Source: Patescibacteria group bacterium
GTDB lineage: Bacteria > Patescibacteriota > Minisyncoccia > Minisyncoccales > PEYH01
Reading direction: 5' to 3'
DNA length: 62,875 bases
Assembly: GCA_018900835.1 (NCBI GenBank)
Contig: JAHIFQ010000014.1
Coordinates: forward strand, 1-62,875
Part shown: piece after piece, positions 1-62,875 of the stretch
How positions within the stretch are numbered: the first letter of the stretch is position 1
Layout: each line of letters opens with the position of its first letter
Made by a program: the position numbers and the translations under genes
Notes under the pieces: model-generated
Databases searched by the model: none
What the model was told of the DNA's origin: nothing
The model's input: the letters and a program-made list of their open reading frames with translations, nothing else

Positions 1-1
1 C

Positions 2-637
2 CTTACTCGGATGAAGATTGACGAGAGCGAAGCAGACAAAGAAGAGAGTCTGTTTGAGTCGGAATTTGATTACGAAGAGTATCGGAAAATCTCATTAGAT
101 AAAAAAGTAGTGGCAGTAGGGGAAATAGGGCTTGATTATTATTGGAAACCCAAGACAAAGATAAAATTGGAAAAATTCAAACAAGCTCAAAATATTTTGT
201 TCCGCCAGCAAGTGAAATTGGCGAAAGAATTGGACTTGCCCATTATTATCCACTGCCGGATGGCGCATAATGATTTATTGGCGATATTGAGCTATCTTTG
301 CACAATTTACGGGTCCAAATTTAAGGGAGTGATTCATTGTTTTACTGGAAATTGGGAACAGACAAGGGCATATATGGAAATGGGGTTCCATATCGGTTTC
401 AACGGCATTATTTTTAAATTTAATCAAGACGATATCATCAAGAAAATTCCTTTAGAAAAAATGTTGATTGAAACCGACTGCCCATATTTGTTGCCTCCGA
501 AGTATAAGAAAAAGATTAACGACCCCATGGGCGTGGAGTATGTGGCTGAGGAAATTGCTAAAACCAAGGGCATTTCTCTAAAACAAGTGGCTGAACAAAC
601 CACAAAAAACGCCAAAGAGTTGTTCGGAATAAAATGA
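2..637 (+). CDS. tatD: TatD-family metal-dependent hydrolase/DNase, 5' end cut by window edge
   Basis: Frame is open to the window start. Motifs VGEIGLDYYW, IIHCR, HCFTG and ETDCPYL fit the TatD/YcfH amidohydrolase fold. About 60 N-terminal aa are missing. Confidence 0.8.
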   Translation, partial: LTRMKIDESEADKEESLFESEFDYEEYRKISLDKKVVAVGEIGLDYYWKPKTKIKLEKFKQAQNILFRQQVKLAKELDLPIIIHCRMAHNDLLAILSYLCTIYGSKFKGVIHCFTGNWEQTRAYMEMGFHIGFNGIIFKFNQDDIIKKIPLEKMLIETDCPYLLPPKYKKKINDPMGVEYVAEEIAKTKGISLKQVAEQTTKNAKELFGIK

Positions 638-670
638 AAAATTTTGTATAATTAATAATCCTAAAATAAT

Positions 671-1669
671 ATGTTGTTTTTTTGGATAATAATTTTCATT
701 GTTTCTCTTTGCGTGATGGTCAAGGGCGCTGATTGGCTTTTAAAAAGCGCGGAAAAAATCGGCTTATCATTAGGCATCTCTCCGTTTATAATAGGCGTAA
801 CCATTGTCGGAATAGGCACCTCTTTCCCGGAGCTGATATCTTCAATAGTGGCTGTATTTAAGGGAGTGACAGAGATAGTGCCAGCCAATGCCATTGGTTC
901 CAATATCGCCAATATTCTTTTAATAGTGGGGATATCCGCAGTTATAGGTAAACGGCTCGTAATTACCAAGAGCTTAATTGACTTAGACCTTCCGCTTTTA
1001 GCGATTTCCACAGTAATATTTTTAGGAGCTGCATGGGACCAAAAGATAACTTTAATAGAATCGTTGTTTTTGGTGTTTTCTTATGGCATTTATCTTTTAT
1101 ATACATTTTTACATAAAGAGGAAGCAACAGATGAAATTTATGAGGTGCTTCCAGGAAGAGCGGACAGGAGAGGGTTGCATTTGAAAGAATCAAAAAAGAA
1201 ATCCCTGCTTAAAAGGCCAAAGATTGGGTCTAAAGATTTCATAATTCTGATTATCGGAATAATCGGTCTGGCATTTGGAGCAAAATACCTCATTGATTCA
1301 GTAATAAAATTATCTGAATTACTGAACATTGGAGCAGGGGTAATTTCTTTGGCAGCTGTGGCGCTTGGCACTTCTCTACCAGAGCTTTTGGTTTCAGCAA
1401 AAGCTGCCTGGCAGAAAAAATCAGAAGTTGCGTTGGGCAATATATTCGGCTCCAATGTTTTCAATATCTTAGTGGTAGTCGGGCTTCCCGGATTATTTAG
1501 AACCATTCATTTAGATGCCCAAACATTTTCTTTGGGCTTGCCGGTTTTGATTGTCGCAACCTTTCTTTTTATTATTTCTGGAATTTCTCGCAGGATTCAT
1601 ATTTGGGAGGGGGCGATGTATCTGGTGGTCTATGTATTTTTTATAGGAAAACTTTTTGGATTATTCTGA
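671..1669 (+). CDS. Na+/Ca2+ exchanger (CaCA/YrbG-like) membrane antiporter
   Basis: 332 aa and polytopic. Two alpha-repeat signatures, GTSFPEL and GTSLPEL, are separated by a charged loop. Confidence 0.8.
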   Translation: MLFFWIIIFIVSLCVMVKGADWLLKSAEKIGLSLGISPFIIGVTIVGIGTSFPELISSIVAVFKGVTEIVPANAIGSNIANILLIVGISAVIGKRLVITKSLIDLDLPLLAISTVIFLGAAWDQKITLIESLFLVFSYGIYLLYTFLHKEEATDEIYEVLPGRADRRGLHLKESKKKSLLKRPKIGSKDFIILIIGIIGLAFGAKYLIDSVIKLSELLNIGAGVISLAAVALGTSLPELLVSAKAAWQKKSEVALGNIFGSNVFNILVVVGLPGLFRTIHLDAQTFSLGLPVLIVATFLFIISGISRRIHIWEGAMYLVVYVFFIGKLFGLF

Positions 1670-1685
1670 AAAATTTAAACATTCA

Positions 1686-1727
1686 AACAAAATCTTGCCA
1701 TTTAAATGGCAAGATTTTGTTTTCCTT
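1686..1727 (+). terminator. Perfect 18+18 nt palindrome followed by a T-run, intrinsic terminator after the antiporter gene
   Basis: aacaaaatcttgccattt/aaatggcaagattttgtt followed by ttttcc, 17 nt after the stop codon. Confidence 0.7.
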
Positions 1728-1759
1728 GATTTTTAATCGCAATAGTGGCAATATGTAAA

Positions 1760-2030
1760 ATAGATAAATATCGTAGGAGGTGACAGAATATGAGGTGGAT
1801 GAGGCAAGAGCCTCGCTATCTTGGCAAGGATTTGCGCGCCATATGGTGTTGGTCTTCCAAGATTGTCCTTTGTTTCCTGCTGTATATCCCCATTTTCGGG
1901 CAGATTGTTGTTCTCCCGCTCTTGCACAATGCGAGAGAATCGTGGAAATATCCACTCGGATAACGGCAATGCCGAATATCGGGGGCAAGATGGTGTGCGG
2001 TCGGTTCACAGAACCGGCCGCTTCTTTATT
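1760..2030 (+). promoter_or_regulatory. Structured, GC-elevated leader of leuS ending in an intrinsic terminator; possible T-box-type attenuator
   Basis: Stop-poor in several frames. Long hairpin ATCTTGG...CCAAGAT (1818-1863). UGGU lies just 5' of the terminator GCGGTCGGTTC-ACA-GAACCGGCCGC + TTCTTTATT (1997-2029), 36 nt before the leuS ATG. The canonical T-box 14-mer is not clearly present. Confidence 0.45.
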
Positions 2031-2065
2031 GAAAAATACAGGATTTTTAGGTAAGATAAAGAACT

Positions 2066-4468
2066 ATGGCAGAATATAGTCCAAAAGAATTTGAGAAAAA
2101 ATGGCAGACAAAATGGGAAGAGGAAAAGATATTTGAAGCCAAGGATTCTTCAAAAAAACCCAAATTTTTTGTTTTGGATATGTTCCCTTATCCTTCAGGA
2201 GATGGCCTTCATGTGGGTCATCCGCGGGGATATGTCGGAACTGATGTAATCGCCCACTATATGAGAATGAAGGGGCACAATGTCTTGCATCCAATGGGCT
2301 GGGATGCTTTTGGTTTGCCAGCAGAGAACTATGCGATAAAAACAGGTATTCATCCAGCGATTTCAACAGAGAAAAATATCAAAAGATTTAAAGAGCAAAT
2401 GAAGTCAATCGGACTTTCTTATGATTGGTCGCGGGAAATAAACACAACTGACCCGGATTATTATAAATGGACTCAATGGATATTTTTGAAGCTTTTTGAA
2501 ACAGGACTGGCTTATAGAAAAAAACTGCCTATTAATTGGTGTCCTTCCTGTAAAACAGGACTTGCTAACGAGGAGGTGGTGGCAGGGAAATGTGAGCGTT
2601 GCGGAGCAGAGGTAAGTAAAAAAGATATTGAACAATGGGTTTTGAAAATTACTGATTATGCGGAAGAATTGCTTAAAGATTTGGACAAGCTTGATTGGCC
2701 GGAAAAGATAAAAGAAATGCAAAGAAATTGGATAGGGAAATCTGTTGGCGCAGACATAGAATTCAAAATTCAAAATTCAAAATTTAAAATTCAAGTTTTT
2801 ACGACAAGGCCAGATACGATTTTTGGAGCAACATTTATGGTTTTAGCCCCAGAGCATAATTTAGTGGAGAAAATTACAACTCCAGACAAGAAAAAAGAAG
2901 TTGAAAAATATGTAGAAGAAAGCAAAAAGAAATTAGATATTGAGAGACAGACAGAAGACAGGGAAAAAACAGGTGTTTTTACAGGTGCTTATGCCCTCAA
3001 TCCTGCTACAAAAGAAAAAATTCCTATCTATAGTGCTGATTATGTTTTGCCAAGCTATGGATACGGGGCGATTATGGCAGTGCCGGCGCACGATGAAAGG
3101 GACTTTGCGTTTGCCAAAAAATACAATCTGCCTATTGAAGAGATAAAGCTGGATAAAACAGTTGAGCAAGCGACAAAATGGTTAGAAAAGAAAGGATGCG
3201 CTAATCCAGCGATAAATTACAAACTAAGGGATTGGATATTTTCAAGACAAAGATATTGGGGAGAGCCAATACCGCTTATTTTTTGCGAAAACTGTGCGGC
3301 TAAAGCCAAAAGCCAAAATCCAAAAGCCAAAAGTAAAGAATTTAGTAAAGGAGAATTATTGAATCCAGGGTGGGTTGCTTTATTGGAAGAGGATTTGCCT
3401 TTAGTCCTGCCAGAACTTGAAAAATATGAACCAACTGGCACAGGCGAATCCCCTTTGGCAAGCAAGTCAGATTGGGTTGAAACAACTTGCCCAAAATGTG
3501 GAGGCAGGGCTTTGCGCGAAACTAATACAATGCCTCAATGGGCTGGCTCTTGTTGGTACTTCCTCGCATATGTAATGCTCGGAGCACAAAATAAAAAAGC
3601 CAAAACCAAAAATCTAAATTCAAAATTCAAAATTCAAAATTCAAAATTGATTAAACATTGGCTGCCAGTTGACTTCTATATCGGCGGAGCAGAACATGCG
3701 GTTTTGCATCTTTTGTATTCAAGATTTTGGATTAAGGTTTTAAAAGATGAAAAAATTCTGCCATTTGACGAGCCATTTAAAAAATTAAGAACAATTGGTT
3801 TGATTTTAGCATCTGATGGACAGAAAATGTCTAAATCTAGAGGCAATGTTATCAATCCAGATGAAATTATTGAGAAATACGGAGCTGACGCTTTCCGCCT
3901 CTATGAAATGTTTATGGGTCCTTTTGACCAACCGATTGCTTGGGATACCAAAAGCATCATAGGCGCCAGAAGGTTTTTAGAGAAAGTATTCAATCTTTCT
4001 CAGAACCTTTTTAAAGAGACGGATTTGGGAACGAAGAAATTATTAAATAAAACAATTAAAAAGGTTGGCGAGGATATTGAGAGCCAGAAATTTAATACTG
4101 CCATTGCCTGCATGATGGAATTTATTAATTCCGTAGAGGAAATATTCTCGGGTGACTTCAGAGATTTTTTGAAGATCCTTGCTCCATTCGCGCCCCATTT
4201 AAGCGAAGAATTATATCAATCAGATAAGTCAATATTTCAAGAAAATTGGCCGAAATATGACTCGAAAATGATTGTTGAAAAAGAAGTGAGCATGATTATT
4301 CAGATTAATGGTAAGGTTCGTGGCACAATTGTTGTCTCTACAGGATTATCTGAAAAAGAAGCAGTCAATTTAGCCATTGAGTCCGATATTGCTAAAAAAT
4401 GGCTTGAGAATAAGAAAATCAAAAAAACAATCTTTATCAAAGACAAATTAATTAATTTTGTGGTATAG
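2066..4468 (+). CDS. leuS: Leucyl-tRNA synthetase
   Basis: 800 aa. HIGH-type motif HVGHPRGY, KMSKS motif KMSKSRGN, TTRPDT editing-domain entry. Confidence 0.97.
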   Translation: MAEYSPKEFEKKWQTKWEEEKIFEAKDSSKKPKFFVLDMFPYPSGDGLHVGHPRGYVGTDVIAHYMRMKGHNVLHPMGWDAFGLPAENYAIKTGIHPAISTEKNIKRFKEQMKSIGLSYDWSREINTTDPDYYKWTQWIFLKLFETGLAYRKKLPINWCPSCKTGLANEEVVAGKCERCGAEVSKKDIEQWVLKITDYAEELLKDLDKLDWPEKIKEMQRNWIGKSVGADIEFKIQNSKFKIQVFTTRPDTIFGATFMVLAPEHNLVEKITTPDKKKEVEKYVEESKKKLDIERQTEDREKTGVFTGAYALNPATKEKIPIYSADYVLPSYGYGAIMAVPAHDERDFAFAKKYNLPIEEIKLDKTVEQATKWLEKKGCANPAINYKLRDWIFSRQRYWGEPIPLIFCENCAAKAKSQNPKAKSKEFSKGELLNPGWVALLEEDLPLVLPELEKYEPTGTGESPLASKSDWVETTCPKCGGRALRETNTMPQWAGSCWYFLAYVMLGAQNKKAKTKNLNSKFKIQNSKLIKHWLPVDFYIGGAEHAVLHLLYSRFWIKVLKDEKILPFDEPFKKLRTIGLILASDGQKMSKSRGNVINPDEIIEKYGADAFRLYEMFMGPFDQPIAWDTKSIIGARRFLEKVFNLSQNLFKETDLGTKKLLNKTIKKVGEDIESQKFNTAIACMMEFINSVEEIFSGDFRDFLKILAPFAPHLSEELYQSDKSIFQENWPKYDSKMIVEKEVSMIIQINGKVRGTIVVSTGLSEKEAVNLAIESDIAKKWLENKKIKKTIFIKDKLINFVV
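2759..2796 (+). repeat. Heptanucleotide (aaaattc)n tract in frame inside leuS
   Basis: attcaaaattcaaaattcaaaatttaaaattcaag encodes FKIQNSKFKIQ just before TTRPDT. Confidence 0.85.
3299..3340 (+). repeat. Heptanucleotide (aaaagcc)n tract in frame inside leuS
   Basis: gctaaagccaaaagccaaaatccaaaagccaaaagtaaag encodes AKAKSQNPKAKSK. Confidence 0.85.
3588..3649 (+). repeat. Heptanucleotide (aaaaNNN)n tract in frame inside leuS
   Basis: aaaagccaaaaccaaaaatctaaattcaaaattcaaaattcaaaattcaaaattg encodes KKAKTKNLNSKFKIQNSKL. Confidence 0.85.
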
Positions 4469-4540
4469 AAAATTTACCCTTCGCTACGCTCAGGGTGTAA
4501 GAATTTCTAACGCTCGCTTAGCTCGCGAACAAATTCTAAC

Positions 4541-7500
4541 ATGTGCGGAATAATAGGTTATGTTGGTAAAAAGCAGGCCCTTCCTATAGTTATGGAAGGA
4601 CTTAAGCGTCTTGAATATAGGGGCTATGATTCAAGCGGCGTTGTGGTTTTGAATAAGGGGGCCGAAGTCGTAAAGACAAAAGGAAGAATAGAAGATTTAA
4701 GAGAGAAGTTAGGGGACATTCAAGGCACTACAGCCATAGGACATTGCCTTCCTCCAGATACTCTAATTCAATTGGCTGATGGCAGTATTAAAGAAATCGG
4801 CAAAATTAAATCAGGAGAAAAGGTTTTATGTTTAAATACTAAGAGTTTAAAATTTGTTAACGGCAGAGCAAAGGTTTTTAAACACAAATCACCCACTTCT
4901 CTGCTTGCAGTAAAAACAAACTCAACTTTATTTAAGGCCACCAAGGAACACAAGATGCTAGTTTTCAAGGATGGCCATATAACATATAAGAGAGCGAAAG
5001 AGCTTTCTATGGGTGACATTCTAATCGTTCCCAAGAGGATAGATATTAAGGGAGGAAAGCTAACTTTTCCTGAAGCTGATACGAGGAGATATTATGAGCT
5101 CCCTGATAGCTCAGTTGAAAAAATGAAGCTTGTCTTGAAACAGAGGAAGTTATCAAAAATAGAGGCAGCGAGAGCCATTGGCATAAGCGCCTCCTATTTA
5201 GGCCACATATTGAAGAACGATCGTAAATGTAGAGAGGATCAGCTTAAAAAGTTATCTAAATTTTTTCAAGGCTATGGATTAGAAAAAGAAGCGATGCCAA
5301 TAGATACATCTTGGGGTAAATTTATCACCCTACCCAGAAGGAGTACGCCTGAGTTAATGCAGATTATTGGTTATTTCCTTGGGGACGGCACGGCTCAGCC
5401 CAAGAGTATCAGATTCAAGGATATGGATAAGGATTTATTGGAGGAATATAAAAAATTAATTCATCAGGTTTTCAATGTTGAGGGTCGCATAGTCTCTCAA
5501 AATGATACCAGAGCTTATTTACTAGAGGTCAACAGCACTTATCTTTCTAGATGGTTTAAAGAGAATGTGGTTCTCGGCAAGCAGAAGCTATTAGAAGAGA
5601 TGGGCAGAGCTTCTTTGCGCGAGATAGCAGCTTTTTTAAGAGGATTATTCGACGCAGAAGGTTGTGTGGCCACACAAAGCAAGCAGATAGCTCTTAAATT
5701 GGCAGATGAGAGAATAGCAAGAACAATCCAATTTTTATTGCTTAGATTTGGAATCTTGAGTTCTTTTTCTAAAGCAGGGAGGAGAATTAAGGGCTGGCTG
5801 CCTGTTTCTGGGGTAGTGTTCAGCGATTGGCAAAGCGTTAAGAAATTTCAGGAGTCTGTTGGGTTTTCTTCAGCCCTAAAATCAGCCAAACTTAGTAAAC
5901 TTTTAAAAACCTTATCCAAGAATCGCTTGAATTTCAGTTTTAAGTTTTTCCCTTTTACTAAAAAAGAAATTTATAAAAGATACAATGCATTTCTTAAGGA
6001 TAGTAGTGTAGAAATTAAGAAGAAATTAAGCCCAAGAGATGAGAGTTTTCTTACTCGCAGAATCTTAGAAGAGATTGTTGATTACCAATCTAAAGAGAAG
6101 GGCAACGATTTAATTAAAGATATTAGTAGATTCTTGAATTGTGATGTTGTGTTCCAGCCAATAAAACAGATTAAAAAAGTACGATCAACTTTTGAATTTC
6201 TCTATGACTTAGAGGTTTCTCCTCATTCTAATTTTATTGCTAATGGAGTTGTATCTCATAATTCAAGATGGGCAACGCATGGAAAGCCCTCTGACCTTAA
6301 CGCTCATCCTCTTTGGGATTGCAAAAAAGAAATCTTTGTTGTTCACAATGGAATAATTGAAAATTATAAGCAACTTAAAGAAGAATTAATAGCGCGAGGG
6401 CATAAATTTATTTCAGAAACAGATACAGAAGTTTTGCCTCATTTGATTGAAGAAAATTATAAGGGCAACCCTTCGGCAAGCTCAGGGCAAGCTTTAGAAG
6501 AGGCCGTCCGCTTGTCTCTCCAGAAAATTGTTGGCGCTTATGCTATTGCTGTGGTTTGTGAAAAAGAACCAAATAAAATTGTCTTTGCCAGGCAATCCAG
6601 CCCGTTGTTAGTTGCTTTAGGCGAAGGAGAGAATTTTATTGCCTCTGATGCTACGGCAATATTGGGTTATGCTAAACAAGTTATCTATTTAGACGATGGA
6701 GAAATGGGAGTAATCACTCCTGATGATTTTCAAGTTTTTACTTTAGAGAATAAAGAAGTCAAGAAAAGTTTTCATAAGATAGAATGGGACATAGAGCAGG
6801 CAGAAAAATCCGGTTATCCTCATTTTATGTTAAAAGAGATTTTTGAAGGTCCAGAAACAATTGAAAATGCTATAAGAGGAAGAATGATATTAAAAGATGG
6901 AATGGCTAAGCTTGGGGGATTAGAACCAGTTATAGACAAGCTAAAAAAAATAGACAGAATTGTTATTGTTGCCATGGGAACCGCTTTTTTAGCTGGAAAA
7001 GTGGGCGAATATATGCTTGAAGAATATGCTGGCATTCCCGTAGAAGTAGAAAACGCTTCAGAATTTAGATATAAAAAATCAATTATTAATAAGAATGATG
7101 CGGTCTTAGCAATTTCCCAGTCAGGAGAAACCGCTGATACTCTTTTCGCAGTAAAAGAAGCCAAAAGAAAGGGCGCCCTTACTTTAGGCATTGTTAATGT
7201 GGTTGGCTCAAGCATTGCCAGAGAAGTTGAGGCAGGTGTTTACAATCACGCTGGTCCGGAAATAGCAGTCGCCTCTACTAAGGCCTTTATTTCCCAACTA
7301 ACTATCTTAGCTCTTTTAACTGTGTTTTTAGGTAGGCAAAGGAATATGTCTTTAGTAACAGGCAAGAGAATTTTAGAAGAATTAGAGAAATTACCAGAAC
7401 TTTGTAAAAAGATTTTAGAGAAAAAAGAAGACATTAAGAGCTTAGCAGAGAAATATTTTGCTTATAAAAATTTTCTTTATCTTGGTAGAAAATACAACTA

Positions 7501-7891
7501 TCCAGTTGCTTGTGAAGGCGCTTTAAAACTAAAAGAAATTTCATATATCCATGCTGAAGGCATGCCAGCAGGAGAAATAAAACATGGGCCCATTGCTATG
7601 ATTGATAAGGACTTCCCTAGTTTTGTCGTTGCTTTAAAAGATAGTGTTTATGAAAAGAATGTTTCTAATATTGAGGAAATAAAAGCCAGAGACGGAAAGG
7701 TTATCGCTTTAGCAACAGAAGGAGATGATTTATCAACTGATGATGTTGTATTCGTGCCTAAAACCTTAGAAATGCTTAGCCCAATTTTATCAGTTATTCC
7801 TCTTCAACTTTTTGCTTATTATATTTCGGTAAAAAAGGGCTTAGATGTGGACAAGCCAAGAAACTTGGCGAAATCAGTCGTGGTAGAGTAA
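4541..7891 (+). CDS. glmS: Glutamine--fructose-6-phosphate aminotransferase, interrupted by an in-frame intein
   Basis: N-terminal MCGIIGY nucleophile. The conserved GH|(T/S)RWATHG is split by 506 aa. SIS-domain motif SQSGETADT and C-terminal KSVVVE are present. Confidence 0.95.
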   Translation: MCGIIGYVGKKQALPIVMEGLKRLEYRGYDSSGVVVLNKGAEVVKTKGRIEDLREKLGDIQGTTAIGHCLPPDTLIQLADGSIKEIGKIKSGEKVLCLNTKSLKFVNGRAKVFKHKSPTSLLAVKTNSTLFKATKEHKMLVFKDGHITYKRAKELSMGDILIVPKRIDIKGGKLTFPEADTRRYYELPDSSVEKMKLVLKQRKLSKIEAARAIGISASYLGHILKNDRKCREDQLKKLSKFFQGYGLEKEAMPIDTSWGKFITLPRRSTPELMQIIGYFLGDGTAQPKSIRFKDMDKDLLEEYKKLIHQVFNVEGRIVSQNDTRAYLLEVNSTYLSRWFKENVVLGKQKLLEEMGRASLREIAAFLRGLFDAEGCVATQSKQIALKLADERIARTIQFLLLRFGILSSFSKAGRRIKGWLPVSGVVFSDWQSVKKFQESVGFSSALKSAKLSKLLKTLSKNRLNFSFKFFPFTKKEIYKRYNAFLKDSSVEIKKKLSPRDESFLTRRILEEIVDYQSKEKGNDLIKDISRFLNCDVVFQPIKQIKKVRSTFEFLYDLEVSPHSNFIANGVVSHNSRWATHGKPSDLNAHPLWDCKKEIFVVHNGIIENYKQLKEELIARGHKFISETDTEVLPHLIEENYKGNPSASSGQALEEAVRLSLQKIVGAYAIAVVCEKEPNKIVFARQSSPLLVALGEGENFIASDATAILGYAKQVIYLDDGEMGVITPDDFQVFTLENKEVKKSFHKIEWDIEQAEKSGYPHFMLKEIFEGPETIENAIRGRMILKDGMAKLGGLEPVIDKLKKIDRIVIVAMGTAFLAGKVGEYMLEEYAGIPVEVENASEFRYKKSIINKNDAVLAISQSGETADTLFAVKEAKRKGALTLGIVNVVGSSIAREVEAGVYNHAGPEIAVASTKAFISQLTILALLTVFLGRQRNMSLVTGKRILEELEKLPELCKKILEKKEDIKSLAEKYFAYKNFLYLGRKYNYPVACEGALKLKEISYIHAEGMPAGEIKHGPIAMIDKDFPSFVVALKDSVYEKNVSNIEEIKARDGKVIALATEGDDLSTDDVVFVPKTLEMLSPILSVIPLQLFAYYISVKKGLDVDKPRNLAKSVVVE
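4745..6262 (+). mobile_element. Large intein (506 aa) with a LAGLIDADG homing-endonuclease domain and an HTH segment
   Basis: Starts at Cys (CLPPDTLIQLADGS) and has block B TKEH. LAGLIDADG motifs IIGYFLGDGTA and FLRGLFDAEGC. XRE-like LSKIEAARAIGISASYLGHILKN. Ends VVSHN followed by +1 Ser (SRWATHG). Confidence 0.9.
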
Positions 7892-7905
7892 TTAAACATT
7901 ATTTT

Positions 7906-9378
7906 ATGGAAATTCGATTTATTTCTCATATTAGAGCAAGTAATCAGAACGGTACAGGTTTTTTCTATATACCCAAGGATAAGGCGGGTTCATTGGGGCC
8001 AGGAGATTGGGTTCGGGTTCAGGCGTCGAACGATATTTATTTTTTCGCCAAGACAATATTCTATTCTAATCAGATAGGGATATATGTGCCCAAGAAAATC
8101 GTTCAAAATAATAACTTACTGAATAACAAAATTGAGATTCGGCTACAGAGAATTAATGGCTTTTACGCTAGCGTATCTTTAGACGGGAGACTATATATTC
8201 CTCAAGCAGTTGCAGAAGTCCAAAAGTTAAAGCGAAACGATGTTGTTTTAGTGAAAGCCATAAAAGACGATAAGATTATTAGGGAAAAATATTCCAAGAT
8301 ACATATTACTTTTAGAGGCCGAGAGGGACGAAGCGAATACACCTGCGTCTTTGATAAATATTTTCATGGCAAAGAGTATATATTTACTATCGAGAAACAG
8401 ACCGCAGAAGTAAATATAGAAAAATTAAACCCAATAATAATTTCGGCCCTAAAAAATACTCACTATGCTTTTATCGGCGGGGATTCTGTGATTGCTTTTA
8501 GTGGAAATAAAATGCCGATAATTATTAATTCTAATATAAAATATTGCGATATTGCATTTTATTTAGGAGCATATTTTGCAGACGGAACAAAGAAAGGAAA
8601 TAGTTGGGCAATTTGTGCTTCCACTTTTGATCAAGCAAGAGCTTATCTAAAGATGCATAATTTTTTGATTAAAGATTCGAGCCCAGAATTCATAATTTCT
8701 TATACAAACATTTATAAAATTAATCCAGAGGAAGTCAAAAAAGAATTGGTTAAAATATGGGAAGATAAAATTGGGATCAGGGTTAATAAAACTAGAATAA
8801 GAGAACCCATAGGTAAATCGCCGGGCAAATGGAATAAATATGGAACTTTGATTATTAGAGAACACAGAATAGCGCTATTAGATTTTTATAATTCTCTATT
8901 GGGTTCGTTATTAAAGGAGATTCTGTTTAATAAGGACAAGAGATTAGCCATAGATTTTATATGTGGCGTGCTGGAGGGCGACGGCTACGCCCCTGCCACT
9001 AAACGAGGACACATTACGATTTCTACTAATAAGAATGAAGCTACAATTTTGGAAAATATTCTTGATGCAGTTCAAATAAAATTTAAAATTTACAAGGAGC
9101 ATCAAAATAGTTATTTTCTAAGAATTGGAGCCCTGGAGATATTAAGAAATTTTCATTTTTTGAAAGATAAAATTTTTATTCTATATCCCGAAAGGCACAA
9201 GGCTTTTTTTGAACGATTAAAAACCGTTGGAGGAGTCAGATTTTTTATAGAAGGACATGAGCCAACGGGTTGGGTAAAGGCTTGGCTAAAAGAAAATGGA
9301 TTTTTAAACGCAGAATATGATACTACGGAGAAGGGCGAAGAGCTTGGGAAGAACCTAAAAAATGCGACGAGCTTATAG
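7906..9378 (+). CDS. Free-standing double-motif LAGLIDADG homing-endonuclease-like protein with an AbrB/SpoVT-like N-terminal region
   Basis: 490 aa. LAGLIDADG motifs FYLGAYFADGTK and FICGVLEGDGYA. N-terminal segments FFYIPKDKAGSLGPGDWVRVQ and RLYIPQAVAEVQKLKRNDVVLVKA resemble AbrB looped-hinge repeats. Confidence 0.7.
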   Translation: MEIRFISHIRASNQNGTGFFYIPKDKAGSLGPGDWVRVQASNDIYFFAKTIFYSNQIGIYVPKKIVQNNNLLNNKIEIRLQRINGFYASVSLDGRLYIPQAVAEVQKLKRNDVVLVKAIKDDKIIREKYSKIHITFRGREGRSEYTCVFDKYFHGKEYIFTIEKQTAEVNIEKLNPIIISALKNTHYAFIGGDSVIAFSGNKMPIIINSNIKYCDIAFYLGAYFADGTKKGNSWAICASTFDQARAYLKMHNFLIKDSSPEFIISYTNIYKINPEEVKKELVKIWEDKIGIRVNKTRIREPIGKSPGKWNKYGTLIIREHRIALLDFYNSLLGSLLKEILFNKDKRLAIDFICGVLEGDGYAPATKRGHITISTNKNEATILENILDAVQIKFKIYKEHQNSYFLRIGALEILRNFHFLKDKIFILYPERHKAFFERLKTVGGVRFFIEGHEPTGWVKAWLKENGFLNAEYDTTEKGEELGKNLKNATSL

Positions 9379-9424
9379 ATCCGATTAACAGACCCTCTTT
9401 TTCATGTTAGTATAAAGACATTAT

Positions 9425-11098
9425 ATGAATTGGGAAAATATTTTTTTAAAAAAACAATCCGGAAAAGAAATTCTTTTAGGGAATAACGCTATTATTAGAG
9501 CAGCCCTGGAAGCAGGGGTTCAGTTTGTCTCTACTTATCCTGGCACGCCTACTTCGGAAATCGGTGATGGATTTTCCTTGCTTAAAAAAGCAGACAAGGG
9601 AAGTTTTTATTTTGAATATTCTATAAATGAAAAGGTTGCTTTAGAAGCAGGAATTGGAGCAAGTTTTTCAAATTTAAAAACATTGGTAGCGATGAAAAAT
9701 TTCGGTTTGAATGTGGCGAGCGATGCTTTACTGCCCTTTGTATATACTGGAACAAGAGGTCCGACAGTGATAGTCGTGGCAGATGACCCTTCTTGTCACA
9801 GTTCTGGACAAGAAGAAGAAAACACCAGGGGATTTGCATCTTTAGCGCACATACCTATTCTTGAGCCGTCTGATTCGCAGGAATGCAAGGATTTTACAAA
9901 AATTGCCTTTAATCTTTCTGAAAAATTTGAAATTCCGGTTATCTTGCGTTTGACCACGAGAGTTGCCCATCAAAGCAGTATTGTGAAATTAGGAAAAATA
10001 GAAAAAGCGGATAGAAAAGTAGGATTTAAAAAGGATTATAAGAAATTCGTTACTATGCCGCCAAGAGTCCTGGAAATGCATCAGGAGCTTTTGGATAAGA
10101 TTAGTAAAATTAGAAAAGAGTCAGAACAGTCAGCAATAAATTTAATTGATGATTCGTCAGTTTCTGCCAAAATTGGAATAATCACTTCAGGTGTGAGCTA
10201 TTTGCACACAAAAGAAGCTCTCCAATCGCTCAATTTAAAAATTCCTATTTTGAAATTAGGATTTTTCCATCCTTTGCCGGAAAATAAAATATCGAAATTT
10301 ATAAGACCCTTGGAAAGGGTTTTGATAATAGAAGAATTAGACCCGTATTTGGAAAAAGAAATAAAGATTTTAGCAAAAGATGTTAATCCCAAATTAGAAA
10401 TCATGGGCAAGGGATTATTGCCTGAAGTTGGAGAGCTAAAGCCAGAGCAGGTTATGGAAGCAATCGCCAAAGTGGCTGAAAAGAAATATCAGGCACCCAA
10501 AATTAAGCTACCTGTTAGCATAAAAAGGTTCCCCAATCTTTGCCCTGGCTGTCCCTATTGGTCTGTTTTTAACGGCGTTAAGCAGGCGATTAAAGAATCG
10601 GGCTTGAAAAATGAGGACATTGTATTCGGAGGAGGAATCGGTTGTTATATGCTTGCTTCTTTTGCTCCGCACAATATTCAAGATTATTTGCTTTGCATGG
10701 GTTCTTCCATAGGCATAGCTCATGGCATTAAGAAAGCAGATAAAAAACAAAAATTAATTTCTTTTGTCGGTGATTCAAGTTTTTTTCACGCTGGAATCCC
10801 CGCCCTAATCAATGTTGTTCACAACCAATCCAACCCCTTGATTATTTTGATGGACAATCAAATTACAGCAATGACTGGTCAACAGCCGTATCCAGGTATT
10901 GCTGAATCAGGAAGAAAAGAAAAAGGACAGAAAGTTAAATTAGAAGAAATTGTGAGAGCGTGCGGAGTGAAATATTTAAAAATTATTGAGCCAGCAGAGG
11001 ATTATAAAAATTTTGTGAAAACAGTAAAGGAGTTTATTAAAAAGGAAACAGTGGCTGTTATTATTGTTCGTCGTCCTTGTATTAGGATAAAGAGATGA
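9425..11098 (+). CDS. iorA: Indolepyruvate/2-oxoacid:ferredoxin oxidoreductase alpha subunit (TPP-binding)
   Basis: 557 aa. STYPGTPTSEI, CPGCPYW and GGIGCYML regions are typical of IorA. No CxxCxxCxxxCP ferredoxin motif is visible. Confidence 0.75.
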   Translation: MNWENIFLKKQSGKEILLGNNAIIRAALEAGVQFVSTYPGTPTSEIGDGFSLLKKADKGSFYFEYSINEKVALEAGIGASFSNLKTLVAMKNFGLNVASDALLPFVYTGTRGPTVIVVADDPSCHSSGQEEENTRGFASLAHIPILEPSDSQECKDFTKIAFNLSEKFEIPVILRLTTRVAHQSSIVKLGKIEKADRKVGFKKDYKKFVTMPPRVLEMHQELLDKISKIRKESEQSAINLIDDSSVSAKIGIITSGVSYLHTKEALQSLNLKIPILKLGFFHPLPENKISKFIRPLERVLIIEELDPYLEKEIKILAKDVNPKLEIMGKGLLPEVGELKPEQVMEAIAKVAEKKYQAPKIKLPVSIKRFPNLCPGCPYWSVFNGVKQAIKESGLKNEDIVFGGGIGCYMLASFAPHNIQDYLLCMGSSIGIAHGIKKADKKQKLISFVGDSSFFHAGIPALINVVHNQSNPLIILMDNQITAMTGQQPYPGIAESGRKEKGQKVKLEEIVRACGVKYLKIIEPAEDYKNFVKTVKEFIKKETVAVIIVRRPCIRIKR

Positions 11099-11697
11099 AG
11101 AAAAATAATCAACAATTTAATATAGTGCTTTCAGGCGTTGGTGGGCAGGGACTGATAACCTTGGGCAATATAATCGCTGAAGCCGGATTTTTAGAAGGCA
11201 ATGAAGTTAAAATGTCCGAGCTTCATGGGCTTTCCCAAAGAGGCGGTTCTGTGGCAGTGCAGGTTAGAATTGGAAAAAGTATTTTTTCTCCCTTAATTAC
11301 CCGAGGAGAGGCGGATTTGGTTTTGGCAATGGAAAGAAGCGAGGCCTTAAAAAGTTGCTGTTTTTCCTCCAGAAAAAGGACAATATTTTTGATTAATGAT
11401 TTTGAAATTTATTCTCCTTCTTTTGGAAATCAAAAACTTCCTGCGTTAGAAAAGATTATTTCTGAAATCAAGCCATTTGCTAAAGAAATTTACAGTATTA
11501 AGGCCTCGGACATTGTGCAAGAACATCTGGGATTAAGTATCTTGGCAGGGGTCTTTATATTATCCGGAGCAGCACACAAAGGATTAATTCCCCTAAGCCC
11601 TGCCAACATCTTGAAAGCAATTAAAGAAAATGTGCCGACAAGGATGGAATTGAACGAGAAGGCATTTTATCTCGCCAAGAATAATTTTAAGATTTAA
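11095..11697 (+). CDS. iorB: Indolepyruvate oxidoreductase beta subunit
   Basis: 200 aa with GVGGQGLITLGNIIAEA. ATGA overlap with iorA. Confidence 0.78.
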   Translation: MKKNNQQFNIVLSGVGGQGLITLGNIIAEAGFLEGNEVKMSELHGLSQRGGSVAVQVRIGKSIFSPLITRGEADLVLAMERSEALKSCCFSSRKRTIFLINDFEIYSPSFGNQKLPALEKIISEIKPFAKEIYSIKASDIVQEHLGLSILAGVFILSGAAHKGLIPLSPANILKAIKENVPTRMELNEKAFYLAKNNFKI

Positions 11698-11704
11698 AAA
11701 AGAT

Positions 11705-12889
11705 ATGGAAGCAGTAATTATGGCAGCAGGTAGAGGGGAAAGGACGCAACCACTTTCTTCTGCGAAACAAAAACACTTATTGAAAGTTTTAGGTAAGAGC
11801 ATTTTAGAGCATAATTTAGAACAATTAAACGGATTAGTAGACACCGTTATTTTGGTTATCAGGCCGGATGAGAGATGTAAAGAAATTAAAAAAATAATCG
11901 GGAGAAAACATAAAGGCCTCAAAATAAAATACGCGTTGGAGCAAGAGCCATTGGGCACAGCTGATGCTGCGAAAACCGCCTTGCCTTTTATCGGGGAAAG
12001 GTTTTTGCTTTTAAACGGAGATGATTTATATAGTCATAATGATATTAAAAAGGTCTTGGAGAAATTTCCGTGCATTTTAGTTAAAGAAGTTAGCCAGCCA
12101 AAATTTTTCGGAATTGTGGGTATTTCTAATGGGATAGTAAAATCATTTATAGAAAAGCCGGAAAACTCGGCCTCTAATTTGGCTAACACAGGCCTGTATT
12201 ATCTGCCAAAAGACATATTTAAATTTTCAATTGAAAAATCAAAAAGAGGAGAATATGAATTTACCGATTACATTAAGAAATTTATTATCAAAGAAAAACT
12301 CAATATTCAGGAGGCAGAGCAATGGATTCCAATTTCATTTTGTTGGCATCTTATTGAGGCCTGCGAGGCGTTGTTAAAAAAAATAGAAGGGACCAATCAA
12401 GGGAAAATAGATAAGAATTGCGTGGTTTCCGGGAATTTATTGATAGGCAAAGGAACGGTTGTTAAAAAAGGAACGCGTATAGAAGGTCCTGTTTATATCG
12501 GCAGGAATTGTTTGATTGAGCAGAATTGCTTTATCAAAAAATTTAGTAGCATCGGAGACAGGGTTAGAATAAGGGATGGGGCGACCATAGACAATTCTAT
12601 AATAGGCGACAAAACAGAAATAGGCCCGAAGTGTTTTATCGCTGATTCTATAATCGGAGATGGTTCTAAATTAGGGGCAACTACAACCACATTGAATTTT
12701 AATGAGGACGGCCAAACAATAAAAACATCAGCCAAGGGAAAAATTATTGATACCAAAAGAGCGAAATTAGGAGCAGTTATAGGAGATAGGGTAATTACAG
12801 GAGCTGGAGTCATTATTTCCCCGGGCAAAAAAATCTGGCCCAACAAGTCATTGGTTGATAATCAGAGAGTTGTTGAAGATATTCAATAA
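11705..12889 (+). CDS. Sugar-1-phosphate nucleotidyltransferase with C-terminal left-handed beta-helix (archaeal-type GlmU-like)
   Basis: MAAGRGERTQPLS nucleotidyltransferase loop. Hexapeptide repeats in the last roughly 150 aa. Confidence 0.75.
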   Translation: MEAVIMAAGRGERTQPLSSAKQKHLLKVLGKSILEHNLEQLNGLVDTVILVIRPDERCKEIKKIIGRKHKGLKIKYALEQEPLGTADAAKTALPFIGERFLLLNGDDLYSHNDIKKVLEKFPCILVKEVSQPKFFGIVGISNGIVKSFIEKPENSASNLANTGLYYLPKDIFKFSIEKSKRGEYEFTDYIKKFIIKEKLNIQEAEQWIPISFCWHLIEACEALLKKIEGTNQGKIDKNCVVSGNLLIGKGTVVKKGTRIEGPVYIGRNCLIEQNCFIKKFSSIGDRVRIRDGATIDNSIIGDKTEIGPKCFIADSIIGDGSKLGATTTTLNFNEDGQTIKTSAKGKIIDTKRAKLGAVIGDRVITGAGVIISPGKKIWPNKSLVDNQRVVEDIQ

Positions 12890-12897
12890 AATCGTTT

Positions 12898-13830
12898 ATG
12901 AAGAAAGCCAAAGCATTGGTCTTATTGTCAGGTGGATTGGATTCTATTCTGACAGCCAAATTATTATTGGAACAAAAGATAGAAGTAGAGGCCCTGGTTT
13001 TCAAGAGCTGTTTTTTTGATTCCAAACAAGCAGAGATAACAGCTAAAAAACTCGGCATCAAATTAAGGATTATAGATTTTTCAAAAAAACATTTTGAAAT
13101 GGTTAAAAATCCGAAATATGGCTATGGCAAAAATATGAATCCCTGCATTGATTGCCACGCCCTGATGCTTAAATACGCCAAAGAAATAATGACAAAAGAA
13201 GCGTTTGATTTTGTTGCAACCGGCGAGGTTTTGGGGGAAAGGCCAATGTCGCAAAACAAGCAAGCCCTGCAGTTGATAGAAAAACAGAGCGGGCTTAAGG
13301 GATATCTTTTAAGGCCATTATCAGCCAAATTGCTTGAACCGACAATAGCAGAGCAAAAAGGTATTATTGATAGGGATAATTTTTTGGCAATTAAGGGGCG
13401 TTCACGGAAAGAGCAATTGGCTTTGGCAAAAAAATGGAAAATTGATTGGTTTCCTGCGCCAAGCGGAGGATGTCTTTTGACTGACTCTTGTTTTTCAGAA
13501 AAATTAAAGGACTTGATAAAAAATAATAATAATCCAGATGTGAGTGATATTAATTTGCTTAAAATCGGCAGACATTTTTGGGATGACAAAGTTAAAATAA
13601 TTATAGGCAGAAACCATCAGGAGAACTTAGAATTGAAAGAAGCAGGCAAAAAAAATGATATTTTGTTGGAAATGAAAGAACCAGCAGGCCCGACTGCTTT
13701 GATAAGGGGGTCAAAAGAGATGGTTGGCGAAAAATTAATTGAAAAAGCGAAAGAATTGATAATTTTATACGCGCCAAAAGCAAAAAACAAGAAAAAAATA
13801 TTTTTTGATGTATTTTTGCCCGGCTCCTGA
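12898..13830 (+). CDS. PP-loop ATP pyrophosphatase, ThiI/MnmA-like tRNA thiolation-type enzyme
   Basis: SGGLDS PP-loop, NPCIDCH, and GEVLGERPMSQ as in ThiI-type sulfurtransferases. Confidence 0.6.
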   Translation: MKKAKALVLLSGGLDSILTAKLLLEQKIEVEALVFKSCFFDSKQAEITAKKLGIKLRIIDFSKKHFEMVKNPKYGYGKNMNPCIDCHALMLKYAKEIMTKEAFDFVATGEVLGERPMSQNKQALQLIEKQSGLKGYLLRPLSAKLLEPTIAEQKGIIDRDNFLAIKGRSRKEQLALAKKWKIDWFPAPSGGCLLTDSCFSEKLKDLIKNNNNPDVSDINLLKIGRHFWDDKVKIIIGRNHQENLELKEAGKKNDILLEMKEPAGPTALIRGSKEMVGEKLIEKAKELIILYAPKAKNKKKIFFDVFLPGS

Positions 13831-13886
13831 TTTTGGTTTAATTTTTCTATCTGCTATAATGTAAAAATATTCGTTTAGAAGAAGAA

Positions 13887-14987
13887 ATGCTAAATATAGT
13901 TTTTATAAAAGATTATTTAAATCAGGCGTTAAGCAACCGACCAGAATCATTGAGTATGGCCTTCTGGGGCAACACGCTTTTTGACTATTTAATAGCGCTA
14001 TTCGTTTTTATAGTGGTTGTTCTGATTTTAAGGATTTTTAAAGAGGTTATAATCGTGGAATTGAGGAGATTGGCAAAGCGTACGAAAACAAAATTTGATG
14101 ATGTGATAATCAGGATGATTGATTCTGTTGGTTGGCCCCTTTATGTCCTTCTTTCTTTTTATTTATCCTTCCTATTTTTACACATTCCAGCGGTTGTGGA
14201 AAAATATTTCCCAACAGTCATTTTCGTTTTTATGGTCTTTTATATTATAAAGGCCATTCAGATTTTGATTGACTTCAGCACTGAAAGGGCGATGGTTCAA
14301 GACGCAAAGGACGGAAAAATAGACCGCCCAGGTATGCGGTTCGTTGGTAAAATAATAAAGATTATAGTATGGGCGTTCGGACTTATTATTATTTTGCGGT
14401 CTTTTGGATATAATATCACTGCTTTGGCAGCCAGCTTGGGAATTGGAGGAATTGCAATTGCTTTCGCTCTGCAAAATGTTCTGGCAGACATATTCGCCTC
14501 ATTTTCCATTGATATTGACCGGCCGTTTAAATTGGGGGATTTCATTTCTATCGGCGAAGAAATGGGCAAAGTAAAGAGTATCGGAATAAAATCCACTCGT
14601 TTGCAAAGCTTGCAGGGAGAGGAGTTGGTTATATCTAATAAGGAGCTCACAAATTCCCGCATTCATAATTTTGGTCAAATGGAAAAAAGAAGAGCTGTTT
14701 TTATATTAAGTATTGCCCACGACACTCCGTTTAAAAAAATAGAAAAGATTCCAGCAATGATTAAGAATATTTTGAAAAAAATTAAAGGAGTTGAAATAGA
14801 CAGAGTTTATTTTAAAGAGCTTGGTCCGTATAATTTAGGATTTGAGGTTGCTTACTTTTTCAATTCAGCTGATTTTGATGATTTTGTAGAGGCAAGAGAG
14901 GCGATTAATTTTGGGATTAAAAAAGCGCTTGATAAAGAAAAGATTTCTATGGTTAATCAAGCGCCAAGAATCATTCCGAAGAAATAA
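13887..14987 (+). CDS. Small-conductance mechanosensitive channel (MscS family)
   Basis: N-terminal TM helices followed by the beta-domain PFKLGDFISIGEEMGKVKSIGIKSTRLQSLQGEELVISN. Confidence 0.8.
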   Translation: MLNIVFIKDYLNQALSNRPESLSMAFWGNTLFDYLIALFVFIVVVLILRIFKEVIIVELRRLAKRTKTKFDDVIIRMIDSVGWPLYVLLSFYLSFLFLHIPAVVEKYFPTVIFVFMVFYIIKAIQILIDFSTERAMVQDAKDGKIDRPGMRFVGKIIKIIVWAFGLIIILRSFGYNITALAASLGIGGIAIAFALQNVLADIFASFSIDIDRPFKLGDFISIGEEMGKVKSIGIKSTRLQSLQGEELVISNKELTNSRIHNFGQMEKRRAVFILSIAHDTPFKKIEKIPAMIKNILKKIKGVEIDRVYFKELGPYNLGFEVAYFFNSADFDDFVEAREAINFGIKKALDKEKISMVNQAPRIIPKK

Positions 14988-15007
14988 ATTTATTATAAAA
15001 AAGAAAT

Positions 15008-15040
15008 GAGGCCGGGTCTTGCGACTCGGCCTCTTGTCTT
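15008..15040. terminator. Bidirectional hairpin terminator between convergent genes
   Basis: GAGGCCG-N12-CGGCCTC lies between the MscS stop (14987) and the minus-strand gene stop (15044). Confidence 0.6.
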
Positions 15041-15043
15041 CGT

Positions 15044-15391
15044 TCATCGTAGAGAAAGCGCCTCTTGGAGCGTTTCGCCCGTTCGTGTTGGGTGGCAGAA
15101 TAAGCAGCCCAATGATTCAAAGCAGGAGCGCTCATATATGAACGGAGAGATGGCGATGACTGTAGTTTGACTTTTCTTTTTAGTTTCTTCGATAAGGCAG
15201 TGCGCATTTGAGCCAAATAGCCCATCAGACAATCGAGCATCTATCAATATGATGTCCGGATGTCTACTGCGTATCTGTCTTGCCCCATCCTTACATGTCT
15301 CGCTCACGGCGATTTCGTATTCGCCGACTACTTTTGCTTCTACTTGTTGGCGCACATCTATAGGTACGCCTATTAGCAGAATCGTCTTCAT
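15044..15391 (-). CDS. Stand-alone atypical response-regulator receiver-like protein
   Basis: Start moved to MKTILLIGV, behind the GAGGGGG SD. Has DIILIDARL (putative acceptor Asp) and VIAIS but lacks the N-terminal DD pair. Visibly GC-richer than its neighbours. Confidence 0.5.
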   Translation of the reverse strand: MKTILLIGVPIDVRQQVEAKVVGEYEIAVSETCKDGARQIRSRHPDIILIDARLSDGLFGSNAHCLIEETKKKSQTTVIAISPFIYERSCFESLGCLFCHPTRTGETLQEALSLR

Positions 15392-15526
15392 TTGTTCCCC
15401 CTCTTTGATTTTTGAAGATGATATGCTGCGCATATGAAAGTGAAAGCTGTTTAAACATTACCATATTATGAATATAAAGTCAAATTTTGAATTGTGTTTT
15501 TAAGACAAATATACTAATCTATAATA

Positions 15527-16276
15527 ATGGTTAAAATTATTGCTTTATCCAATCTTAAAGGCGGAACAGGCAAGACAAATGTAGCTGTGAATCTTTCTAT
15601 GTTTCTTTCCGCTCTTGGGAAGAGAGTTTTGCTCGTTGATTTAACTCCGCAAGGAGACGCCACTTTTTCTTTAGGAATCAAAAGCAGCCCAAATTATGTG
15701 GGCGATGTTTTGTTGCAAAAAATTAGGCCAAAATTAGCAGTCAAAAGTACCCCTTATTTCGCATTTGACATTATGCCTTCTTTCCCGGAATTAATCTCTG
15801 TAATTGGGAGAATCAGGGAATCGCACAAGCCAGAGGCACGGATTAAAGAGGCAATTGAAAAAATGGAAGAGGACTATGACTTTGTTATTATAGATACTTG
15901 TCCTGATTTTAATATTCTTACTCTAAACGCTCTTTATGCAGCTGATGAAATTATGATTCCCATTCAATCAGAATATCTTGCTTTAAGGAGCGCTAATCAA
16001 TTGGTTTCTATGATTCGTTCTTTCAGACCATTAAAAGAAAAAGAGATTAGCGCGGTTTTGACAATGTATGGCTGGAGAAGCAAAATTTCAAGAAGCATTT
16101 CCAAGGCGATTAAAAATGAGTTTTCAGGATATATTCACAATACTATTATTCCTCGGGCTGCTATTTTATCCCAAGTAACAGAATCTAAAGAGCCGATTTT
16201 AAAAACCGCTCCCAATTCCCGCGCCTCCCGCGCCTTCAAACAATTAGCCGAAGAAGTAATCTCCCGCAACAAATAA
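15527..16276 (+). CDS. ParA/Soj-family ATPase (no adjacent parB)
   Basis: Deviant Walker A LKGGTGKTNVAVNLS. 249 aa. Confidence 0.85.
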   Translation: MVKIIALSNLKGGTGKTNVAVNLSMFLSALGKRVLLVDLTPQGDATFSLGIKSSPNYVGDVLLQKIRPKLAVKSTPYFAFDIMPSFPELISVIGRIRESHKPEARIKEAIEKMEEDYDFVIIDTCPDFNILTLNALYAADEIMIPIQSEYLALRSANQLVSMIRSFRPLKEKEISAVLTMYGWRSKISRSISKAIKNEFSGYIHNTIIPRAAILSQVTESKEPILKTAPNSRASRAFKQLAEEVISRNK

Positions 16277-16325
16277 CAAGCAATCAATAATCAATAATCA
16301 GTAATGATGTCGCTAACTAAAAACC

Positions 16326-16354
16326 TTGTTTTTTTAAAATTATTACTCTATAAT
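16326..16354 (+). promoter_or_regulatory. Putative sigma70-type promoter of the hicBA pair
   Basis: TTGTTT-N17-TATAAT, 35 nt upstream of the tandem ATG repeats. Confidence 0.35.
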
Positions 16355-16388
16355 ATCAAAGATATAATGAAAACATTATGAAAACATT

Positions 16389-16736
16389 ATGAAAACAAAA
16401 ACACTCCAACTTTATAAGAAACTGCTTCCTCAGAAAATAGCTGTTTTAGTTCACAAAGAGGGAAATGGTTTTTGGGCCGAAATCAAGGGTAGAGGATTAG
16501 AAAACTGCCATACACAAGCAGAGAATTTTAACGAGTTGATAAAAATGGTTAATGATGCCATTTTTGATTATCTGGAAATCCCTCTCAAGGTCAGAAAGGA
16601 CTTAGGTTTTTATCTTCCGTGCTCGATTATTAATGCCCTAAAAGAAAAGGCCATAAAGAGAAGGGGCCAGCTAATTTTAAAATACATTAATGACCAGACA
16701 AAAGTAAAAAGAGAAGTTGCCTTTACTTTGGCTTAA
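16389..16736 (+). CDS. hicB: HicB-like antitoxin
   Basis: FWAEIKGRGLENCHTQAENFNELIKMVNDAIFDYL matches the HicB N-domain pattern. Only 2 nt separate it from the downstream HicA-like ORF. Confidence 0.55.
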   Translation: MKTKTLQLYKKLLPQKIAVLVHKEGNGFWAEIKGRGLENCHTQAENFNELIKMVNDAIFDYLEIPLKVRKDLGFYLPCSIINALKEKAIKRRGQLILKYINDQTKVKREVAFTLA

Positions 16737-16738
16737 AC

Positions 16739-16996
16739 ATGGCGAAAGGAACTAAGCCAAAATTCACAAACTGTCGCCCCAAACAAGTTTTAGCTGCCTT
16801 GAATAAAATCGGGGATTTTTCTTTTTGGCAAGGCGCGAGTCATCTTATAATCAAGCATAAAAAAACGGGCAAAAAGTTCTCAATTCCACGGAGCGGAGTA
16901 ATCAGTAGGGGGTTGATGAACACCTTTGTTAAAAAATATTTGGTGGGTCAATTAGGATTTACAGAAAAAGAAATTTATAAATACCTGAATTGTTGA
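16739..16996 (+). CDS. hicA: HicA-like mRNA interferase toxin
   Basis: 85 aa and basic. ...LNKIGDFSFWQGASHLIIKH...FSIPRS...RGLMNTFVKK fits the HicA/YcfA fold pattern. Confidence 0.6.
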   Translation: MAKGTKPKFTNCRPKQVLAALNKIGDFSFWQGASHLIIKHKKTGKKFSIPRSGVISRGLMNTFVKKYLVGQLGFTEKEIYKYLNC

Positions 16997-17039
16997 TTGA
17001 TAACAAAAAAATAACCCGAGAGGGGTATTTTTTTGTTTG

Positions 17040-17123
17040 TGCCGGAGGTGGGGGTCGAACCCACATGGGAGTAATCCCACAGAATTTTGAATTCTGCGCG
17101 TAAGCCAATTCCGCCACTCCGGC
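17040..17123 (-). tRNA. tRNA-Leu (anticodon CAA), class II with long variable arm, CCA not encoded
   Basis: Hand-folded cloverleaf: acceptor GCCGGAG/CTCCGGC, anticodon stem CAGAA/TTCTG with loop TTCAAAA, variable arm TGGGA-TTAC-TCCCA, T arm GTGGG-TTCGACC-CCCAC. Confidence 0.93.
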
Positions 17124-17153
17124 TCGTTTTCCGTTATTTTACAGTATTTTTGC

Positions 17154-19259
17154 TCATTTTTCAATCTTTTTAGAGGTTTTTTCGCACTCTTTATTTGAGC
17201 ATTTTGTTTGCTTTCTTTTTGTTATTATCATCAACGCCCCGCATTTTTCGCATTTTTTTCCAGTAGGTTTGTCCCATAAAGCAAAATCGCATTTCGGGAA
17301 TTTATTGCATCCGTAAAATATTTTTCCTTTCTTGGTTCGTTTTTCAGTAACTTCTCCTATCTTACATTTAGGACATTGGATTCCTAATTTATTATCTTTT
17401 AATGATTCTGTGTATCGGCATTTCGGGAAATTAGTGCACGCGTAAAACTTGCCGAACCTCCCTAACTTTATAATCAATTCTGCTCCGCATTCTGGGCAGA
17501 TTTTATCAGTTTTTTCTTCTGCAATTTCCTGCTTGGAAAGTTCTTTTTCCTTTTGAGCAAGGGTTTCTGCAAATGGCTTATAAAAATCACCCACTACATT
17601 TTGCCAAATTTCCTTTCCTTCAGCGATTTCATCTAAGTTTGCCTCCATTTTGGCAGTAAAATCAATGTCAACGATTTTTGGAAAATGCTCTACCAATAAA
17701 TCATTTACCACTAAGCCGATTTCTGATGGCTGGAATCTTTTCTGGTCGTTCTTGAAGACATAATTTCGCCTTTGAATCGTTGAAATAATCGGAGCATAAG
17801 TGGATGGCCTGCCGATTCCGTATTGCTCTAATGCTTTAATCAAAGACGGCTCATTATAGCGGGCAGGAGGTTGGGTAAAATGTTGTGAAGGCGTTAATTT
17901 TATTAAATCTAAAATTTCTTTTTCTTTAATTTCTGGAATCTCGTTTTCTCCAAATTGCAATGGATAAACTTTTAAAAATCCTTCAAATTTTAATATTTGT
18001 CCTCTTGCCTGAAAAATATATTTGCGGGATTCTGGATTTTTTGCTTCAATCTTTACATCTGTAGAATCAAGAATCGCTTCGCTCATTTGGCTTGCCACAA
18101 ATCTTGACCAGATTAATTCGTAAAGTTTTGCTTGAGCTCCTTCTAAATTAAGTTTTTTGGGGTCATTTTGAGGATTGGAGGGTCTAATTGCTTCGTGCGC
18201 TTCTTGCGCTCCCTTACTTTTTGTTTTATATCTCCGCGAAAAACCAGGCCAATATTTTTCTCCGAAATTTTCAATAATATATTTTTTTGCTGCGAAAGTG
18301 GATTCAGTGGAAAGATTCAAAGAATCTGTTCTATGATATGTGATAAGGCCTCTTTCGTAAAGGTTTTGCGCCAAAGACATTGTTTTATATGAACTTAACC
18401 GCAATCGCTGTCCAGCAGTTTGTTGTAATGTGCTAGTTGTGAAAGGTGGAAAGGGATTTCTCTTTATTGATTTTTTGTCAATGCTTTTTATTTCAAAAAC
18501 CGCATTTTTTAAATCATCAACTATTTCTTCCGCTTCTTTTTGCGCCTTAATGCCCAATTTTGGAATTTTTTTACCACCTTTTTCTATCAAAGAGGCTAAA
18601 ATCTGATTTTTTTCTGCGTTTGGATTTTGAGTTTTGGATTTGTTTTGAGTTTTGGATTTTGAAATTTGGATTTTGCCAAGCAGGGCTTCAATGCTCCAAT
18701 ATTCTTCTGCTTTGAATTTTTCAATTTCCCTTTCTCGTTCCGCAATGAGCCGTACTGCTGCTGATTGGACCCTGCCAGCTGAAAGACCGCGAGCGACCTT
18801 TTTCCATAAAAAGGGAGATAGCTTGTATCCCACGATTCTGTCCAACACTCTTCGCGCTGTCTGGGAATCTACTAAGCTTGTGTAAAGTTGGCGCGGATTT
18901 TTTAACGCCTCTTTAATTGCTTTTTCAGTTATTTCATGGAAAACAATTCTCTGATAATCTTTTAATTTCAAAATTTCTTTAAGATGGTAAGCGATTGCTT
19001 CTCCTTCTCGGTCCTCATCAGTGGCCAAGATGACTTGAGAAGAATTGCTAACCAATTTTTTCAAAGAATTAACTGTTTTTCTTGATTTTGTGGGAATAAC
19101 ATATTGGGGAGCAAAATTATTTTCAATATCTATGCCTAATTTTGATTTAGGCAAATCCCTGATATGACCAAAACTGGCAGCGAGCTCGTACTCTTTGCCT
19201 AAAAAGTTGCCGAGAGTTTTTCCCTTAGTGGGGCTTTCCACAATAATTAATTTTGCCAT
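17154..19259 (-). CDS. topA: DNA topoisomerase I
   Basis: TOPRIM IIVESPTKGKT and ATDEDREGE. Active-site ITYHRTDS. C-terminal Zn-ribbons (CPECG, CPKC). Confidence 0.97.
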   Translation of the reverse strand: MAKLIIVESPTKGKTLGNFLGKEYELAASFGHIRDLPKSKLGIDIENNFAPQYVIPTKSRKTVNSLKKLVSNSSQVILATDEDREGEAIAYHLKEILKLKDYQRIVFHEITEKAIKEALKNPRQLYTSLVDSQTARRVLDRIVGYKLSPFLWKKVARGLSAGRVQSAAVRLIAEREREIEKFKAEEYWSIEALLGKIQISKSKTQNKSKTQNPNAEKNQILASLIEKGGKKIPKLGIKAQKEAEEIVDDLKNAVFEIKSIDKKSIKRNPFPPFTTSTLQQTAGQRLRLSSYKTMSLAQNLYERGLITYHRTDSLNLSTESTFAAKKYIIENFGEKYWPGFSRRYKTKSKGAQEAHEAIRPSNPQNDPKKLNLEGAQAKLYELIWSRFVASQMSEAILDSTDVKIEAKNPESRKYIFQARGQILKFEGFLKVYPLQFGENEIPEIKEKEILDLIKLTPSQHFTQPPARYNEPSLIKALEQYGIGRPSTYAPIISTIQRRNYVFKNDQKRFQPSEIGLVVNDLLVEHFPKIVDIDFTAKMEANLDEIAEGKEIWQNVVGDFYKPFAETLAQKEKELSKQEIAEEKTDKICPECGAELIIKLGRFGKFYACTNFPKCRYTESLKDNKLGIQCPKCKIGEVTEKRTKKGKIFYGCNKFPKCDFALWDKPTGKKCEKCGALMIITKRKQTKCSNKECEKTSKKIEK
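18619..18675 (-). repeat. Heptanucleotide (aaaaNNN)n tract in frame inside topA
   Basis: Coding strand aaaatccaaatttcaaaatccaaaactcaaaacaaatccaaaactcaaaatccaaa encodes ISKSKTQNKSKTQNPN. Confidence 0.85.
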
Positions 19260-20125
19260 TTGTTTTTTATAATAAATGTATTGTTTCCAAGATTTCTTAT
19301 TATTCCTGTCATTTCTAGATTGATTAGAAGCGAATTTATTTTTGTTGAAGACAATTTAGTCAATTCAATTATCTTATTGATATGCAGGGCCTGATTTTTT
19401 AAGATATCTAATATCAATTTTTCTTCTGGCGAGATATTTGTAATCCTCTGCCTTATTATTTTTGGACTTATTCCGAACTCTTTGAAAATATCTTCTGCTT
19501 TTTCAATTAATTTCGCCCCATTTTTGATAATGCGATTACATCCTTTAGAGTTTGGTGCATAAATAGAGCCGGGCAAAGCAAAAACTATTTTTTTCTGTTG
19601 GAATGCGTGTCGGACAGTAATCAATGCCCCTGATTTTTCTTTTGCTTCAATAACCAATACAGCTTGGCTGATTCCTGAAATTATCCTGTTTCTCTCAGGG
19701 AAATTGCTTTTATGTCCCGGCGTGTTCGGCGGATATTCGGAAATAATTGCTCCGTTGTTTTCAATAATTTTTTTAGATAAACCGAGATTTTCTTGAGGGT
19801 AAATGCTTTTGTCGTCAATTCCAGTCCCCAATACTGCGATTGTTTTGGAATTATAGTCCAATGCTGTCTGGTGGGCAATAGTGTCAATGCCTTTTGCCAT
19901 CCCGCTTATAATTGCGAATCCAGCTTGGGCTAATTTAGAAACAATTTCTATTGTTGCTTGTTTGCCATAATCAGAACATCGCCTTGTTCCAACTACTGCG
20001 ATTATATGGGCGCTGTTAAAATCCAGATTTCCTTTATAATACAAGACCCTTGGCGGGTCAATTATTTCTTTCAGTGATTGTGGATAAAGAGGATTGTTTA
20101 TGTCTATTGTATTGATGTCTTCCAT
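19247..20125 (-). CDS. dprA: DNA processing protein DprA/Smf
   Basis: 292 aa. VVGTRRCSDYGK Rossmann-like core. Classic dprA-topA synteny. Confidence 0.9.
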   Translation of the reverse strand: MEDINTIDINNPLYPQSLKEIIDPPRVLYYKGNLDFNSAHIIAVVGTRRCSDYGKQATIEIVSKLAQAGFAIISGMAKGIDTIAHQTALDYNSKTIAVLGTGIDDKSIYPQENLGLSKKIIENNGAIISEYPPNTPGHKSNFPERNRIISGISQAVLVIEAKEKSGALITVRHAFQQKKIVFALPGSIYAPNSKGCNRIIKNGAKLIEKAEDIFKEFGISPKIIRQRITNISPEEKLILDILKNQALHINKIIELTKLSSTKINSLLINLEMTGIIRNLGNNTFIIKNKWQN

Positions 20126-20142
20126 TGAAAGAGGGTGTAATT

Positions 20143-20673
20143 TTACAGGGCGGAGAATAAAGACAAAATTGATTCTTGTTTTATGTCTTTCAATTGTCCC
20201 AATTCTTGCTTTGTGAATTTTTGCAAAACAAATTTTTTTGTATCTATTTTGCCCTTTTTTTTATTCAAAATTCCTATTTTAAATTGTTTGAAATCTTTGG
20301 TTCCCAAACAAGAAATTATTGACTCAATTCCTTTGTGTCCGCCAGAGCCAGAGTCATTTTTGATTCTTATTTTCCCGAATTCCAAATCAATGTCATCATG
20401 CACAACCCAAAGTTCGCTGATTGGTATTTTGTAAAAAGCGGTTAGCAGTTTTAATGACTCGCCGGAATTATTCATAAATGTCTGGGGTTTTGCCAAAATC
20501 AATTTTTTGTCTCCATGTTCCCCGACACAAATTTTTGCTTTTAACCGCTTTTTATTTTCCCAAACAGAAAAATCACCATTTTTTCTTATTTGGTCCAGGA
20601 TTTCAAATCCAATATTATGACGGGTGTTTTTAAATTTTAGGCCCGGGTTTCCAAGCCCGATTATTAAAATCAT
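20143..20673 (-). CDS. pth: Peptidyl-tRNA hydrolase
   Basis: LIIGLGNPGLKFKNTRHNIGF and other Pth signatures. 176 aa. Confidence 0.93.
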   Translation of the reverse strand: MILIIGLGNPGLKFKNTRHNIGFEILDQIRKNGDFSVWENKKRLKAKICVGEHGDKKLILAKPQTFMNNSGESLKLLTAFYKIPISELWVVHDDIDLEFGKIRIKNDSGSGGHKGIESIISCLGTKDFKQFKIGILNKKKGKIDTKKFVLQKFTKQELGQLKDIKQESILSLFSAL

Positions 20674-20739
20674 TCTTTCATTATATACTCATTTCAAAAA
20701 AACAAGCAATTTAATTGTTAGGGTCCGCCCCCAACATTG

Positions 20740-20768
20740 TTGACCTTTGGCTAGTTTAGGCGTATAGT
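20740..20768 (+). promoter_or_regulatory. Strong sigma70-type promoter
   Basis: TTGACC-N17-TATAGT in the pth/lepB divergent gap. Confidence 0.5.
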
Positions 20769-20775
20769 AAAAATA

Positions 20776-21145
20776 CTATTCAGAAATCTCCTGTAGGAGG
20801 CAGGAGTACACAGCTCATTCAAGCACAACGAGAAATCCGCTTAAAGGTGAAGGGGGTATTGCATGGCACAGAAGGATTCGGAAGAATTAGTTTCAACAAG
20901 TGGCGATAACAGCGATATTGCGCCAGAGGAATTGGCATGGATACATGAATCACAAAGAATGGATACTCTTCGCGCATGCGTGTTGCGTGGCGAGATGCAT
21001 ATTTGTGAGGGGCCCCACCTTCGCATATCAAGTAGTCAAACCTCGGTAATCAAGCATAGGGTTAAGGAGTTTTTCTAACCATCGCAACCTTATGCTTCTT
21101 GATGCGGGGACTGCCATCCAGCCAGCCCCCGCTCTTCTTTTGTTG
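20776..21145 (+). ncRNA. Unclassified promoter-to-terminator unit of about 370 nt: candidate structured RNA, or mRNA for a 71-aa Cys/His peptide
   Basis: GC-elevated: 85 G+C of 180 nt by hand count over 20863-21042. Stop-poor on both strands. Many local helices, for example ATCAAGCATAGGGTT...AACCTTATGCTTCTTGAT. Ends in an intrinsic terminator. Confidence 0.4.
21104..21145 (+). terminator. Intrinsic terminator
   Basis: GCGGGG-N17-CCCCGC with inner CTG/CAG pairing, followed by TCTTCTTTTGTTG. Confidence 0.6.
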
Positions 21146-21203
21146 TCAAAACATTGCTTTTGGTCTACAATTATTAAATCATCACTAAATTGTAATTCGG
21201 ATT

Positions 21204-21737
21204 ATGAAAAAAATCATCTTTTTTATTTGGGAGATAGTCAAGATAAGCATTGTGGCCTTGATAATAGTTGTGCCTATCAGGGCATTTGTTTTTCAACCGT
21301 TTTTTGTAAGCGGCGCCAGCATGGAGCCAAATTTTCATGATTATGATTATCTTATAGTTGATGAAATTTCTTATCGTTTGGGCAGTCCTGGTCGGGGCGA
21401 TGTGATAGTTTTCTATAATCCGAATGACACGAGCAAGCGACTAATAAAAAGAGTAATTGGTTTATCAGGAGAGACGATAAAAATTGTTGACAACCAGATT
21501 TTTATAAAAAATGATGATGAAGAGTTTTATATCTTGGACGAATCAGAATATTTGTCTACTGATAGCAAAACCGCGGGCCATATTGAGACAATGCTTGGAG
21601 ATAATCAGTATTTTGTTTTAGGAGATAATCGCAATGTTTCTTTGGACTCAAGGTCATTTGGTCCAGTTAACAGGGACTTAATTATCGGAAGAAGCGCTTT
21701 TCGGTTATGGCCATTAAGTGTTTTTATGGACAAATAA
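21204..21737 (+). CDS. lepB: Signal peptidase I
   Basis: SGASMEPN, RGDVIVF, KRVIGLSGE, GDNRNVSLDSR boxes. Confidence 0.9.
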   Translation: MKKIIFFIWEIVKISIVALIIVVPIRAFVFQPFFVSGASMEPNFHDYDYLIVDEISYRLGSPGRGDVIVFYNPNDTSKRLIKRVIGLSGETIKIVDNQIFIKNDDEEFYILDESEYLSTDSKTAGHIETMLGDNQYFVLGDNRNVSLDSRSFGPVNRDLIIGRSAFRLWPLSVFMDK

Positions 21738-21741
21738 TAAC

Positions 21742-23034
21742 ATGACAGGCAAACAAGTGAGTAATAAAATTCAGGCGCCTCAAGGGATGTTTGATATCAC
21801 CCCAGAGAATCAGCCGTTTTACAAGAAGGTCTACGGAGTTGGAGAAAAAATTTCTTCATTTTATGGGTTTAAAGAAATTACTCCACCGATTTTAGAATCA
21901 ACCGAGCTGTTTGAAAGAGGGACAGGAGAAGCCACAGAAATAGTGGAGAAACAGATGTATTCGCTCAAGACCAAGGGCGGAGATTCTTTAACTCTAAGGC
22001 CAGAGTTTACTCCATCTATGGCAAGAGCATATGTTGAACATGGGATGATAAGCTTGCCACAGCCAGTCAAAATGTTTTCTTTTGGTCCGGTCTTTAGACA
22101 CGAAAAACCGCAAGCAGGCAGGTATCGCCAGTTTCACCAATTCAACATAGAGGCCTTCGGTTCCAAACGCCCGATAATGGATGTGGAGATTATCTATGTC
22201 TTTTATAACATCCTTCAAGCCCTTGGGATTAAAAAATTAATTATTGAGCTGAACAGCATTGGAGACAAGGAATGTATAGGCGAATACAAGAAACTTTTAG
22301 TAAGATATTTAAAGAAAAACGAACATTCTTTATGCGCAGATTGCAAAAGGCGGCTCAAGATGAACCCTTTAAGGATAATGGATTGCAAACAGGAAAGGTG
22401 TAAACATATAGTTCTCGGCGCTCCTCAAATTATTGACCATCTTTGTAAAGAATGCCATAATCATTTCAAAAAGGTTTTGGAATTTTTAGATGAGTTGGGT
22501 TTGCCATACAGCTTAAACCCTTGTTTAGTGAGGGGATTGGATTATTACACGAGAACCGTGTTTGAAATTATCGCGGAGGATGAACTTGGCAGACAACTTG
22601 GAAGTTTAGTCGGCGGTGGCAGATACGATAATCTTGTCAAGCTTTTTTCAAGAAAAAATATTCCTGCTTGCGGAGCTGCTGCTGGGGTTGAGAGGATTAT
22701 TACTATAATGAAGGAGCGTAATTTAGGTCCAGCTGAAATTCCGGGACCGCAAGTATTTTTAGCCCAGCTTGGAGATATTGCCAAAATTAGGTCGTTGAAA
22801 CTTATGGAGGACCTTCGGAAAGCAGGCATATCAGTAGCAGAGTTATTTGACAGAGAATCTTTGTCTGCCCAGCTTAGGGGCGCTGATAAATCAAAAGCAT
22901 TATATTCTTTGATTATCGGCGAAGAAGAAGCGAGCAGAGATATGATTATCATTAGGGATATGGCTGATGGCAGACAGACATCGGTTAAAATAGATAAGGT
23001 CGTCGGGGAATTGAAGAAAAAATTAAAACAGTAA
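21742..23034 (+). CDS. hisS: Histidyl-tRNA synthetase
   Basis: Start set at the ATG after the lepB stop. FRHEKPQAGRYRQFHQ class II motif and GGGRYD. Confidence 0.95.
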   Translation: MTGKQVSNKIQAPQGMFDITPENQPFYKKVYGVGEKISSFYGFKEITPPILESTELFERGTGEATEIVEKQMYSLKTKGGDSLTLRPEFTPSMARAYVEHGMISLPQPVKMFSFGPVFRHEKPQAGRYRQFHQFNIEAFGSKRPIMDVEIIYVFYNILQALGIKKLIIELNSIGDKECIGEYKKLLVRYLKKNEHSLCADCKRRLKMNPLRIMDCKQERCKHIVLGAPQIIDHLCKECHNHFKKVLEFLDELGLPYSLNPCLVRGLDYYTRTVFEIIAEDELGRQLGSLVGGGRYDNLVKLFSRKNIPACGAAAGVERIITIMKERNLGPAEIPGPQVFLAQLGDIAKIRSLKLMEDLRKAGISVAELFDRESLSAQLRGADKSKALYSLIIGEEEASRDMIIIRDMADGRQTSVKIDKVVGELKKKLKQ

Positions 23035-23046
23035 TAAATTAATTAT

Positions 23047-23265
23047 ATGTCAGGGCTTTTTGTTGAAAAAGAAGAAAGAGAAAACAGCCGGCAATTGGTG
23101 AGTCGGTTTATAAGGGGTCTCCGCAGGAGCGGTTTGGTTTATAGGGCGAAAGCATCTAGATACATCATCCGCCCAATGAGCCAAGGGCTGAAGAAAAAGG
23201 TTGCTCTAAGGAAAATAGCGACAAAAGAGCGATACCAAAAAATGGAAAAAATGGGCAAGCTTTAA
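23047..23265 (+). CDS. rpsU: 30S ribosomal protein S21
   Basis: 72 aa and basic. ...LVSRFIRGLRRSGLVYRAKASRYIIRPMS... follows the bS21 pattern. Confidence 0.7.
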   Translation: MSGLFVEKEERENSRQLVSRFIRGLRRSGLVYRAKASRYIIRPMSQGLKKKVALRKIATKERYQKMEKMGKL

Positions 23266-23270
23266 ATTTT

Positions 23271-23762
23271 ATGGATTTAAGAGAAAAAGTTCAAAAAGAC
23301 CTACAGGAATCTCTCAAGAACAATCAAGAGAGAAAGCTTTCTGTTTTACGCCTTCTTTTAGATGGTATAATCAAAAAAGAGAAAGAAAAAAGGGTAATAA
23401 TAAAAGATGCCAAGGACGAAGCAGAAATCATTGAAAAAAGTCGGCTCACAGACCAAGAGATTCTTCAGATAATTTCCTTTTTTATTAAAAAATCCAAAGA
23501 AGCAGTAGGGCAATTTGAAACAGGCAAGAGACAAGATTTGGCTGATAAAGAAAAAGAAGAGATAGAAATCTTGAATCAATATTTGCCAGAGCAGATGCCA
23601 GAAGAGGAAATTAGAAAATTGGTAGAAGAAGCGATAAAAGAAACTAAAGCAGAGTCAATAAAGGATATGGGCAAAATAATGAGCATTTTGATGCTAAAAA
23701 TTCAAGGCAAGGCAGACGGGGGAATTGTGAGCGCAATTGTAAAAGAGTTATTGGCTAAATAG
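23271..23762 (+). CDS. GatB/YqeY domain protein
   Basis: 163 aa with C-terminal KDMGKIMSILMLKIQGKADGGIVSAIVKELL. Confidence 0.8.
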   Translation: MDLREKVQKDLQESLKNNQERKLSVLRLLLDGIIKKEKEKRVIIKDAKDEAEIIEKSRLTDQEILQIISFFIKKSKEAVGQFETGKRQDLADKEKEEIEILNQYLPEQMPEEEIRKLVEEAIKETKAESIKDMGKIMSILMLKIQGKADGGIVSAIVKELLAK

Positions 23763-23771
23763 TCCTATTAT

Positions 23772-24185
23772 ATGATTGAAATCAATAACCTTACCAAATT
23801 TTCCATAAACAAAAGGTTATTAATGGAAATAGGAGAAAAGATTTTAAAAACAGAGAGACCAGGCGAAGAATTGGATCTGTCCGTGGTTTTCGCAAATAAG
23901 GCAAAAATTACAGAATTGAACTTCATTTATCGAGGCAAAAATGAGCCCACTGATGTATTGTCTTTTGCGAGCGATGGCTATTCAGAGGAGTTGGCTGGTT
24001 TGCCAAAGGGCTTGGGAGAAATAATGATTTGTCCGTCGGAAATTGATTTTGATAAAAAAGATGCTTTATCGCATATTTTTATTCATGGTCTTTTGCATCT
24101 TTTGGGTAATCACCACGAGAATCTAAAAGAGGCAAAAAAGATGCAGGCCAAAGAGCAAGAATATTTAAACTTTTTTAAGAAATAG
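23772..24185 (+). CDS. ybeY: rRNA maturation endoribonuclease YbeY
   Basis: HGLLHLLGNHH metal-binding motif. 137 aa. Confidence 0.88.
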   Translation: MIEINNLTKFSINKRLLMEIGEKILKTERPGEELDLSVVFANKAKITELNFIYRGKNEPTDVLSFASDGYSEELAGLPKGLGEIMICPSEIDFDKKDALSHIFIHGLLHLLGNHHENLKEAKKMQAKEQEYLNFFKK

Positions 24186-24189
24186 AAAT

Positions 24190-25404
24190 ATGGCTCGGAC
24201 CCACAATATAGTAAGCGCACTTGATATAGGTTCTGGGTATGTAAAAGGAATGGTTGCCCAGAGAAAAAGAGATGGAGAAGATATTGCAGTTCTTTCGGTT
24301 GCGAGCGTGCTGTCTGATGGAATGAAGAGAGGGGTGGTAATAGACGCGGATGTTGTCTCTGATAAAATCAATCATGTTTTAACAAAACTCAATAACGAGA
24401 TTAGTCCCCATCGCATAAGGGAGGTTTTTATTAATATCGGAGGTGCCCATATTATATCCGAACAAGGGCACGGCGCAGTGGCGATTTCCAGAGCAGACCA
24501 AAGGGTTTCTCCGGATGATGTAGATAGGGTGAAAGAAGAAGCAAAAACAGATATTCTTTCTCGGCTCACCTCTAATCAGGAAATTTTGGACATCTTCCCC
24601 AAGGAATTCATCGTTGACAGCGAGGTCGGGTCTGAAGATGTTGTCGGCATGAAAGGAATAAAGCTAGAGGTAAATGCTTTAGCAATTTGCGCATTTTCTC
24701 CTTACTTAAATAAGGTTGTTGAAACAGTAATGGCAGCAGGAGTTGAGAAAATAGCTGAAGTCATCCCATCTCCTTTGGCATCTGCCAAGGCGCTTTTGAC
24801 TCCCCAGCAAAAAGAATTGGGAGCAGTGCTTGTAGACATCGGAGCTGAAACAACCGGAATTGCGGTTTTTGAGGATAGAAACTTGATTCATTTAGCCATT
24901 TTGCCAGTTGGGTCTGCTCACATCACAAGAGATATAGCTATTGCCTTACAGGCAGACATTAATATCGCAGAAGAGATTAAAAGTAAATTTGGGTCATATA
25001 TTTTCCAGAATAAGACGAAAAAGGAAAAAATTAGTATAAATAAAGATGAGGATTTTGTTTTTGATACCAAGAAAATGGTTAAGGCAGGCCGGGCCAGATT
25101 AACAGAAATTTTTAATTTGGTAGATAAGGAGTTGAAGAAGATAGGAAAACAAGAAGCGCTCCCAGCTGGTGTGATTTTGGCTGGGGGTGGTTCTAAGTTG
25201 CCCGGAATAATTAATTTCGTAAAAGGCGAATTAAAATTGCCTATCCGAAAAGGCGCTATCAAGAATTTTCTTGGATTGGAGGACGATTTGGGTTATAGCG
25301 TTTTATGCGGGTTGGTACTGAATGGGTTAAAAGAAGAGGGCGGGCGCACACCTAACGAATTATTATTTAAAGCTAAAAAGTTTTTTAAGATTTTTATTCC
25401 TTAA
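24190..25404 (+). CDS. ftsA: Cell division protein FtsA
   Basis: Actin-like fold motifs ALDIGSGYVKG and LAGGGSKLPGI. C-terminal amphipathic FKAKKFFKIFIP. Confidence 0.9.
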   Translation: MARTHNIVSALDIGSGYVKGMVAQRKRDGEDIAVLSVASVLSDGMKRGVVIDADVVSDKINHVLTKLNNEISPHRIREVFINIGGAHIISEQGHGAVAISRADQRVSPDDVDRVKEEAKTDILSRLTSNQEILDIFPKEFIVDSEVGSEDVVGMKGIKLEVNALAICAFSPYLNKVVETVMAAGVEKIAEVIPSPLASAKALLTPQQKELGAVLVDIGAETTGIAVFEDRNLIHLAILPVGSAHITRDIAIALQADINIAEEIKSKFGSYIFQNKTKKEKISINKDEDFVFDTKKMVKAGRARLTEIFNLVDKELKKIGKQEALPAGVILAGGGSKLPGIINFVKGELKLPIRKGAIKNFLGLEDDLGYSVLCGLVLNGLKEEGGRTPNELLFKAKKFFKIFIP

Positions 25405-25414
25405 TTTTCGAACA

Positions 25415-26344
25415 ATGAAAACAGGAGCAAGAATAAAAGTAGTGGGAGTAGGCGGCTCTGGATGTAATGCCATTTCCAGGATGGCAAAATGTAAAGTTCA
25501 GGGCGTAGAACTAATCGCACTTAATTGTGATGCGCAGGATATTAAGAAAACAAATGCGCATAAAAAGATTCAAATAGGAAAAAATTTGACCCGAGGACTT
25601 GGGGCTGGCATGAATCCAAGGATAGGCAAAGAGGCAGCCGAGGAAAGTCGGCAAATAATAGAGACAGCGCTGGAAGGAGGCGATATTATTTTTATTGTCT
25701 GCGGTATGGGTGGTGGCACTGGAACAGGAGCAGCTCCGATAGTAGCTGAAATTGCTCAAAAAACAGGAGCTCTTACAATCGGGGCAATTACATTGCCATT
25801 TTCTTTTGAAGGAGCACAGAGGAGGACAATTGCTAAAATTGGACAGAGAAAAATAAAGAATATGGTGGATACTCTTTTTGTTATCCCCAATGATAAGCTC
25901 CTCGCCCGGATAGACGAGAAAACCACATTTCTTTCAGCTTTCTGGATTTGCGACGAGGTTTTGAGACAGGCAGTGCAGGGCATATCTGACCTCATAGTCA
26001 GGCCAGGAATTATTAATGTTGATTTTGCGGACGTTAAAGCAGTAATGAGTAATTCGGGCAATGCCCTTTTTGGTGTAGGAACAGGAGAGGGAGATGATAA
26101 GATTGTGAAGGCAGCCGAGATGGCGATTCATTCTTCTTTTTTGGACTTCGGTATTCAAGGCGCGAACCGGGTTTTGTTCAATATTACTGGTGGAAAGAAT
26201 TTGTCTTTGGCAGAGGTTCAACAGGCAGCCAAGATTATAACCAAGAATTCTTCTGCCACTCGTGTTATTTTTGGGGCGATAGAAGATAGGAAACTCAAAC
26301 CCAATGAAGTTAAAATCACTTTGATAGCAGCAGGAATTGGATAG
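25415..26344 (+). CDS. ftsZ: Cell division GTPase FtsZ, core only (no C-terminal linker or tail)
   Basis: GGGTGTGAAP tubulin signature. Ends at ...LIAAGIG, followed by a stop. Confidence 0.93.
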   Translation: MKTGARIKVVGVGGSGCNAISRMAKCKVQGVELIALNCDAQDIKKTNAHKKIQIGKNLTRGLGAGMNPRIGKEAAEESRQIIETALEGGDIIFIVCGMGGGTGTGAAPIVAEIAQKTGALTIGAITLPFSFEGAQRRTIAKIGQRKIKNMVDTLFVIPNDKLLARIDEKTTFLSAFWICDEVLRQAVQGISDLIVRPGIINVDFADVKAVMSNSGNALFGVGTGEGDDKIVKAAEMAIHSSFLDFGIQGANRVLFNITGGKNLSLAEVQQAAKIITKNSSATRVIFGAIEDRKLKPNEVKITLIAAGIG

Positions 26345-26375
26345 TGATTGATATCAAAATTTTATTTACAGCCCT

Positions 26376-27380
26376 ATGGATTTGAATGTATTGGAAGAAA
26401 TATTAAAAAATGAACCAGAATATCGCCTTAAACAGACAAAAAAGGCGATATTTTCTAATTTAATTGAGAATTGGGACCAAGCAACCGTTATCCCATCGAT
26501 TTTGCGCGAAAAATTAAAACGATTATGTCCATTAGAAATTATCGGCAAAATTTATCATAGTAAGGACAAATGTACCAGCAAGGCGCTCATTGTCTTAATA
26601 GATAAAGAGATAATTGAAACAGTTTTAATAAGACATGAGGATGGCAGAAAAACAGTATGTGTTTCCTCGCAAGTCGGATGTCCTTTGGGTTGTGTATTCT
26701 GCGCAACAGGTCAGCGTGGCTTTACTAGGAATTTGACCGCTTCTGAAATTATAGAGCAGGTTTTGTTTTGGAATCGTTATTTACAATCGCAAAACGAAAA
26801 AGTAACCAACATTGTTTTTATGGGTATGGGAGAACCGTTTTTAAACTATGATGAAGTGATGGCTGCGATAAGAATAATAAACGAGAAGCATGGGTTTGGT
26901 GTGGCTGCGAGAAAAATTTCCGTTTCTACTGTTGGACTGCCTGAACAGATTAAAAAATTTTCAGAAGAAGGCCTTCAGATTAATTTAGCGATTTCATTGC
27001 ACGCCACGAACGATGATTTGAGGACGAAATTAATGCCGATTAATAAAAAATATCAAATTAAGGAGATTTTATCAGCAGTTGATTATTATATAAAAAAAAC
27101 CAACCGTAAGGTTATGTTTGAATATTTAATGATAGATAATGTCACAGATTCGGAGAAAAATGCTCACGAATTAGTCGCATTATTGGACAAGCCCCTTTAT
27201 ATGGTCAATTTGATTTCCTATAATCAAACCGATAAATACAAGCCGTCTTCAAAGGAAAAAATTAATAAATTCAAAAAGATTTTAAGAGAAAGTGGCATCA
27301 ATGTTATTCAACGATTTAAGTTCGGGCAAGATATAAAGGGCGCGTGCGGCCAATTAATGGGGCGCGCACTATTAAAATAA
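26376..27380 (+). CDS. rlmN: 23S rRNA/tRNA adenine-C2 methyltransferase RlmN (radical SAM)
   Basis: CPLGCVFC CxxxCxxC cluster and C-terminal GQDIKGACGQL. Confidence 0.9.
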   Translation: MDLNVLEEILKNEPEYRLKQTKKAIFSNLIENWDQATVIPSILREKLKRLCPLEIIGKIYHSKDKCTSKALIVLIDKEIIETVLIRHEDGRKTVCVSSQVGCPLGCVFCATGQRGFTRNLTASEIIEQVLFWNRYLQSQNEKVTNIVFMGMGEPFLNYDEVMAAIRIINEKHGFGVAARKISVSTVGLPEQIKKFSEEGLQINLAISLHATNDDLRTKLMPINKKYQIKEILSAVDYYIKKTNRKVMFEYLMIDNVTDSEKNAHELVALLDKPLYMVNLISYNQTDKYKPSSKEKINKFKKILRESGINVIQRFKFGQDIKGACGQLMGRALLK

Positions 27381-27549
27381 GTGTTTTTTTGATAGAATTA
27401 AACAAAGGTCATAGAGTAATAAAAATAAAATAAAATAAAAAATGGGAATTGGATGGGCAAATCAAAAACGGCTTGGGAGAAAATTGAAGAAAAGAGGCAT
27501 AATGCCAAGAAAACCAAAAAAGAAATAGTGCGTTAACGAAAATCGTAAG

Positions 27550-27641
27550 ATTACGAGACTTGGTCTTGTAAACTTCGTAAAACGCCGGAACCCACGCCAG
27601 TATTGAGGATTCTCCCAACCCGCCCGGGGCGGGTAATTTTT
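27550..27641 (+). repeat. Diverged copy (a) of the dual-hairpin REP-like element, lacking the terminal DnaA box
   Basis: attacgagac-ttg-gtcttgtaa ... ccagtattgaggattctcccaa-cccgcccggggcggg-taattttt. Hairpin 1 keeps its pairing with a changed sequence. Confidence 0.75.
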
Positions 27642-27648
27642 GTAATAC

Positions 27649-27724
27649 TATAATCGCTTTGTTAGCGGTTTTTTGCTAAAAACGAGCCAACAAAAATCGC
27701 TTTACAAGTGATTTTTTGCTAAAA
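27649..27724 (+). promoter_or_regulatory. greA leader: -10 box followed by two tandem 30-nt hairpin+U-run units
   Basis: TATAAT at 27649-27654. The units aatcgctttgttagcggttttttgctaaaa (27652-27681) and aatcgctttacaagtgattttttgctaaaa (27695-27724) each form a small stem followed by T6. Confidence 0.45.
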
Positions 27725-27745
27725 TAAAACAACAGAATATTTATA

Positions 27746-28210
27746 ATGCCTATGCCAAGATATTTGACACAAGAGGGTTTGGAAAAATTAAAAAAAGAAT
27801 TAGATTATCTTGAAAACACTAAAAGAAAAGAGCTTGCCAAAACATTGAAGCACGCTATTTCATTTGGCGACCTCAAGGAAAATGCCGCTTACCACGAGGC
27901 AAAGGACGCTCAAGGGTTTTTAGAGTGTAGGATTTCAGAATTGAAGCAAGTTGTCGCTACAGCGGAACTGTGTGACAAAGAATATGCTCCAAAAGGAGAA
28001 GTTCAGATTGGTTCAATGGTTTGGCTTAAATCAAAAAATGGCAAGGAGAAGTTTCAAGTTGTTGGACCAGATGAATCAGATATTTTAAGTGGAAAAATTT
28101 CCTATAAATCACCTCTTGGAGAAATTTTATTGGGAAAGACAAAAGGCGATGAAGTAATTTTAAAAAATTTCGAAGGCAAAATTAGGTATGAAATTGTAAA
28201 AGTTAATTGA
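27746..28210 (+). CDS. greA: Transcription elongation factor GreA
   Basis: 154 aa. GDLKENAAYHEAK coiled-coil tip motif. Confidence 0.92.
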   Translation: MPMPRYLTQEGLEKLKKELDYLENTKRKELAKTLKHAISFGDLKENAAYHEAKDAQGFLECRISELKQVVATAELCDKEYAPKGEVQIGSMVWLKSKNGKEKFQVVGPDESDILSGKISYKSPLGEILLGKTKGDEVILKNFEGKIRYEIVKVN

Positions 28211-28318
28211 CTTTTCCACAACCAATCGCTTTTTGACCAAAATTAGGAGTTAAGGTAAGATAAAGACATTAAATATAATGCTTGCTCTATCAAGGGGCAA
28301 GTTTGTCCTATCAAGTTA

Positions 28319-30421
28319 ATGGCAAAAATCACAAAAGTTAAAAAACGAGACGGGTCAATTGTTGATTTTGAGAAAGAAAAAATAGCAAAGGCCATTTATA
28401 AAGCCATTACTGCAACTGGGCAGGCAGATGGCGTTTTATCTAAAAAACTTTCCAAAAAAGTAGCGGATATTTTGGATAGACGCTTTAAAGAAGCCGAAAT
28501 TCCAAGTGTTGAGCAGATTCAGGACATAGTGGAAGAGGTTTTGATTGCCGAGAATCTTACTGAAACAGCAAGGGCATATATTCTTTACCGAGAACAAAGA
28601 AGGATAACAAGAGAGGCTGTTGCTACGAGCGAAGAAGCGGTTGACAGGGTTGACCAATATCTCGAGCGCCTTGATTGGGAGGTTAAAGAAAATGCCAATA
28701 TGACTTTTTCTTTGCAGGGCCTTAATCATTATGGCGTTTCATATATTGTTAAAAAATATTGGCTGAATAAAATTTATCCAAAGGAAATTAGGCAAGCGGT
28801 TGAGAATAATGATTTTCATATCCATAATTTAGACACTCTGGGACTTTATTGCGCGGGATGGGATTTGTATGATTTTTTACTGCGTGGATTCGGCGGAGCG
28901 CAGGGCAAGGTGGAATCAAAACCACCCAAGCATTTCCGAGCTGTTTTAGGACAGGTGGTAAATTTTCTATATACAGTCCAGGGAGAGATAGCAGGAGCGG
29001 TGGCGTTTTCGAATTTTGACACGCTTTTGGCGCCATTTATCCGTTATGACAATTTAAATTATGAGCAGGTAAAGCAGGCGTTGCAAGAATTTTTGTTCAA
29101 TATGGCTGTGCCTACGAGAGTGGGGTTCCAAAACCCTTTTTCAAATATAACATTGGATTTGAAACCATCTTCAGTGTTTGCAAAGCAACCTGTGATTTGG
29201 GGAGGGAAACCGCAAAAGGAAACATACGGCGAATTTGAGGAAGAGATGAGAATTTTTGATAAGGCGCTATACGAGACTATGCTTGAAGGAGACAGATATG
29301 GTCGGCCTTTTCATTTTCCAATCCCGACAATAAATATAACCAAGGACTTTCCATGGGATGACCCGACCTTTGATTCAATATTTGAGGCCTCGGCAAAATA
29401 CGGAATCAATTATTTCGCAAATTATATAAACTCTGATATGAGCCCAGAGGATGTCAAATCAATGTGCTGTCGCCTTCGGCTGGATATGAAAGAGCTTCAC
29501 AACCGTGGTGGCGGAGGATTGTTTGGCGCAGGGGCGCTCACTGGAAGCATTGGAGTAGTCACTATTAATCTTCCGAAAATTGGCTATCTTTCCAAAACAA
29601 AAAAAGATTTTTTTGAACAGCTTGGCAAGTCAATGGATTTAGCTAAAGAAAGTTTAGAAATCAAAAGAAAAACAATAGAAAACTATATTGAAAAGGGGCT
29701 TTATCCCTACTCAAAATACTATTTAAACGGGGTTAAGCAAGCCAGGGGCGCGTACTATGCCAATCATTTTTCTACCATAGGATTAATCGGGATGAATGAG
29801 GCGCTCGTCAATTTTTTGGGAGAAGATATCGCTTCTGGCAACGGAAGAAAATTTGGTTTAGAGATAATGGATTTTATGAGGGAACGACTTTTGCAATATC
29901 AGAAAGAAACAGAGCATATGTATAATTTGGAAGCAACGCCAGCTGAAAGCACTGCATATCGCTTGGCGCAAAAAGACAAAGAAAAATATGCGGATATCAT
30001 TACTGCTGGCACTACAGAAGTCCCATATTATACCAACTCCAGCCAATTGCCCGTTAATTATACTGATGATGTTTTTGAGGCGTTAAAACTCCAAGATGAA
30101 TTACAATGCAGATACACTGGAGGCACGGTTTTACATATTTTTGCCGGAGAACGATTATCAGGCGCTGAAGCGGTTAAGTCATTAGTAAAAAATGTTTTTA
30201 CTAAATTTAAGCTTCCGTACATTACATTGACGCCAACTTTTTCCATCTGTCCAGTTCACGGATATATAGCTGGCGAACATTTCAAATGTCCAAAGTGCAT
30301 TGTAGAACAGTCGTGCGAAGTTTATTCAAGAGTTGTTGGATATCTCCGCCCAGTAAATCAGTTCAATGTAGGGAAAAGACAGGAGTTTAAAGATAGGAAA
30401 GCATTTAATCTCAAAATATGA
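28319..30421 (+). CDS. nrdD: Anaerobic ribonucleoside-triphosphate reductase (class III)
   Basis: N-terminal ATP-cone, C-terminal Zn-ribbon CPKC, and glycyl-radical motif RVVGYLRPV. Confidence 0.95.
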   Translation: MAKITKVKKRDGSIVDFEKEKIAKAIYKAITATGQADGVLSKKLSKKVADILDRRFKEAEIPSVEQIQDIVEEVLIAENLTETARAYILYREQRRITREAVATSEEAVDRVDQYLERLDWEVKENANMTFSLQGLNHYGVSYIVKKYWLNKIYPKEIRQAVENNDFHIHNLDTLGLYCAGWDLYDFLLRGFGGAQGKVESKPPKHFRAVLGQVVNFLYTVQGEIAGAVAFSNFDTLLAPFIRYDNLNYEQVKQALQEFLFNMAVPTRVGFQNPFSNITLDLKPSSVFAKQPVIWGGKPQKETYGEFEEEMRIFDKALYETMLEGDRYGRPFHFPIPTINITKDFPWDDPTFDSIFEASAKYGINYFANYINSDMSPEDVKSMCCRLRLDMKELHNRGGGGLFGAGALTGSIGVVTINLPKIGYLSKTKKDFFEQLGKSMDLAKESLEIKRKTIENYIEKGLYPYSKYYLNGVKQARGAYYANHFSTIGLIGMNEALVNFLGEDIASGNGRKFGLEIMDFMRERLLQYQKETEHMYNLEATPAESTAYRLAQKDKEKYADIITAGTTEVPYYTNSSQLPVNYTDDVFEALKLQDELQCRYTGGTVLHIFAGERLSGAEAVKSLVKNVFTKFKLPYITLTPTFSICPVHGYIAGEHFKCPKCIVEQSCEVYSRVVGYLRPVNQFNVGKRQEFKDRKAFNLKI

Positions 30422-31116
30422 AGATAGGCGGCATTCAAAAATCCACGCTTATTGATTATCCTGGAAAGGTTTCCGCTACCATATTTGTCAGCGGTTGTAA
30501 TTTTAAGTGTGGATTTTGCCATAACCCAGAATTGGTTTTAGTAGAAGAGATTAAAAAACATCAGTGTATTTCCGAAGAAAAGATTTGGGAATTTCTTGAA
30601 GAAAGAAAGGGATTTTTGGACGGAGTGGTGATTTGCGGAGGCGAGCCGACTATTTATGATGACCTCCCGGATTTTATAGAAAAAATTCAGGACATGGGTT
30701 TTTTGATAAAACTGGATACCAACGGGAGTCGGCCGGAAATATTGCAACAAATGATTGAATTGAATTTGCTCGATTATGTGGCAATGGATGTTAAGGCGCC
30801 AAAAAAGAGATATAAGGCAGTAGTTGGCGCGGATATTGATGTTGGGCAGATAGAAAAAAGCATAAAATTATTAAAAAAAGGAGTGATTGATTTTGAGTTC
30901 AGGACTACTCTTGTCCCTGGTTTGGTGGAGAGAAAAGATGTCTTGGAAATAGTAAAATGGATTTCTCCTGCGCCAAAATATTTTTTGCAAAATTTTCAGT
31001 CGCAAGGCAAGATTATAGATTCCAAGCTTTCCAAGGTTAGGCCATTTCAGGACGGATATTTGGAAAAATTGAAGGAAGAAATAACGCCTCATTTTGATGT
31101 CTGCCAAATCAGGTAA
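30418..31116 (+). CDS. nrdG: Anaerobic RNR activating enzyme (radical SAM)
   Basis: CNFKCGFC cluster. ATGA overlap with nrdD. Confidence 0.9.
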   Translation: MKIGGIQKSTLIDYPGKVSATIFVSGCNFKCGFCHNPELVLVEEIKKHQCISEEKIWEFLEERKGFLDGVVICGGEPTIYDDLPDFIEKIQDMGFLIKLDTNGSRPEILQQMIELNLLDYVAMDVKAPKKRYKAVVGADIDVGQIEKSIKLLKKGVIDFEFRTTLVPGLVERKDVLEIVKWISPAPKYFLQNFQSQGKIIDSKLSKVRPFQDGYLEKLKEEITPHFDVCQIR

Positions 31117-32602
31117 TGCATTTGTTTCTAAAATCATTTTTTGCTCCTGTGTTTTTTTTATAATCGGAATTTTAATTGGACTTGTTTTACAGAACGCTTT
31201 CTGGCTTGTTGGAGGCGTTTTTCTTTTCTTATCTTTGATTTCTCTTTTCTTTGTCAAGAAATCGAAATGGGTTTTTATTATTTCTTTAATTTTTCTTTTT
31301 ATTGGTTTTGTCAGGATAGAATATTTTCAGAAGAATGATTTTGAGAAACAAGTTGAAAAATTTTTTGGCGCGGAAAAAGAAATACTCGGGACCATTATTA
31401 AAGAACCGGATATAAGCCAGACAAGCCAAAAAATAGTTGTAAAATTGGAAGAAATAAACAACGAAAAAATTGAAGTTAAAGAGAGGATTTTGGCTTTTGT
31501 TCCATTTTATCCTCAATACGAATATGGCCAGCGCGTTGAAATTTTAGGAAAAATCGAAGAGCCACCAGATTTTGAGGAATTTGATTATAAAGAATATTTA
31601 TCTCGGCAAAGAATTTTTGCTGTTAGCTTTTCGCCGGAAGTCAAAGTCGTTGAAAATGAAAACCAGCTTTCTATTTTTCAGAAATTTTTTAAAACAATTT
31701 TAACAGCGAAGAACAATCTAAGGCAAAGTATTTATAGGAATTTTTCCGCAGACAAGAGCTTGTTATTAGGAGCAATCATATTAGGGGATAAATCGCGCTT
31801 AAGTCCAGAGTTAGAGGAAACACTAAATAAGGCGGGAATTCGCCATCTTACTGCAATTTCTGGGATGCATGTGATGATATTGACCAATATATTAATGTCA
31901 GCTCTTTTAGCAGTCGGATTGTGGAGAAAACAAGCGTTTGCAGTCACTGTTATTCTAATTCTTTTATTCATAATCCTCACTGGTTTTCAGGCCTCAACCA
32001 TCAGAGCTGGAATTATGGGGTTTTTGTATTTATTGGGACAAATTCTCGGAAGGCAAAATGATTCTGCAAGAGCGATTATGTTTGGCGGAGCAGTGATGCT
32101 TGCTTTTAACCCGTTTCTTTTAAAAGACATTGGATTTCAGCTTTCTTTTTTAGCTGTGATGGGAATAAATTATTTATTTCCAGTATTTTCTCGATGGCTC
32201 AGGAGGATTCCAAATGTTTTGGAATTAAGAAATGTTCTGGCAATGAGTTTGGCTGCCCAGATTTTTACTCTGCCCATTTTAATCTCTAATTTCGGATACA
32301 TTTCATTAGTGGCGCCGATAACCAATGTTTTAATTCTCCCGCTTTTGCCCTTTATTTTGGTTTTTGGTTTTCTTTCCGCGCTTTGCGGACTTTTTGCAGG
32401 AATTTTTGCCTTGATTTTTGTTTTCCCTTGCCACATTATTCTTTCCTATCTCCAGATTGTTTCTAATTTTTTCGCTTCCCTGTCTTTTTCGTCAATCAAT
32501 CTGAAAATCTCCTGGACCTGGATTATCTTTTATTATCTATTTTTGAGCTATTTAGTTATCCGCTGGAAAAAAGACCACAGATTCCAAATCGCAGGGTTTT
32601 AG
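31097..32602 (+). CDS. comEC: ComEC/Rec2 competence channel (no beta-lactamase domain)
   Basis: Polytopic. Has the DUF4131-like N-terminal region and the competence domain (HLTAISGMHV). Confidence 0.8.
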   Translation: MSAKSGNAFVSKIIFCSCVFFIIGILIGLVLQNAFWLVGGVFLFLSLISLFFVKKSKWVFIISLIFLFIGFVRIEYFQKNDFEKQVEKFFGAEKEILGTIIKEPDISQTSQKIVVKLEEINNEKIEVKERILAFVPFYPQYEYGQRVEILGKIEEPPDFEEFDYKEYLSRQRIFAVSFSPEVKVVENENQLSIFQKFFKTILTAKNNLRQSIYRNFSADKSLLLGAIILGDKSRLSPELEETLNKAGIRHLTAISGMHVMILTNILMSALLAVGLWRKQAFAVTVILILLFIILTGFQASTIRAGIMGFLYLLGQILGRQNDSARAIMFGGAVMLAFNPFLLKDIGFQLSFLAVMGINYLFPVFSRWLRRIPNVLELRNVLAMSLAAQIFTLPILISNFGYISLVAPITNVLILPLLPFILVFGFLSALCGLFAGIFALIFVFPCHIILSYLQIVSNFFASLSFSSINLKISWTWIIFYYLFLSYLVIRWKKDHRFQIAGF

Positions 32603-32631
32603 AAAGTTGGAAAAAATGAGATAATGAAAGA

Positions 32632-33702
32632 ATGAAACTTGCTTCAGTTATTATTCTAATAGCAGTTCTGGTGATGGCTATATTTTTGGTTAATCTTTAC
32701 AGCCAGTCAGAGGATATCACAAAATTATCAAAGGATTTTTTATTGACCAATTTAAGCTTAAAACAGAAAGTTGGTCAGCTTTTTATCATTGGTTTTGAAG
32801 GGAAAGAGCTTACTCAAGATATAAAGTTGATGATAAGGGAACTTCACCCCGGAGGAATCTTGCTTCTTGGCTGGAACATAGAAGACAGGCTACAGTTATT
32901 GAAATTAGTGGATGGGCTTCAACAGATAGCTCTGCAAGATACTGGCATACCATTATTCATAGCTGTTGACCAAGAAGGGGGTGAAATCAATAGGATTGAT
33001 TTTATTCAGGAACAGACCAGCCAAAGCGCGATTGAGAATCCGGAAAATGCTTTTAAAATTGGCTTTAGCAGGGCACAGGAATTGCGGGCGTCCGGTATTT
33101 CTCTTAATCTTGCGCCTCTTTTGGACCAGACAAAGCAAGGCGATTTTATTTATGGCCGTTCGTTCAAAGAAAGCCAGCAGGATGTCGGTGATTTAGTAAA
33201 GAACTTGATTTTAGGTCAGAAAAACACTGAAATTTTTACAGCAATCAAACATTTTCCTGGTTATGGAAATATTGATTTTAATCCAGAGGAAAAATTGGCA
33301 GTCAAAGAAGAAGTTCCTGACACAGGATTATTCAAAGAGGCAATGTCTGCCAAGCCAGAAATGGTGATGACTGCTAATGTTGTTTATAAAAGCATAGATG
33401 AATATATGCCTTTTTCGTTTTCCAAAAAAGGAATAGATTTTTTGAAATCAGAACTAGGAAATGAAATTTTAATAATTTCTGATGATTTGGACCAAAATTC
33501 TTTATTGAATAAATATGAATTAGAAGATATTGTTTCTTTGCCAGTAGAAGCAGGTGTTGATATTCTGATTTTCTCGGGTTGGCGTTTGCCAGCAAGTGAT
33601 GGAATAGAAGCGCTTATCAAGGCAGTTGAAAATGGTAGAATAAGCGAAGAAAGGATAAATCAATCAGCGTCAAAAATTATTAAGTTAAAATTAGGGATTT
33701 AA
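32632..33702 (+). CDS. nagZ: Beta-N-acetylhexosaminidase, GH3 (NagZ-like), membrane-anchored
   Basis: KVGQLFIIGF, VDQEGG, KHFPGYGN. Confidence 0.8.
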   Translation: MKLASVIILIAVLVMAIFLVNLYSQSEDITKLSKDFLLTNLSLKQKVGQLFIIGFEGKELTQDIKLMIRELHPGGILLLGWNIEDRLQLLKLVDGLQQIALQDTGIPLFIAVDQEGGEINRIDFIQEQTSQSAIENPENAFKIGFSRAQELRASGISLNLAPLLDQTKQGDFIYGRSFKESQQDVGDLVKNLILGQKNTEIFTAIKHFPGYGNIDFNPEEKLAVKEEVPDTGLFKEAMSAKPEMVMTANVVYKSIDEYMPFSFSKKGIDFLKSELGNEILIISDDLDQNSLLNKYELEDIVSLPVEAGVDILIFSGWRLPASDGIEALIKAVENGRISEERINQSASKIIKLKLGI

Positions 33703-34877
33703 TGGTTCTGAAATTTCCAGATAATTTTTTATGGGGAAGCGCTACTTCTGCTTATCAGGTTGAGGGCGGGAATAAGTTTTCTGATTGGGAGATAAATCCG
33801 CCTAAACCAGGGCATGGACCTGCTGGAATTGCTTGCGACCACTACAACCGTTTTGAGCAAGATTTTGATTTATTGAAAAAATTGAACCAAAATGTCCATC
33901 GTTTTTCAATTGAATGGGCAAGGATAGAGCCAAGGCAAGGTGAGTTTGATAAAGCCGAAATTGAACATTACAGAAAGGTATTATTGGCTCTGAAGCAGAG
34001 GGGGATTAAAACAATGGTGACTTTGCATCACTTTACCCTTCCACAATGGTTGGCAGAAATCAACGGTTTTGCTAATAAAAAATCAATAGAATATTTTACG
34101 AGATATTCTGCGAAAATGTTCGGAGAATACAAGGACTTGGTTAATTTTTGGGCAACCATTAATGAGCCGATGGTGTTTTCCGGCCTAGGTTATTTTCAAA
34201 AATTATGGCCACCCCAAAAAAGGAATATATTTTTATATGTTCGCGTGGTCAATAATTTAATCAAGGCCCATAAAAGTGTTTATAAATTATTAAAAGCATT
34301 TGGCAGAGAAGGGATTTCAGTAGGCATAGTTAAAAATAACAGTTATCTTGAGCCATATAAAAATTTATTGGATAGATTTGTCGTAGGGCTTCTTAATTGG
34401 TGGCAAAATAGATATTTTTTGAATAAGATAAAAAATGATACGGATTTTATTGGCTTGAATTTTTATATGCATTTTAAAATCCGGTTTCCTTTTAAAATAA
34501 AGAATGAAAACAAAAAGACATCTGATATGGGTTGGGAATTATATCCAGAAGGAATTTATTATCTGTTAAAGGACTTGAAAAAATATAATAAGCCAGTTTA
34601 TATCACGGAAAACGGATTGGCTGATTCAGAAGATAAAAACAGAGAGTGGTATATAAGAGAGGTCTTTAAAAATATCCACAGAGCAATACAAGAAGGAATT
34701 GATGTTAAAGGATATTTTTATTGGTCATTAATGGACAATTTTGAATGGGCTGATGGTTTTGAACCAAGATTCGGATTGATTGAAATTGATTATAAAACCC
34801 TTGAGAGAAAACCCCGCTTGAGTGCACATTTTTATTCTGAAATCTGTAAAAATAATCAATTACTTATAGAAGGTTAG
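33702..34877 (+). CDS. GH1 beta-glucosidase
   Basis: TINEPMV acid/base motif and YITENGLAD nucleophile motif. Confidence 0.9.
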   Translation: MVLKFPDNFLWGSATSAYQVEGGNKFSDWEINPPKPGHGPAGIACDHYNRFEQDFDLLKKLNQNVHRFSIEWARIEPRQGEFDKAEIEHYRKVLLALKQRGIKTMVTLHHFTLPQWLAEINGFANKKSIEYFTRYSAKMFGEYKDLVNFWATINEPMVFSGLGYFQKLWPPQKRNIFLYVRVVNNLIKAHKSVYKLLKAFGREGISVGIVKNNSYLEPYKNLLDRFVVGLLNWWQNRYFLNKIKNDTDFIGLNFYMHFKIRFPFKIKNENKKTSDMGWELYPEGIYYLLKDLKKYNKPVYITENGLADSEDKNREWYIREVFKNIHRAIQEGIDVKGYFYWSLMDNFEWADGFEPRFGLIEIDYKTLERKPRLSAHFYSEICKNNQLLIEG

Positions 34878-34916
34878 TAACAGCTCGGATATTTCATTTG
34901 AACCAACAGATAAAAT

Positions 34917-35849
34917 ATGCTTTGGATAATTTTTGCAATCATCGCTTATTTTCTCTTGGCAATAACAGCAGTTATTGATGACTTTTTATTGACTGGTCCT
35001 CTTGCCAAGCCAAAGCTTTACGCTTTTTTCGTAAGCGTGTTTGGTATTCTTGTTTTTATTTTGGCTCCATTCGGTTTTACAATTCCTGATTCATTAACAT
35101 TATTGATTGCCTTGCTTTCAGGGGCTCTTTGGTTTTTTGCGCTTTTGGGATTATTTGAATCGCTTCGATTGTTTGAGGCATCAAGAGTGATTCCAGCAAT
35201 CGGCGGAATTCTGCCGATTTTTACCCTTGGCATAAGTTATTTTTTCTCTTGGCAAGCGAATGAACCATTAGTTCCTATTGGCACAGTAAAAATTTTGGCA
35301 TTTGCTATGTTGGTCTTGGGAAGCATATTCATAGGAATAGAAAAGAAGAAAAAAGTTACCAAACAGAGCATTGCCTTGTCTTGTTTGACCGCCTTTTTAT
35401 TTGCTTTGAGTTTTTCAACTGCAAAATTGGTTTATATTTCTCAGCCATTTATTTCCAGCTTAATTTGGATAAAAGTTGGTGGGCTTTTAATCGCTCTTTT
35501 GTTTTTATTTTCCAAAGAAGTAAGAGGGGAGATTTTCAAGAAAAAGAAATCAAAATTATCGTCTTTTCTGAAGAAACCTAAAATCGCTTTCTTGTTTATC
35601 TCCAACCAAATTATCGGCGCTGGCGCCGGAGTTTTACAGAATCTTGCGATTTTCATTGCTCCAATTTCCTATCTTGCGTTTATCAACGCAATGGAAGGAA
35701 CGAGATATGTGTTTCTTTTGATTTTTACTATTATTCTATCCTATAAATTTCCGAAATTTTTGGCTGATAAGGTTTCTAAAGAAATTATTATCAAAAAAAT
35801 CTTCGCTATCTTGCTAATAGTCGCAGGATTAATATTATTGACCATTTAA
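34917..35849 (+). CDS. Polytopic membrane protein, DMT/EamA-like
   Basis: 310 aa with about 10 hydrophobic segments in two halves. No diagnostic motif seen. Confidence 0.5.
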   Translation: MLWIIFAIIAYFLLAITAVIDDFLLTGPLAKPKLYAFFVSVFGILVFILAPFGFTIPDSLTLLIALLSGALWFFALLGLFESLRLFEASRVIPAIGGILPIFTLGISYFFSWQANEPLVPIGTVKILAFAMLVLGSIFIGIEKKKKVTKQSIALSCLTAFLFALSFSTAKLVYISQPFISSLIWIKVGGLLIALLFLFSKEVRGEIFKKKKSKLSSFLKKPKIAFLFISNQIIGAGAGVLQNLAIFIAPISYLAFINAMEGTRYVFLLIFTIILSYKFPKFLADKVSKEIIIKKIFAILLIVAGLILLTI

Positions 35850-35851
35850 AA

Positions 35852-36853
35852 ATGCCTAAAGTATTTAAAATTATATTTTTTATTTTTTTGACTCTCATAG
35901 TCGGCATATTCGTGTTTTTGTTTGTGGGTAAAGCCACTCCGGCCGAGAACATTACTTGGGGAGTTGTGTTCTCCCAAAAACACGCCGAGCTTCTTGGACT
36001 GGACTGGAAAGCCAACTATCTTGCGATTTTAGACGATTTACAGATTAAAGACCTAAAATTAATCGCTTACTGGGATTTAATAGAAAAAGAGCCTGGAGTT
36101 TTTGATTTTACTGATTTGGATTGGCAGATTGAGGAGGCAGAGAAAGGGGGCGCAGAAGTCCTTTTGGTCATTGGCAAAAAAGTTCCAAGATGGCCTGAAT
36201 GCCATATTCCAGATTGGGCCAAGAGCATGGGAGAAGAAGAATTAGAAGAAAGCATTTTATTGTATTTGGAGCAGTTAATTTTAAAGTACAGAGATTATCC
36301 TGCAATTAAAATGTGGCAAGTTGAAAATGAGCCCTTTTTCCCATTTGGCGAGAATTGTCCATTAATAACAGAAGAATTTTTAGACAAGGAAGTCGGGCTT
36401 GTTAGGGCGCTTGATTATAACAAAAGGCCCATAGTAATTAGCGAGAGCGGGGAATTCCCTTTTTGGTTCAAGGCCGCAAGGCACGGCGATATTGTTGGGC
36501 ATACCCTTTACAGAGTTGTATGGGCAAGCGGTTTCAAAATTTATTTTAGACCGCCGTTTCCAGCTATTTTTTATAATAGAAAATCTTGGTTGATAGATAA
36601 GTTTTTTGATAAAAAAGTTATTTGCGTTGAGCTTCAGGCAGAGCCGTGGGGCCCGACCTTGTTATACGATTCTCCCTTAGAAGAACAGGAAAAATCCGTA
36701 AATTTTCAGAAATTGAAAGGAATAATCCAATTTGCCAAAAATACTGGAACAGATACTTTCTATTTTTGGGGGTCAGAGTGGTGGTATTGGATGAAAGAAA
36801 AACAAAACCAGCCCGAAATCTGGGATGAAATAAAAAATTTGTTATTGCAGTAA
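35852..36853 (+). CDS. Membrane-anchored glycoside hydrolase, clan GH-A (beta/alpha)8-like
   Basis: N-terminal TM helix. WQVENEPFF (NEP acid/base) and VISESGE candidate nucleophile. Confidence 0.55.
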   Translation: MPKVFKIIFFIFLTLIVGIFVFLFVGKATPAENITWGVVFSQKHAELLGLDWKANYLAILDDLQIKDLKLIAYWDLIEKEPGVFDFTDLDWQIEEAEKGGAEVLLVIGKKVPRWPECHIPDWAKSMGEEELEESILLYLEQLILKYRDYPAIKMWQVENEPFFPFGENCPLITEEFLDKEVGLVRALDYNKRPIVISESGEFPFWFKAARHGDIVGHTLYRVVWASGFKIYFRPPFPAIFYNRKSWLIDKFFDKKVICVELQAEPWGPTLLYDSPLEEQEKSVNFQKLKGIIQFAKNTGTDTFYFWGSEWWYWMKEKQNQPEIWDEIKNLLLQ

Positions 36854-36997
36854 TGTTTCCAAGCAAGATTTCATAGCGTTTTCCATCTCGTTTTCTTAAT
36901 AAAACTTTTAGTGTCTTTTTTCTCCATCTCAATTATTTAATAAAATTTCATAGCGTTTTATAACGCGATTTTTTAATAAAATTAAGCATTTCAGGAA

Positions 36998-37108
36998 ATT
37001 ACGAGGCCGGGCCTCGTAATTTTCGTAAAACGCCGGAACCCATACCAGTATTGAGGAATCTCACAACCCGCCCGGGGCGGGTAATTTTTGGGGGAGAGTT
37101 ATCCACAG
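36998..37108 (+). repeat. Dual-hairpin REP-like element copy (b), ends in TTATCCACA
   Basis: attacgaggccgggcctcgtaat...cccgcccggggcgggtaatttttgggggagagttatccacag. Confidence 0.9.
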
Positions 37109-37254
37109 CCCTGAAAAGCTTTTTTAGGGTTTTATAAAATTCATTTTAGGGCGTTGTCGAATCCTTCTTTTTGGCATCGAGAAGCTATTAAACCGCCATG
37201 ATTTATTTGACAACGATTTTAGAAAGTATCAAAATAATATATACCCAAAAAATT

Positions 37255-37641
37255 ATGATAATCAATCCTAAAAAATTATTGAAAAGCTTCCGAGTTGCTT
37301 TTATCGGTCTTCGCATAGGGATTAAAGAGGAGAATACTGTGAGAATCGGAGTAATCATTGCACTAATAGTGGTCTTTTTTATGCTCTATTTCCCGCTTGC
37401 TTTGCAGGAAAGAGCGATAATAACTTTGTGCGTTTTCTTGGTCCTGAGTATTGAGTTAATGAATACTCAAGTAGAAAGAGTAACTAATTTGATAGATAAA
37501 AATCATAATGACGAAATCAGGAAAATCAAAGACCTGGCAGCTGGCGCAGTATTAATGGCCATCATTGGCGCTGGTACAGTGGGAGCATATATTTTTCTGC
37601 CATATATTGTCAGAGCAATATCATCTTTATTTAACCATTAA
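37255..37641 (+). CDS. dgkA: Diacylglycerol/undecaprenol kinase (DgkA family)
   Basis: Start set at MIINPKKLLKSF. ELMNTQVERV and DLAAGAVL motifs. The ORF could extend back to 37198. Confidence 0.75.
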   Translation: MIINPKKLLKSFRVAFIGLRIGIKEENTVRIGVIIALIVVFFMLYFPLALQERAIITLCVFLVLSIELMNTQVERVTNLIDKNHNDEIRKIKDLAAGAVLMAIIGAGTVGAYIFLPYIVRAISSLFNH

Positions 37642-37693
37642 TTAAATCAGCCGTTGAAAGCAATAAAAAAAACTGAAATGGCTGGTCAATAAA

Positions 37694-39070
37694 ATGGAGG
37701 AAAATGAAAATAATAATTTCTGGAAAAGCAAAAATCCTGTAAAAGATAATTTTAGTTTTCCAAAAATAAATTTGGGCAAACTTAAAGGAATTGCAAAAAA
37801 TAAAGGCAAAATAAAAGCCACGCCGGGATTTTTGGCTGTCTTGATAATTCTTGTGGCCATTGTCGCTGGTGGCGCAGGCGCTGTTTTTACTAATTATTAT
37901 TGGCAGAATCAGGTTATTGATATTTTTGAACAGCAAGGTATTCCTATTATCAGTAAAGGCGCGACAATTCAAAATAACTATATCCCCCAGACAACCCAGG
38001 AGCAGAAGATTATAAAAGCAGTCAAGGATTATTCTCCAGCAGTTGTGAGTATTGTTATCAGCAAAGATGTCCCGATTCTTGAAAAATACTATATTGACCC
38101 TTTTGGCGGATTAAACTGGCCGTTTGGCGCTGATTTTCTTGTTCCACAATATCGCGAAAACGGTACAGAGAAACAACAGGTTGGCGGTGGCACTGGATTT
38201 ATTATTTCTTCAGACGGCACAATTCTAACAAATAAACATGTTACTCTTGAAGAGGATGCGGAATACACAGTTTTTTTCAATGATGGTTCAAAATATCCTG
38301 CTAAAATTTTAGCAAAAGACCCGTTCTATGATTTGGCAGTGCTTAAAGTTGACCAATCAGATACTCCTGAAGCAGAGAGAAAAACATTTCCTACTGTGAA
38401 ATTAGGCGACTCTTCCAGTTTACAAATAGGGCAAACAGTAATAGCAATTGGATATGCTTTAGGAGAATTCCAAAACACTGTCTCTGTTGGAGTTGTTTCT
38501 GGATTAGGCAGAAACATCACAGCTACTGGCGGACAAGGTTTTAGCGAAAATTTGGAAGGTATTATCCAAACAGACGCTGCAATTAATCCGGGAAATTCCG
38601 GCGGTCCGCTTTTGAATCTTGCTGGCGAGGTAATTGGAATTAATGTTGCCCGTTCTTCCAGTGGAGAGAATATTGGTTTTAGTTTACCTATCAATATGGC
38701 AAAGAGAGATATTGACCAAGTCAAAAAAACAGGGACAATTGTTTATCCATGGCTGGGCATCTCTTACACTATAATTACCAAAGAAATCAGCGAGGCAAAT
38801 AATTTATCTGTTGATTACGGGGCATGGATTGGCAAGGATTCTTTAGGTAAAGACACAGAAATAGCTGTTGTTTCCGGCAGTCCGGCTGCCAAATTAGGGA
38901 TTAAGAAAAACGATATTATTTTGGAATTCAATGGCGTTAAAATTACTTCAGAGAATCCATTGGCAAAGATTATCTTGGATTATAACCCGAATGATTCTGT
39001 AAATCTCAAAATCTTGAGAGACAAAGAGGACATAACTCTTACAGTTATACTTGGCGAAAGAAAGGAGTAA
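37694..39070 (+). CDS. htrA: HtrA/DegP-family serine protease with PDZ domain
   Basis: Catalytic triad contexts TNKHV, YDLAVLKV, GNSGGPL. C-terminal PDZ domain. Confidence 0.9.
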   Translation: MEENENNNFWKSKNPVKDNFSFPKINLGKLKGIAKNKGKIKATPGFLAVLIILVAIVAGGAGAVFTNYYWQNQVIDIFEQQGIPIISKGATIQNNYIPQTTQEQKIIKAVKDYSPAVVSIVISKDVPILEKYYIDPFGGLNWPFGADFLVPQYRENGTEKQQVGGGTGFIISSDGTILTNKHVTLEEDAEYTVFFNDGSKYPAKILAKDPFYDLAVLKVDQSDTPEAERKTFPTVKLGDSSSLQIGQTVIAIGYALGEFQNTVSVGVVSGLGRNITATGGQGFSENLEGIIQTDAAINPGNSGGPLLNLAGEVIGINVARSSSGENIGFSLPINMAKRDIDQVKKTGTIVYPWLGISYTIITKEISEANNLSVDYGAWIGKDSLGKDTEIAVVSGSPAAKLGIKKNDIILEFNGVKITSENPLAKIILDYNPNDSVNLKILRDKEDITLTVILGERKE

Positions 39071-39174
39071 AAACAAAAAATTTCTGATAATTGGCCTTTT
39101 TAAGGTTGACTTTTGGTGTTTTTTGAGCTTAAATTAAGAGAATGAACAGGAATTTAAATTAATTATTTTAACTT

Positions 39175-41862
39175 ATGTTTGCAAATCCTGGTGGAGATTT
39201 TACACAAAGAGCTCAACAAGCCATTTTGATGGCACAGTCATTAGCTCGAAAAGAAAATCAGCAGCAGATTGACGCGCTGCATCTTTTGTATTCTTTGGTT
39301 AGCCAAGAAGACACGATAGTGTTTACTATTTTGCGTAAGCTAAAGATTGCTGTTCCTGATTTAAAGAATAAAATACTTAAGGCGATTAAATTAAGAAAGA
39401 ATCTGCCAAATCTTGACGATTTTGAAGACCAGCCAATGGGACTCCAGTTTTATTTAACCCAGGACTTGGCAGCAGTTCTTGATAGGGCGAGAAAAGAATC
39501 AATCAGGATGAAAGACCAATTTATTTCAGTGGAGCATCTTTTCCTTGCTTTGCTCGAAGTTGTTTCCGAAGCAAAAAATATCTTGTCTTTTTATGGTTCA
39601 GTAGGCCTTGATTATAATGCTATTTTGAAACTTTTATCAGAGATAAGGGGCGGGGAGAATATCACTGACCCAGACCCAGAGTCAAAATATCAAGTGATTG
39701 AAAAATATTGTAAAAATCTCACTAAATTGGCTGAAGAAGGAAAGCTTGACCCGGTGATTGGCAGAGAGAATGAAATTAAAAGGGTAATTCAAATTCTTTC
39801 CAGGCGGACAAAAAATAATCCGGTTTTAATAGGCGAGGCAGGCGTTGGCAAAACAGCTATTGTTGAGGGCTTGGCGCAAAGGATTATAAAAGGGGATGCT
39901 CCGGAGAGTTTGAAGAATAAAGAGATTATTGCCCTTGATTTAGGCCTTTTGATTGCAGGAACAAAATTTCGCGGAGAGTTTGAACAAAGAATGAAAGCGC
40001 TTTTAAGGGAAATTGAACGCGCCAAAGACCGGTATTTTCTTTTTATAGACGAGCTTCATACTGTTATGGGAGCAGGAGCGGCAGAGGGTGCGATTGACGC
40101 TTCTAATTTATTGAAACCAGCGCTTAGCCGCGGGCAATTGAGAGCAGTCGGGGCAACCACTTTGAAAGAGTATCAGAAATACATTGAAAGAGACCCAGCT
40201 CTTGAAAGAAGATTTATGCCTGTATTTGTTGTTGAGCCGAGCATAGAAGATACAATTGCGATCTTAAGAGGCATTAAGAAGAAATACGAGCTTTATCACG
40301 GCGTGAAAATAAGGGATTCTGCGTTGATTGCTGCTGCCGAACTTTCTGCCAGATATATTGCAGATAGATTTTTGCCTGATAAAGCAGTGGATTTAATGGA
40401 CGAAGCCGCCTCTGGGTTGCGCTTGGAAATGGAATCAGAGCCAGCAGAAGTGGAGGAAGTGAAGAAAGAAATGCAACGGTTGACCATTGAAAAAGAGGCA
40501 TTAAAAAATGAGCAGGATTCTGCTTCAAAAAGGAGATTGTCTGTTTGCCTCCGGGCATTGGCTGACTTGAAAGAAAAAGAGAAAGCCCTGGAGATGAAAT
40601 GGAAAATAGAGAAGGACTTAATTCAGGTTTTGAAAGTTTTAAAAACAGATAATGAAAGATTGGATTTTGAGGCCGAGGTGGCGGAGCGCGAAGGGGATTT
40701 GGAAAAAGTAGCGCGTATTAAATACGGATTGATACCGAATGTTCTAAAAGAGATTCAGAAAAAAGAACAGGAGCTTACAAATTTTAGAAAAAAGAATCAG
40801 GTTTTAAAAGAAGATGTCGGGGAAGAAGATATTGCCCGAGTGGTTTCGCGTTGGACAGGGATTCCAGCTACCAATTTATTAGAAGAAGAGGCTAAAAAGT
40901 TGGTAAGAATGGAAGGTTCTATTTCTCGCAGGGTAATAGGTCAAGAACAGGCGATAGAAGCTATTTCTAATGCCATTAGGCGCAGTCGGGCAGGGATTGC
41001 AGAAGAGAATAGGCCACTTGGTTCGTTCATATTTTTAGGTCCCACTGGCGTCGGAAAAACCGAGACAGCCAAGGCATTAGCAGAGTTTTTATTTAATGAC
41101 GAGAACGCCTTGATTCGTTTGGATATGTCAGAATATATGGAACGCCACAGCATATCTAAGATGATTGGTTCGCCTCCGGGCTATGTCGGATATGAAGAAG
41201 CTGGACAGCTCACAGAGAAAATAAGGAGAAGGCCTTATAGTGTTTTACTTTTGGATGAAATAGAAAAAGCTCATCCAGAGGTTTTTAATATTTTGCTTCA
41301 AATTTTAGAGGACGGACGGCTCACTGACGCAAAAGGCAGACCTGTCTCGTTCAAAAATACTATTATTATTATGACTTCTAATCTTGGTTCGGAATATATT
41401 GCCAAAATGGGCACAATGGGCTTTATAAATGATGATAAGGAAGAATATCAAACCTTGAAGGACAGGGTTAATGAGGCATTGAAAGAAAGTTTCAGGCCAG
41501 AGTTTTTGAACAGGGTTGATGAGACGATTATCTTTAATTATCTTAGTAAAAGTCAGATTCAGGAAATTGTTGTGCTTGAGCTTGCCAAGGTTTCAAAACG
41601 GCTTGAGAGAAAAGGGATAAAATTGAGAGCAGACAAGGAAGTAAAAGAATTATTGGCGGAAAAGGGATTTGATATGAATTTGGGAGCCCGGCCATTAAAA
41701 AGGGTAATCCAGAAATTTATTCTTGACCCGCTTTCCTTGAAAATTGTGATTGGGGAAACAAAACAAGGGGAGACAGTTAATTTGACCGCAAAAGCAGGGA
41801 AAATCATTTTTAATTCTTTAAGACCATTGTCAAAGAAAAGAGAAGGAGTTAGAATAAAATAA
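39175..41862 (+). CDS. clpB: ClpB disaggregase
   Basis: 895 aa. Walker A GEAGVGKT and GPTGVGKT, with a long middle coiled coil. Confidence 0.97.
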
Positions 41863-42195
41863 TTGAGTTTAGGTTTGAGAATCTGAAGGACTCGGATTTT
41901 TTGGCCTGAACTCAAGAATCTTGAGTGATGGAATCTCTGTATGGGAGGTGATTGACTTCGAAGAGGAGTTGATAGAGGTAGAGAGCATAGACAAGAGGTG
42001 ATGCACAATGATTGTCTCGGTTTCAGGATTTACATAGCAGGACTCGGTGTTACGAGAATCTTCTACTCGACCATTATCGGGGCGCCTACGGCGCCCCGAA
42101 AGGAAAACTCAATCGTTCTTTGACAACCTCATCGCTTTCTCATATGCATATCTCCGAGAACTATCTTGTAGAGTCATCTCCGAGAAACCCGCCAA

Positions 42196-42227
42196 GAGGC
42201 AGACCCCTGCCTCTATTTTCTTTTTTT
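42196..42227 (+). terminator. Intrinsic terminator closing the clpB 3' non-coding block
   Basis: GAGGCAG-ACCC-CTGCCTC followed by TATTTTCTTTTTTT. Confidence 0.7.
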
Positions 42228-42274
42228 AATATAAAATCTGCCGAGATCGTTTCTCGGCAAAACTTAAAAGAGTA

Positions 42275-42385
42275 ATTACGAGGCCGGGCCTCGTAATTTT
42301 CGTGAAATGGCGGAAGCCATACCAGTATTGAGGATTCTCACAACCCGCCCAGGGCGGGTAATTTTTGGGGGAAAGTTATCCACAG
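42275..42385 (+). repeat. Dual-hairpin REP-like element copy (c), ends in TTATCCACA
   Basis: 111 nt, 110/111 identical to copy (e). Lies 46 nt upstream of the Y1 transposase gene. Confidence 0.92.
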
Positions 42386-42430
42386 GGTATTAATTATTAA
42401 AAATACTCTATTATAGGGTATTATATATGT

Positions 42431-43141
42431 ATGCCGAGAAGAAAAACCGAATTAATTAATGGTGAATTTTACCATATTATAGAGCGAGGAAATGATAGGC
42501 GCAAAATTTTTTTAGATAATGAAGATCGCCTTCGTTTTGTTAATAGTTTATTGGTTTTTAACGACACAGCGCCATCGCCTTGGCAATCTCGCGCTTTTTG
42601 GAAAAAACAGAAAGAATTGTTAAAAATGGACTATAAACCCAAAAATCCATTAGTCGAAATTCATGCGTTTGCTCTCATGGATAATCATTTTCATATCCTT
42701 GTCCGCCAGTTGACGGAAAATGGCATAACAAATTACACAAGAAAACTCGGCGGTTATGCGTATTATTTTAATAAAAAACACAAAAGAACAGGATCTCTTT
42801 TTGAGGGAAGATTCAGGGCTAAGCTTATTCAGACAGAAGTGCAATTAAGAAATAATTTTGTTTATATAAAAACGAATCCGGTTGAGATGGTGGAACCAGA
42901 ATGGAAATCTTGGAAAGTTGTAGATTCTAAACAGGCCACAGATTTTTTAGAAAAAGATTATCGCTGGTCAAGCTACTGGGATTATTTGGGAAAAAATAAT
43001 TTTTCATCTTTAGTTAAAAAAGATTTTTTCTTGAAATTGTTTGATGGAGAACAAAATATTCAGAAGGAAATAAATTCTTGGATATCATCTAAATCAAGTG
43101 TTTTTTCCAGAGGAATGGACAAAGTAGATTTCTTAGAATAA
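42431..43141 (+). CDS. rayT: Y1/HUH tyrosine transposase, IS200-like / REP-associated (RAYT-like)
   Basis: 236 aa. HUH motif DNHFHILV and catalytic-Tyr context NNFVYIKTNPVE. Flanked on both sides by the 111-nt element. Confidence 0.8.
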   Translation: MPRRKTELINGEFYHIIERGNDRRKIFLDNEDRLRFVNSLLVFNDTAPSPWQSRAFWKKQKELLKMDYKPKNPLVEIHAFALMDNHFHILVRQLTENGITNYTRKLGGYAYYFNKKHKRTGSLFEGRFRAKLIQTEVQLRNNFVYIKTNPVEMVEPEWKSWKVVDSKQATDFLEKDYRWSSYWDYLGKNNFSSLVKKDFFLKLFDGEQNIQKEINSWISSKSSVFSRGMDKVDFLE

Positions 43142-43219
43142 TTTATTTCATTTTTCAGAATAATTCATTTTTAATATTTTTTAGAGTAATTTTGGCTCAA
43201 AATTTATTCAATTTTTACG

Positions 43220-43330
43220 ATTACGAGGCCGGGCCTCGTAATTTTCGTGAAATGGCGGAAGTCACGCCAGTATTGAGGATTCTCACAACCCGCCCTGGGC
43301 GGGTAATTTTTGGGGGAAAGTTATCCACAG
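43220..43330 (+). repeat. Dual-hairpin REP-like element copy (d), ends in TTATCCACA
   Basis: 111 nt, 108/111 identical to copy (e). Lies 78 nt downstream of the transposase stop. Confidence 0.92.
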
Positions 43331-43382
43331 ATGTTTTGATGTTTTTATTTGGTTTAATCCATAAAATGCTTTACAATTTTTT

Positions 43383-43448
43383 AATATCCTTCTTTAATAT
43401 CCTTCTTTAATATCTTTTTTTAATATCCTTCTTTAATATCCTTATTTT
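43383..43448 (+). repeat. Five tandem AT-rich 13-mers (aatatccttcttt)
   Basis: Read directly. Ends 10 nt before the ATG at 43459. Confidence 0.9.
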
Positions 43449-43458
43449 AATTAAAATT

Positions 43459-44067
43459 ATGAAAAAGAAATTTTATCTTTTTATTGTTTTGGGGATTTTT
43501 ACTTTAGCCATAATTGGCGTTTTATTGTATTGGGGCTTGAGTGAGGACAAAAATAGGGTGACGCCAGGAGTTAAATTTGAAGCGCCGAAATATTATGTTA
43601 TAAAAGACGGGCCAGATGGCAAGATTGTGGAAAACAAACATGCTGGAATAACTTTCAAAGCGCCAGAAGGATGGAATGTTGAGAAAAAAGAAATAGGGTC
43701 GGATGAGTGGATAGTGAATTTTACTAGTCCAGACGCAACAGTGAGTGAGTCCGGGCTTTTGACGGGTGGTTGTGGGATTAGTGCCTTAATAGAATATCAT
43801 GAAGCAACATTTCGGAGCGTTGTTGATAGAATCAACGATCCAGATAGGTACTCTAAAGAGATATCAGGCAATTATGAGGTTATTAATATAGATGGACACC
43901 AAGCACTTAAAAGAACATTGGACCGTCCAGAATGGGGAATGGCAGTCATGATTCAATTGCCTTTTCAGGACAAGATATTTTCATTTGATACCTTGTTTCT
44001 TCCGAGTGAAGGACAGAGATGTTCTAGCTTGATTGATGAATTTTTGGCAGAAATCTCAATTATTTGA
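43459..44067 (+). CDS. Hypothetical membrane-anchored or secreted protein
   Basis: 202 aa with an N-terminal hydrophobic helix. No recognisable family. Confidence 0.5.
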   Translation: MKKKFYLFIVLGIFTLAIIGVLLYWGLSEDKNRVTPGVKFEAPKYYVIKDGPDGKIVENKHAGITFKAPEGWNVEKKEIGSDEWIVNFTSPDATVSESGLLTGGCGISALIEYHEATFRSVVDRINDPDRYSKEISGNYEVINIDGHQALKRTLDRPEWGMAVMIQLPFQDKIFSFDTLFLPSEGQRCSSLIDEFLAEISII

Positions 44068-44085
44068 TAAATTTTGAGGGAGGAT

Positions 44086-47000
44086 ATGAAAAAAATATAT
44101 TTCTCATTAATTTTTTTAATTTTATTATTAGGAAGTTTTTTATTTAGACCATTATCTATATTTGCGATTGATAATAAAGAATTGACGCAAGAGGAATTAG
44201 ATTCATATATTAAATTAAGCGACACAGACAGAAGAGACATATTGAATACCTTGCCGCAGGTCTTTACTGAAGAATGGATGGACTCTATTGTCCGCGTTGC
44301 GATACCAGAGAAAGAGGCCATAAGTCTTATTATAAGACAAGCGGTCAGGGGGCACATGAGGGATTATTTATTAATTGAGGGACCAAGGGATGTTGGAATA
44401 GAAATTGTAAAATTAGGGTTTAAAATCGGGCAAATGTTTTTGACGAAAAATATTAGTATTAGTGATTTAATCAGCGAATTAGAGAAACTAACAATTAAAG
44501 AATCAGTAAATTATTTGAGCCAATGGCTTAAAGAAAAAGAAATCAAAATAGCAACAGGAAATCTGGATTTTTCCTATGATAATTTTCAAAACAAAAAAGA
44601 AAAACATCAATTTCAATATATTATTCTGTATTCTCCAGAAACCGATGATACTGGGGAAATGGTGATAAAGATTTTTTCTTCTGAACAAATGAGTGCGCCT
44701 GGCTCTTTTGGATCTTTTGCTGGTGGATGGGGAACCGCTTGGAATTATACTAATGAATATGCGCAGGGCAAGAAAATTGCCCCTTTTATTTTAACAATAC
44801 GCGGAGAAATGGAGAGAGCGCGCGTTGGATACTGGCAAAGCGAAATTACTCATAATTATTCTTGGAAATATCAGCCCGAAATTGAACTTGAGTTTCCTCG
44901 CACTGTTCCGTATTTTGATTTTCGCGAAAAAGGATTTTTTGAAAAGCTCGGAGACCAAATCAAAGAATTTTTTGGAAGAATAGGCGACCTTTTCTCTGGG
45001 GCTTCGTTGACAGGAGTTCCTGATATAGAAAAGAATCAAGATGGGACAATAGATTTGTCCGCGGACAGCGCATTAGGTAAATTTATTGCCAATATACTGG
45101 AACAATTTCGCGCTTTCAGGTCTCTTCTTGGGCAAGCTCAGCTTGATGCTTTAGAAAATCAGGTTCAAGACACAATGACAGAGGATGATTTATTAGCGCT
45201 TTTGGAAAAAATTGAATCTTTACAAGCGCAATTGGCTGCAATGGGAGAGAAAATTAATCTTTTACAGGCCGGAGTGGGAACATCTTCGGACACGACAGAG
45301 CTTAATCCCGCGCAAAACCAGCAAACCAAACAAAATATTTTGATAAATGAGGTTTGCGCTGGCATCAACAATTCTCAAAACGAATTTATTGAAATTTATA
45401 ACCCGAATAATACGCCAATTGATATAAGCGATGATAGTTTTCAACTTCAATTAGTAAGTTCAAGCGACAATGTGACAAAGAAAAAGATTACCTGGACCAA
45501 GAATATTATTCCGGCAAAAGGATATTTTCTCCTGATAGGCGGGGAATTGATAATTAATAATGAGAAAATTCAGGGAGATGCAGTGTTCAGTAGTCAATTG
45601 ACGAGTGTGAGTGGAATTATTCTTTCAGACAAAGAGGGGAATATTTTGGATAAAGTAAGCTGGGGAAGTCCAGAAAAATCACCGCCACAGTCCGCTGTAG
45701 AAAAGCGGGGGAAAATATTACAAAAAGGACTTGAGACCAATAATAGCTTAGAGCGTTCTAACTACATTGACACTAATAATAATTCTGCAGATTTTTCGCT
45801 CAATGAATCGCCTTCACCAGCCAATTCTTTGGGAGAGGAATTTATTTACACCATTCAAGGACAAGGTGGCAATGGCAATGGCGATGATGGCGATGGTGAT
45901 GGCGAAGAAGAGGATGGTCAGTCCGAAAACTCTGACCAACAGCAGAATATTTCTGGCGGAGGCAGCTCTAATAGGCCTATTTGTTCACAGGATAGATTGG
46001 ATAGCCCTGCCAATTCCCCGATTATCATTAACGAGATTGCGTGGATGGGAAGTGAGGCAGGATACATTAATGAATGGATTGAGTTGAAAAATATTTCCGA
46101 TTCTGCAATAAATTTAGAAAATTGGCAACTTTTGGATAAAGCAGAGAACATCCGTATTACATTCAGCGCGAATCACGCCATCCCTGCCCACGGATTTTAT
46201 CTTTTGGAGCGAAGCGACGATGAAGTTGTGCCGAGCGTAAGCGCTGATGTCATTTATACTGGCGCTTTAGCTAATAGCAACGAGAGTTTGCGTCTATTTA
46301 ACAGTAATTGCGATTTAATTGACGAGGTAATGGCAAGCCCGGATTGGTCTGCTGGAGATAACGACACAAAACAGACAATGGAAAGAGGAGATGACCTGTT
46401 GTGGCATGATTATAGCGGACAAGGAAGCGACGGGATTATGGGAACGCCGAGGGCGGAAAATAGCGAAATTATTATTAACAACCAAGGTGAAAATAATGAA
46501 GATGAAGAGGACGATGGAGATGATGGAGATGATGAAGATGAAGAGGACGATGGAGATGATGAAGATGATGAAGATGATGGAAGCGGTGATGATTCAGTTT
46601 CCGCTATAGGATTGGTTATTTCTGAAGTTAGAGCTGCTGGTATTGAAGAATTTATTGAGATCTATAATCCGCTTGAGCAAGAGATTTCTCTTGTTGGGTT
46701 TTATTTCAGTTATTTTTCCGCTGGCCGCGATTGGAATAATCCATTTTTAAACAAAGAGTTTCCGACAAGCACACCTGTGATTGGCGCAAAAGAATATTTT
46801 CTAATAGGATTGGGCGATTATTTAGAAGAAGAATCGGATTGGAAGCCGAATCAAACCAATTTAAGTAGCGACAATGGCGCTGTTGCTTTATTCTCTTGCG
46901 ACCCAAGTCAGGCAACCACTACTCAAATGGCAATAGATTGCAAAATTGACGCTGTTGGCTGGGGCGAACCGCTTGTTTTTGAAACACAGGCAGCAACGAG

Positions 47001-48807
47001 CTCAAGCGATAAAAGTTTGGCGCGGAAATTATCTCCAGACGAAAATGGTTATTTACGATATATAGATACTGATGATAATTATAATGATTTTGAAGAACAG
47101 GAATCTACTCCTAAACAGCAGAACCAATCTGCTTATTCTGATTTAGATAACGATGGCATAATAGATGAGTATGACCCTGTGACAGAAATTTCAAGTGATA
47201 TAATTCTTCCTGCAGGAGAGTATATATTCAAGGACTTGGTTATTATTCAAGGATTCGGCTTGTTCGCTGGTTCAGATATTTTATTGGAAGGGTTTAAGGG
47301 AGTTAAGATAACAGCAGACAATATTAATATTAATGAAGACGCTGGCATTTTTGCCGACAATAATGGCTATGCTTCAGACCAAGGACCTGGAGTAAGTATC
47401 GCAAGCCAGACAGGAGCAAGCCATGGAGGAGTTGGAGGAAGGAATGAAGGTGATCCGAAACTATTTATTTATGGAGATTTAGAATTTCCTATTGAACCAG
47501 GGTCTGGGGCTTTAGGCAATCCTGAAGTTCCGCGCTTAAGTCCGTATCGGCCAGGAGGAGCAGGCGGAGGAGCTATTGTTTTAGATGTTCAAGGAGAGTT
47601 GTTGAATAATGGTTTTATCTCGGCCAATGGAGAGGACGGACTCCCTCATGTTACAAGTTATGCTTCCACTGGCGCTGGAAGTGGCGGTTCTGTTTATATA
47701 ACAACAAGCGTCTTATCAGGGACAGGCATTGTTAGGGTAAATGGCGGCGGGTCTTCGCGTAGCTCCGGGGCTGGCGGAGGCGGAAGAATTGCGGTCTATT
47801 ATGATACGAATAATTTTGCTGGGAATATTCAAGCATTCGGCGGAGAGGATGCTAATAATATTCTTAATGGAGGTCCGGGAACTGTTTTTATGAGTCAGGG
47901 AGAAATAGGAAATTTGGTTATTGATAATAATGCACGAGAGGGAGTGACAGCTTTGAGTAATGATAGTTATGTTTTTGGCGATATAATTGTTAGTGGAGGC
48001 GCAAATTTTTATCTGCCTGACCAGTTGAGTTGCGCGAATTTTGATGTTCAAAACAGCGCTGTTTTAATAGCAATAGATAATGCAACAATAAATATTAGTA
48101 ATGCGTTTAATTTAAATCAATCTCAACTTATTGGCGAAAACCAAAAAATCGTGACTATTGAAGGTAATGAAATCACATTAGTAGAGAGTGAAATCTTGGC
48201 AAATGTTTTTGTTCAAACCAACTCTTTGACAATAGATAGCGGTTCTGCGATTTTATCCACAGGCCTTGGTTATGTTTTTGAAGAAGGCCCTGGAGCTGGG
48301 ATTAATGCTTATGGTGGGAGTTATGGTGGATTGGGAGGCAGAAATTATGAATCATCCGGATTTGGACAACCATATGGGATTGAGGAAATGCCAGATGATT
48401 TTGGTTCGGGCGGAGGAAATGGAAACGAAGTTAGAAAAGGAGAGAGTGGCGGCGGGAAAATTATTATAATTAGCGTAGGCGAAATTGTTATTGACGGTGC
48501 GATTTCATCTAACGGTAATAATGGTCTTCCGCATATTACGAGCTATCCAGCGAGCGGAGCTGGAAGCGGAGGAACTATTTATCTTTCTGCCAGCGTTGTT
48601 AATGGTGTGGGTACTGTGTCTGCGAATGGAGGGTCAGCGTCTTCAATCGGTGGTGGAGGCGGAGGAGGAAGAATTGCGATTTATGGAAATATAGGTGGTT
48701 TTACTGGAATTATTGAGGCGCTTGGAGGAAAGAATTCAACAAATGCGTATTACGACGGAGAGGATGGAACAGTATTTTTGGGTTCTGGCGATTTTGAACC
48801 GAATTAA
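44086..48807 (+). CDS. Giant secreted/surface protein with three lamin-tail domains, acidic linkers and a duplicated Gly-rich beta-helix-like C-terminus
   Basis: Start at the ATG after the GGGAGG SD. LTD signatures INEVCAG...NEFIEIYNP, INEIAWMG...NEWIELKN, ISEVRAAGIEEFIEIYNP. D/E/G linkers, a DLDNDGIIDEYDP Ca-binding-like motif, and two GAGSGG...GGGGRIA(V/I)Y modules. Confidence 0.8.
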   Translation: MKKIYFSLIFLILLLGSFLFRPLSIFAIDNKELTQEELDSYIKLSDTDRRDILNTLPQVFTEEWMDSIVRVAIPEKEAISLIIRQAVRGHMRDYLLIEGPRDVGIEIVKLGFKIGQMFLTKNISISDLISELEKLTIKESVNYLSQWLKEKEIKIATGNLDFSYDNFQNKKEKHQFQYIILYSPETDDTGEMVIKIFSSEQMSAPGSFGSFAGGWGTAWNYTNEYAQGKKIAPFILTIRGEMERARVGYWQSEITHNYSWKYQPEIELEFPRTVPYFDFREKGFFEKLGDQIKEFFGRIGDLFSGASLTGVPDIEKNQDGTIDLSADSALGKFIANILEQFRAFRSLLGQAQLDALENQVQDTMTEDDLLALLEKIESLQAQLAAMGEKINLLQAGVGTSSDTTELNPAQNQQTKQNILINEVCAGINNSQNEFIEIYNPNNTPIDISDDSFQLQLVSSSDNVTKKKITWTKNIIPAKGYFLLIGGELIINNEKIQGDAVFSSQLTSVSGIILSDKEGNILDKVSWGSPEKSPPQSAVEKRGKILQKGLETNNSLERSNYIDTNNNSADFSLNESPSPANSLGEEFIYTIQGQGGNGNGDDGDGDGEEEDGQSENSDQQQNISGGGSSNRPICSQDRLDSPANSPIIINEIAWMGSEAGYINEWIELKNISDSAINLENWQLLDKAENIRITFSANHAIPAHGFYLLERSDDEVVPSVSADVIYTGALANSNESLRLFNSNCDLIDEVMASPDWSAGDNDTKQTMERGDDLLWHDYSGQGSDGIMGTPRAENSEIIINNQGENNEDEEDDGDDGDDEDEEDDGDDEDDEDDGSGDDSVSAIGLVISEVRAAGIEEFIEIYNPLEQEISLVGFYFSYFSAGRDWNNPFLNKEFPTSTPVIGAKEYFLIGLGDYLEEESDWKPNQTNLSSDNGAVALFSCDPSQATTTQMAIDCKIDAVGWGEPLVFETQAATSSSDKSLARKLSPDENGYLRYIDTDDNYNDFEEQESTPKQQNQSAYSDLDNDGIIDEYDPVTEISSDIILPAGEYIFKDLVIIQGFGLFAGSDILLEGFKGVKITADNININEDAGIFADNNGYASDQGPGVSIASQTGASHGGVGGRNEGDPKLFIYGDLEFPIEPGSGALGNPEVPRLSPYRPGGAGGGAIVLDVQGELLNNGFISANGEDGLPHVTSYASTGAGSGGSVYITTSVLSGTGIVRVNGGGSSRSSGAGGGGRIAVYYDTNNFAGNIQAFGGEDANNILNGGPGTVFMSQGEIGNLVIDNNAREGVTALSNDSYVFGDIIVSGGANFYLPDQLSCANFDVQNSAVLIAIDNATINISNAFNLNQSQLIGENQKIVTIEGNEITLVESEILANVFVQTNSLTIDSGSAILSTGLGYVFEEGPGAGINAYGGSYGGLGGRNYESSGFGQPYGIEEMPDDFGSGGGNGNEVRKGESGGGKIIIISVGEIVIDGAISSNGNNGLPHITSYPASGAGSGGTIYLSASVVNGVGTVSANGGSASSIGGGGGGGRIAIYGNIGGFTGIIEALGGKNSTNAYYDGEDGTVFLGSGDFEPN

Positions 48808-48838
48808 ACGACCAAATTAAACAATCGACTAAAAACAA

Positions 48839-48949
48839 ATTACGAGGCCGGGCCTCGTAATTTTCGTGAAATGGCGGAAGCCATACCAGTATTGAGGATT
48901 CTCACAACCCGCCCTGGGCGGGTAATTTTTGGGGGAAAGTTATCCACAG
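48839..48949 (+). repeat. Dual-hairpin REP-like element copy (e), ends in TTATCCACA
   Basis: 111 nt, 31 nt after the giant gene stop. Confidence 0.92.
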
Positions 48950-49089
48950 GGGTAGATGGCGAGTTTTAAAATTTTTGGACTTGTAATTTTTAATTTTGGA
49001 ATTTTTGACATTGTAATTTTTTGGGTCAGCATCTTTGCCTCATACAATATTCGCTTTTTTATATTATCTTTGTTAGAATAATATTTACT

Positions 49090-50199
49090 ATGAATACAGA
49101 TAATCTTAAACCAGAATATGTCATCACAGTTACAGATTCCAATATCGGGATGGAGGGTTATTTAGTTATTGATAATACTTTATTAGGACCTGGGAAGGGT
49201 GGAATAAGGATGACGCCAGAAGTTACATTAGAGGAGGTTGCTAGATTGGCCAGAGTAATGACTTGGAAAAATGCTTTAGCTGGAATACCTTTTGGCGGCG
49301 CAAAAGCTGGTATCAAATGGAATGGCGGTCCTGATGAATTAAAAAAACAATTTATAGAGAGTTTTGCGAAAAAGATTAAAATGTTTATTCCGAATCTATA
49401 TATTGCAGGACCAGATGTGAATACTGGAGAAAAGGAAATGAAATGGTTTATTGAAGCCACTGGAATATTTAAGTCAGCAACTGGTAAGCCAATCACTTGT
49501 TGCGAGGGTGTAGGTTGCGGCATTCCTCACGAAGTTGGAAGTACTGGCTTTGGCGTAGCTCAAGCAACTAAGGTTGCGGCAAGCATCTTGGGTATTGATA
49601 TTAAAGGAGCTACTGTTTCTATCCATGGTTTTGGAAATGTTGGTACTTTTGTATATAAGTTTTTGACAGAAATGGGAGCCAAGATTATAGCCATAGCAGA
49701 CAAAGATACTGTGCTTTATTCACAAGATGGTTTTGAGCATAATCTAATAAATGAAATTATAGATAAAAAACAAGGACTGATTGATTATGCTGGAAAAGCA
49801 GAAAGATTATCGCATGAGAAATTTTGGAAAATTCCAGTAGACATTATGATCCCAGCATCAGTGACAGATGTGATTCATAAAGGAAATAAGGATGATATAA
49901 GAACTAAAATGATAATAGAAGGGGCTAATATTCCTATGACTGAAGAAATAGAAGAAGAGTTAGGACAAAGAGGAATATTGGTGGTTCCAGATTTTGTTGC
50001 TAATGCAGGAGGAGTTATTTCCTCTTATTCAGAACATGCTGGCCATAGCATAGAAGAAATGTTTGAATCTGTAAGAGAAAAGATAACTAATATTACTCAA
50101 AGCGTATGTGAAAGTTGTTTAAAATATAAACATAATCCTCGAAAAGTTGCCTTAAGTATTGCGCAAGAAAGATTGAAGCAATGTAATAAAGAACTGTAA
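49090..50199 (+). CDS. gdh: Glutamate (Glu/Leu/Phe/Val family) dehydrogenase
   Basis: Start at MNTDNLKPEY. GPGKGGIRM catalytic Lys region and GFGNVG dinucleotide fold. Confidence 0.9.
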   Translation: MNTDNLKPEYVITVTDSNIGMEGYLVIDNTLLGPGKGGIRMTPEVTLEEVARLARVMTWKNALAGIPFGGAKAGIKWNGGPDELKKQFIESFAKKIKMFIPNLYIAGPDVNTGEKEMKWFIEATGIFKSATGKPITCCEGVGCGIPHEVGSTGFGVAQATKVAASILGIDIKGATVSIHGFGNVGTFVYKFLTEMGAKIIAIADKDTVLYSQDGFEHNLINEIIDKKQGLIDYAGKAERLSHEKFWKIPVDIMIPASVTDVIHKGNKDDIRTKMIIEGANIPMTEEIEEELGQRGILVVPDFVANAGGVISSYSEHAGHSIEEMFESVREKITNITQSVCESCLKYKHNPRKVALSIAQERLKQCNKEL

Positions 50200-50337
50200 C
50201 CCGCCCGGGGCGGGTAATTTTTATCTGTAACGAGGCCGGGCCTCGTAATTTTCGTGAAATGGCGGAAGCCATACCAGTATTGAGGATTCTCACAACCCGC
50301 CCTGGGCGGGTAATTTTTGGGGAAAAGTTATCCACAG
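50200..50337 (+). repeat. Solo hairpin-2 unit plus dual-hairpin REP-like element copy (f), ends in TTATCCACA
   Basis: cccgcccggggcgggtaattttt abuts the gdh stop. A full copy follows (taacgaggccgggcctcgtaat...gttatccacag). Confidence 0.88.
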
Positions 50338-50466
50338 CCATTTTTTCGTCATTTTTTCGTAATTCTTTCTAATTTTTTCGTAATTCTTTCGATCGTTTTA
50401 ATTAAGATAAAATTTGCTCCAGTTCTGCCGAGATCATTTCTCGGCAAGATTGTTTTTATAAAATTG

Positions 50467-50494
50467 TTGACTTTGGATGATATGTGAGTAATAT
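50467..50494 (+). promoter_or_regulatory. Putative sigma70-type promoter of the orphan gene
   Basis: TTGACT-N16-TAATAT, about 50 nt upstream of a strong AAGGAGG SD. Confidence 0.45.
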
Positions 50495-50545
50495 GACAAT
50501 TACAATAAGATTTTCAAAAATTTCATTGTACCAAAAGGAGGAAAG

Positions 50546-50929
50546 ATGTTAGGAAAGAGAGTTTTTTTAGCGAATGATACTATGAGGGGTAGGCCAAGCG
50601 AGAGAGTTTCTCTTCGGTTCGATATGAAGGATACTATTGATCTTGCTTGCGATTGCGTATATCCTGCACAGGTTTACCATCGCCCCAAGGAATTGAGAGT
50701 ACTCAAGTCGATCGAGGTAAGAGTTGGCGATAATGTCTGGCAACCATACCCAACTATTTCCTGGCTCGATGGGGTCGAGCGCCCTAAACAGCTCGTTACA
50801 AAATCTGTAGTGGTGACTAAAGAAGGAAAGCCATTAGTAGTCAGCACTCAAAACGGAAAGCTGGACGAGACGCTGACAAGAGAAGCGGAGAAAGAAGGAG
50901 TCTGCGTTGAATATCTTGACGGATTGTGA
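50546..50929 (+). CDS. Hypothetical 127-aa protein, GC-richer than its surroundings
   Basis: AAGGAGGAAAG SD 3 nt before the ATG, with its own promoter and terminator. No recognisable family. Confidence 0.55.
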   Translation: MLGKRVFLANDTMRGRPSERVSLRFDMKDTIDLACDCVYPAQVYHRPKELRVLKSIEVRVGDNVWQPYPTISWLDGVERPKQLVTKSVVVTKEGKPLVVSTQNGKLDETLTREAEKEGVCVEYLDGL

Positions 50930-50962
50930 CCTATTACAAATCTGTCTTGGCATCTTGATGCC

Positions 50963-51006
50963 AACGCCTTCTGTGGTCCTCGGACCTCGGAAGGCGTTTT
51001 CTTTTA
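50963..51006 (+). terminator. Intrinsic terminator
   Basis: AACGCCTTC-N18-GAAGGCGTT followed by TTCTTTT. Confidence 0.7.
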
Positions 51007-51112
51007 GTTAAAAAATTTCTCTGTCCGCATTGTCCATTGCCTCAAAATCCAAAAGGTCTTTACAAAAACTTAAAATTGAGTAAAGTAAAGAAAGATAATT
51101 TAACATAAAAAT

Positions 51113-51694
51113 ATGGAGCTTGCTATGTTTCAACAAAGGAGAGGAGTTTTTACAATGGTCTTAGTAGTAGTGTTTGTGTTGGCAGTGGCTTCTACTTTTG
51201 TTTTTCTTAGATTCTCGGGAAAGCTCGCAGAATATAAGATAAATATGTTTTCCAGCATAGGCACAGATAATCTTGTCTTTAATGAGAGCGAGCAAGCAGA
51301 TGAGAAAGAGGATGCGTTTTCCATAGGCATCATTGATAATGGCGCGGAAGAAATCAGTAATATAGATAGTGGCAACGATATCCCTCTTATTATTTCCGCA
51401 GGAAAGAAATATGAAGAGGTTGCCAAAAGCGGAGATGGGATTACACATCTTGCACGAAGGGCTTTAAGAGAATATTTGGATGGAAGTTCGGTCAATCTTA
51501 ACGCAGAGCAAAAGATATTTTGCGAGGACTATATTCAGAATCGCATTGGCGAGAAAGAGATTAAAATAGGGGAAAGTATTGCAATTTCAGAGGATTTAAT
51601 AGCAGAGGCAGTGAATAAATCATTGGGATTGAGCGCAAGTGAGCTTGAAAACCTGAAGAATTTTACAGAATTGGTTTGGGACGCTGATTTCTGA
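51113..51694 (+). CDS. Hypothetical membrane-anchored protein
   Basis: 193 aa with an N-terminal TM helix and an acidic extracytoplasmic part. Confidence 0.5.
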   Translation: MELAMFQQRRGVFTMVLVVVFVLAVASTFVFLRFSGKLAEYKINMFSSIGTDNLVFNESEQADEKEDAFSIGIIDNGAEEISNIDSGNDIPLIISAGKKYEEVAKSGDGITHLARRALREYLDGSSVNLNAEQKIFCEDYIQNRIGEKEIKIGESIAISEDLIAEAVNKSLGLSASELENLKNFTELVWDADF

Positions 51695-51723
51695 ACTTAT
51701 TGAATACCTTTTATTTTTTAACT

Positions 51724-52350
51724 ATGTTCTACAAGGAGGACACTATAAGATTAACAGTTGCTGTGTATCAGGTGACTGGGATTTTTCCTGAAAATGAGCC
51801 CTTAATAGCTCAAATCAGGCAAAAAGCTAATAATGTTTTAGCTGATTTTATCTGTCTGCGGATGAATCCGGGCAACAAAAAAAATATCAGCAAAGGAATT
51901 GAGGTGCTTTTTGCCTATTTTTCCATAGCTGAAAAGCAGAACTGGATTGATAGCAAGAATTTTTTGGTTTTAAGGCGAGAATATAGCAAAATATTGGATT
52001 TTATAAGGAGTTTGCCTGAAAATCCTGTGAAAATAGCAAGAAAAGAAGTAAAAATAATTGAGAAAACGAGTTATCCACAGGTAACTGTGGATAAGAGAGT
52101 GGATAAACAGGTGGATAAGAAACAGGAAAACAGAAATGTTAGCAGGGCTTCGTCTAATCCTTCTGTAAGGCAAAAACAGGTTTTAGAATTGATTAAAACT
52201 AAGAATCAGCTTTCTTTGTCAGAAATCAAGAGTATGTTTTCTTCCTTAAGTTCCAGAACATTGCGTCGGGACTTGAGTTCATTGGTTGATAAGGGGGCAA
52301 TAGACAGAATCAGGGAGGGCAGAGATGATGTTTTATATGTTTTAAAATGA
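51724..52350 (+). CDS. Four-helix-bundle (23S-IVS-protein-like) N-domain fused to a DeoR-like winged HTH
   Basis: C-terminal LSLSEIKSMFSSLSSRTLRRDLSSLVDKGAI. The linker VDKRVDKQVDKK is encoded by a DnaA-box array. The start could be 51700 (TTG). Confidence 0.55.
   Translation: MFYKEDTIRLTVAVYQVTGIFPENEPLIAQIRQKANNVLADFICLRMNPGNKKNISKGIEVLFAYFSIAEKQNWIDSKNFLVLRREYSKILDFIRSLPENPVKIARKEVKIIEKTSYPQVTVDKRVDKQVDKKQENRNVSRASSNPSVRQKQVLELIKTKNQLSLSEIKSMFSSLSSRTLRRDLSSLVDKGAIDRIREGRDDVLYVLK
52071..52118. promoter_or_regulatory. Array of four DnaA-box-like 9-mers inside a CDS, including a perfect inverted pair
   Basis: TTATCCACAG-GTAA-CTGTGGATAA (52071-52094), then GTGGATAA at 52099 and 52111 with 12-nt spacing. 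Confidence 0.6.
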
Positions 52351-52387
52351 AATTGGATTGCGGACAGATGTCGGACATAAAATATAG

Positions 52388-52418
52388 TTGTCCACAATGT
52401 GTCCACAAGTTATCCACA
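52388..52418 (+). promoter_or_regulatory. Three same-orientation DnaA-box-like sites at 11-nt spacing upstream of the sigma factor gene
   Basis: TTGTCCACA (52388), GTGTCCACA (52399), TTATCCACA (52410). Ends 34 nt before the ATG at 52452. Confidence 0.55.
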
Positions 52419-52451
52419 TGTCCAGAAAATTATCCGGGCATTATTGTTTAA

Positions 52452-52955
52452 ATGATAATGGATAAAAAGCAGAAAAAATTTAGCAAGATATACGATAGCT
52501 ATGTAGGGAGCATCTATCGTTTCATTTCTATTAAAGTCAATTCTCAGGAAATTGCCGAGGATTTGACTTCTGAAGTGTTTTTAAAAACATGGAAGAGTTT
52601 TCAACAGCAAAATAAAATCAAAAATCCAAGGGCATATCTTTATACCACTGCCCGGCATATAGTCATTGATTTTTACAGGACCAATAAAGAAGATAGGACA
52701 ATATCAATTGAAGATGTTAGAGAGATAGAGGATATAGCCATTCCAATAGAAGCGCAGGAAAGCCATGATGCTACCATGGAAATCGTAAAACAAGGGCTCA
52801 ACGCGCTTAAAGAGGATTATCAAAATGTCGTTATTTGGCGGTATGTGGATGGATTGTCTATTAATGAAATCGCTAAAATACTTGGAAAATCCAATGGAGC
52901 GACAAGAGTATTGATTCATAGGGCAATGGAACAGCTAAAAGAAAGAGTTCAGTAA
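52452..52955 (+). CDS. ECF-type RNA polymerase sigma-70 family factor
   Basis: 167 aa. Region 2 (PRAYLYTTARHIVIDFYR) and region 4 HTH (LSINEIAKILGKSNGATRVLIHRAM). Confidence 0.85.
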   Translation: MIMDKKQKKFSKIYDSYVGSIYRFISIKVNSQEIAEDLTSEVFLKTWKSFQQQNKIKNPRAYLYTTARHIVIDFYRTNKEDRTISIEDVREIEDIAIPIEAQESHDATMEIVKQGLNALKEDYQNVVIWRYVDGLSINEIAKILGKSNGATRVLIHRAMEQLKERVQ

Positions 52956-52956
52956 A

Positions 52957-53022
52957 ATTTTCAATTTCCAATTTCCAAGTTTCAATTTCCAAGTTTCAAG
53001 TTTTCAATTTACAATTTACAAC
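52957..53022 (+). repeat. T-rich heptanucleotide satellite (ttcaatt/tccaagt units)
   Basis: About 9 imperfect 7-nt units, read directly. Confidence 0.85.
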
Positions 53023-53071
53023 AAAGCTCCAATTTTGAAGTTTTCAAACCGTTTGTTTAGTGTTTTAGAAA

Positions 53072-53182
53072 ATTACGAGGCCGGGCCTCGTAATTTTCGT
53101 AAAACCCCGGAAGCCACGCTAGCATTGAGGATTCTCACAACCCGCCCTGGGCGGGTAATTTTTAGGGGAAAGTTATCCACAG
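53072..53182 (+). repeat. Dual-hairpin REP-like element copy (g), ends in TTATCCACA
   Basis: 111 nt. The central segment is diverged and both hairpins are intact. Confidence 0.9.
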
Positions 53183-53286
53183 GGTAAAAGCGTAAAATGT
53201 AAAGCGAAAAATGTAAAAGAAAAAACAAAAATATAAGGGAGAAAGCGTAAAGCGTAAAGCGAAAAGCGAAAAATGTGAAAGAAAAG
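53183..53286 (+). repeat. A-rich heptanucleotide satellite (gtaaaag/gcgtaaa/gcgaaaa units)
   Basis: Read directly. Abuts REP copy (g). Confidence 0.8.
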
Positions 53287-53408
53287 ACAATTTTAATTAA
53301 TTTTACTGTAACAATTGGGGTGTTTGTTCGTCTACTCTATAATAGAGAGTCAAAATCTGAAATTGCAGACCGATACTGAAAAAACGATATCCGATATATA
53401 TCGTTCAG

Positions 53409-53505
53409 AAATCCAAAACACAAAACACAAAAGCCAAAACACAAAAGCTAAAACACAAAAGCCAAAAGCTAAAAGCTAAAACACAAAACAAGAAAAGCGA
53501 AAAAG
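53409..53505 (+). repeat. A-rich heptanucleotide satellite (aaaacac/aaaagcc/aaaagct units)
   Basis: About 13 units, of the same family as the in-frame tracts in leuS and topA. Confidence 0.85.
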
Positions 53506-53551
53506 ATAATCATTATACTTTGATAAGAAAATAGAAAACAAATAGAAAAGT

Positions 53552-54277
53552 ATGGAAAACAAACAGATTATCGCACAATTAAAGGCATTAAGAGCAGTTA
53601 GCCCAGAGAAGGAATGGGTTGAGAATACCAAGTCCTTTGTTTTAAACAGCTTTCATTCAGAAGAAACCGCGCATAGCCGTGGCTTTTTGTTTTTTTTCCA
53701 GCCAGCCCGACTTATCCCGCTCGCAATTCCTGCATTTATAGTAATGATAGTGGCAGCAGGCATAACCGCGCATTTTTATCTGCAGACATTAAATGGAAAC
53801 AACATAACAGTTATTCCAACAGAAAATACCACAGCCACTTATTTGGTCTTGGCACAGACAAAGCTTGATAGCTTGGCAAAGCCAGGGGACATAAAAGAAG
53901 TGGCAGATATGTTGGACAAGGCAGTGAGCGGGATACAGTCAGCGTCAAAAGACCCTATAGAAACAGATAAAATTGTAAAATCAATCGCAGATATTAATAA
54001 GAAGGTAGAGGCATTGGGCGTGAACGAAGAAAATGCCGAGGAAATTGCTGAATTAAAAGACAAGGCAAGTGTTCTTTCCAGCAAAACAGCAGAAGCGCTT
54101 GAAGAGAATATCCAGAACACCACCAAAGAGCTTGTGAAGAATCTTATAGACAAGACAGAGGATTTGACACTTACCGACAAGCAGGCAGAACTGTTCAGCC
54201 AAGCGAAAACCGATTATAATAATGAAAATTTCAGCGCAGCATTGGAAAAGATTTTAATGCTTACGAATAATAAATAA
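53552..54277 (+). CDS. Single-pass membrane protein with coiled-coil ectodomain, possible anti-sigma factor
   Basis: 241 aa: about 50 cytoplasmic aa, then a TM helix (LIPLAIPAFIVMIVAAGITAHF). The function is inferred only from its position after the ECF sigma gene. Confidence 0.4.
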   Translation: MENKQIIAQLKALRAVSPEKEWVENTKSFVLNSFHSEETAHSRGFLFFFQPARLIPLAIPAFIVMIVAAGITAHFYLQTLNGNNITVIPTENTTATYLVLAQTKLDSLAKPGDIKEVADMLDKAVSGIQSASKDPIETDKIVKSIADINKKVEALGVNEENAEEIAELKDKASVLSSKTAEALEENIQNTTKELVKNLIDKTEDLTLTDKQAELFSQAKTDYNNENFSAALEKILMLTNNK

Positions 54278-54481
54278 ATTAACATCCGAGAAGCCGTTGT
54301 TTGGGCCACCAGCGGCATTTGTATTCTAAGCTGGTCTGAGGGAGTAAGTAATCCCCTGACGCTCGATAGGGCGTAAGGGCAAAGGTCGAATCAAAAAAAT
54401 TAAATCTAAAAATGAATCCTTTTACAATCGTTGATAACCTAAAATGGCTATTGCGAGAAATAAAAGGAAAGAAAATTTAAA

Positions 54482-57400
54482 ATGAGTATTAAAAGAATCG
54501 TTGCAGGAGTATCTACAGTGACTTGCGCTGTTATGATGCTTGGCGGTTCAATCGCGCCAGTTTATGGTTTGACAATGGCCGAGCTTGAAGCCCAAATTGC
54601 GGCTTTACAAGCACAGCTTTTACAATACCAGGCGCAGTTGGCTACCATTGATGGCACAACCACTACAACCCCTGCAGCTTACACAGGAATTCCCGATGGC
54701 TTTACATTCCAGAATGCCTTAAAATATGGCATGACGAGCAATGATGTAAAGTACTTACAGATTATATTGAAAGAAGAGATTGGAGCGCCGACCTATCCAA
54801 CAACTGTTGGAGCCACTGGTTATTTCGGCTCAATCACCAAGGCCTCTGTTATTGCTTTCCAAGAGAAATATACTTCTGCAATTCTTTCTTCTTGGGGATT
54901 AACAAAAGGAACTGGTTATGTTGGCGAGACAACCAGAGCGAAACTGAACAGTTTGTTATCTACAAGTGTGACCCCTCCTCCAGTTGTCCCAGTTGCCAGC
55001 GATTATACCATTGAAGCTGACTGCGTTGCAGCCGGATTTTTCTGGTATAGTGATGTTTGCAACACTTTGGCCGAGGGCGTAACTCCTCCAGTAGTAGCTG
55101 GAGACCATTCAGTTGCTTTAGCAAGCACCAATCCTGCTGCAAGCACCTTAATGTCAAGTTCAGCATACAACACTATGTTGGTGTTTAACGCGACAGCAGG
55201 TAGCACTGATTGGAATATCACTTCTATCACTGTTGAAAGATTTGGTATTTCTATAGACAGTATGGTAAGCGGTGTCTTGGTTCAGGATAAGGATGGTTTA
55301 AGACATGGAAATGTCTATACCTTCTCCAGTAAGAAGGCTGCTATTTCATTTACCAGCAAGCCGATTACTATTACTAAAGGAACCACGCAGAAGATTTCTA
55401 TTTTGACCCATCTTGGTTCAACCGCCACTTCCGGAACATTCGGAGCAAAGGTTACTGCTATTTCTGGCGACCCGAGCGGGTTGTCATTAGTTGGCAATAC
55501 TTTCTCCTTAGCTACCGGAGCGAGCGTATTGGGCGCTATTGATGTTGATGTGGTAAGTTTGAGAACAACTACCGCTTCAGTTGATATTGGCAACAAGGAC
55601 CAACTTCTGACTAGGTTCAAGTTCACAGAGACCACATCTAATGAGGACGCTTATCTTGAAGAGTTGTCCGTTTATAATAACGGCAGCGCAGCTGATGGGG
55701 ACATTGCCAATTGGATATTAAAAGATGCCAGTGGCAATACCTTGGCAACTGTTGCGCAAAGCAATGACAAATATGTCATCTTTGATTTAACCAGCAGTCC
55801 GGGATATTTGATTCCTAATGGCTCTTCTAAGACGCTCTCATTATATGTTGACCTTGTTGACGGAGCATCCAGAACCACCCAAGCCGTTATTTTGAACGAC
55901 TATGATGTAGTTGTTCTTGGCAAGGACACTGGAACAAGAATTTTGGCAACTGCAACAGGGAACACTGTTGATACTGCCTTCCCAATTGGAGATATTGCCT
56001 CTGGCAGCGGTGGTTATAACCATATAACCGCTACCGCCGGCTCTTTGACAGTAGTCCTGTCAAACACTTCTCCAACCGGAACAGTGCCAGCAGGTGGAAA
56101 TGAAGTTGTATTTGCTAAGTTTGACCTTAAGGCAAAAGGCGAGAACATTGAAGTGAGGCGGCTTGAATTCTATTTAGTGGCCAGAACCGCTCCTGATAAT
56201 GGAGACAGCCTTACAACTGCCAATGAGTCAGATGATATCTTTACAGGAACTGTTAATTTAAAGACCTCTGACGGCGCCAGCCATTATGCTTTGACTGTTG
56301 CCAATGATGCTCCTTCTACCACTGCTACTGCTTATACTCTGTCCAGCTATTTCACCATTCCTTCTGGAACAACAGAGACAATCAGCATTGTCGGTAATTT
56401 GAGGAGCGACCTTTCAAGCGCTGATTCCTTCAGATTTGCTATTAAGAATGTTTATGTAAAACGATTGACTACTGGAGATTTCCAGACCTATCAAGCGACA
56501 GCATTGAATGCCAACACTTTGACAGGCGCGGCAGGAAGCTTAACAGTTGTTAAGGATGCCAGCTGGGGTAATAAGAGCATAATTGCCGGTGCTGCAAAGC
56601 AGGTTGGACAATTTGTTCTTCAAACCGGGTCAAGCGAAGGTGTGTATATTTCCACCTTTAATATTGACCTTTCAAGCACAACTGGTGTTAACGAACTCTG
56701 GATGCAAAAAGGAGCCGGAACCTGCAGTGAAACCAGCTCAACCTTAATCGGTTCAGTTGATTCTTCAGTTGCAGGCGCCAATGACAGTTTCTCAACAGGC
56801 GGGGTCTTTACTATCCCTGCTTCTGACTCCCAAGTAGTTATTGTCTGCGCTAATTTTGACCAGAGTACAGCGACCGGCACATATATTGCCGATTTTGACG
56901 CTTCTGACATTTCAGGCACAGGCGCAGTATCTGGGGAAGCAGTGACAAACGCAGCAGATTCTACTGGACAGACAATGACTGTTCAAACAGCTGGAATTTT
57001 GACCGCTAAGAACGGCTCAAATCCAAATGCTGCTGTTTTACACGCCAGCGAAACAGGAGTAAAGGTATTAGATATGACATTCGGCACATTATATGAACCG
57101 ATTACCATTGATACCTTCAGATTCACTGTTGAGAATGGAGCTACCCAAGACAGAAACTTCTCCAATTACACCTTAAAGCACGGAAGCGCTACTATTGGTT
57201 CTGGAAAATCAGCTGTTTCAGGAGTAATCACATTCTCTGGGTTATCTGAAACCATTCCTTATTATGGTTCAGAAAGCTACAGTTTATGGATTGATACTTC
57301 TGATGCCCTTACAATGGGTTCAGGTGATAAGACAAGAGCCAAATTCGCTTCTGTTGAAGCATTGGGCGCTTGGTCGAATTCTGCCATTATGGCAAGTCAC

Positions 57401-58762
57401 GATACAGGTTATTGCGGAGCGATTACCACCGAGCCGACATCTGCTTCCAGCGTTGGCCACTACGCAGTGGGCGACCTGGTTGTTCATGGCGGAGCTTTGA
57501 AGATGGTAACCACCGCAGCTAATGAGGGAACGGTTCTTACCACTGGTTTGACTTTGGACGGCGCAGTTGCTGCCTTCGCTACTGGCGAAGTAAGCAAATT
57601 CGGCAGCTTCTCCCAAGCAGCTACCACTGATGGAACCGATTTATCCAATTTAGCGATTGGTGATTTAGTTGTCTATTATGACGCTACTCCAGCTAATGCT
57701 ACTGGTATTGTTACAGCAGTGAATGATACAGCTAATACAGTAGCCATCAATGGCGCTACTGCAATTACTGGTCTAGCTGCAGACAATTATGTTGAAATTC
57801 CAGGCACTGGAGAATTAGCTTCTGCTGGAACTGCTACTAGTTTTGATGTAGCTCACGCCCTGGGAAGCTTGGTCTACTACTATGATGCAGGCGGGACTTC
57901 AACATTTGGAGTAGTAACAACTGCTTATGTTGCTGATGCTGCGACAATCAAGGTCAATGACACCACTATTACCATAGCCGACGCTGATAGAATTTTTGCA
58001 CTTGATGCTGATGTTTCGCAGGAAGTGTACAGCGCTCAATCAACCTATCAATATGGTGTTGGTGATGTTGTATATCACTACGATTCAGGCGGTACGAGCG
58101 CGTGGGCTGTAGTTACAACTGGCATTGACGCAGGAGAAACAATGGCAAGCTTAGTAACCAGTGTTGCCACTGCTGCTGCAAGTGATAGGATTGTAAGAGT
58201 CACACCAGGAGTTATCGCTTCAAACAACATGACAATGCATGATGTTGAACCGATATTGACTGCGTCTGACACCACTTACACCACTGGTATTTCTGGCGGA
58301 ATGCAAACCATTGCCATCTACGATATTACAGCAGTAGGCGGAGCATTGTTTGTTGAAAGCTTAGCTGTGTATCTTGAGGGCTCTGCTATTGCCAAGATTG
58401 ATACAGCCGCAAATGCTATTGAGATTTGGGAAGGCGGAGAAAGAATTTATCAGGGTGGAGACCTTAGTGGTGGCGTTGCTGCTACTTATACCTGCGATTT
58501 GACCACTCCTGAAGAAATTGCTTCTGGCCAGACCAAGACCTTTACTGTAAAGGTTACTACTGCAGCTAGCGCTGCTTGGGCGAACACTGATGTTGGCAAG
58601 AGTTTGAGAGCTAAGATTGACGGGACCAAAGGCCAAATGGCTTCTGGACTTGATTGGTATTATGCCAGCTCAGGACCAGGAACCGCGCCAACGGCTTCCA
58701 GTCCAGCGAGTATTTCTGACAGCGAATTCCCAGTTTACGGAAAGTATTCACTAACTTACTAA
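54482..58762 (+). CDS. Giant (1426 aa) secreted Thr/Ser/Ala/Gly-rich surface (S-layer-like) protein with an N-terminal peptidoglycan-binding domain
   Basis: Signal peptide, coiled coil LEAQIAALQAQLLQYQAQL, and PG_binding_1-like NDVKYLQIILKEE...GYFGSITKASVIAFQEKY. The rest is a low-charge, beta-rich sequence. Confidence 0.8.
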   Translation: MSIKRIVAGVSTVTCAVMMLGGSIAPVYGLTMAELEAQIAALQAQLLQYQAQLATIDGTTTTTPAAYTGIPDGFTFQNALKYGMTSNDVKYLQIILKEEIGAPTYPTTVGATGYFGSITKASVIAFQEKYTSAILSSWGLTKGTGYVGETTRAKLNSLLSTSVTPPPVVPVASDYTIEADCVAAGFFWYSDVCNTLAEGVTPPVVAGDHSVALASTNPAASTLMSSSAYNTMLVFNATAGSTDWNITSITVERFGISIDSMVSGVLVQDKDGLRHGNVYTFSSKKAAISFTSKPITITKGTTQKISILTHLGSTATSGTFGAKVTAISGDPSGLSLVGNTFSLATGASVLGAIDVDVVSLRTTTASVDIGNKDQLLTRFKFTETTSNEDAYLEELSVYNNGSAADGDIANWILKDASGNTLATVAQSNDKYVIFDLTSSPGYLIPNGSSKTLSLYVDLVDGASRTTQAVILNDYDVVVLGKDTGTRILATATGNTVDTAFPIGDIASGSGGYNHITATAGSLTVVLSNTSPTGTVPAGGNEVVFAKFDLKAKGENIEVRRLEFYLVARTAPDNGDSLTTANESDDIFTGTVNLKTSDGASHYALTVANDAPSTTATAYTLSSYFTIPSGTTETISIVGNLRSDLSSADSFRFAIKNVYVKRLTTGDFQTYQATALNANTLTGAAGSLTVVKDASWGNKSIIAGAAKQVGQFVLQTGSSEGVYISTFNIDLSSTTGVNELWMQKGAGTCSETSSTLIGSVDSSVAGANDSFSTGGVFTIPASDSQVVIVCANFDQSTATGTYIADFDASDISGTGAVSGEAVTNAADSTGQTMTVQTAGILTAKNGSNPNAAVLHASETGVKVLDMTFGTLYEPITIDTFRFTVENGATQDRNFSNYTLKHGSATIGSGKSAVSGVITFSGLSETIPYYGSESYSLWIDTSDALTMGSGDKTRAKFASVEALGAWSNSAIMASHDTGYCGAITTEPTSASSVGHYAVGDLVVHGGALKMVTTAANEGTVLTTGLTLDGAVAAFATGEVSKFGSFSQAATTDGTDLSNLAIGDLVVYYDATPANATGIVTAVNDTANTVAINGATAITGLAADNYVEIPGTGELASAGTATSFDVAHALGSLVYYYDAGGTSTFGVVTTAYVADAATIKVNDTTITIADADRIFALDADVSQEVYSAQSTYQYGVGDVVYHYDSGGTSAWAVVTTGIDAGETMASLVTSVATAAASDRIVRVTPGVIASNNMTMHDVEPILTASDTTYTTGISGGMQTIAIYDITAVGGALFVESLAVYLEGSAIAKIDTAANAIEIWEGGERIYQGGDLSGGVAATYTCDLTTPEEIASGQTKTFTVKVTTAASAAWANTDVGKSLRAKIDGTKGQMASGLDWYYASSGPGTAPTASSPASISDSEFPVYGKYSLTY

Positions 58763-58794
58763 TCTTTTCCTTGTAGGATTAGTTAAGTTTCCAA

Positions 58795-58830
58795 CCCCCC
58801 ACCATATCTTATGGTGGGGGGTTTGGTTTC
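58795..58830 (+). terminator. Strong intrinsic terminator
   Basis: CCCCCCACCAT-ATCTT-ATGGTGGGGGG followed by TTTGGTTTC. Confidence 0.8.
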
Positions 58831-58851
58831 TCGGTATTGTGTTGGGGTATG

Positions 58852-58919
58852 TTTGTTGGGGGCCGCCCCCAACAATGTTTGGAGGTTGAACCTCCAAACA
58901 TTGTCCTCCAAACATTGTT
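58852..58919. repeat. Nested inverted repeats with a tandemly duplicated arm
   Basis: TTGTTGGGGGC/GCCCCCAACAA, then AACAATGTTTGGAGG/CCTCCAAACATTGT, then a second CCTCCAAACATTGTT. Confidence 0.75.
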
Positions 58920-59023
58920 AAAAGGTTTTGGAAAGTTATTAACTTTTGTGTTTTATTTTTTTATGCTAAAATATTCAGACGACCCGCCCGAGGCGGGCAA
59001 GTAATTAATTAGTAATTAAAAAT

Positions 59024-61240
59024 ATGTTTAAAAAGAATTTTTTCAGTTTTCAAAATCTGCTCAATTTTAAGATTAATTCTCTTGCGCTGTCATTGGTTTT
59101 TCTTTTGCCTTTGTTTTTCCTTCCTTTCACTGCTTCACCGCTTTTTCTGAATAAGCAGCTGTTCTTATCAATAGCTGTTTTCTTTTTGTTTATTTTCTGG
59201 GCAGTGAAAGTGATAAGCTTTGGAAAATTTACTTTGGATTTTGGGAAAATTAGCAAAGCAATGATTCTGTTTTTGGTTGTGATTGGCATATCCACTATAT
59301 TTTCCATTTCCAGAAGCCAGAGTTTCGCAGTCGCAGACACGCCCGATACTTTCCTGAACATACTGCTATGCGGTTTAGTTTATTTCCTGTCAGCTAATTT
59401 ATTTAGCAAAAGAGAAGCCATTGAAAAGAGGGGCTCAAAAGATTCAAAAGAATCCAAACTCCCAGCCCGAAAATTCGTTTTCGGATTTTTGGCAAGCGCA
59501 TTTGTTTTGAGCATTATTTTCCTGCTCCAAGCAGTGATAAGAAAAGCAATCTTTCCATTATTCCTTACCAAGAATTTTATTTTCAACACTATTGGAAGCA
59601 CAGAAGCGTTAGGTATATTCATTGGTTGCGCATTTGTATTATTAATGTCTTTGTTTGGGAATAAAGTGATTGCGGTCAAAGAGAAGGCGGACATAAAATC
59701 AAAAATCATCTTCGGATTGTCCGCTATCACAGGAGTCATATTTTTCGCATCCATTGTTTTAATCAATTATTGGCTGATATGGCTTGGTGTTATCTTGGGC
59801 ATTATTTTTGTCCTTGCCCAGATGAGCAAGAATATGGGCCCAATTTTAACCCAGAAGGAAATAAGGCAATTTATTTTGCCACTTTTGATTCTGGCTATTT
59901 CCTTGATATTCGTTTTTGTAAGGATTCCTACTGACAAGATTTTCAGCTATTCTCCGGAAATAGGGCTTACTTTCAAATCAACTGTTCAAATAGGAACTGA
60001 TACAATGAAAATCTCTGTGAAAAATTTGATTATCGGTTCGGGACCAGCTTCGTTTCCTTATCAATTTGACCTTTTTAAGCCATTAGCAATAAATCTTGGG
60101 GCTTTCTGGCAGACACGGTTTAATCAGGGCTTTTCTGTTTTAACAACTATGTTATCCACAGTCGGTATTTTGGGAGTTTTGTCAGTCCTGTTATTGATAG
60201 TAACGGCTTTATGGCAGGGGATTAGGCCGTTATTTAAGACAAAAAATGATGATTCTGTGGAGGCAAAATTATCTTCTGTTATTTTCACTGCCTGCCTATA
60301 TTTGTTTTTTACTTGGTTTTTCTATCCAGCCAACATTACATTGCTATTTCTGGCTTTTTTAATGCTTGGTTTGTTTGTTGGGCTTGAAAAGAAAGGGAAT
60401 GTTAAAGAGATTTTATTCACCCAATCGCCTCAAAAAGCGTTTGGAATTATGATGTTAGCAGTAGTGGTTATGGCTGGCGCGGGCATTGGGGTATATAAGG
60501 TAAGCCAGAGATATGCGGGCGCTGTAATTTTTGCTGACGGGGTTAATTTTATCAATTCAGAAGAGCCGAATTTAGAAAATGGAATTAAGGCGATTGTTTC
60601 TGCTTCCAATTTAGACCAAAACAAAGATGATTATTTGAGAAATCTGTCCCAGGCATTTGCGCTTCAGCTTGACGAATTAGTCGGCAATCAAGAATTGAGC
60701 CAAGAGGACAAACAAAAGCTTTTTCAGCAATATATTTCAAACGGAGAGAGCATATTAGCAGAGGCAGTGCGCATTAACCCGAAAAACAGTGAAAACTGGC
60801 TCCAGCAGGGGAGTTTTTATCAGTCACTTGAAGGGTTTGGAGTGCAGGGCGCAGGGCAATTAGCGTTTGCGAGTTTCCAAAAAGCGTATGAGTTAGCTCC
60901 TCGGGACCCGCAATTCCCATTTGTTTTGGGGAATATGTATCTTGTGTCAGCAAAAACAAATTCAGCGCAGATAAAAGAACTGGAAAATGCGGAAGAAAAA
61001 GACCAAACGCAGATTGATAAACTAAAAGAAGCGCAAGAGTTGTTATTTTCGCAAACAGAAGAATATTTATTGAAAGCAATTGAACTTAAAAGAAATCTTG
61101 TGCCGGCGTTTTACTCGTTGGGACAATTTTATGAATTCAAGGGAGACCAGAATCTTGCTTTGCAGGCATATTCTATTATCTTGCAGCTTGTACCCGAATA
61201 TCAGGATGTGAAAGCAAGAATAGAAGCCCTCACAAAATAA
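59024..61240 (+). CDS. Polytopic O-antigen-ligase/Wzy_C-like membrane protein with C-terminal TPR repeats
   Basis: 738 aa with at least 10 hydrophobic helices. TPR-like AFASFQKAYELAPRDPQ... and YSLGQFYEFKGDQNLALQAYSIILQLVPEY. Confidence 0.6.
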   Translation: MFKKNFFSFQNLLNFKINSLALSLVFLLPLFFLPFTASPLFLNKQLFLSIAVFFLFIFWAVKVISFGKFTLDFGKISKAMILFLVVIGISTIFSISRSQSFAVADTPDTFLNILLCGLVYFLSANLFSKREAIEKRGSKDSKESKLPARKFVFGFLASAFVLSIIFLLQAVIRKAIFPLFLTKNFIFNTIGSTEALGIFIGCAFVLLMSLFGNKVIAVKEKADIKSKIIFGLSAITGVIFFASIVLINYWLIWLGVILGIIFVLAQMSKNMGPILTQKEIRQFILPLLILAISLIFVFVRIPTDKIFSYSPEIGLTFKSTVQIGTDTMKISVKNLIIGSGPASFPYQFDLFKPLAINLGAFWQTRFNQGFSVLTTMLSTVGILGVLSVLLLIVTALWQGIRPLFKTKNDDSVEAKLSSVIFTACLYLFFTWFFYPANITLLFLAFLMLGLFVGLEKKGNVKEILFTQSPQKAFGIMMLAVVVMAGAGIGVYKVSQRYAGAVIFADGVNFINSEEPNLENGIKAIVSASNLDQNKDDYLRNLSQAFALQLDELVGNQELSQEDKQKLFQQYISNGESILAEAVRINPKNSENWLQQGSFYQSLEGFGVQGAGQLAFASFQKAYELAPRDPQFPFVLGNMYLVSAKTNSAQIKELENAEEKDQTQIDKLKEAQELLFSQTEEYLLKAIELKRNLVPAFYSLGQFYEFKGDQNLALQAYSIILQLVPEYQDVKARIEALTK

Positions 61241-61400
61241 AAAATAGTTGCGAAAAGTTTTCCACACCTCTTGACTTGTATTTATTTTTTTAAAGAGTGA
61301 TATAATTAAACTACTTTGAGATTTATAAATAAAAGTTTAATTTCAAGGTTCTGAGGAGCGAAGCGACGAAGGTTCTTATAATTAAACTACTTTAAAAAGA

Positions 61401-61586
61401 ATGGCTGATAATGTTAAACAAAATGTTACTTTGGAAGATTTGGCTGGAATGATAAAAAGAGGTTTTGATGAAAACACAAAAGAGCATCAAGAAATGCGTC
61501 AAGATAATAAAAAGATGCTTCAAGGGTTGTTTGATTTGCGCAGTGACCACGAAGAGATTCTCAAGAAACTAAGCCAAGTAGCTTAG
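61401..61586 (+). CDS. Hypothetical 61-aa charged helical protein
   Basis: ORF only. Ends 5 nt before the GIY-YIG gene ATG (61592). Confidence 0.35.
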   Translation: MADNVKQNVTLEDLAGMIKRGFDENTKEHQEMRQDNKKMLQGLFDLRSDHEEILKKLSQVA

Positions 61587-61591
61587 ATGTG

Positions 61592-61855
61592 ATGTATTAT
61601 GTTTATTTTTTAAAGAGTCGAAAAGATGGGCATAGCGTTTATGTCGGGTATACGAATAACCTTAGAAGAAGATTGCAAGAGCACAATATAGGAAGGGGAG
61701 GCAAATATACCAAAAACAAAGGACCATTTTCTTTGGTATATTATGAAGCATATAATTCTATGGAGGATGCTCAAAATAGAGAACAAGCGCTCAAGGTTCA
61801 TAAACGCGCTTATTCACAGTTGAAGAACAGAATCAAAGAAGGTCTTAAGAAGTAA
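61592..61855 (+). CDS. Small GIY-YIG nuclease-family protein (UPF0213-like)
   Basis: YVYFLKS...VYVGYTNNLRRRLQEHN GIY-YIG core. Confidence 0.8.
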   Translation: MYYVYFLKSRKDGHSVYVGYTNNLRRRLQEHNIGRGGKYTKNKGPFSLVYYEAYNSMEDAQNREQALKVHKRAYSQLKNRIKEGLKK

Positions 61856-61870
61856 AAAGAATAAAGGTCG

Positions 61871-62042
61871 GGATTTCTCCTTATTTCGTAGGGGATGAAA
61901 TCCCCCACCAATCCTATGCCTAACTTCGTTAGAATTTGCGCGAAGCGTAGCAAGGATATAGGAGGGGGGTAAAATCCCCCACCAATTCTATGCCTAACTT
62001 CGTTAGAATTTGCGCGAAGCGTAGCATAGAATTGGTGGGGGA
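61871..62042 (+). mobile_element. MITE-like 172-nt insertion flanked by 8-nt direct repeats
   Basis: AAAGGTCG at 61863-61870 and 62043-62050. Internal 55-nt duplication (61898-61952, 61972-62026). Perfect 19-bp inverted repeat 61975-61993 / 62024-62042. Confidence 0.5.
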
Positions 62043-62132
62043 AAAGGTCGTCTTAAATTCGTTCGCCTTATTCACTGGTGCACGGTTAATAAGACGAGCA
62101 AAAAAACAATTAATAATTAATTTAGAATTACA

Positions 62133-62875
62133 ATGAGTAAAAAATATTCTATTCTTAAAACAGGATTGACTGTTTTACTCGCGACATTGATGGTAGGCGC
62201 GGTTGTAAATGCCACCACCACTGTCGGCGATAATGTTTCTGTCGGAGGCACGCTTGGAGCAACAGGTGCGACAACCTTAAGCTCTACATTAGCGGTAACC
62301 GGCATAAGCACTTTGACTGGCGCATTGACTGCCAATGGCGGGGTCACGATTGGAACCGCAGCCACAGGACTTACTTTCACAGGAGGATATACTACGACTG
62401 CTATTCAATTAGGAACCTCAGCATCTAATATGACATTAGCAGTGTATGATGACCATGTAATTGATATTAATGTAACTAGTGGTTCAACAGATGGAAGTAA
62501 TAGTGTACGACCCATTCACATGATAAGCACTATGACTGGTGTCGGTGGTGTCGGCGGAAGAGCAGAATTTGTAATGGCAACTGAAGTTGTTTTGGGTGGA
62601 TGGGCTAACGCTTTGAAAGGTTATACAGATTTTGGTACCGCAGGCTCAGTTACTGGTTTGGGTAGCGCTATTGTAGCTGAAATGAGAATGCCAGCAAAAG
62701 CATTAGCAGGTGGAAATTATGCTCCTTTGGAACTTGAGTTAGTTCTTCAGGAAGCCAGCAGAACAAGCGGAACACCAGTCAGCTTTATGCACGCGCAAGC
62801 TTCTCAAGCTAGTGGTACATCAGGATTGGGTGATTTCAACGATACTGGATATTTTATGAGTGTTCAGGGATTGAC
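62133..62875 (+). CDS. Secreted Gly/Thr/Ala-rich protein, 3' end cut by window edge
   Basis: Hand translation MSKKYSILKTGLTVLLATLMVGAVVNA... stays open to the window end. The minus-strand ORF 62117..62380 is its shadow. Confidence 0.6.
   Translation, partial: MSKKYSILKTGLTVLLATLMVGAVVNATTTVGDNVSVGGTLGATGATTLSSTLAVTGISTLTGALTANGGVTIGTAATGLTFTGGYTTTAIQLGTSASNMTLAVYDDHVIDINVTSGSTDGSNSVRPIHMISTMTGVGGVGGRAEFVMATEVVLGGWANALKGYTDFGTAGSVTGLGSAIVAEMRMPAKALAGGNYAPLELELVLQEASRTSGTPVSFMHAQASQASGTSGLGDFNDTGYFMSVQGL

What the first reader, a model, noticed from the sequence alone, without database searches (positions are those of the whole stretch)
20740..21145. Unclassified ~370-nt GC-elevated unit bounded by a promoter and a terminator, between pth and lepB
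The 530-nt divergent gap contains a near-consensus promoter (TTGACC-N17-TATAGT) and, about 370 nt later, an intrinsic terminator. The interior is about 47 percent G+C by hand count in an AT-rich genome and is stop-poor on both strands. It is full of local helices, the usual signature of a structured RNA. I could not find the universal RNase P (GAGGAAAGUCC), tmRNA (5' GGGG, T-loop) or SRP helix-8 motifs. Alternatively it may encode a 71-aa peptide (20863-21078, SD AAGGGGG) with a C-x7-H-x-C-x3-H cluster. Either way it is an independent unit of unknown class.
Basis: seen in the sequence. Interest (0 to 1): 0.65.

Follow-up and report, generated by a model that had tools for sequence, protein, structure and literature searches.

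The report
Small orphan protein gene, not ncRNA
The unit between pth and lepB is a self-contained gene for a small (71-aa), fast-evolving protein found only in one narrow clade of Patescibacteria; it has a long leader with a hairpin and is not a structured non-coding RNA of any known class.

Summary
The promoter (20740-20768), the terminator (21104-21145) and the raised G+C content are real. The "structured RNA" reading is not supported. Rfam gives no match in the window or in six related loci, ARAGORN finds nothing, and the 371-nt transcript folds no better than shuffled versions (z = -1.0).

Five other lineages carry the same layout at the same site: TTGAC(C/T)-N17 promoter, 85-100 nt leader, A(A)GGGGG Shine-Dalgarno, ATG or GTG start, 68-78 codons, then a terminator that abuts the lepB -35. 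Only that frame is open in all six complete copies; the chance of this is about 2e-7.

The unit was inserted once into an ancestral 40-130 nt pth/lepB gap. It was later lost in one sub-clade and has decayed to 22 codons in another. The protein has no homologue in 5.8 billion proteins, Pfam, NCBIfam, PHROGs, PADLOC or PDB. The Cys/His cluster is not conserved.

The coding part diverges faster than synonymous sites in the neighbouring genes, while the promoter and leader are better kept. Each lineage keeps a 5' hairpin with an SD-like GGAGG or GGGGG. Function is unknown. This is an ordinary orphan small gene with some unusual evolutionary features.

The parts
20740..20768 (+). Sigma-70-type promoter TTGACC-N17-TATAGT. 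The inferred transcription start is about 20775.
   Evidence: One search gives 10 of 12 matches. TTGAC(C/T)-N17 followed by a -10 element is present at the same place in L001, L093, L095, L097, L098 and L099. The start site is inferred, not mapped.
20775..20862 (+). 5' untranslated leader of about 88 nt
   Evidence: Leaders are 85-103 nt in all seven lineages. This is exceptional in a genome where only 4 of 41 genes have an SD-like motif and many look leaderless. In the six-lineage alignment the leader gives RNAalifold z = -5.0 against column shuffles.
20788..20806 (+). 5'-proximal hairpin CUCCUGU-AGGAG-GCAGGAG that displays an SD-like AGGAGG (20795-20800)
   Evidence: dG -10.1, z -2.9. A hairpin with a pyrimidine-rich 5' arm and GGAGG or GGGGG in the loop or 3' arm sits at the same place in every lineage, with different stem sequences: UAUUUCUU/GAGAGAUA, AUAUCUCUU/GAGAGAUAU, CCAUAUUUU/GAGAUAUGG and UAUACCU/GGGUGUG. 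No conserved start codon follows it.
20812..20820 (+). Conserved box AGCUCAUUC (AGCUCUUU in group B). It is CU-rich and predicted to pair with the Shine-Dalgarno sequence in group B.
   Evidence: The columns are invariant in alignment A6. The RNAalifold consensus pairs it with AAGGGG. In the window itself the predicted partner of the SD is instead UCCGCUU at 20836-20842, with pairing probability 0.80.
20850..20856 (+). Shine-Dalgarno AAGGGGG, 6 nt before the ATG
   Evidence: A(A)GGGGG lies 4-6 nt before ATG or GTG in all seven lineages and in the L084 remnant.
20863..21078 (+). CDS for a 71-aa hydrophilic, mildly acidic protein (pI 5.4) with no signal peptide or transmembrane segment
   Evidence: This is the only frame open in all six complete copies. 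Indels against L001 are multiples of 3, with the same stop and a VKEFF* end. Gene callers already call it. Codon usage is the best of the six frames but poorer than any piece of the genome's own genes.
20966..21012 (+). Strong local hairpin inside the CDS, over codons 35-50
   Evidence: dG -21.1, z -3.95, matched by 0 of 200 shuffles. It is kept in L001 through wobble-compatible and compensatory changes. It is not conserved in group B. Its meaning is unexplained.
21104..21145 (+). Intrinsic terminator. The stem is at 21104-21132 and the U-rich tail overlaps the lepB -35 (TTGTCA, 21143-21148).
   Evidence: Every lineage has a G+C-rich hairpin of different sequence followed by the same T-run. 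The T-run and the lepB promoter are also present in relatives that lack the unit.

Best explanation
This is a monocistronic gene for a small, clade-specific protein.

How it most likely works:
- A strong sigma-70-type promoter starts an mRNA of about 370 nt.
- The leader of about 88 nt carries a 5'-proximal hairpin that displays an SD-like GGAGG, plus CU-rich tracts that can pair with the true Shine-Dalgarno sequence. Together these probably set mRNA stability and translation rate (inferred).
- Ribosomes start at AAGGGGG-N6-ATG and make a 71-aa soluble, mildly acidic, probably helical cytoplasmic protein.
- An intrinsic terminator ends the transcript just before the independent lepB promoter.

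The unit arose or was inserted once in the ancestor of a narrow Patescibacteria clade, in what was otherwise a compact divergent pth/lepB promoter region. It is dispensable: it has been lost or has decayed in some descendants. Its coding part evolves very fast.

What is shown: the anatomy, the maintenance of the ORF, the phyletic pattern and the rate contrast. What is inferred: transcription, translation, the role of the leader and the protein's activity, which remains unknown.
For: 1. The promoter, SD, ORF and terminator are in the sequence.

2. Six complete copies and one partial copy sit at the same site and in the same orientation, with the same layout.

3. Only frame +0 is open in all six complete copies. 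The chance of staying open is 0.009-0.086 per copy, or about 2e-7 across four independent lineages.

4. Indels between the window and L001 are in-frame, the start changes from ATG to GTG at the same position, and the stop is the same.

5. Protein-level similarity is significant within group B, at z 4-11 in most of the informative pairs (a few pairs within group B are not significant), although their DNA is only 40-46% alike. It is also significant within group A, at z 32.

6. The nonsynonymous rate is below the gene's own synonymous rate. The ratio dN/dS is 0.37 for window against L001 and 0.32 for L093 against L097.

7. There is no RNA family match, and the window's transcript fold is not significant.

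8. Independent gene callers already call the ORF, and the group B orthologue is 'hypothetical protein' at NCBI.

9. A Pth+LepB tree places all carriers in one clade, with the remnant and the two loci that lack the unit nested inside it. The ancestral gap is 40-130 nt in outgroups.
Against: - There is no expression data of any kind; no RNA runs hold the sequence.
- Codon periodicity is weak: 22/25/35 differences by codon position.
- Measured against synonymous divergence of the flanking genes, the amino-acid-changing rate is about neutral or higher. For window against L001, dN is 0.44 and flank dS is about 0.45. For L095 against L097, dN is 0.83 and flank dS is about 0.52.
- Codon usage is worse than in any piece of the genome's own genes.
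- The window's protein (group A) cannot be shown by sequence to be homologous to group B proteins: z <= 2, and hhalign probability 3.5%. A covariance model of the group B leader does not find the window's leader.
- Several relatives' transcripts fold significantly better than shuffles (z -2.9 to -4.2), and the window/L001 pair shares a CDS hairpin. Some RNA-level constraint is therefore possible.
- AlphaFold models are of low confidence (pLDDT 54 and 68).
Confidence: 0.78

Rival explanations
1. The unit is a non-coding structured RNA, either an sRNA or a larger ribonucleoprotein RNA. On this reading the open frame is incidental and the conserved 5' part (hairpin plus GGAGG and CU-rich tracts) is the functional core.
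For: The leader is the best-conserved part. It is 86% identical between L095 and L097, against 58-67% at fourfold sites and 43% in the CDS. RNAalifold gives the leader z -5. Transcripts of L001, L095, L097 and L099 fold at z -2.9 to -4.2. The CDS hairpin at 20966-21012 has z -3.95 and is kept in L001. G+C is raised in all lineages.
Against: An open frame of 68-78 codons directly after a conserved SD and start codon in six of six copies has a chance of about 2e-7. Indels are in-frame. Protein similarity exceeds DNA similarity in group B. No structure is shared by all lineages in the CDS (z +0.2). The window's own transcript folds at z -1.0. Rfam gives no match.
Confidence: 0.07
2. The unit is a cis-acting leader for lepB. 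On this reading, translation of the small ORF matters rather than its product: it modulates read-through of the terminator into lepB, as in leader-peptide attenuation or the arrest-peptide secretion monitors SecM, MifM and VemP.
For: The unit is always immediately upstream of lepB and in the same orientation. The terminator abuts the lepB promoter. The amino-acid sequence is poorly constrained while ORF length and signals are kept. A C-terminal (I/V)x(E/R)(F/V)F* motif is kept in the window, L001, L093 and even in the 22-codon L084 remnant.
Against: lepB has its own TTGTCA-N17-TACAAT promoter, conserved in relatives that lack the unit entirely, so lepB does not depend on it. There are 125 nt and a full promoter between the stop codon and lepB. 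The protein has no N-terminal signal or membrane segment such as the known secretion monitors have. Seventy codons is long for an attenuation leader. The unit has been lost without loss of lepB.
Confidence: 0.08
3. The unit is a decaying or non-functional insert: foreign or de novo DNA whose ORF is drifting neutrally.
For: Divergence of the CDS is at or above the neutral rate. Codon usage is atypical and G+C is raised. The unit is lost in one sub-clade and truncated to 22 codons in another. There is no homologue anywhere.
Against: Neutral drift to about 40% DNA identity would not leave the frame open, or the SD, start codon and terminator in place, in six lineages. The promoter and leader are conserved above the synonymous benchmark in L095/L097.
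Confidence: 0.05

Closest known systems
Lineage-restricted ('orphan') small protein genes of bacteria, annotated as hypothetical proteins
   Same: Monocistronic, about 70 codons, own promoter, SD and terminator, with no detectable homologues outside a narrow clade. Evolution is fast, codon usage is atypical, and relatives gain or lose the gene.
   Different: The expression signals (promoter, long leader, strong SD) are unusually elaborate for a genome in which about 90% of genes lack an SD. These signals are better conserved than the coding sequence.
STAB-SD / 5' stabiliser elements of Gram-positive mRNAs (Agaisse & Lereclus 1996, Mol Microbiol 20:633, as listed in the references of PMC7509114; the role of RNase J1 is described in the abstract of PMC5737220)
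   Same: An SD-like sequence (AGGAGG, GGAGG or GGGGG) lies near the 5' end of a long leader, far from any start codon and next to or within a 5' hairpin. It is kept in all seven lineages.
   Different: The resemblance rests on sequence only. There is no stability measurement, and whether this organism has a 5'-exonuclease of the RNase J type was not checked. In several lineages the SD-like bases are partly inside the stem rather than free.
SD-sequestering leaders (RNA thermometers of the fourU/ROSE type, translational operators)
   Same: CU-rich tracts in the leader are predicted to pair with the G-rich SD. Pairing probability is 0.66-0.80 in the window, L093, L095 and L097, and the RNAalifold consensus contains a box:SD helix.
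   Different: Pairing is not elevated in L001, L098 or L099, where it is 0.25-0.43. Against shuffled leaders the excess is marginal (4-9% of shuffles reach it). There is no match to the Rfam thermometer families.
Arrest-peptide secretion monitors (SecM, MifM, VemP) upstream of secretion genes
   Same: A small, fast-evolving ORF lies directly upstream of a gene of the secretion pathway (lepB), with a partly conserved C-terminus.
   Different: There is no signal or membrane segment. A terminator and an independent promoter separate the ORF from lepB. lepB has no SD to be unmasked. The comparison with these systems rests on my own knowledge of them.

Membership tests
Known structured RNA families (RNase P, tmRNA, SRP, 6S and all of Rfam 15) | Match to the family covariance model at or near its gathering score | tested here: not met
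   The only gathering-level hit in the window is a tRNA at 17040-17123. In 20600-21300 the best hits have E>=3.8 and lie far below gathering. Six related loci give nothing at E<=1. ARAGORN finds no tmRNA.
Structured non-coding RNA (generic) | Folding energy below shuffles, and a structure conserved with covariation along the molecule | tested here: inconclusive
   The window's transcript gives z -1.0, while L001, L095, L097 and L099 give z -2.9 to -4.2. A conserved structure is found in the leader (z -5.0) but not in the CDS across all lineages (z +0.2). The window/L001 pair alone gives CDS z -4.0.
Protein-coding gene | The same reading frame is kept open in diverged relatives, with in-frame indels | tested here: met
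   frame +0 is open in six of six copies, and the other five frames have stops in most copies. The chance is about 2e-7.
Protein-coding gene | Ribosome-binding site and start codon conserved at the head of the frame | tested here: met
   A(A)GGGGG lies 4-6 nt before ATG or GTG in all seven lineages.
Protein-coding gene | Purifying selection and codon-periodic substitution | tested here: inconclusive
   dN/dS is 0.32-0.37 using the gene's own dS. However, dN is about equal to or above the dS of the flanking genes, and position-wise differences of 22/25/35 are only mildly periodic.
Protein-coding gene | Evidence of translation (peptides or ribosome footprints) | not testable with these tools
   No RNA runs are available, and there is no proteomics tool.
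Intrinsic (Rho-independent) terminator | G+C-rich hairpin immediately followed by a U-run | tested here: met
   Stem at 21104-21132, tail UCUUCUUUUGUU, dG -18.4. The equivalent hairpin plus T-run is present in all lineages.
Zinc- or metal-binding Cys/His motif (C-x7-H-x-C-x3-H) | Ligand residues conserved in homologues | tested here: not met
   L001 lacks the fourth ligand, and group B lacks the Cys positions; L095 has no Cys at all.
Leader-peptide attenuator or arrest-peptide monitor of lepB | The downstream gene depends on read-through or unmasking and has no promoter of its own; for monitors, an N-terminal export signal | tested here: not met
   The lepB promoter TTGTCA-N17-TACAAT is conserved with and without the unit. 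The protein has no hydrophobic segment longer than 5 residues.
STAB-SD-type 5' stabiliser | SD-like sequence in the leader that is not used for initiation | tested here: met
   AGGAGG at 20795-20800 has no start codon 4-10 nt downstream. The equivalent element is present in all lineages, and no conserved upstream ORF exists.
STAB-SD-type 5' stabiliser | The element raises mRNA half-life through 30S binding | not testable with these tools
   This needs mRNA decay measurements with a mutated element.
Diversity-generating retroelement target | Template repeat and reverse transcriptase nearby, with adenine-specific changes | tested here: not met
   There is no second copy of any part of the unit in the 62.9-kb window. 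Differences are spread over all bases and positions.

The most novel reading that the evidence does not exclude
The pth/lepB gap of this Patescibacteria clade may hold a conserved 'expression slot': a strong promoter, a structured leader with a decoy SD, a rare true SD and a terminator. The roughly 70-codon payload in that slot diverges about twice as fast as neighbouring synonymous sites, and between the two sub-groups it is no longer recognisably homologous. That pattern would point to diversifying selection or allele replacement on a small cytoplasmic protein, for example in conflict with a host or a phage. Alternatively, the leader RNA may be the real functional element.
Probability: 0.2. 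Interest if true: 0.55.

Novelty: new member of a known kind. Interest (0 to 1): 0.3.

Why it matters
The result settles the RNA-or-peptide question for this locus. The unit should not be listed as a candidate new class of structured RNA.

What remains is a well-delimited example of a clade-specific small gene in an ultra-small-genome bacterium. It has a clean history of one gain, later loss and later decay. Its regulatory signals are better conserved than its coding sequence.

It is also one of the few SD-led, long-leader genes in a genome that otherwise seems to use leaderless or SD-less initiation. That makes it a handy test case for how translation initiation and mRNA stability work in Patescibacteria. 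In itself it is of modest interest.

Tried and rejected
- Rfam at the gathering threshold and at E<=10 on the window, and at E<=1 on six related loci, gave nothing. ARAGORN gave nothing.
- Protein searches with the 71-aa sequence found only the sequence itself. These were a word-indexed search of 5.8 billion proteins and an exhaustive phmmer of 1.84 billion representatives. The one extra hit, P0002, is a mistranslated tandem repeat.
- A search with a four-sequence profile found only the group B cluster P0123.
- Pfam, NCBIfam, PHROGs, PADLOC and a PDB profile search gave no meaningful match.
- A weak tblastn hit in L018 lies inside dprA and was rejected.
- AlphaFold2 on single sequences gave pLDDT 54 and 68. 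This is too low for a fold search, so none was run.
- No RNA-seq runs were found. DNA contigs of other groundwater runs gave only two variable sites in the unit, too few for population-level pN/pS.
- RNAalifold on the MAFFT alignment of the seven leaders alone found no pairs, because the hairpins are not aligned by sequence. A column-shuffle test on separately aligned parts was used instead.
- A covariance model of the group B leader found L098 (E 0.14) but not the window, L001 or L099. RNA-level homology between groups A and B is therefore not shown.
- The antisense ORFs (20819-21031 and 20841-21026) were rejected because those frames carry stops in relatives.
- A DGR template or any other repeat of the unit elsewhere in the window was not found.

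Full report
**Where the window comes from.** The window matches contig JAHIJA010000007.1 of assembly GCA_018898995.1, from a groundwater Patescibacteria lineage. The finding lies in the 530-nt gap (20674-21203) between peptidyl-tRNA hydrolase (pth, 20143-20673, minus strand) and signal peptidase I (lepB, 21204-21737, plus strand). Both identifications are confirmed by Pfam.

**Check of the observation.**
- The promoter TTGACC-N17-TATAGT is at 20740-20768 and matches 10 of 12 consensus positions.
- The terminator is real. GCGGGGaCUG pairs with CAGcCCCCGC at 21104-21132, followed by UCUUCUUUUGUU (dG -18.4 kcal/mol, z -2.0). The automatic scan missed it because its loop is longer than the scan allows.
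- G+C is 0.46-0.475 against 0.38 for the window. However, 7% of gene-sized pieces of this genome's own genes are as G+C-rich.
- The claim that the unit is 'full of local helices' does not pass a shuffle test. The 371-nt unit folds at -109.9 kcal/mol against -104.2 +/- 5.6 for dinucleotide shuffles, z -1.0. The other strand gives z -1.3.
- Rfam 15 gives no match at gathering, or at E<=10 with any plausible family, and ARAGORN finds no tmRNA.

**Relatives.** I searched for pth homologues in species-representative genomes and in the large protein collection, then fetched their contigs. This gave the same divergent pth/lepB arrangement in 34 loci.
- In the outgroups the gap is only 40-130 nt.
- A gap of about 500 nt holding a unit like the one in the window occurs in one clade only. 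Group A is the window and L001 (identical to L083). Group B is L093, L095 (identical to L096), L097, L099 and the partial L098.
- Within the same clade, L087/L088, L091 and L092 have a gap of 110-115 nt that holds only the two gene promoters. L084-L086 have a 321-nt gap with a remnant: an SD, a 22-codon ORF ending IERFF*, and a degenerate terminator.
- A neighbour-joining tree of Pth+LepB puts all carriers in one clade, with the two absent loci that were included in the tree (L087, L092) and the remnant nested inside it. The simplest history is one gain followed by loss and decay.

**Coding or not.** Every complete copy has TTGAC(C/T)-N17 and a -10 element, a leader of 85-103 nt, A(A)GGGGG 4-6 nt before ATG or GTG, and 68-78 codons. 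A G+C-rich hairpin then runs into the T-run that precedes the lepB -35.
- Between the window and L001 the DNA is 69% identical across the unit. The two indels in the ORF are 3 nt each, ATG becomes GTG at the same position, and both proteins end VKEFF*.
- Across the six complete copies only frame +0 is free of internal stops; the other five frames have stops in most copies. From dinucleotide shuffles, the chance that the frame after the start stays open is 0.009-0.086 per copy. That is about 2e-7 for the four independent lineages.
- In group B most of the informative protein pairs are significantly similar (z 4-11; blastp E 1e-5 to 3e-7 for the three pairs among L093, L095 and L097) although their DNA is only 40-46% identical.
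- The ratio dN/dS from the gene's own sites is 0.37 (window/L001) and 0.32 (L093/L097).
- Gene callers already call the ORF in the window's genome and in group B, where NCBI names it 'hypothetical protein'.

**The protein.**
- It has no homologue beyond these loci in 5.8 billion clustered proteins, nor in an exhaustive HMMER scan of 1.84 billion representatives. The one extra hit is a mistranslated repeat.
- It has no Pfam, NCBIfam, PHROGs, PADLOC or PDB match.
- It is hydrophilic and mildly acidic (pI 4.9-6.0), with no hydrophobic run longer than 5 residues, so it is neither secreted nor membrane-bound.
- Single-sequence AlphaFold2 models are helical but of low confidence (pLDDT 54 and 68), so no fold search was made.
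What recurs is an N-terminal M-C-x-E-E...L-V in group B, a (R/G)(G/D)(D/E)(L/M)H(I/L) motif, and in part a C-terminal (I/V)x(E/R)(F/V)F.
- Group A and group B proteins cannot be shown to be homologous by sequence (z <= 2; hhalign E 0.012, probability 3.5%). Their equivalence rests on position, orientation and shared architecture.

**Rates of change.** L095 and L097 are about 85% identical in pth, lepB and hisS, and 58-67% identical at fourfold-degenerate sites. Their leaders are 86% identical. From the start codon to the terminator stem, identity drops to 35-50%: 43% for DNA and 28% for protein.
- For the window against L001, the fourfold sites of the flanking genes are 62-70% identical, the leader 69% and the CDS 59-61%. 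The gene's dN (0.44) equals the flanking genes' dS (about 0.45, by my Jukes-Cantor conversion).
- The coding part therefore changes at or above the local neutral rate while staying an open frame. This fits weak constraint plus diversifying selection, or replacement by diverged alleles. I cannot tell these apart.
- Caveats apply. Alignments are unreliable at this divergence, and fourfold sites in an AT-rich genome may be compositionally constrained.
- Codon usage in frame +0 is the best of the six frames, but poorer than any 71-codon piece of the genome's long genes.

**The leader.** This genome hardly uses Shine-Dalgarno sequences: 4 of 41 gene starts have one. Many genes, pth included, have a -10 box 6 nt before the ATG and look leaderless (sequence). 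Against that background the unit stands out, with an 88-nt leader and two SD-like elements.
- The first element, AGGAGG at 20795-20800, sits in the loop and 3' arm of a hairpin at 20788-20806 (dG -10.1, z -2.9).
- Each lineage has a hairpin at the same place with a pyrimidine-rich 5' arm and GGAGG or GGGGG, but with different stem sequences. In L001 one pair is broken.
- No conserved start codon follows the hairpin.
- RNAalifold on the leaders gives z -5.4 for group B and z -5.0 for all six. It finds two helices: this hairpin, and a pairing between the conserved box AGCUC(A/U)UU and the true SD.
- The predicted probability that the SD is paired is 0.66-0.80 in the window, L093, L095 and L097, but only 0.25-0.43 in L001, L098 and L099. 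The excess over shuffled leaders is marginal. SD sequestration is therefore suggested, not shown.
- By analogy with STAB-SD elements and 5' hairpins of Gram-positive mRNAs, I infer that the leader sets mRNA stability and translation rate. The references are Agaisse & Lereclus 1996, listed in PMC7509114, and PMC5737220. This is inference only.
- A covariance model built from the group B leader finds L098 (E 0.14) but not the window's leader.

**RNA structure elsewhere in the unit.** The window's own transcript and CDS are unremarkable (z -1.0 and -0.6). The transcripts of L001, L095, L097 and L099 fold better than shuffles (z -2.9 to -4.2).
- The window and L001 share a strong CDS hairpin at 20966-21012 (dG -21.1, z -3.95). 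It is kept through wobble-compatible and a few compensatory changes.
- Group B shows no conserved CDS structure (z -1.0 to -1.6), and all six together show none (z +0.2).
- I record this as unexplained. It leaves some room for an RNA-level role but does not outweigh the coding evidence.

**Rival readings.**
- A pure non-coding RNA is unlikely, for the reasons above.
- A cis-acting leader for lepB (attenuation or arrest-peptide monitor) is unlikely. lepB keeps its own TTGTCA-N17-TACAAT promoter in genomes with and without the unit. The protein has no export signal. The unit can also be lost without losing lepB.
- A neutral, dying insert does not explain six open frames with intact signals.
- There is no repeat of the unit in the window, so no DGR-like template.

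**Verdict.** The unit is real and independent. It is best read as an ordinary, already gene-called, orphan small-protein gene with a structured leader. It is not a new class of RNA. Its unusual points are the elaborate and comparatively conserved expression signals in a nearly SD-less genome, the very fast-changing coding part, and the clean gain, loss and decay history. No expression data exist, and the protein's activity is unknown.

Noticed in passing
window 20674-20714 (minus strand): pth looks leaderless. On the minus strand the sequence reads TTGCTT-N18-TATAAT-GAAAGA-ATG, with the -10 box only 6 nt from the start codon. The block TCTTTCATTATATA is conserved in all relatives. The same -10 + 6 nt + ATG layout is seen at 32632.
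   Followed up: partly
window, all gene starts: Only 4 of 41 gene starts have an SD-like motif within 18 nt upstream. The genome appears to rely mostly on leaderless or SD-independent initiation. The exceptions are 20863, 50546 (AAAAGGAGGAAAG), 11095 and 54482; a separate scan for SD-led ORFs also suggests 15391 on the minus strand.
   Followed up: partly
window 20717-20735; L001 2760-2830 (reverse strand): A small hairpin, GTTAGGGTCCGCCCCCAAC, lies between the two divergent promoters. L001 carries two tandem copies of AATTGTTA(A/G)GGTGCGACCCTAACTG plus a further hairpin ACGAGGCCCGGCCTCGT at the same spot. This may be a small repeat element.
   Followed up: no
window 20966-21012: A strong hairpin lies inside the small CDS (dG -21.1, z -3.95). 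It is kept in L001 through wobble and compensatory changes but is not conserved in the more distant copies. It pairs a CU-rich arm with GAGGGG.
   Followed up: partly
window 1790-1963 (+): A 57-codon ORF with a perfect SD (AGGAGGTGA-N6-ATG) sits in the gap of about 400 nt upstream of the 800-aa ORF 2066-4468, which looks like leucyl-tRNA synthetase. It could be another SD-led small gene or a leader region. Rfam found no T-box.
   Followed up: no
L089 557-1834: In one relative (pth 79% identical) a 425-aa gene with a weak integrase-core (rve) match sits next to pth in place of lepB. The pth-upstream gap is therefore a site of rearrangement or insertion.
   Followed up: no
L098 1884-2948: The topoisomerase I gene of this relative carries an intein (Intein_splicing and LAGLIDADG_3 domains).
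   Followed up: no
L031 2700-2990 (reverse strand): A more distant relative (pth 49% identical) has a different short unit diverging from pth: TTGACA-N17-TACAAT, then a leader in which GUUCUUU can pair with AAGAAGGAGG. An 8-codon ORF (MQRYKHPP*) and a terminator follow about 120 nt later. The group B leader model hits it weakly (E 0.28).
   Followed up: partly
window 21718-21742: The mechanical hisS ORF starts at GTG 21718 and overlaps the end of lepB. The gene call in the source record starts at 21742 (430 aa), which seems the likelier start.
   Followed up: no
window 20876 and 20898: A contig from another groundwater run differs from the window at 20876 (A>G, Asp5Gly) and at 20898 (A>G, synonymous). 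This is the only population variation seen in the unit.
   Followed up: partly

Follow-up and report, generated by a model that had tools for sequence, protein, structure and literature searches.

We find that a dispersed two-hairpin repeat in a Patescibacteria genome is probably a REP/BIME-like doublet maintained by its own RAYT, whose gene lies at 42431-43141 of the window, by which we mean the whole 62,875-nt stretch of DNA analysed. Two of the repeat's seven copies here bracket this gene. According to PMC3333891, a REPtron is defined by its layout, in which a Y1 transposase gene stands between copies of its own dispersed palindromic repeat, and it is for this correspondence that we read the locus as one. 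A preliminary description of the same DNA had held that no described family has such a structure; the REPtron layout fits it, and recurs in every related lineage that we examined.

A two-hairpin repeat family on one strand

With its filters off, a covariance model built from 40 copies picks out seven full-length copies on the + strand of the window and not a single further match, and a repeat finder returns a single seven-copy family, 27542-27683 included. The hairpin 1 pattern ATTACGAGGCC-N-GGCCTCGTAAT matches the + strand at 36998, 42275, 43220, 48839, 50227 and 53072, with 0 matches expected from shuffles. The features are:

27550..27641, + strand: copy a, an old short form with a degenerate hairpin 1, linker, hairpin 2 (CCCGCCC-G-GGGCGGG) and TAATTTTT, without the tail GGGGGAAAGTTATCCACAG (covariance model score 102.8 bits)
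36998..37108, + strand: copy b, full 111 nt, between a GH42-like gene and a diacylglycerol kinase gene
42275..42385, + strand: copy c, full element, 46 nt upstream of the RAYT-like gene
42431..43141, + strand: RAYT-like HUH/Y1 gene between copies c and d (236 aa, motifs NHFH and YIKTNP)
43220..43330, + strand: copy d, full element, 79 nt downstream of the RAYT-like gene
48839..48949, + strand: copy e, the exemplar, made up of hairpin 1 (48839-48861), linker (48862-48906), hairpin 2 (48907-48923), TAATTTTT and the 19-nt tail GGGGGAAAGTTATCCACAG (48931-48949), which holds the DnaA-box consensus TTATCCACA (48940-48948)
50199..50223, + strand: solo type-B hairpin ACCCGCCC-G-GGGCGGGT followed by AATTTTT, immediately 3' of the gdh stop codon
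50227..50337, + strand: copy f, full element, beginning GTAACGAGG in place of ATTACGAGG
53072..53182, + strand: copy g, full element, downstream of an ECF sigma factor gene

Both searches bear out the seven same-orientation, intergenic, two-hairpin copies of the preliminary description. The length of 111 nt that it gave to all of them holds for six, but copy a is about 92 nt long. Between copies c and e there is 1 difference in 111 nt and between d and e there are 3, just as had been counted by eye, and copy a differs from the others at 24-30 positions. The near-identity of the closest copies fits recent copying or homogenisation. Recent spread, which had been proposed on this basis, agrees with these near-identical copies; however, other species have several of the copies at orthologous positions, so not all can be recent. 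The solo hairpin, placed near 50200 in the preliminary description, is real, and could be either a solo REP or a terminator.

The edges of the element are sharp, with similarity ending at ATTACGAG on the left and CCACAG on the right. Since the flanks of the window copies are unrelated to one another, the copies are not segmental duplications, a possibility that had been raised for them. All seven lie between + strand genes. They are spaced 0.9 to 9.4 kb apart with 1 to 9 genes per interval, and the suggestion that they delimit single gene modules was an over-reading. AT-rich tandem repeats, said to follow every copy, are found 3' of copies d, e, f and g only; they also occur before d and g and elsewhere, and are therefore a general intergenic feature rather than part of the element.

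Structure and covariation of the element

Over 40 distinct copies, the stem positions pair in 97.8% of cases in hairpin 1 and 90.9% in hairpin 2. Four pairs in each hairpin show compensatory changes on both sides, and the observed values were reached by 0 of 500 shuffles. The linker (~44 nt) shows no compensatory change, and the sole RNAalifold helix within it is broken by variation. Its sequence, far from being the "variable" 46-nt core described previously, is well conserved among the copies of this genome and across species alike.

Both hairpins share the foot (T)TAC...GTAATTTT. The REP signature 5' GT[AG]G is absent from the hairpin foot, which reads (A)TTAC...GTAA(T); on the top strand it is the 3' side of the hairpin that carries GTAA or GTAG, and the majority of stems are perfect palindromes. 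The relative orientation of the two hairpins is mixed: in one related lineage (L007, 9865) the two hairpins are exact reverse complements of each other, in another (L011) two asymmetric hairpins form direct repeats, and the loop bases give mixed signals across copies. Integron attC sites and gene cassettes were considered and rejected, the element having two separate short hairpins instead of one long one and the window genes including no integrase.

The RAYT-like gene

The product of the gene between copies c and d matches Pfam Y1_Tnp (23.2 bits), and matches to this family come from 52 of 52 homologues scanned. Against NCBIfam REP_Tyr_transpos it scores 32.8 bits, under the cut-off of 80, and we therefore regard it as a distant relative rather than an equivalog. 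The PDB entry that Foldseek ranks first against its AF2 model (pLDDT 88.7) is 4er8 (E 5e-7), in which E. coli TnpA-REP is bound to a REP hairpin; the IS608 and ISDra2 TnpA structures come next. The preliminary description had labelled this gene RAYT without drawing any consequence from the label.

The order ClpB - RAYT - 202-aa ORF - LTD giant is kept in six lineages, down to 59% identity, and tblastn finds one copy of the gene per lineage in all the DNA fetched, a count for those stretches rather than for whole genomes. By these comparisons, the gene is inherited vertically and is single-copy in the sampled DNA. An IS200/IS605 insertion sequence, with a short Y...Q TnpA, many identical copies and movement as a unit, was rejected as an identification for this 236-aa, Y...NP, single-copy, syntenic gene.

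The hairpins follow the gene across lineages

Hairpins stand on both sides of the RAYT homologue in eight lineages: that of the window and seven others (L007, L010, L011, L013, L014, L015 and L016). Homologues at 82, 78, 76, 62, 59, 54 and 41% identity all have such a hairpin before and after the gene, and two of the lineages are non-syntenic. The flanking hairpin is specific to the lineage, being ACGAGGCC/GGCCTCGT in the window genome, ACGATGCC/GTGGCGT in L011, CTACGCCGCC/GGTCGCGTAG in L013 and CGGAGGAC/GTCCTCCG in L016. In each of L013, L014, L015 and L016, the transposase ORF additionally contains, in frame and around aa 57-74, a copy of the hairpin belonging to that lineage. The window gene lacks this internal hairpin, and at the corresponding stretch its protein forms a low-confidence loop in the AF2 model.

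Dispersal and concerted evolution

A further six copies, spread over three more contigs of this population, bring the number known there to at least 13, and 7 of these at least 13 fall within 26 kb around the RAYT-like gene. About 30 more with the same architecture occur in other Patescibacteria MAGs, at least four in number, so that about 40 copies were found outside the window; the known number per related genome is roughly 15-20. The family is not confined to this locus, as the preliminary description had allowed it might be. All copies but two lie between ORFs.

Several copies occupy orthologous intergenic sites in other species. The intergenic site of copy b is also filled in a related species (L007, 3385-3493), and the insertion junction of copy d is orthologous in four lineages. 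Hairpin 2 of copy d is of the CCCGCCC type, as in all 13 copies of the window genome, whereas its orthologues are of the ACGAGG type. Identity is 81-99% among window-genome copies (86-99% without copy a) versus 72-83% between orthologous copies. Judging from these sequences, copies are homogenised within a genome, even at orthologous sites. No clean pair of a filled and an empty site was obtained, and we infer mobility from sequence.

Polarity, probable terminator and tail

The top strand of the element lies on the G-rich strand in 49 of 50 copies, a polarity confounded with gene orientation, as 43 of 46 upstream genes point the same way as the copy. Of the two hairpins that had been called terminator-like, hairpin 2 with its TAATTTTT scores as such in all copies scanned (b to g, within 36000-54000) and in the solo copy, but hairpin 1 has just four Ts downstream. 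Copy a, which lies outside the scanned stretch, has the same hairpin 2 followed by TAATTT. Hairpin 2 probably also acts as a transcription terminator.

The DnaA-box consensus TT[AT]TNCACA, as quoted in PMC6006769, is matched by the tail 9-mer TTATCCACA, which 6 of the 7 window copies carry, as do most of those elsewhere; where the 9-mer varies, as TTTTCCACA or TTATTCACA, the altered letters are at the two positions that the consensus leaves degenerate. Occurrences of the tail motif apart from any hairpin are found as well, within and beside HTH/sigma genes. No DnaA-like domain was detected, and we see no link between tail and enzyme.

What may maintain the element

In the REPtron reading, the RAYT-like enzyme would bind the hairpins when they are exposed in the single-stranded lagging-strand template, and would cut and rejoin the DNA there, so copying, exchanging and homogenising elements in trans. 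Such a mechanism would give the copies a near-invariant direction relative to replication, make those within a genome more alike than orthologous copies in sister species, and leave each lineage with its own hairpin variant. Several observations weigh against the reading: the lacking 5' GT[AG]G signature, hairpins whose mutual orientation is less clearly inverted than in BIMEs and REPINs, a modest copy number where classical REPs reach hundreds, the NCBIfam score below the cut-off, and the confounding of strand polarity with gene direction. As probable secondary roles, hairpin 2 with its T-run would terminate the transcript of the gene upstream or stabilise its 3' end, and the tail would be bound by DnaA or by some other factor of the host.

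The same observations could be due to a host cassette that owes nothing to the transposase, that is, an intergenic double terminator with a site for DnaA or another factor, spread and homogenised by ordinary recombination and kept by selection, with the RAYT-like gene just another neighbour. The terminator-like hairpin 2, the solo copy that ends gdh, the co-oriented upstream genes, the retention of several copies at orthologous sites across species and the occurrence of the tail motif apart from hairpins would all suit this explanation. However, terminators do not explain why hairpins stand on both sides of the transposase gene in 8 of 8 lineages, the two non-syntenic ones included, why their sequence shifts with the protein lineage, or why a matching hairpin lies within the ORF in four of them, and the clustering of copies around the gene also speaks against it; we consider it rather unlikely. 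Less probable again is a multi-copy small RNA gene or cis-acting structured RNA of ~90-110 nt. The two stable hairpins, the second with a U-run like that of an sRNA terminator, the conserved linker sequence and the co-orientation with transcription are what such an RNA would display. Yet there is no conserved promoter, because the upstream sequences are unrelated, the linker helix predicted by RNAalifold fails for the reasons given above, and the near-perfect palindromes are common to solo and in-ORF copies. At the gathering threshold, Rfam finds only tRNA-Leu in the window, and across copies e and f there is no match even at E<=1, so that the known Rfam family envisaged earlier did not appear. 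Taken together, this makes an RNA gene highly improbable.

An IS200/IS605-type origin, in which copy c, the gene and copy d form the autonomous element and the other copies are miniature derivatives (PATE/MITE-like) with end hairpins on the same strand, lies between these two in our estimation and is improbable. It would account for the fixed hairpin order on one strand and the sharp boundaries, the near-absolute polarity relative to GC skew is what targeting of the lagging-strand template should produce, and the fold also matches IS608 and ISDra2 TnpA. Against it, the gene is single-copy in the fetched DNA and keeps one syntenic locus down to 59% identity, no tnpB is present, complete two-hairpin elements flank the gene in place of one hairpin per end, and the left junction has no conserved target tetranucleotide. 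The motif also differs: Y...NP is assigned to class 2, the TnpA-REP type, and Y...Q to IS200 class 1 in the classification as set out in PMC6006769.

It is tempting to speculate further that these are strand-locked, domesticated REP doublets with a true DnaA box, and that the RAYT serves as upkeep for terminator-plus-DnaA-site cassettes on a minimal, ~1 Mb Patescibacteria chromosome. We think this stronger version unlikely. If it were true, replication control or the titration of DnaA would be coupled with a copying system of transposase origin; the influence might also run the other way, with DnaA opening the DNA locally and so exposing the hairpins to the single-strand enzyme.

Comparison with known systems

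REP/RAYT-type systems are well known in E. coli and Pseudomonas and, to our knowledge, have been studied almost only in Proteobacteria. Our literature search found no paper on a REP/RAYT system in the candidate phyla radiation and none on a REP-type element with a DnaA box. A REPtron here would extend the partnership of domesticated transposase and repeat to ultra-small genomes, where each intergenic base is costly. The fixed polarity offers an unusually clean handle on the single-strand, lagging-strand-template model, the replacement of copies in concert at orthologous sites is on display, and through the tail a connection of a mobile repeat with the replication initiator becomes open to test. 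In practice, copies mark likely transcript ends and could break Patescibacteria MAG assemblies.

As in the REP/BIME and TnpA-REP system of E. coli (PMC2817692, PMC3333891, 4ER8), a single-copy Y1/HUH gene at a fixed locus is bordered by its own palindromic repeats, which are dispersed between genes, some single and others in two-hairpin units joined by conserved linkers. Each system has two types of hairpin, A and B here and y and z in E. coli, hairpins and enzyme co-evolve, and TnpA-REP is the best fold match. Four features are unusual, namely the TTAC...GTAA foot where E. coli has 5' GTAG, the two-hairpin layout of one fixed polarity where BIMEs alternate inverted REPs, the near-total strand bias, and the DnaA-box tail. 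Most hairpins here are, in addition, perfect palindromes, the copies number tens rather than hundreds, and the host belongs to the phylum Patescibacteria.

The REPIN-RAYT systems of Pseudomonas (Bertels & Rainey 2011, PMC3116915) share a REP hairpin doublet as the replicating unit, a near-identical population of copies within the genome, and a single-copy, vertically inherited RAYT. A REPIN, however, is an inverted REP pair forming one long hairpin, whereas the present element has two separate folds joined by a conserved 44 nt linker, and its hairpin 2 is not consistently inverted relative to hairpin 1. TnpA-Y1 subclass 2.4, as outlined in Quentin et al. (2018, PMC6006769), comes close in its NH[IFV]H and Y...NP motifs and in having REPs both flanking the gene and in frame within it. 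This is a likeness of motifs and layout, and the internal hairpin lies before HuH here, not between HuH and Y, and is missing from the window gene.

With IS200/IS605 elements and their miniature derivatives the system has in common sub-terminal hairpins on one strand, an HUH enzyme of the single-strand DNA type and an orientation fitting the lagging-strand template; unlike theirs, the gene is domesticated (single-copy, syntenic, Y...NP), with neither tnpB nor a conserved target or cleavage tetranucleotide. BIME-1 and RIP elements carry a high-affinity IHF site. More generally, BIMEs bind several host proteins, by the account in Nunvar 2010 (PMC2817692). The present element resembles BIME-1 and RIP in joining a REP doublet to a host DNA-binding-protein site, here a putative one recognised by its match to TT[AT]TNCACA, and departs from them in placing that site outside the doublet, as a 3' tail, rather than in the linker.

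Copies and anatomy of the element

Pattern search, repeat finder, alignment and covariance model all agree that the seven same-orientation copies (a-g) of the preliminary description are real. Hairpin 1 (ATTACGAGGCC-N-GGCCTCGTAAT) has six plus-strand matches in the window at ≤2 mismatches and none in shuffles. The repeat finder added the diverged copy at 27550 (copy a), and a covariance model built from 40 copies and run with filters off recovered 7 full copies, and nothing further, in 62.9 kb. The close similarity noted between copies also stands: copy c differs from copy e, our exemplar, at 1 nt, and copy d differs from e at 3 nt. The seven are not all alike, however: at 24-30 differences and lacking the tail, copy a represents an older, shorter form. 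In a seven-way alignment, similarity begins at a sharp left edge at ATTACGAG and ends at ...TTATCCACAG in the long form and at GTAATTTTT in copy a. Because the flanks are unrelated, repeat finder and alignment put segmental duplication out on anatomy; the integron attC and CRISPR readings are out on anatomy as well.

Anatomy was measured in alignment A4, which holds 40 distinct copies. Pairing reaches 97.8% in hairpin 1 and 90.9% in hairpin 2, and each has 4 pairs changed on both sides, values that none of 500 shuffles reached. At the level of sequence, both predicted hairpins are supported by compensatory changes. The 44-nt linker between them, earlier called a variable core, is instead conserved in sequence; the sole helix that RNAalifold proposed within it has no compensatory change, and we rejected a structured linker. 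Strand-specific folding based on G.T wobbles in two fetched stretches (L011, L013) was rejected too, as top and bottom strands fold equally with DNA and RNA parameters.

All copies in the window genome carry a type B hairpin 2 (CCCGCCC-N-GGGCGGG) with the same foot, AC...GTAATTTTT, and solo type B hairpins lie upstream of several copies. The two hairpins of the element are identical in sequence in relatives (type A, ACGAGGCC...). A variant element at 5297-5422 of another stretch, L048, has type-B stems in both hairpins and an inverted DnaA-box motif in its tail (TGTGGATAA).

Two proposals about the surroundings fared less well. The intervals between copies hold 1-9 genes, so the element does not delimit single modules, and an AT-rich tandem repeat follows only four of the copies and is a general intergenic feature.

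Other small hairpin repeats occur nearby. CCGAGA-TC(G/A)T-TTCTCGG is found at window 42241-42258 and 50428-50445 and in four other stretches (L001, L002, L003, L023); it often adjoins copies of the main element, with tandem half-copies in L001 and L002. A third repeat, AATGTTTGGAGGT-NNN-ACCTCCAAACATT, lies at window 58876-58920 and at about 240-275 of L003, another contig of the same population, and a type-B-like palindrome, CCCGCCCGAGGCGGG, lies at window 58983-58997. At window 61891-62038, two tandem 74-nt units, 86% identical, each begin with a GGGGATGAAATCCCCC hairpin, with no long ORFs around.

The RAYT-like gene and its hairpins

The ORF at 42431-43141, located between copies c and d, codes for a protein of 236 aa in which an HuH motif (NHFH) and a Y...NP motif (YIKTNP) are present. 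Its Pfam Y1_Tnp match is weak and its NCBIfam REP_Tyr_transpos match is sub-threshold. An AlphaFold model from a 52-sequence alignment is confident (pLDDT 88.7), and E. coli TnpA-REP with a REP hairpin (4er8, E 5e-7) is its top match in the PDB, with the IS608 and ISDra2 transposases behind. Homologues are overwhelmingly from Patescibacteria and Parcubacteria.

We fetched genomic context for homologues at 82, 78, 76, 62, 59, 54 and 41% identity, with one RAYT-like gene copy per lineage in the fetched DNA. Six lineages share a constant order: ClpB (in some cases with an extra hydrolase or peptidase gene), the RAYT-like gene, then a 202-aa ORF and the LTD giant. From this shared position we take the gene to be vertically inherited. 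In the window, a 410-nt non-coding gap (41863-42274) separates ClpB from copy c; at its equivalent, relatives have an alpha/beta-hydrolase gene (L007 8590-9561, L010 5130-6068). No hydrolase remnant was found in the gap by tblastn, and an 87-aa TTG ORF at 42012-42275 has no family match.

A hairpin flanks the gene on both sides in 8/8 lineages. The three closest relatives carry the same two-hairpin-plus-tail element as the window on either side of the gene; more distant relatives have single flanking hairpins of lineage-specific sequence. In four lineages, the ORF itself also contains that lineage's hairpin in frame (at about aa 57-74), and this internal copy co-varies with the flanking hairpins:

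In-frame hairpins within the RAYT-like ORF, in four fetched stretches carrying homologues
L013, 10183-10203
L014, 10198-10214
L015, 10177-10193
L016, 10190-10204

The encoded peptides are QRGPSSL, QRDPASL, QRDPAAL and IGGQSSD. The window gene and its three closest relatives have no internal hairpin, and the AlphaFold model shows the matching part of the window protein as a loop of low confidence. REPs within the gene have been reported for TnpA-Y1 subclass 2.4 (PMC6006769).

A DnaA-box motif in the tail

Across species the tail, GGGG(G/A)AAAG-TTATCCACA-G, varies less than the stems do, and in relatives at 59-62% identity TTATCCACAG or TTTTCCACAG directly adjoins the flanking hairpin. By sequence, TTATCCACA matches the DnaA-box consensus. 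Tail variants, namely TTTTCCACA (in at least 3 independent lineages) and TTATTCACA, differ mainly at the two degenerate positions of TT[AT]TNCACA, and the window holds 12 perfect copies of TTATCCACA against 0.58 expected. A host factor may bind the tail, and DnaA is the most obvious one to propose. The TIRYT motif GGGGWSAS (PMC3733652) was also considered, and the tail GGGGGAAAG does not match it.

A link from the tail to the enzyme was sought by Pfam, hhalign and C-terminus folding, and nothing was found. We found no support for a DnaA-like domain in the RAYT-like protein: a Pfam scan of the 52 homologues gave Y1_Tnp alone, no Bac_DnaA_C signal appeared in that scan or by hhalign, and hhalign against E. 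coli DnaA domain IV gave a probability of 0.13. Folded in isolation, the C-terminus gives a poor model (pLDDT 54), yet within the full-length protein its packing is confident; it therefore does not form a domain of its own.

Tail motifs also cluster without hairpins at window 52071-52118 and 52386-52418. GTTATCCACAG and three inverted GTGGATAA repeats lie within the linker-coding part of a DeoR-type HTH gene (51700-52350), and the ECF sigma gene (52452) is closely preceded by three phased TGTCCACA/TTATCCACA boxes spaced by 11 nt. L010 keeps these boxes ahead of the sigma gene, and L013 keeps the intragenic pair.

Dispersal, dynamics and polarity

The element is not confined to this locus, as further copies lie on other contigs and in other MAGs. 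Within one metagenome, an exact-pattern scan picked up 5 additional copies, spread over three other contigs whose GC content is the same, and nhmmer a sixth. In species-representative genomes, the hairpin 1 pattern gave 35 loci in six Patescibacteria MAGs; four of these contain about 30 additional full elements built in the same way, and the other two solo hairpins only. These copy numbers, counted over contigs, are lower bounds. The window-type hairpin 2 pattern gave 0 matches in the genome-contig scan, where the matches came with hairpin 1. Nothing points to an origin in a mobile replicon: blastn against phage and plasmid collections and a viral contig scan gave no match. Rfam has no family for the element at gathering threshold, and none at E≤1 over copies e and f.

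The window genes are ordinary chromosomal ones: LeuRS, GlmS, PFOR, ParA, TopA, DprA, FtsA/FtsZ, GreA, NrdD, ComEC, HtrA, ClpB, GDH and an ECF sigma factor. At 4541-7891, a GlmS-like gene (GATase and SIS domains) is split by an intein with a LAGLIDADG homing-endonuclease domain and an HTH. All sequences are metagenome assemblies; an artefact is unlikely because the same arrangement occurs in independent NCBI, JGI and ENA assemblies.

Copy d occupies the same junction in four lineages, with flanks alignable both upstream and downstream, and its hairpin 2 is like that of other copies of its own genome, unlike its orthologues. Copies within the window genome are 81-99% identical (86-99% without copy a), compared to 72-83% between orthologous copies. 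By sequence comparison this is concerted evolution, in which some process would overwrite copies in place. Two L010 copies that lie 9.5 kb from each other share 98% identity and are distinct from their neighbours. An element also lies between two genes of L010 whose window orthologues have none between them, and at the sites of window copies e and f L010 has only a fragment. Because L010 has about 450 nt of other extra DNA beside that element, no precise junction is readable. At L010 15800-16330, about 500 nt of GC-rich non-coding DNA follows an element downstream, is missing from the corresponding window interval and matches no Rfam family at E≤0.01. The presence-absence pattern is suggestive rather than a clean empty site.

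GC skew is positive over the entire window, so its plus strand is leading-strand sequence. In 49/50 copies (~41/42 distinct), the top strand is on the locally G-rich strand, which has the sequence of the lagging-strand template. IS200/IS605-type enzymes act on the lagging-strand template. The upstream gene is co-oriented with the element in 43/46 cases; with gene orientation almost as well correlated, replication and gene direction are inseparable here as explanations of polarity. Of the 3 copies whose upstream gene points the opposite way, 2 keep to the skew, which is weak there.

Interpretation and comparison with known systems

We think it probable that the element is a doublet of REP/BIME-like type, which its RAYT maintains in trans. 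The enzyme would cut and rejoin single-stranded DNA, thereby maintaining the doublets, and hairpin 2 with its T-run, a terminator-like pattern, is a predicted terminator that the host may use. All mechanistic steps past sequence and fold we infer.

That terminator-like pattern and the DnaA box could instead suggest a terminator/DnaA cassette independent of the transposase, which seems unlikely, as it fits poorly with the conserved co-variation of gene and hairpins. The same co-variation is a poor fit to an sRNA family, the least probable of the readings we considered despite the paired stems. An IS200/IS605-type IS with miniature derivatives would agree with the IS608 and ISDra2 fold matches, but it is contradicted by the single-copy, syntenic gene, and we regard it as quite improbable.

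We found no description of REP/RAYT in the candidate phyla radiation, nor a REP-type element with a DnaA box, in the open-access literature, where absence is not conclusive. The element had been taken for an orphan of no described family, yet it has a partner RAYT-like gene and, with it, the layout of a REPtron, defined as a Y1 gene that has dispersed palindromes of its own on its borders (PMC3333891). The element lacks the 5' GTAG foot of classical REPs, and its doublet is not clearly inverted as in REP pairs. Its copy number is in the tens, and its type A and type B hairpins parallel types y and z of the E. coli REPs.

Follow-up and report, generated by a model that had tools for sequence, protein, structure and literature searches.

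What is the relationship between a transposase-like gene of the Y1/HUH type and the two copies of an intergenic repeat that bracket it in a member of the Patescibacteria (CPR)? The question is raised by positions 42275-43330 of the window, by which we mean the whole 62,875-nt contig analysed here (JAHIFQ010000014.1, assembly GCA_018900835.1). RAYT and REP are the standard example of a transposase that has been domesticated and has a repeat population of its own within the genome, and a RAYT/TnpAREP gene flanked by REPs is reportedly what constitutes the REPtron of E. coli (yafM) and Pseudomonas (Nunvar 2010, Ton-Hoang 2012, Bertels 2011/2017, Quentin 2018). Most of the work on RAYT/REP systems concerns Proteobacteria, Cyanobacteria and Bacteroidetes, and the systems are reported to favour large genomes (PMC6006769), the non-IS tnpAY1 genes being found mainly in large genomes (Quentin et al., PMC6006769). 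A preliminary description of the locus had proposed a REPtron-like unit of a kind not previously described, and a literature search on RAYT or REPtron in CPR, or on REP combined with a DnaA box, likewise found nothing relevant. The locus shows RAYT/REP logic in the Patescibacteria, a group with some of the smallest and most streamlined of bacterial genomes. The features are as follows.

27551-27657, + strand: element copy a, upstream of greA, the most diverged copy.
36999-37108, + strand: element copy b, upstream of a diacylglycerol kinase gene; orthologous to L081:3385-3494.
42275-42387, + strand: element copy c, upstream flank of the Y1 gene (by nhmmer, hairpins and DnaA box); hairpin 1 at 42274-42298, hairpin 4 with T-run at 42343-42366, predicted DnaA box at 42376-42384.
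42431-43141, + strand: RAYT-like class-2 Y1/HUH gene, 236 aa (by ORF, motifs, Pfam and fold).
43220-43332, + strand: element copy d, downstream flank of the Y1 gene in direct orientation (by nhmmer, hairpins and DnaA box); hairpin 1 at 43220-43242, hairpin 4 with T-run at 43288-43311, predicted DnaA box at 43321-43329.
48840-48950, + strand: element copy e, between a giant LTD-domain gene and a glutamate dehydrogenase gene.
50199-50222, + strand: solo hairpin-4-type palindrome with T-run (ACCCGCCCGGGGCGGGTAATTTTT), immediately upstream of copy f.
50228-50337, + strand: element copy f, following the glutamate dehydrogenase gene.
53073-53183, + strand: element copy g, after a sigma-70-family gene; orthologous copies in four relatives.

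The protein is much as first described. Its 236 residues include the HUH motif as NHFHIL (H86 and H88) and a catalytic tyrosine, Y145, within YIKTNP (Y---NP, with N149 and P150), followed by a conserved serine motif, RWSS; H86, H88, Y145, N149 and P150 are invariant in an alignment of 30 homologues. Y---NP is the signature of class-2 TnpAY1 proteins (Quentin et al. 2018, PMC6006769). The suggested search with the Pfam Y1_Tnp model (PF01797) was passed narrowly by the 236-aa protein (23.2 bits against a cut-off of 23), whilst the same model matched 30/30 family members (best 1.3e-11). The top PDB match of an AF2 model (pLDDT 87) in Foldseek was 4ER8 (E=1.7e-6), the structure of E. coli TnpAREP in complex with a REP hairpin; the TnpA structures of IS608 and ISDra2 were also matched but ranked behind it, that of IS608 at 6e-4. 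Against the NCBIfam equivalog model NF047646 (REP_Tyr_transpos) the protein scored 32.8 bits, below the cut-off of 80. The family consensus reads LFQGRYKA (F-Q/E-G-R) at what may be the place of W94, Q95 and R104 in E. coli TnpAREP, the residues that contact GTAG (PMC6006769). Judged by its motifs and modelled fold, the protein is a predicted class-2 RAYT/TnpAREP-like Y1/HUH enzyme and not a canonical RAYT, because the GTAG guide is absent and the NCBIfam score falls below the cut-off.

The C-terminal ~85 residues were also considered as a possible HTH, similar to DnaA domain IV, for recognition of the box in the repeat, a candidate that was rejected as unsupported by Pfam or a PDB profile search: no Bac_DnaA_C or HTH Pfam domain was found in any of 30 family members (E<=10), and a C-terminal profile of the family retrieved nothing relevant from the PDB. 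Modelled alone this part has a pLDDT of 58; in the full AF2 model it packs on the core. In TnpAY1 subclass 2.1 (TIRYT), proteins carry a C-terminal HTH (Bac_DnaA_C, HTH_23 or HTH_28) and the genes have GGGG[AT][CG]A[CG] terminal inverted repeats (PMC6006769). The likeness to our family is a conceptual link between Y1 and DnaA-type recognition, together with the serine motif after the catalytic tyrosine, but the arrangement is reversed: here DnaA boxes occur in the DNA and the protein has no such domain, whereas there the domain occurs without DnaA boxes or REPs. With no HTH hit in 30 members and flanks that are direct, not inverted, the family falls outside TIRYT.

The repeat that brackets the gene is not one long REP but a BIME-like mosaic, in which two short REP-like palindromes are combined with a spacer and a tail that holds a DnaA box. 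Its 111 nt comprise, in order, palindrome 1, AATTTT, a ~45-nt spacer, palindrome 2, AATTTTT, a G-run and AG-TTATCCACA-G, the 3' tail after the T-run of the second palindrome reading GGGGGAAAG-TTATCCACA-G. The lineage palindrome in the window is ATTACGAGGCC-G-GGCCTCGTAAT, with a family-wide core AGG-N5-CCT. Canonical REPs are recognised by a 5' GT[AG]G guide tetranucleotide at the hairpin foot (PMC6006769). Here the feet read AATTACGAGG... in the window, relatives have TCCAAGG, TATCGAGG and the like, and no 5' GT[AG]G guide was found at the hairpin feet of the window or of the relatives examined. A model of two local hairpins pairs 96.7% of cells, with compensatory change at 7 pairs, and the hairpins covary, their score of 0.27 (0.088 in shuffles) being attained by 0/500 shuffles.

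Two known repeat architectures invite comparison. BIMEs and RIP elements of E. coli are made of REPs and linker motifs, some with an IHF site. The element resembles them in being intergenic and in having two REP-type palindromes, a conserved linker, a predicted host-protein site and the potential to act as terminator or punctuation; it differs in that its host-factor site is a consensus DnaA box where theirs is for IHF, in that this site lies 3' of the second palindrome and not between the REPs, and in sequence, which is unrelated. The idea of 'alternating orientation' is meaningless for it because its palindromes are fully symmetric. A REPIN is said to be a REP doublet that makes one long hairpin (Bertels & Rainey 2011). 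Two REP copies per ~100-nt unit and the tie to a single-copy RAYT are common to both, but here there are two separate local hairpins, and hairpin 1 differs in sequence from hairpin 4 within the window. A REPIN-like long hairpin joining both palindromes was rejected, with 82.8% of cells paired as against the higher figure for the local hairpins.

Might these hairpins act as RNA, the element encoding a structured small RNA in multiple copies, or a leader that regulates in cis? We regard this as highly improbable. The sense orientation of all copies between genes, the tolerance of G-U pairs in some of them and RNA folding that beats shuffled sequence (z=-3.75) would suit it, but folding is better still under DNA parameters (z=-5.6), the hairpins form perfect palindromes as DNA, no Rfam family matches the element, and neither conserved structure nor covariation was found in the ~45-nt centre. 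Nor would an RNA role explain the link to a HUH enzyme that acts on DNA.

Searching the window with nhmmer gives seven full copies (E 7e-31 to 2e-38), two flanking the Y1 gene and five elsewhere, all intergenic and on the + strand, the matches for the two flanking copies starting at 42276 and 43221; the hairpin-1 core ACGAGGCCNGGCCTCGT is found 6 times where 0.02 would be expected, and the repeat is far beyond chance. Bracketing by copies c and d, as originally claimed, proved right in its coordinates: the two are direct and 96.4% identical over 111 nt, copy c ending 44 nt before the ATG of the Y1 gene and copy d starting 78 nt past its stop codon. Copy e is 99% identical to copy c. In copy a the DnaA-box tail is gone and hairpin 1 is preserved through compensatory and wobble changes. 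Since the window copies are co-oriented with genes as well as with GC skew, a replication-strand bias is inseparable from a transcription bias.

The exact 9-mer TTATCCACA is present in 6/7 window copies, being lost in copy a, and in most copies of relatives. It fits the DnaA box consensus TTWTNCACA and the high-affinity context gTTATCCACAg. The stretch of the element with the predicted box is GGGGGAAAGTTATCCACAG, and the context of the box, AAGTTATCCACAG, agrees with E. coli oriC and datA sites (PMC11317965), at which (g/a)agTTATCCACAg marks the strongest in vivo DnaA sites of that organism (PMC11317965). In the element tail a DnaA box of the consensus high-affinity type precedes the next gene, and DnaA would be expected to bind there. 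In a scan of 36800-53700, hairpin 4 and the T-run of copies b to g head the + strand list of terminator-like sequences; copy a, which lies outside the scanned range, has the same hairpin 4 followed by AATTTTT. Each palindrome with its T-run resembles an intrinsic terminator of the upstream gene and may serve as one. The modules are probably also used by the host.

A rival explanation would take such use as the whole story. The modules would be host punctuation cassettes, each a terminator plus a DnaA-box regulatory or titration site, kept by selection and made uniform by RecA-type gene conversion; the Y1 protein would have no part in their spread and may act on its own flanks alone or have some other role on single-stranded DNA. 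We consider this rather unlikely, for reasons that emerge from the distant homologues below. It accommodates the intergenic, gene-codirectional placement of the copies with their hairpin and T-run, the conservation of element positions between species, and a DnaA box that is a universal consensus, is not co-evolving and recurs, in identical form, after several otherwise unrelated palindromes in distant lineages. A repeat of 111 nt is long enough for homologous recombination, which could also homogenise the copies, and the segment from e to f differs between relatives as deletion between direct repeats would yield.

There is one copy of the Y1 gene in the 62.9-kb window, in a conserved syntenic slot. 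The order ClpB-gene-202aa-LTD is the same in relatives at 82-76% protein identity and also at 62% and 59%; in a relative at 40% identity the Y1 gene occupies the same slot, inverted in place. The gene is probably single- or low-copy, and it is vertically inherited. Element, gene and element succeed one another in direct orientation in 4/4 close lineages, and at 62%, 59% and 40% identity the flanks consist of a palindrome and a DnaA or DnaA-like box.

This synteny and copy number led us to reject the possibility that c-gene-d is an autonomous insertion sequence of the IS200/IS605 type, with c and d as its end hairpins and the other copies as MITE-like derivatives, which now seems very unlikely. 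Resemblances do exist: the Y1_Tnp domain, the Y1/HUH fold with IS608 and ISDra2 TnpA among the matches, and subterminal hairpins on one strand in direct orientation, as are the LE and RE hairpins of IS608. In one locus (L114), moreover, a 46-nt direct repeat flanks the Y1 unit inside a ribosomal-protein cluster, a hint that the gene has inserted at least once in the past. Unlike an element of this type, however, the Y1 gene is neither multi-copy nor a mobile unit, its motif is the Y---NP of class 2 and its best fold match TnpAREP, and both flanks are full modules, of one kind with the solo repeats, in place of distinct LE and RE ends. No tnpB was found beside it either: ClpB lies upstream, the 202-aa protein encoded downstream matches nothing in Pfam and hence no TnpB-type domain, and no other ORF of >=100 aa lies between these two genes.

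How, then, do the copies themselves evolve? Copies b, c, d, e and g are at orthologous sites in relatives. Identity is 0.89 between copies at different sites of one genome and 0.77 between copies that share an orthologous site across genomes, genomes having been grouped in part by the names of contigs and samples, with only the window and the Ga0180007 contig each sure to be a single genome. Genome-specific hairpin variants are common to all copies of one genome. Copies within a genome are closer than orthologues, which indicates that the element evolves in concert. Among the element copies compared neither a recent insertion nor an empty site turned up, and with these five copies at orthologous sites mobility can only be presumed. 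As most copies sit at species-conserved orthologous sites, the signal is one of homogenisation within genomes rather than new insertions, for which recombination or gene conversion is a live alternative. Copy number looks modest: an element pattern occurs in 28 stretches in metagenomes, with 3 matches on each of the related contigs of 50-84 kb, nhmmer adding a fourth copy on one of these (51.9 kb).

Beyond close relatives the element as such disappears. An nhmmer search with the 111-mer returned nothing in 80 distant GTDB loci or in loci at 56-62% identity; the whole element is confined to close relatives, and the architecture alone is shared more widely. Among distant homologues in Patescibacteria (31-47% protein identity; co-occurrence tested on loci of 20 kb or less), the same palindrome stands on both flanks of the Y1 gene in 41/74, compared with 6/552 other ORFs of the same loci (Fisher p=2e-37). 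These palindromes are lineage-specific and their sequence shifts with the lineage or paralogue of the gene, two Y1 paralogues on one contig having a separate palindrome type each. Further copies lie within 20 kb at 17 loci, and at many distant loci the palindrome was found only beside the Y1 gene. At 18 loci a copy lies in frame inside the gene, in surface loops at residues ~42-69 (a loop of low pLDDT) and ~155-163. REPs in frame within tnpAREP have been called 'a unique feature of subclass 2.4', where they are GT[AG]G REPs (Quentin et al., PMC6006769); our family shares the in-frame palindromes with this subclass of Cyanobacteria and Bacteroidetes but is a CPR family with non-GTAG palindromes.

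Host punctuation leaves all of this unexplained: the bracketing of the Y1 gene in preference to other ORFs, the tracking of gene lineage and paralogue by palindrome sequence, and the in-frame palindromes. It also has to contend with the invariant catalytic residues, which imply an active nuclease with a conserved substrate. Of what had been envisaged, the association of gene and palindrome is borne out family-wide, whilst dispersal by the RAYT is a presumption, most copies being at orthologous sites conserved between species.

The reading we favour, and think probable, is that c-gene-d is a REPtron-like unit of a family widespread in Patescibacteria, whose Y1 enzyme acts on lineage palindromes and so homogenises the modules. 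It builds on the motifs and fold, the arrangement and its conservation across lineages, the covariation of the hairpins and the concerted evolution of the copies. The likely substrate would be the palindrome ATTACGAGGCC-G-GGCCTCGTAAT, read in hairpin form where the DNA is single-stranded; the lagging-strand template is the most plausible place for this, because all copies are on the G-rich + strand. The HUH-bound metal and Tyr145 would cut beside the hairpin, giving a 5'-phosphotyrosine intermediate, and the ends would then be rejoined, the enzyme being both endonuclease and ligase. Cutting and rejoining of this kind would copy, replace or homogenise the ~111-nt modules, which persist at fixed intergenic sites. 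From sequence, then, we infer both catalysis on the element hairpins and mobilisation by the Y1 protein.

The likeness to a REPtron lies in a single-copy, vertically inherited class-2 Y1/HUH gene with 4ER8 as best structural match, and in lineage- or paralogue-specific palindromes that are found beside the gene and elsewhere in the genome and whose copies evolve as a population within it. There are also differences: the 5' GT[AG]G guide is missing, and the GTAG-contacting W/Q has probably given way to F-Q/E-G-R; the protein does not reach the equivalog cut-off of NCBIfam; its flanks are direct where those of a REPtron are inverted; a mosaic of 111 nt that includes a DnaA box serves as repeat unit; and the hosts are CPR genomes of ~1 Mb. 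Of the REPtron-like 111-nt flanks first reported, the direct orientation and DnaA box stand, but they are not one long REP and have no GT[AG]G guide. The combination of a missing GTAG guide, palindromes in frame in the enzyme's own gene and a perfect DnaA box fixed to the repeat makes an unusual trio.

Could DnaA and the palindrome modules form one coupled system? We think this quite doubtful. DnaA at its box, close to the G-run, T-tract and palindrome, would melt the duplex and present the hairpin to the Y1 enzyme, and processing or copying of the element would be licensed by the initiation potential of the cell. A domesticated Y1 enzyme would in this way maintain and homogenise dispersed strong DnaA boxes. 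Were this true, the boxes could serve the tiny CPR genomes for titration in the manner of datA or for regulation, and the whole would amount to a transposase-maintained replication-control regulon. If, on the reading we favour, the Y1 protein processes the hairpins, the family would offer a tractable handle on CPR genome dynamics, a set of natural, co-evolved enzyme-hairpin pairs for the study of HUH specificity, and a possible link from repeat maintenance to replication control.

All homologues of the Y1 protein are from Patescibacteria/CPR. The family has 909 clusters at 50% identity (E<=1e-30), and in public annotation its members are just 'transposase' or 'hypothetical'. Many CPR 'transposases' are probably resident, host-integrated genes and not active insertion sequences.

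Seven copies of a ~111-nt repeat lie in the window, all on the + strand and each between + strand genes, and two of them bracket the gene for a RAYT-like Y1/HUH protein. In nhmmer the copies have E-values between ~1e-31 and ~1e-38, and six hairpin-1 cores were observed against 0.02 expected; the repeat cannot be attributed to chance. The features are these:

27551, 36999, 42276, 43221, 48840, 50228 and 53073, + strand: starts of element copies a to g (nhmmer)
42275-42387, + strand: copy c, one flank of the ORF 42431-43141
42431-43141, + strand: RAYT-like gene, ORF of 236 aa with motifs NHFHIL and YIKTNP
43220-43332, + strand: copy d, the other flank of the ORF, in direct orientation relative to c

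The preliminary description, which placed an HFH/YIKTNP protein of 236 aa between direct flanks of about 111 nt carrying a DnaA box, was accurate on all these points: c and d are 96.4% identical, and six of the seven window copies have the box, terminating in GTTATCCACAG.

Alignment of 36 distinct copies from the window and related metagenome contigs shows that the element is a mosaic. Palindrome 1 (hairpin 1, AATTACGAGGCC-G-GGCCTCGTAATT) and TTTT are followed by ~45 nt of spacer, where CGGAA, CCAG and GGATTCTCAC are conserved as blocks but the alignment revealed no conserved structure, then by palindrome 2 (hairpin 4) and AATTTTT, a G-run and finally the tail (A/G)AG-TTATCCACA-G. In most relatives the two palindromes are identical in sequence; in the window and one related sample both arms of palindrome 2 have been replaced (ACCCGCCC-NGG-GGCGGGT), and two other lineages have different variants, likewise on both palindromes. 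Two local hairpins are strongly supported, with 96.7% of cells paired, compensatory change at seven pairs and a covariation score of 0.27 versus 0.088 in shuffles. A REPIN-style long hairpin joining both palindromes gave a poorer fit (82.8%). The element's folding is better than that of shuffled sequences, whether it is treated as DNA (z=-5.6) or RNA (z=-3.75); the element matches no Rfam family, and the strongest terminator-like hits on the + strand of the scanned interval 36800-53700 are palindrome 2 with its T-run. Solo palindromes at 50199 and at 58982-58998 (the variant ACCCGCCCGAGGCGGGC, between genes 54482-58762 and 59024-61240) show that the hairpin-4 type also occurs outside the 111-nt module.

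The assignment of the protein to the Y1 family held up narrowly in the Pfam search (Y1_Tnp, 23.2 bits against a cut-off of 23), and its score with NCBIfam REP_Tyr_transpos, 32.8, is far under the cut-off of 80. Homologues of 225-265 aa are many (909 clusters at 50% identity with E<=1e-30 in a profile search, 12,079 with E<=1e-10), essentially all from Patescibacteria (CPR), and where annotated are called 'transposase'. H86, H88, Y145, N149 and P150 are invariant or nearly so in their alignment, as is a WSS motif ~30 residues past the catalytic Tyr; Y---NP is the signature of class 2 (TnpAREP-like) proteins, and a conserved serine motif has been described for several class-2 subclasses (Quentin et al. 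2018, PMC6006769). The confident AlphaFold model (pLDDT 87) has as its top PDB match 4ER8, the E. coli REP-associated transposase with its REP hairpin (E=1.7e-6); the TnpA structures of IS608 and ISDra2 rank lower. The C-terminal third was also tested as a DnaA-domain-IV-like reader of the box, without support.

The gene occupies a conserved slot. Orthologues at 82-76% identity share the order HtrA, ClpB, gene, 202-aa protein, giant LTD-domain protein, and the slot is retained at 62% and 59% identity (loci L117 and L118) and, with ClpB, the 202-aa gene and LTD, at 40% in a Minisyncoccales MAG (L007:9860-10780). There the gene has been flipped in place, bounded by copies of TCTTTCGAGGYYSRRCCTCGAAAGA and carrying a third one in frame at +169, while all its neighbours keep order and strand; as in the window, it is the 202-aa gene that the module, here a doublet plus AAGTTATCCACAGGG, faces. 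Residence in one slot is RAYT rather than IS200 behaviour (PMC5581495). The Y1 gene is resident, not hopping, and behaves as a RAYT; together with the 4ER8 match, the slot bears out the earlier view of a RAYT-type enzyme. Other family members are found among pilus genes or ribosomal-protein genes, and some genomes have two paralogues. The ribosomal-protein case, at L114:9950-10860, sits between map and a glycosyltransferase gene in a ribosomal-protein/secY/adk/infA cluster, flanked by a ~46-nt direct repeat (ATTTGATTGGTAGAGAGAAATCTCTGCCAGTTTTGTTGTGAGAAGA) that looks like a duplication made on its insertion; from the GTG called as its start, translation passes through the upstream palindrome (TRPGLV).

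The gene is closely tied to palindromes across the family. In four of four close lineages the full module stands on both sides in direct orientation; simpler flanks, seen at 62%, 59% and 40% identity, each consist of one or two lineage-specific palindromes followed by TTTTCCACAGG, TTATCCACAGG, TTATGCACA or AAGTTATCCACAGGG. In a more distant set (80 GTDB loci, 31-47% identity, scored by a strict script), 41 of the 74 genes with complete flanks had the same palindrome <=150 nt from both ends, versus 6 of 552 control ORFs of >=150 aa from the same loci (odds ratio 113, p=2e-37). Of the REPtron-like dispersal unit originally proposed (a RAYT gene flanked by its own REP palindromes), the link between gene and palindromes is thereby strongly supported. 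The palindromes of this set vary by lineage around a common core AGG-N5-CCT, and at 17 loci further copies lie elsewhere within 20 kb. At 18 loci an extra palindrome lies inside the gene with the frame intact, at about +125 to +206 nt or +465 to +490 nt, positions predicted by the AlphaFold model to fall in surface loops. These in-frame palindromes account for three inserts seen in the protein alignment, QRGPSSL, QRDPASL and TRPGLV, the last being window hairpin 1 translated. Two related loci, L115 and L116, each carry two paralogous Y1 genes 5 kb apart in a type IV pilus/ligA region (9400-10320 and 15400-16300 in L115), each with its own palindrome type, ACGAGACCCGG(A/C)CTCGT and ACAGAGACCCGCTCTCTGT, as described for REPtrons (Quentin et al. 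2018, PMC6006769).

Copies b, c, d, e and g have orthologous intergenic sites in relatives, with 72-85% DNA identity between the flanking genes. Mean identity is 0.89 between different sites of one genome versus 0.77 between genomes at the same site. For most sited copies, and nearly all in groups W, GC, GD and GE, the closest copy belongs to the same genome group, the groups being partly assigned from contig and sample names, and genome-specific hairpin variants are common to every copy of a genome. Since copies within a genome are more alike than those at orthologous sites, the element evolves in concert. Something must be keeping the copies uniform: the Y1 protein, by copying or replacing them, or gene conversion between repeats. 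The best-supported explanation, and in our judgement a probable one, is a REPtron: a domesticated class-2 Y1/HUH nuclease would recognise its cognate hairpins on single-stranded DNA and cut and rejoin adjacent to them, maintaining a small population of BIME-like modules (mosaics of REPs) that the host would also use as terminators and DnaA sites. The main rival, that the copies are host terminator/DnaA-box cassettes homogenised by recombination, would share the terminator-like palindrome 2 and the second of these homogenising processes; set beside the palindromes found at both ends of the gene, we regard it as unlikely. A clean filled-versus-empty site was not found among the relatives compared; transposition of the element, and with it the RAYT-driven dispersal first proposed, is inferred. 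The window copies lie within ~15 kb of the gene, none being in 1-27 kb, and related long contigs hold few copies, which makes this a repeat family of modest size. The e-f segment (48952-51015; a glutamate dehydrogenase gene, a solo hairpin, copy f and a 127-aa ORF) is missing from three relatives (L111, L104 and L085/L098), where a single element stands instead, consistent with a deletion by recombination between direct copies; the more distant L118 has gdh at this position.

The context of the tail agrees with gagTTATCCACAg, found at those oriC and datA sites of E. coli that DnaA binds most strongly in vivo (PMC11317965). In 1.08 Mb of distant loci there are 30 exact matches to TTATCCACA in the gene's orientation and 16 in the other, against ~6-7 per strand by our own composition estimate, and in at least eight lineages the box lies directly 3' of the lineage's palindrome with the same polarity and (R)AG...G context. 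The box keeps to the universal consensus while the hairpin drifts among lineages, which is most simply read as recognition of the box by host DnaA and not by the co-evolving Y1 protein. The box may regulate the downstream gene, titrate DnaA or help DNA melting for hairpin formation. A separate cluster of DnaA boxes that belong to none of the elements, inside and just past a DeoR-HTH gene (51700-52350) upstream of a sigma-factor gene, spans 52071-52118 and 52388-52418, with exact boxes at 52071 (+), 52086 (-) and 52410 (+) and one-mismatch boxes at 52098 (-), 52110 (-) and 52388 (+); the 52071/52086 pair forms a perfect inverted repeat, TTATCCACAGTTACCTGTGGATAA, and the cluster could be a genuine DnaA-regulated or titration locus.

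The system works like RAYT/REP/BIME systems but falls short of a canonical RAYT on two counts, having no GT[AG]G guide and a protein score below the NCBIfam equivalog cut-off. Its direct flanks, symmetric palindromes, DnaA-box tail and CPR host are further differences. In-frame REP insertions, earlier called unique to subclass 2.4 (Quentin et al., PMC6006769), are found in this CPR family too, and subclass 2.1 shows the reverse of the DnaA link seen here: a DnaA-like domain in the protein, and DNA that lacks DnaA boxes. A term search of the text of Quentin et al. (PMC6006769) found no mention of CPR, Parcubacteria or Patescibacteria, and our literature search found no description of a CPR gene-palindrome system, in agreement with the novelty originally claimed.

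Other repeats occur in the window. A second, unrelated palindrome family, TCTGCCGAGATC(G/A)TTTCTCGGCAA, has two copies against 0.01 expected, at 42240-42258 (just upstream of copy c) and 50427-50445 (~90 nt beyond copy f); 'CTCCGAGAA' repeats of a related kind occupy 42150-42190, with a similar tail after L097:5599-5690 in a related locus. In the leaders of the genes that come next, AT-rich tandem arrays of short period (7-15 nt), unlike one another from site to site, immediately follow d, e, f and g or precede g (43380-43447, 48970-49021, 50340-50391, 52956-53021, 53187-53217 and 53414-53490), and similar arrays are found in a few other intergenic regions (2760, 3302, 3601, 16367 and 18619). 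A tandem 74-nt repeat at 61891-62042 (86% identity), unrelated to the element, holds an internal inverted repeat with arms at 61901-61945 and 61998-62042, beginning GGGGATGAAATCCCCC.

Follow-up and report, generated by a model that had tools for sequence, protein, structure and literature searches.

Dense groups of DnaA-box words inside a protein-coding gene raise the question of whether they form a site of replication control or are a product of the codons that spell them. Such a group is found in a regulator gene on a contig of 62,875 nt from a Patescibacteria MAG (the whole of this stretch is referred to as the window). On balance, and with moderate confidence, we regard the array as a lineage-specific by-product of a codon-borne box within an older stem-loop, one substitution that completed the palindrome, and slippage that lengthened a disordered linker by 24 nt. 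The features that frame the question are as follows.

51724..52350, plus strand: regulator gene, 208 aa from the ATG at 51724 (the database form); the ORF opens at TTG 51700
52071..52094, no strand assigned: perfect 10-4-10 palindrome, TTATCCACAG-GTAA-CTGTGGATAA, a convergent pair of perfect DnaA-box words
52351..52451, plus strand: conserved intergenic array upstream of the ECF sigma gene
52458..52955, plus strand: ECF-type sigma-70 factor gene; the ORF opens at 52452, and the orthologue alignment favours the ATG at 52458

The two boxes of the palindrome, at 52071 on the plus strand and 52086 on the minus strand, match the DnaA-box consensus TTATCCACA at 9/9 positions. Downstream of the palindrome, GTGGATAA occurs again at 52099 and 52111 with a period of 12 nt, and Tandem Repeats Finder (TRF) reports 2.8 copies of a 12-nt period at 52087-52120. 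The minus-strand readings of these two copies (52098 and 52110) are TTATCCACT and TTATCCACC, each an 8/9 box. A non-origin DnaA-box cluster is recognized by at least three boxes in a short stretch remote from the origin, and four are found here in 48 nt. In the ORF starting at 51700/51724 and ending at 52350, the array is translated as S-Y-P-Q-V-T-V-D-K-R-V-D-K-Q-V-D-K-K. The palindrome, the repeat spacing and the reading frame given in the preliminary description of this DNA are correct according to the window sequence and the ORF. Its four boxes in 48 nt are present as words, but two of them match the consensus only at 8/9.

Dinucleotide shuffles predict 0.58 copies of the perfect word TTATCCACA for the window, yet 12 are present, a number that none of the shuffles (0/100) reached. 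The over-representation that the preliminary description had pointed out is thus real, but its count overlooked the copies at 48253, 20079 and 60152. Six of the 12 are borne by REP elements, which count as one event by descent, one is intergenic (52410), and five lie in coding sequence (20079 and 52086 on the minus strand; 48253, 52071 and 60152 on the plus strand). When codons were resampled synonymously with proteins and codon usage kept, 1.19 coding copies were expected (P=0.0055). Two of the five are the array itself, and the other three are unremarkable (about 1.1 expected). In all, 81 inverted repeats of the window have arms of 9 nt or more and gaps of 12 nt or less, and a 10-bp inverted repeat as such is therefore not rare.

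The regulator is represented by a protein record (P0001) that is identical over all 208 aa, and its homologues carry Patescibacteria annotation. Pfam recognizes only a C-terminal HTH_DeoR domain (2.5e-7). In an AlphaFold2 model built with 25 homologues, four helices (residues 4-96) are followed by a disordered segment (103-136, pLDDT<50) and a winged HTH (146-207), and the array codons correspond to about residues 116-132, inside the disordered linker. Foldseek relates the N-terminal domain to the S23/23S-IVS four-helix-bundle family (2gsc, 2rld) and the C-terminal domain to MarR/ArsR-like wHTH proteins. The model and these matches agree with the earlier proposal that the array codes for the linker that joins a four-helix bundle to a wHTH. 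The genes are arranged as hypothetical protein, regulator, ECF sigma factor, 241-aa protein and protein of about 1430 aa, an order that is kept in close relatives. The sigma gene matches Pfam Sigma70_r2/r4 and NCBIfam sigma70-ECF (98 bits). Regulator and sigma gene are syntenic in the loci whose neighbours were examined (L001, L003, L011-L015 and L066), and in most of the distant loci sigma-like N-termini come after the intergenic region.

The origin-like reading of the preliminary description can be judged from the surroundings of the array. GC skew is positive in nearly every 4-kb interval (one, at 16-20 kb, dips to -0.018), and no sustained change of sign interrupts the essentially monotonic cumulative skew of the window. 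Between 21 and 62 kb every gene lies on the plus strand, and no DnaA signature was found in the window. Since the skew does not change sign, the genes are co-directional and dnaA is absent from the window, the array is not an origin. That the locus is, or is part of, the chromosomal replication origin would be suggested by the density of boxes, four in the gene and at least three box-like repeats in the next 370 nt. This reading is effectively refuted, however, by the positive skew on both sides, the shared direction of all neighbouring genes, the position of the boxes inside a CDS, the lack of dnaA or dnaN nearby and the loss of the array in syntenic relatives. The cluster is also not conserved among related genomes, where one box-like word is left in the seven orthologous lineages. 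As the array is missing in all relatives, a conserved function is unlikely. Judged from the sequence, the locus appears to be neither an origin nor a conserved datA-like site.

Comparison at the DNA level was made with eight close homologues (64-80% identity), which represent about five independent lineages. The following parts of the array are needed for this comparison.

52086..52094, minus strand: box TTATCCACA, spelled by the codons (T)-V-D-K
52096..52119, plus strand: 24-nt in-frame insertion R-V-D-K-Q-V-D-K, two 12-nt units, each with GTGGATAA

Protein alignment and DNA codon views reveal no multi-box array in the seven orthologous lineages, and the tandem 12-nt units are unique to the window among the orthologues compared. 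The closest orthologue (80% identical, L001/L016) has GTGGATAA only, L003/L017 have a single minus-strand box, and L011-L015 and L066 have 8/9 words. The minus-strand box is the only box-like word kept at 8/9 or better in every close orthologue, and it derives from V-D/E-K codons. It reads TTATCCACA in the window and in L003, TTATCCACC in L001, TTATCCGCA in L011, and TTTTCCACA in L013-L015 and L066. Its plus-strand partner ranges from 5/9 to 9/9 across close orthologues. The perfect plus-strand box of the window is separated from the AAT CCA CAR of its relatives by a single A-to-T change, which replaces Asn with Tyr.

The eight residues R-V-D-K-Q-V-D-K are present in the window only and are missing from all seven orthologous lineages in the protein alignment, although the exact placement of the 24-nt insertion is ambiguous inside the repeat. 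The segment has the marks of an in-frame tandem expansion: its period is a multiple of 3, it is missing in orthologues, and it lies in a disordered segment (pLDDT<50). The absence of the array from orthologues thus points to linker expansion, the outcome that the preliminary description had named as evidence against its own proposal, and its datA-like reading is not supported, as the extra boxes are this in-frame 24-nt expansion. No difference is seen among the three GTGGATAA units over 8 nt, which include two synonymous sites each, whereas their 4-nt spacers differ (GAGA, ACAG and GAAA). The identity of the cores against the differing spacers hints at constraint on the word itself, although the numbers are small (roughly P~0.06 by estimate).

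The palindrome can also be considered as RNA. The mRNA over 52071-52094 forms a 10-bp stem with a GUAA loop, and the fold of 52050-52140 has a free energy of -16.4 kcal/mol (z=-4.4). An inverted repeat with a 4-nt loop is found at the homologous position in all eight sequences, and of the whole palindrome only the 7-bp core stays paired in all close orthologues. The stems are as follows.

52074..52091, plus strand: core 7-bp stem TCCACAG / CTGTGGA with a 4-nt loop; pairing at the homologous place in all close orthologues
L013, L014 and L066: TCCACAA-AGGG-TTGTGGA
L015: TCCACAA-ACGG-TTGTGGA
L003: AUCCACGG-CAAG-UUGUGGAU, with two G.U pairs
L011: CCGCAG-CUGU-CUGCGG
L001: a weaker, interrupted stem

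RNAalifold returns a 7-bp consensus in which 54 of the 56 cells are paired, two are broken, and three pairs are changed on both sides. When the partner is slid, 37-43% of the cells pair, compared with 81% in register. Of 500 shuffles, 5 match the covariation score of the stem, a score that derives from only about five independent lineages. The G.U wobbles are valid on the sense strand only, which favours a structure in mRNA or in plus-strand single-stranded DNA. In L011, an A-U pair has become G-C together with a Val-to-Ala change and a poorer box match; a change at such cost to the protein and the box suggests that it is the pairing that is kept, and not the DnaA word. The conserved 7-bp inverted repeat is probably an mRNA stem-loop, as the compared sequences suggest. 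Furthermore, L013, L014 and L066 contain a second copy of TTGTGGAAAA 18 nt upstream of the 5' arm. Through template switching, the two arms of a quasi-palindrome can change in concert without selection, and such 'correction' is an alternative source of the concerted changes seen here.

The hairpin is not a family-wide feature, since distant orthologues lack the segment and have no hairpin at this place, and their linkers fold no better than codon-resampled controls. Stems of the close lineages are mostly no stronger than those of codon-resampled linkers (P=0.04-0.4). A scan of the window with Rfam at gathering thresholds returned only a tRNA and no family at the stem-loop. Another scan flagged the palindrome as a terminator-like hairpin on the minus strand. 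An antisense terminator was rejected: the T-run is the complement of Lys/Glu codons, no minus-strand gene lies downstream, and the wobbles fail on that strand. Scanning and inspection gave nothing convincing in the way of an internal promoter or frameshift signal at the hairpin.

The perfect box at 52410 lies in the conserved array in front of the sigma gene. This array consists of GGACA twice (52362 and 52373), TTGTCCACA (52388), TGTCCACA (52400), TTATCCACA (52410), GTCCAGA (52420) and TATCCGGGCATT (52431), with a spacing of about 11 nt among the first three repeats of the plus strand. It has 64 invariant columns among nine orthologues down to 45% protein identity. Orthologues have TTAT(C/T)CACA as the third repeat and T(G/A)TCCGG as the last. 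Distant family members carry a lineage-specific core at the same place, namely TAGGACAT/ATGTCCTA, TGTCACA, TGTCGCA or GTGGACAT. From its sequence, 52351..52451 is best read as an operator/promoter array of the regulator-sigma module, and not as DnaA boxes as such. The box at 52410, counted with the DnaA boxes in the preliminary description, belongs to this family-specific TGTCC-type array and not to a DnaA-box cluster as such. Neither the palindrome nor any coding sequence among the orthologues examined contains the GGACA/TGTCC core. L001 has the variant TTATCCACC both as its in-gene word and as its third intergenic repeat, and one factor could read both sites in this single case (n=1).

The word is also found well outside this gene. 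Seven intergenic REP copies of about 110 nt are present in the window, and tail boxes are always on the plus strand. The six with a perfect box at the tail are as follows.

36998..37108, plus strand: REP copy ending in ...GAGTTATCCACAG, box at 37099
42275..42385, plus strand: REP copy, tail box at 42376, immediately upstream of a RAYT-like gene (42431-43141)
43220..43330, plus strand: REP copy, tail box at 43321, immediately downstream of the RAYT-like gene
48839..48949, plus strand: REP copy, tail box at 48940
50230..50337, plus strand: REP copy, tail box at 50328
53072..53182, plus strand: REP copy, tail box at 53173

The REP layout is a terminator-like hairpin with a T-run, about 40 nt, a second hairpin with a T-run, and GGGGRAAAG-TT(A/T)TCCACAG(G). 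In relatives, the tail AAGTTWTCCACAGG is kept while the hairpin stems vary between species. All relatives have AGTT(A/T)TCCACAG as the REP end, and a few copies are tail-less (27550-27642 in the window; L007 and L008). The RAYT-like gene scores 23.2 bits for Pfam Y1_Tnp against a cut-off of 23, matches NCBIfam REP_Tyr_transpos with E=5.7e-8 but below the 80-bit cut-off, and encodes an HFH motif and YIKTNP. Synteny with L001 extends over the gene and the REPs on either side of it. By these sequence features, the six box-bearing repeats and the gene at 42431-43141 have what is expected of a REP/RAYT-type system and can be assigned to one.

Enrichment was measured in 286 kb from 25 distant Patescibacteria loci, which were chosen regardless of the motif. 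The word TTATCCACA occurs 22 times in them, compared with 2.1 expected (10.3-fold), and is the fifth most enriched 9-mer; the overlapping words GTGGATAAC, CTGTGGATA and AGTTATCCA are within the top 11. Half of its copies are in intergenic DNA, which makes up 15% of these loci. Typical intergenic copies follow a terminator and lie 1-45 nt ahead of a TTGACA...TATAAT promoter. The box itself was rejected as a -35 element, since TTGACA-like hexamers lie anywhere between 1 and about 45 nt away from it and no -10 follows at a fixed distance. REP tails and promoter-upstream copies have AGTTATCCACAG in common, and we infer that this is a word really used by the lineage in intergenic DNA.

Within the array, GAGTTATCCACAG at 52068-52080 is identical over 13 nt to the context of box R4 in the E. 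coli oriC, and a check of 5,408 E. coli genomes confirmed this R4 context between mnmG and mioC. The plus-strand copy matches the extended motif of the lineage (AGTTATCCACAGG) exactly and has the high-affinity flank context (GTTATCCACAG), while the minus-strand copies have other 5' flanks. Given the 13-nt identity with R4 and the conserved intergenic motif across Patescibacteria, the name 'DnaA box' used in the preliminary description is reasonable. The R4 identity of the extended word makes DnaA the obvious candidate reader, and the protein that reads AGTTATCCACAG is most likely DnaA, as judged from this likeness. In the literature, we found no paper linking TTATCCACA with CPR/Patescibacteria or with REP elements. 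Relatives were sought by a metagenome scan (five loci), a protein-anchored scan (27 loci) and a hairpin-pattern scan (24 loci, in JAHITK01 and CAYMBW01, the two closest GTDB genomes). No DnaA signature was present in the loci of the three scans, and no dnaA locus of the lineage in about 0.5 Mb from relatives covered by the REP- and protein-anchored scans. Exact REP patterns gave no matches in GTDB genomes, and tandem GTTATCCACA pairs had no Patescibacteria title among the matches listed. The box clusters in L010 and L054 were considered as oriC and rejected, as they are ordinary coding or promoter DNA.

The array most likely arose by ordinary evolution of the codons of a disordered linker rich in Lys, Glu, Val and Asp. 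V-D/E-K codons (GTG GAT AAR) spell a minus-strand box-like 9-mer in the orthologues. This 9-mer is the 3' arm of an older 7-bp inverted repeat, for which an mRNA stem-loop would be the simplest explanation. The orthologue states suggest that the 5' arm AAT CCA CAR then changed to TAT CCA CAG, which would have perfected both the box and the 10-bp stem. Tandem expansion by 24 nt, in frame, contributed two further x-V-D-K units, presumably through replication slippage. Since the word is used elsewhere in the lineage and is identical to R4, binding to the array is plausible, and its reader, most likely DnaA, probably occupies the array in vivo; such binding would be a young or incidental consequence and would not explain why the sequence came to exist.

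The array could be more than such a by-product, namely a young functional DnaA-box cluster, in which the reader of AGTTATCCACAG would oligomerise on the convergent pair and the two boxes spaced by 12 nt. The cluster would either serve for titration or form a roadblock to transcription, adjusting how much read-through reaches the ECF sigma gene, which lies 330 nt downstream. The density and quality of the boxes (four in 48 nt, two of them perfect, with flanks like those of E. coli R4), the clear function of the word elsewhere in the lineage, the identical GTGGATAA cores between diverged spacers, the adjoining conserved repeat array with its perfect box, and the presence of TTATCCACC in both the gene and the intergenic region of L001 all argue for it. 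Nevertheless, no orthologue keeps the array, L011 and L001 keep the pairing and lose the box match, the 12-nt spacing is set by codons, and the CDS excess outside the gene is insignificant (3 vs about 1.1), so that we hold this reading to be rather unlikely. A role as an RNA element, with DnaA-box likeness being irrelevant, seems unlikely to us. In that case, the 5' arm UUAUCCAC would pair with any of three copies of GUGGAUAA, the 3' arm being triplicated, and the element would serve in processing, stability, ribosome pausing or a switch between pairings. Compensated pairs, wobbles confined to the sense strand, the local fold (z=-4.4) and the second TTGTGGAAAA copy in L013, L014 and L066 are consistent with this role. 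It is weakened by the lack of an Rfam match and of a hairpin there in distant orthologues, by stems that in most lineages do not exceed codon-resampled controls, by the small number of independent lineages and by template switching, which can imitate covariation without selection; a mid-ORF hairpin at this place also has no known role.

The symmetry of the palindrome could alternatively suggest an internal operator at which a dimer of the gene's own wHTH protein would exert autoregulation. In this clade, TCCACA is common to the palindrome and the downstream intergenic repeats, the third of which is TTATCCACA. As a site for the wHTH inside the gene, however, the palindrome was rejected, as the GGACA/TGTCC core found across the family is missing from it and never lies inside the regulator genes examined. 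In addition, the arms in L011 and L001 have left TCCACA while the intergenic repeats stayed TGTCCACA, and the wobble pairs speak for a single-strand structure. We therefore consider an internal operator very unlikely.

Several known systems resemble parts of this locus. The match at 52068-52080 resembles the E. coli oriC boxes R4 and R1 (TTATCCACA in the context GTTATCCACAG), with identity to R4 over 13 nt; unlike R4 and R1, the box here is inside a coding region and not at an origin, and comes from a Patescibacteria MAG. E. coli datA and DARS and the DnaA-box clusters of B. subtilis also have several boxes in a short stretch away from the origin. Conservation in related strains is typical of these clusters, which are located within or close to intergenic DNA and have accessory sites such as those for IHF. 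Like them, the array could in principle titrate or load DnaA, but it is intragenic, spans 48 nt, derives from codon repeats and is found in no orthologue. Its 12-nt period, its place in a disordered linker and its absence from relatives are shared with slippage expansions in low-complexity linkers, and the concerted change of both arms of the inverted repeat is shared with quasi-palindrome template switching. In contrast to an ordinary linker expansion, each unit carries a conserved DNA motif of the lineage, so that protein binding may not be neutral.

The repeats resemble REP/RAYT systems as multi-copy intergenic elements of about 110 nt with two hairpins, and a Y1/HUH transposase-like gene lies between two of the copies. 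Unlike usual REP/RAYT systems, the copies in the window are direct and in gene sense, the hairpins resemble intrinsic terminators, and the RAYT match is below the NCBIfam cut-off. The most conserved part of the REP in the window is the 3' tail that equals a DnaA box. To our knowledge, a DnaA-box-like 3' tail has not been described for REPs.

A far-reaching extension, which we regard as doubtful, is that in this branch of Patescibacteria the R4-type DnaA box AGTT(A/T)TCCACAG would be a genome-wide regulatory word, placed behind terminators and shortly ahead of sigma-70-like promoters and multiplied by RAYT-associated REPs. The in-gene array would then be a newborn high-density DnaA site that, with the adjacent operator array, couples DnaA and replication status to the ECF sigma regulon. 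If this is true, DnaA would act globally in transcription or titration in these minimal genomes, and mobile repeats would be the carriers of its sites.

The array also has a cautionary side, since a cluster with perfect DnaA boxes can stem from a few codons (Y-P-Q and V-D-K), an old hairpin and one slippage event. Comparison of orthologues exposes such codon-borne clusters quickly. The REP-borne and promoter-upstream word across Patescibacteria is a more interesting lead than the in-gene array: a 12-mer like that of E. coli R4 is among the most enriched intergenic words of diverse Patescibacteria and is carried here by REPs. If DnaA reads this word, these reduced genomes may employ DnaA boxes remote from the origin to an extent not previously described, and the in-gene array would be a natural experiment in the birth of a DnaA site.

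The perfect DnaA-box 9-mer TTATCCACA is over-represented in Patescibacteria loci. In 286 kb from 25 distant loci, chosen regardless of the motif, it was observed 22 times against 2.1 expected, an enrichment of about 10-fold, and half of these copies are intergenic. In many members of the group, including distant ones, the longer word AGTT(A/T)TCCACA(G/C) is found 3' of a terminator hairpin and 1-45 nt before a TTGACA..17..TATAAT-type promoter. The following are examples of this placement, which is seen at other loci too.

Window 61256-61320: word between terminator and promoter
L001:19730, closest orthologous locus: same placement
L028:15588: same placement
L032:7190: same placement
L034:9816: same placement
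L045:664(-): same placement
L063:1700: same placement

In a distant Parcubacteria MAG, extended boxes form a divergent inverted pair in an intergenic region (L041:8740-8790; TTGTGGATAACT-N11-AGTTATCCACAC); the pair is enclosed by a larger inverted repeat (ggccgaacc...ggttcggcc). Copies of the 9-mer are also present within coding sequences. The copy at 60152-60160, which encodes the residues L-S-T where a TPR protein has a membrane segment, keeps its position in three genomes (also L001:18180 and L003:16695). The copy at 48253 is specific to the window.

The window also carries a roughly 110-nt REP-like element in seven copies, all on the + strand, together with a RAYT-like gene.

27550-27642, +: REP-like element without tail
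36998-37108, +: REP-like element with tail
42275-42385, +: REP-like element with tail
42431-43141, +: RAYT-like gene of the Y1/HUH transposase type; motifs HFH and YIKTNP
43220-43330, +: REP-like element with tail
48839-48949, +: REP-like element with tail
50230-50337, +: REP-like element with tail
53072-53182, +: REP-like element with tail

Two hairpins that resemble terminators, ATTACGAGGCC.GGCCTCGTAAT and ACCCGCCC.GGGCGGGT, make up the element together with a conserved 3' tail, GGGGRAAAGTTATCCACAG(G); a T-run comes directly after each hairpin. Across related genomes, the stems vary while the tail is retained or changed to TTTTCCACA; some copies lack it, as does the 27550 copy. The RAYT-like gene scores at the threshold of Pfam Y1_Tnp and matches NCBIfam REP_Tyr_transpos under the family cut-off (E=5.7e-8). 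REP copies in direct orientation lie on either side of it, and L001 has a syntenic gene with the same REP-flanked layout. Short tandem or interspersed repeats, either 13-nt TTTAATATCCTTC units (x4-5) or AAAGCGTAAA/AAAACACAAAAGC-type units, occur immediately 3' of REP tails and before the next genes (43377-43447 and 53187-53491).

Other repeats, and an intein, were observed in the window. Two tandem 74-nt units with 86% identity, each opened by a GGGGATGAAATCCCC hairpin, lie at 61891-62038, 3' of a GIY-YIG-like small ORF (61589-61855), and gave no Rfam match. Positions 61854-61919, which begin just before the units and extend ~30 nt into unit 1, match L001 at 98% identity, compared with only about 83-87% for the coding DNA around them. 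A GAT/GAA/GAG repeat with a 9-nt period (46488-46586, +) encodes an Asp/Glu-rich run inside a 1577-aa ORF (44074-48807), whose L001 and L003 orthologues contain LTD domains. A GlmS-like gene with GATase and SIS domains (4541-7891, +) is split by an intein carrying LAGLIDADG homing-endonuclease and HTH_3 domains.

The linker of the 4HB-wHTH regulator contains a small inverted repeat (52074-52091). In three orthologous linkers (L013:1560-1600, L014, and L066), the 3'-arm word TTGTGGAAAA occurs once more, in I-V-E-K codons 18 nt 5' of the 5' arm, so that the 5' arm has a potential pairing partner on each side. This doubling resembles the triplicated 3' arm of the window.

Downstream of the regulator, the following feature was found.

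52351-52451: TGTCC-type repeat array between the regulator and the ECF sigma gene

Its core is TGTCCACA. Homologous intergenic regions are present in L001-L042. In the distant family members examined, a lineage-specific array of this type occupies the same position, with cores of TAGGACAT/ATGTCCTA, TGTCACA, TGTCGCA, or GTGGACAT. The repeats occur in both orientations in the window and in these relatives. The 4HB-wHTH regulator, the TGTCC-type array, and the ECF sigma gene appear to form a conserved module, apparently one that has not been described.
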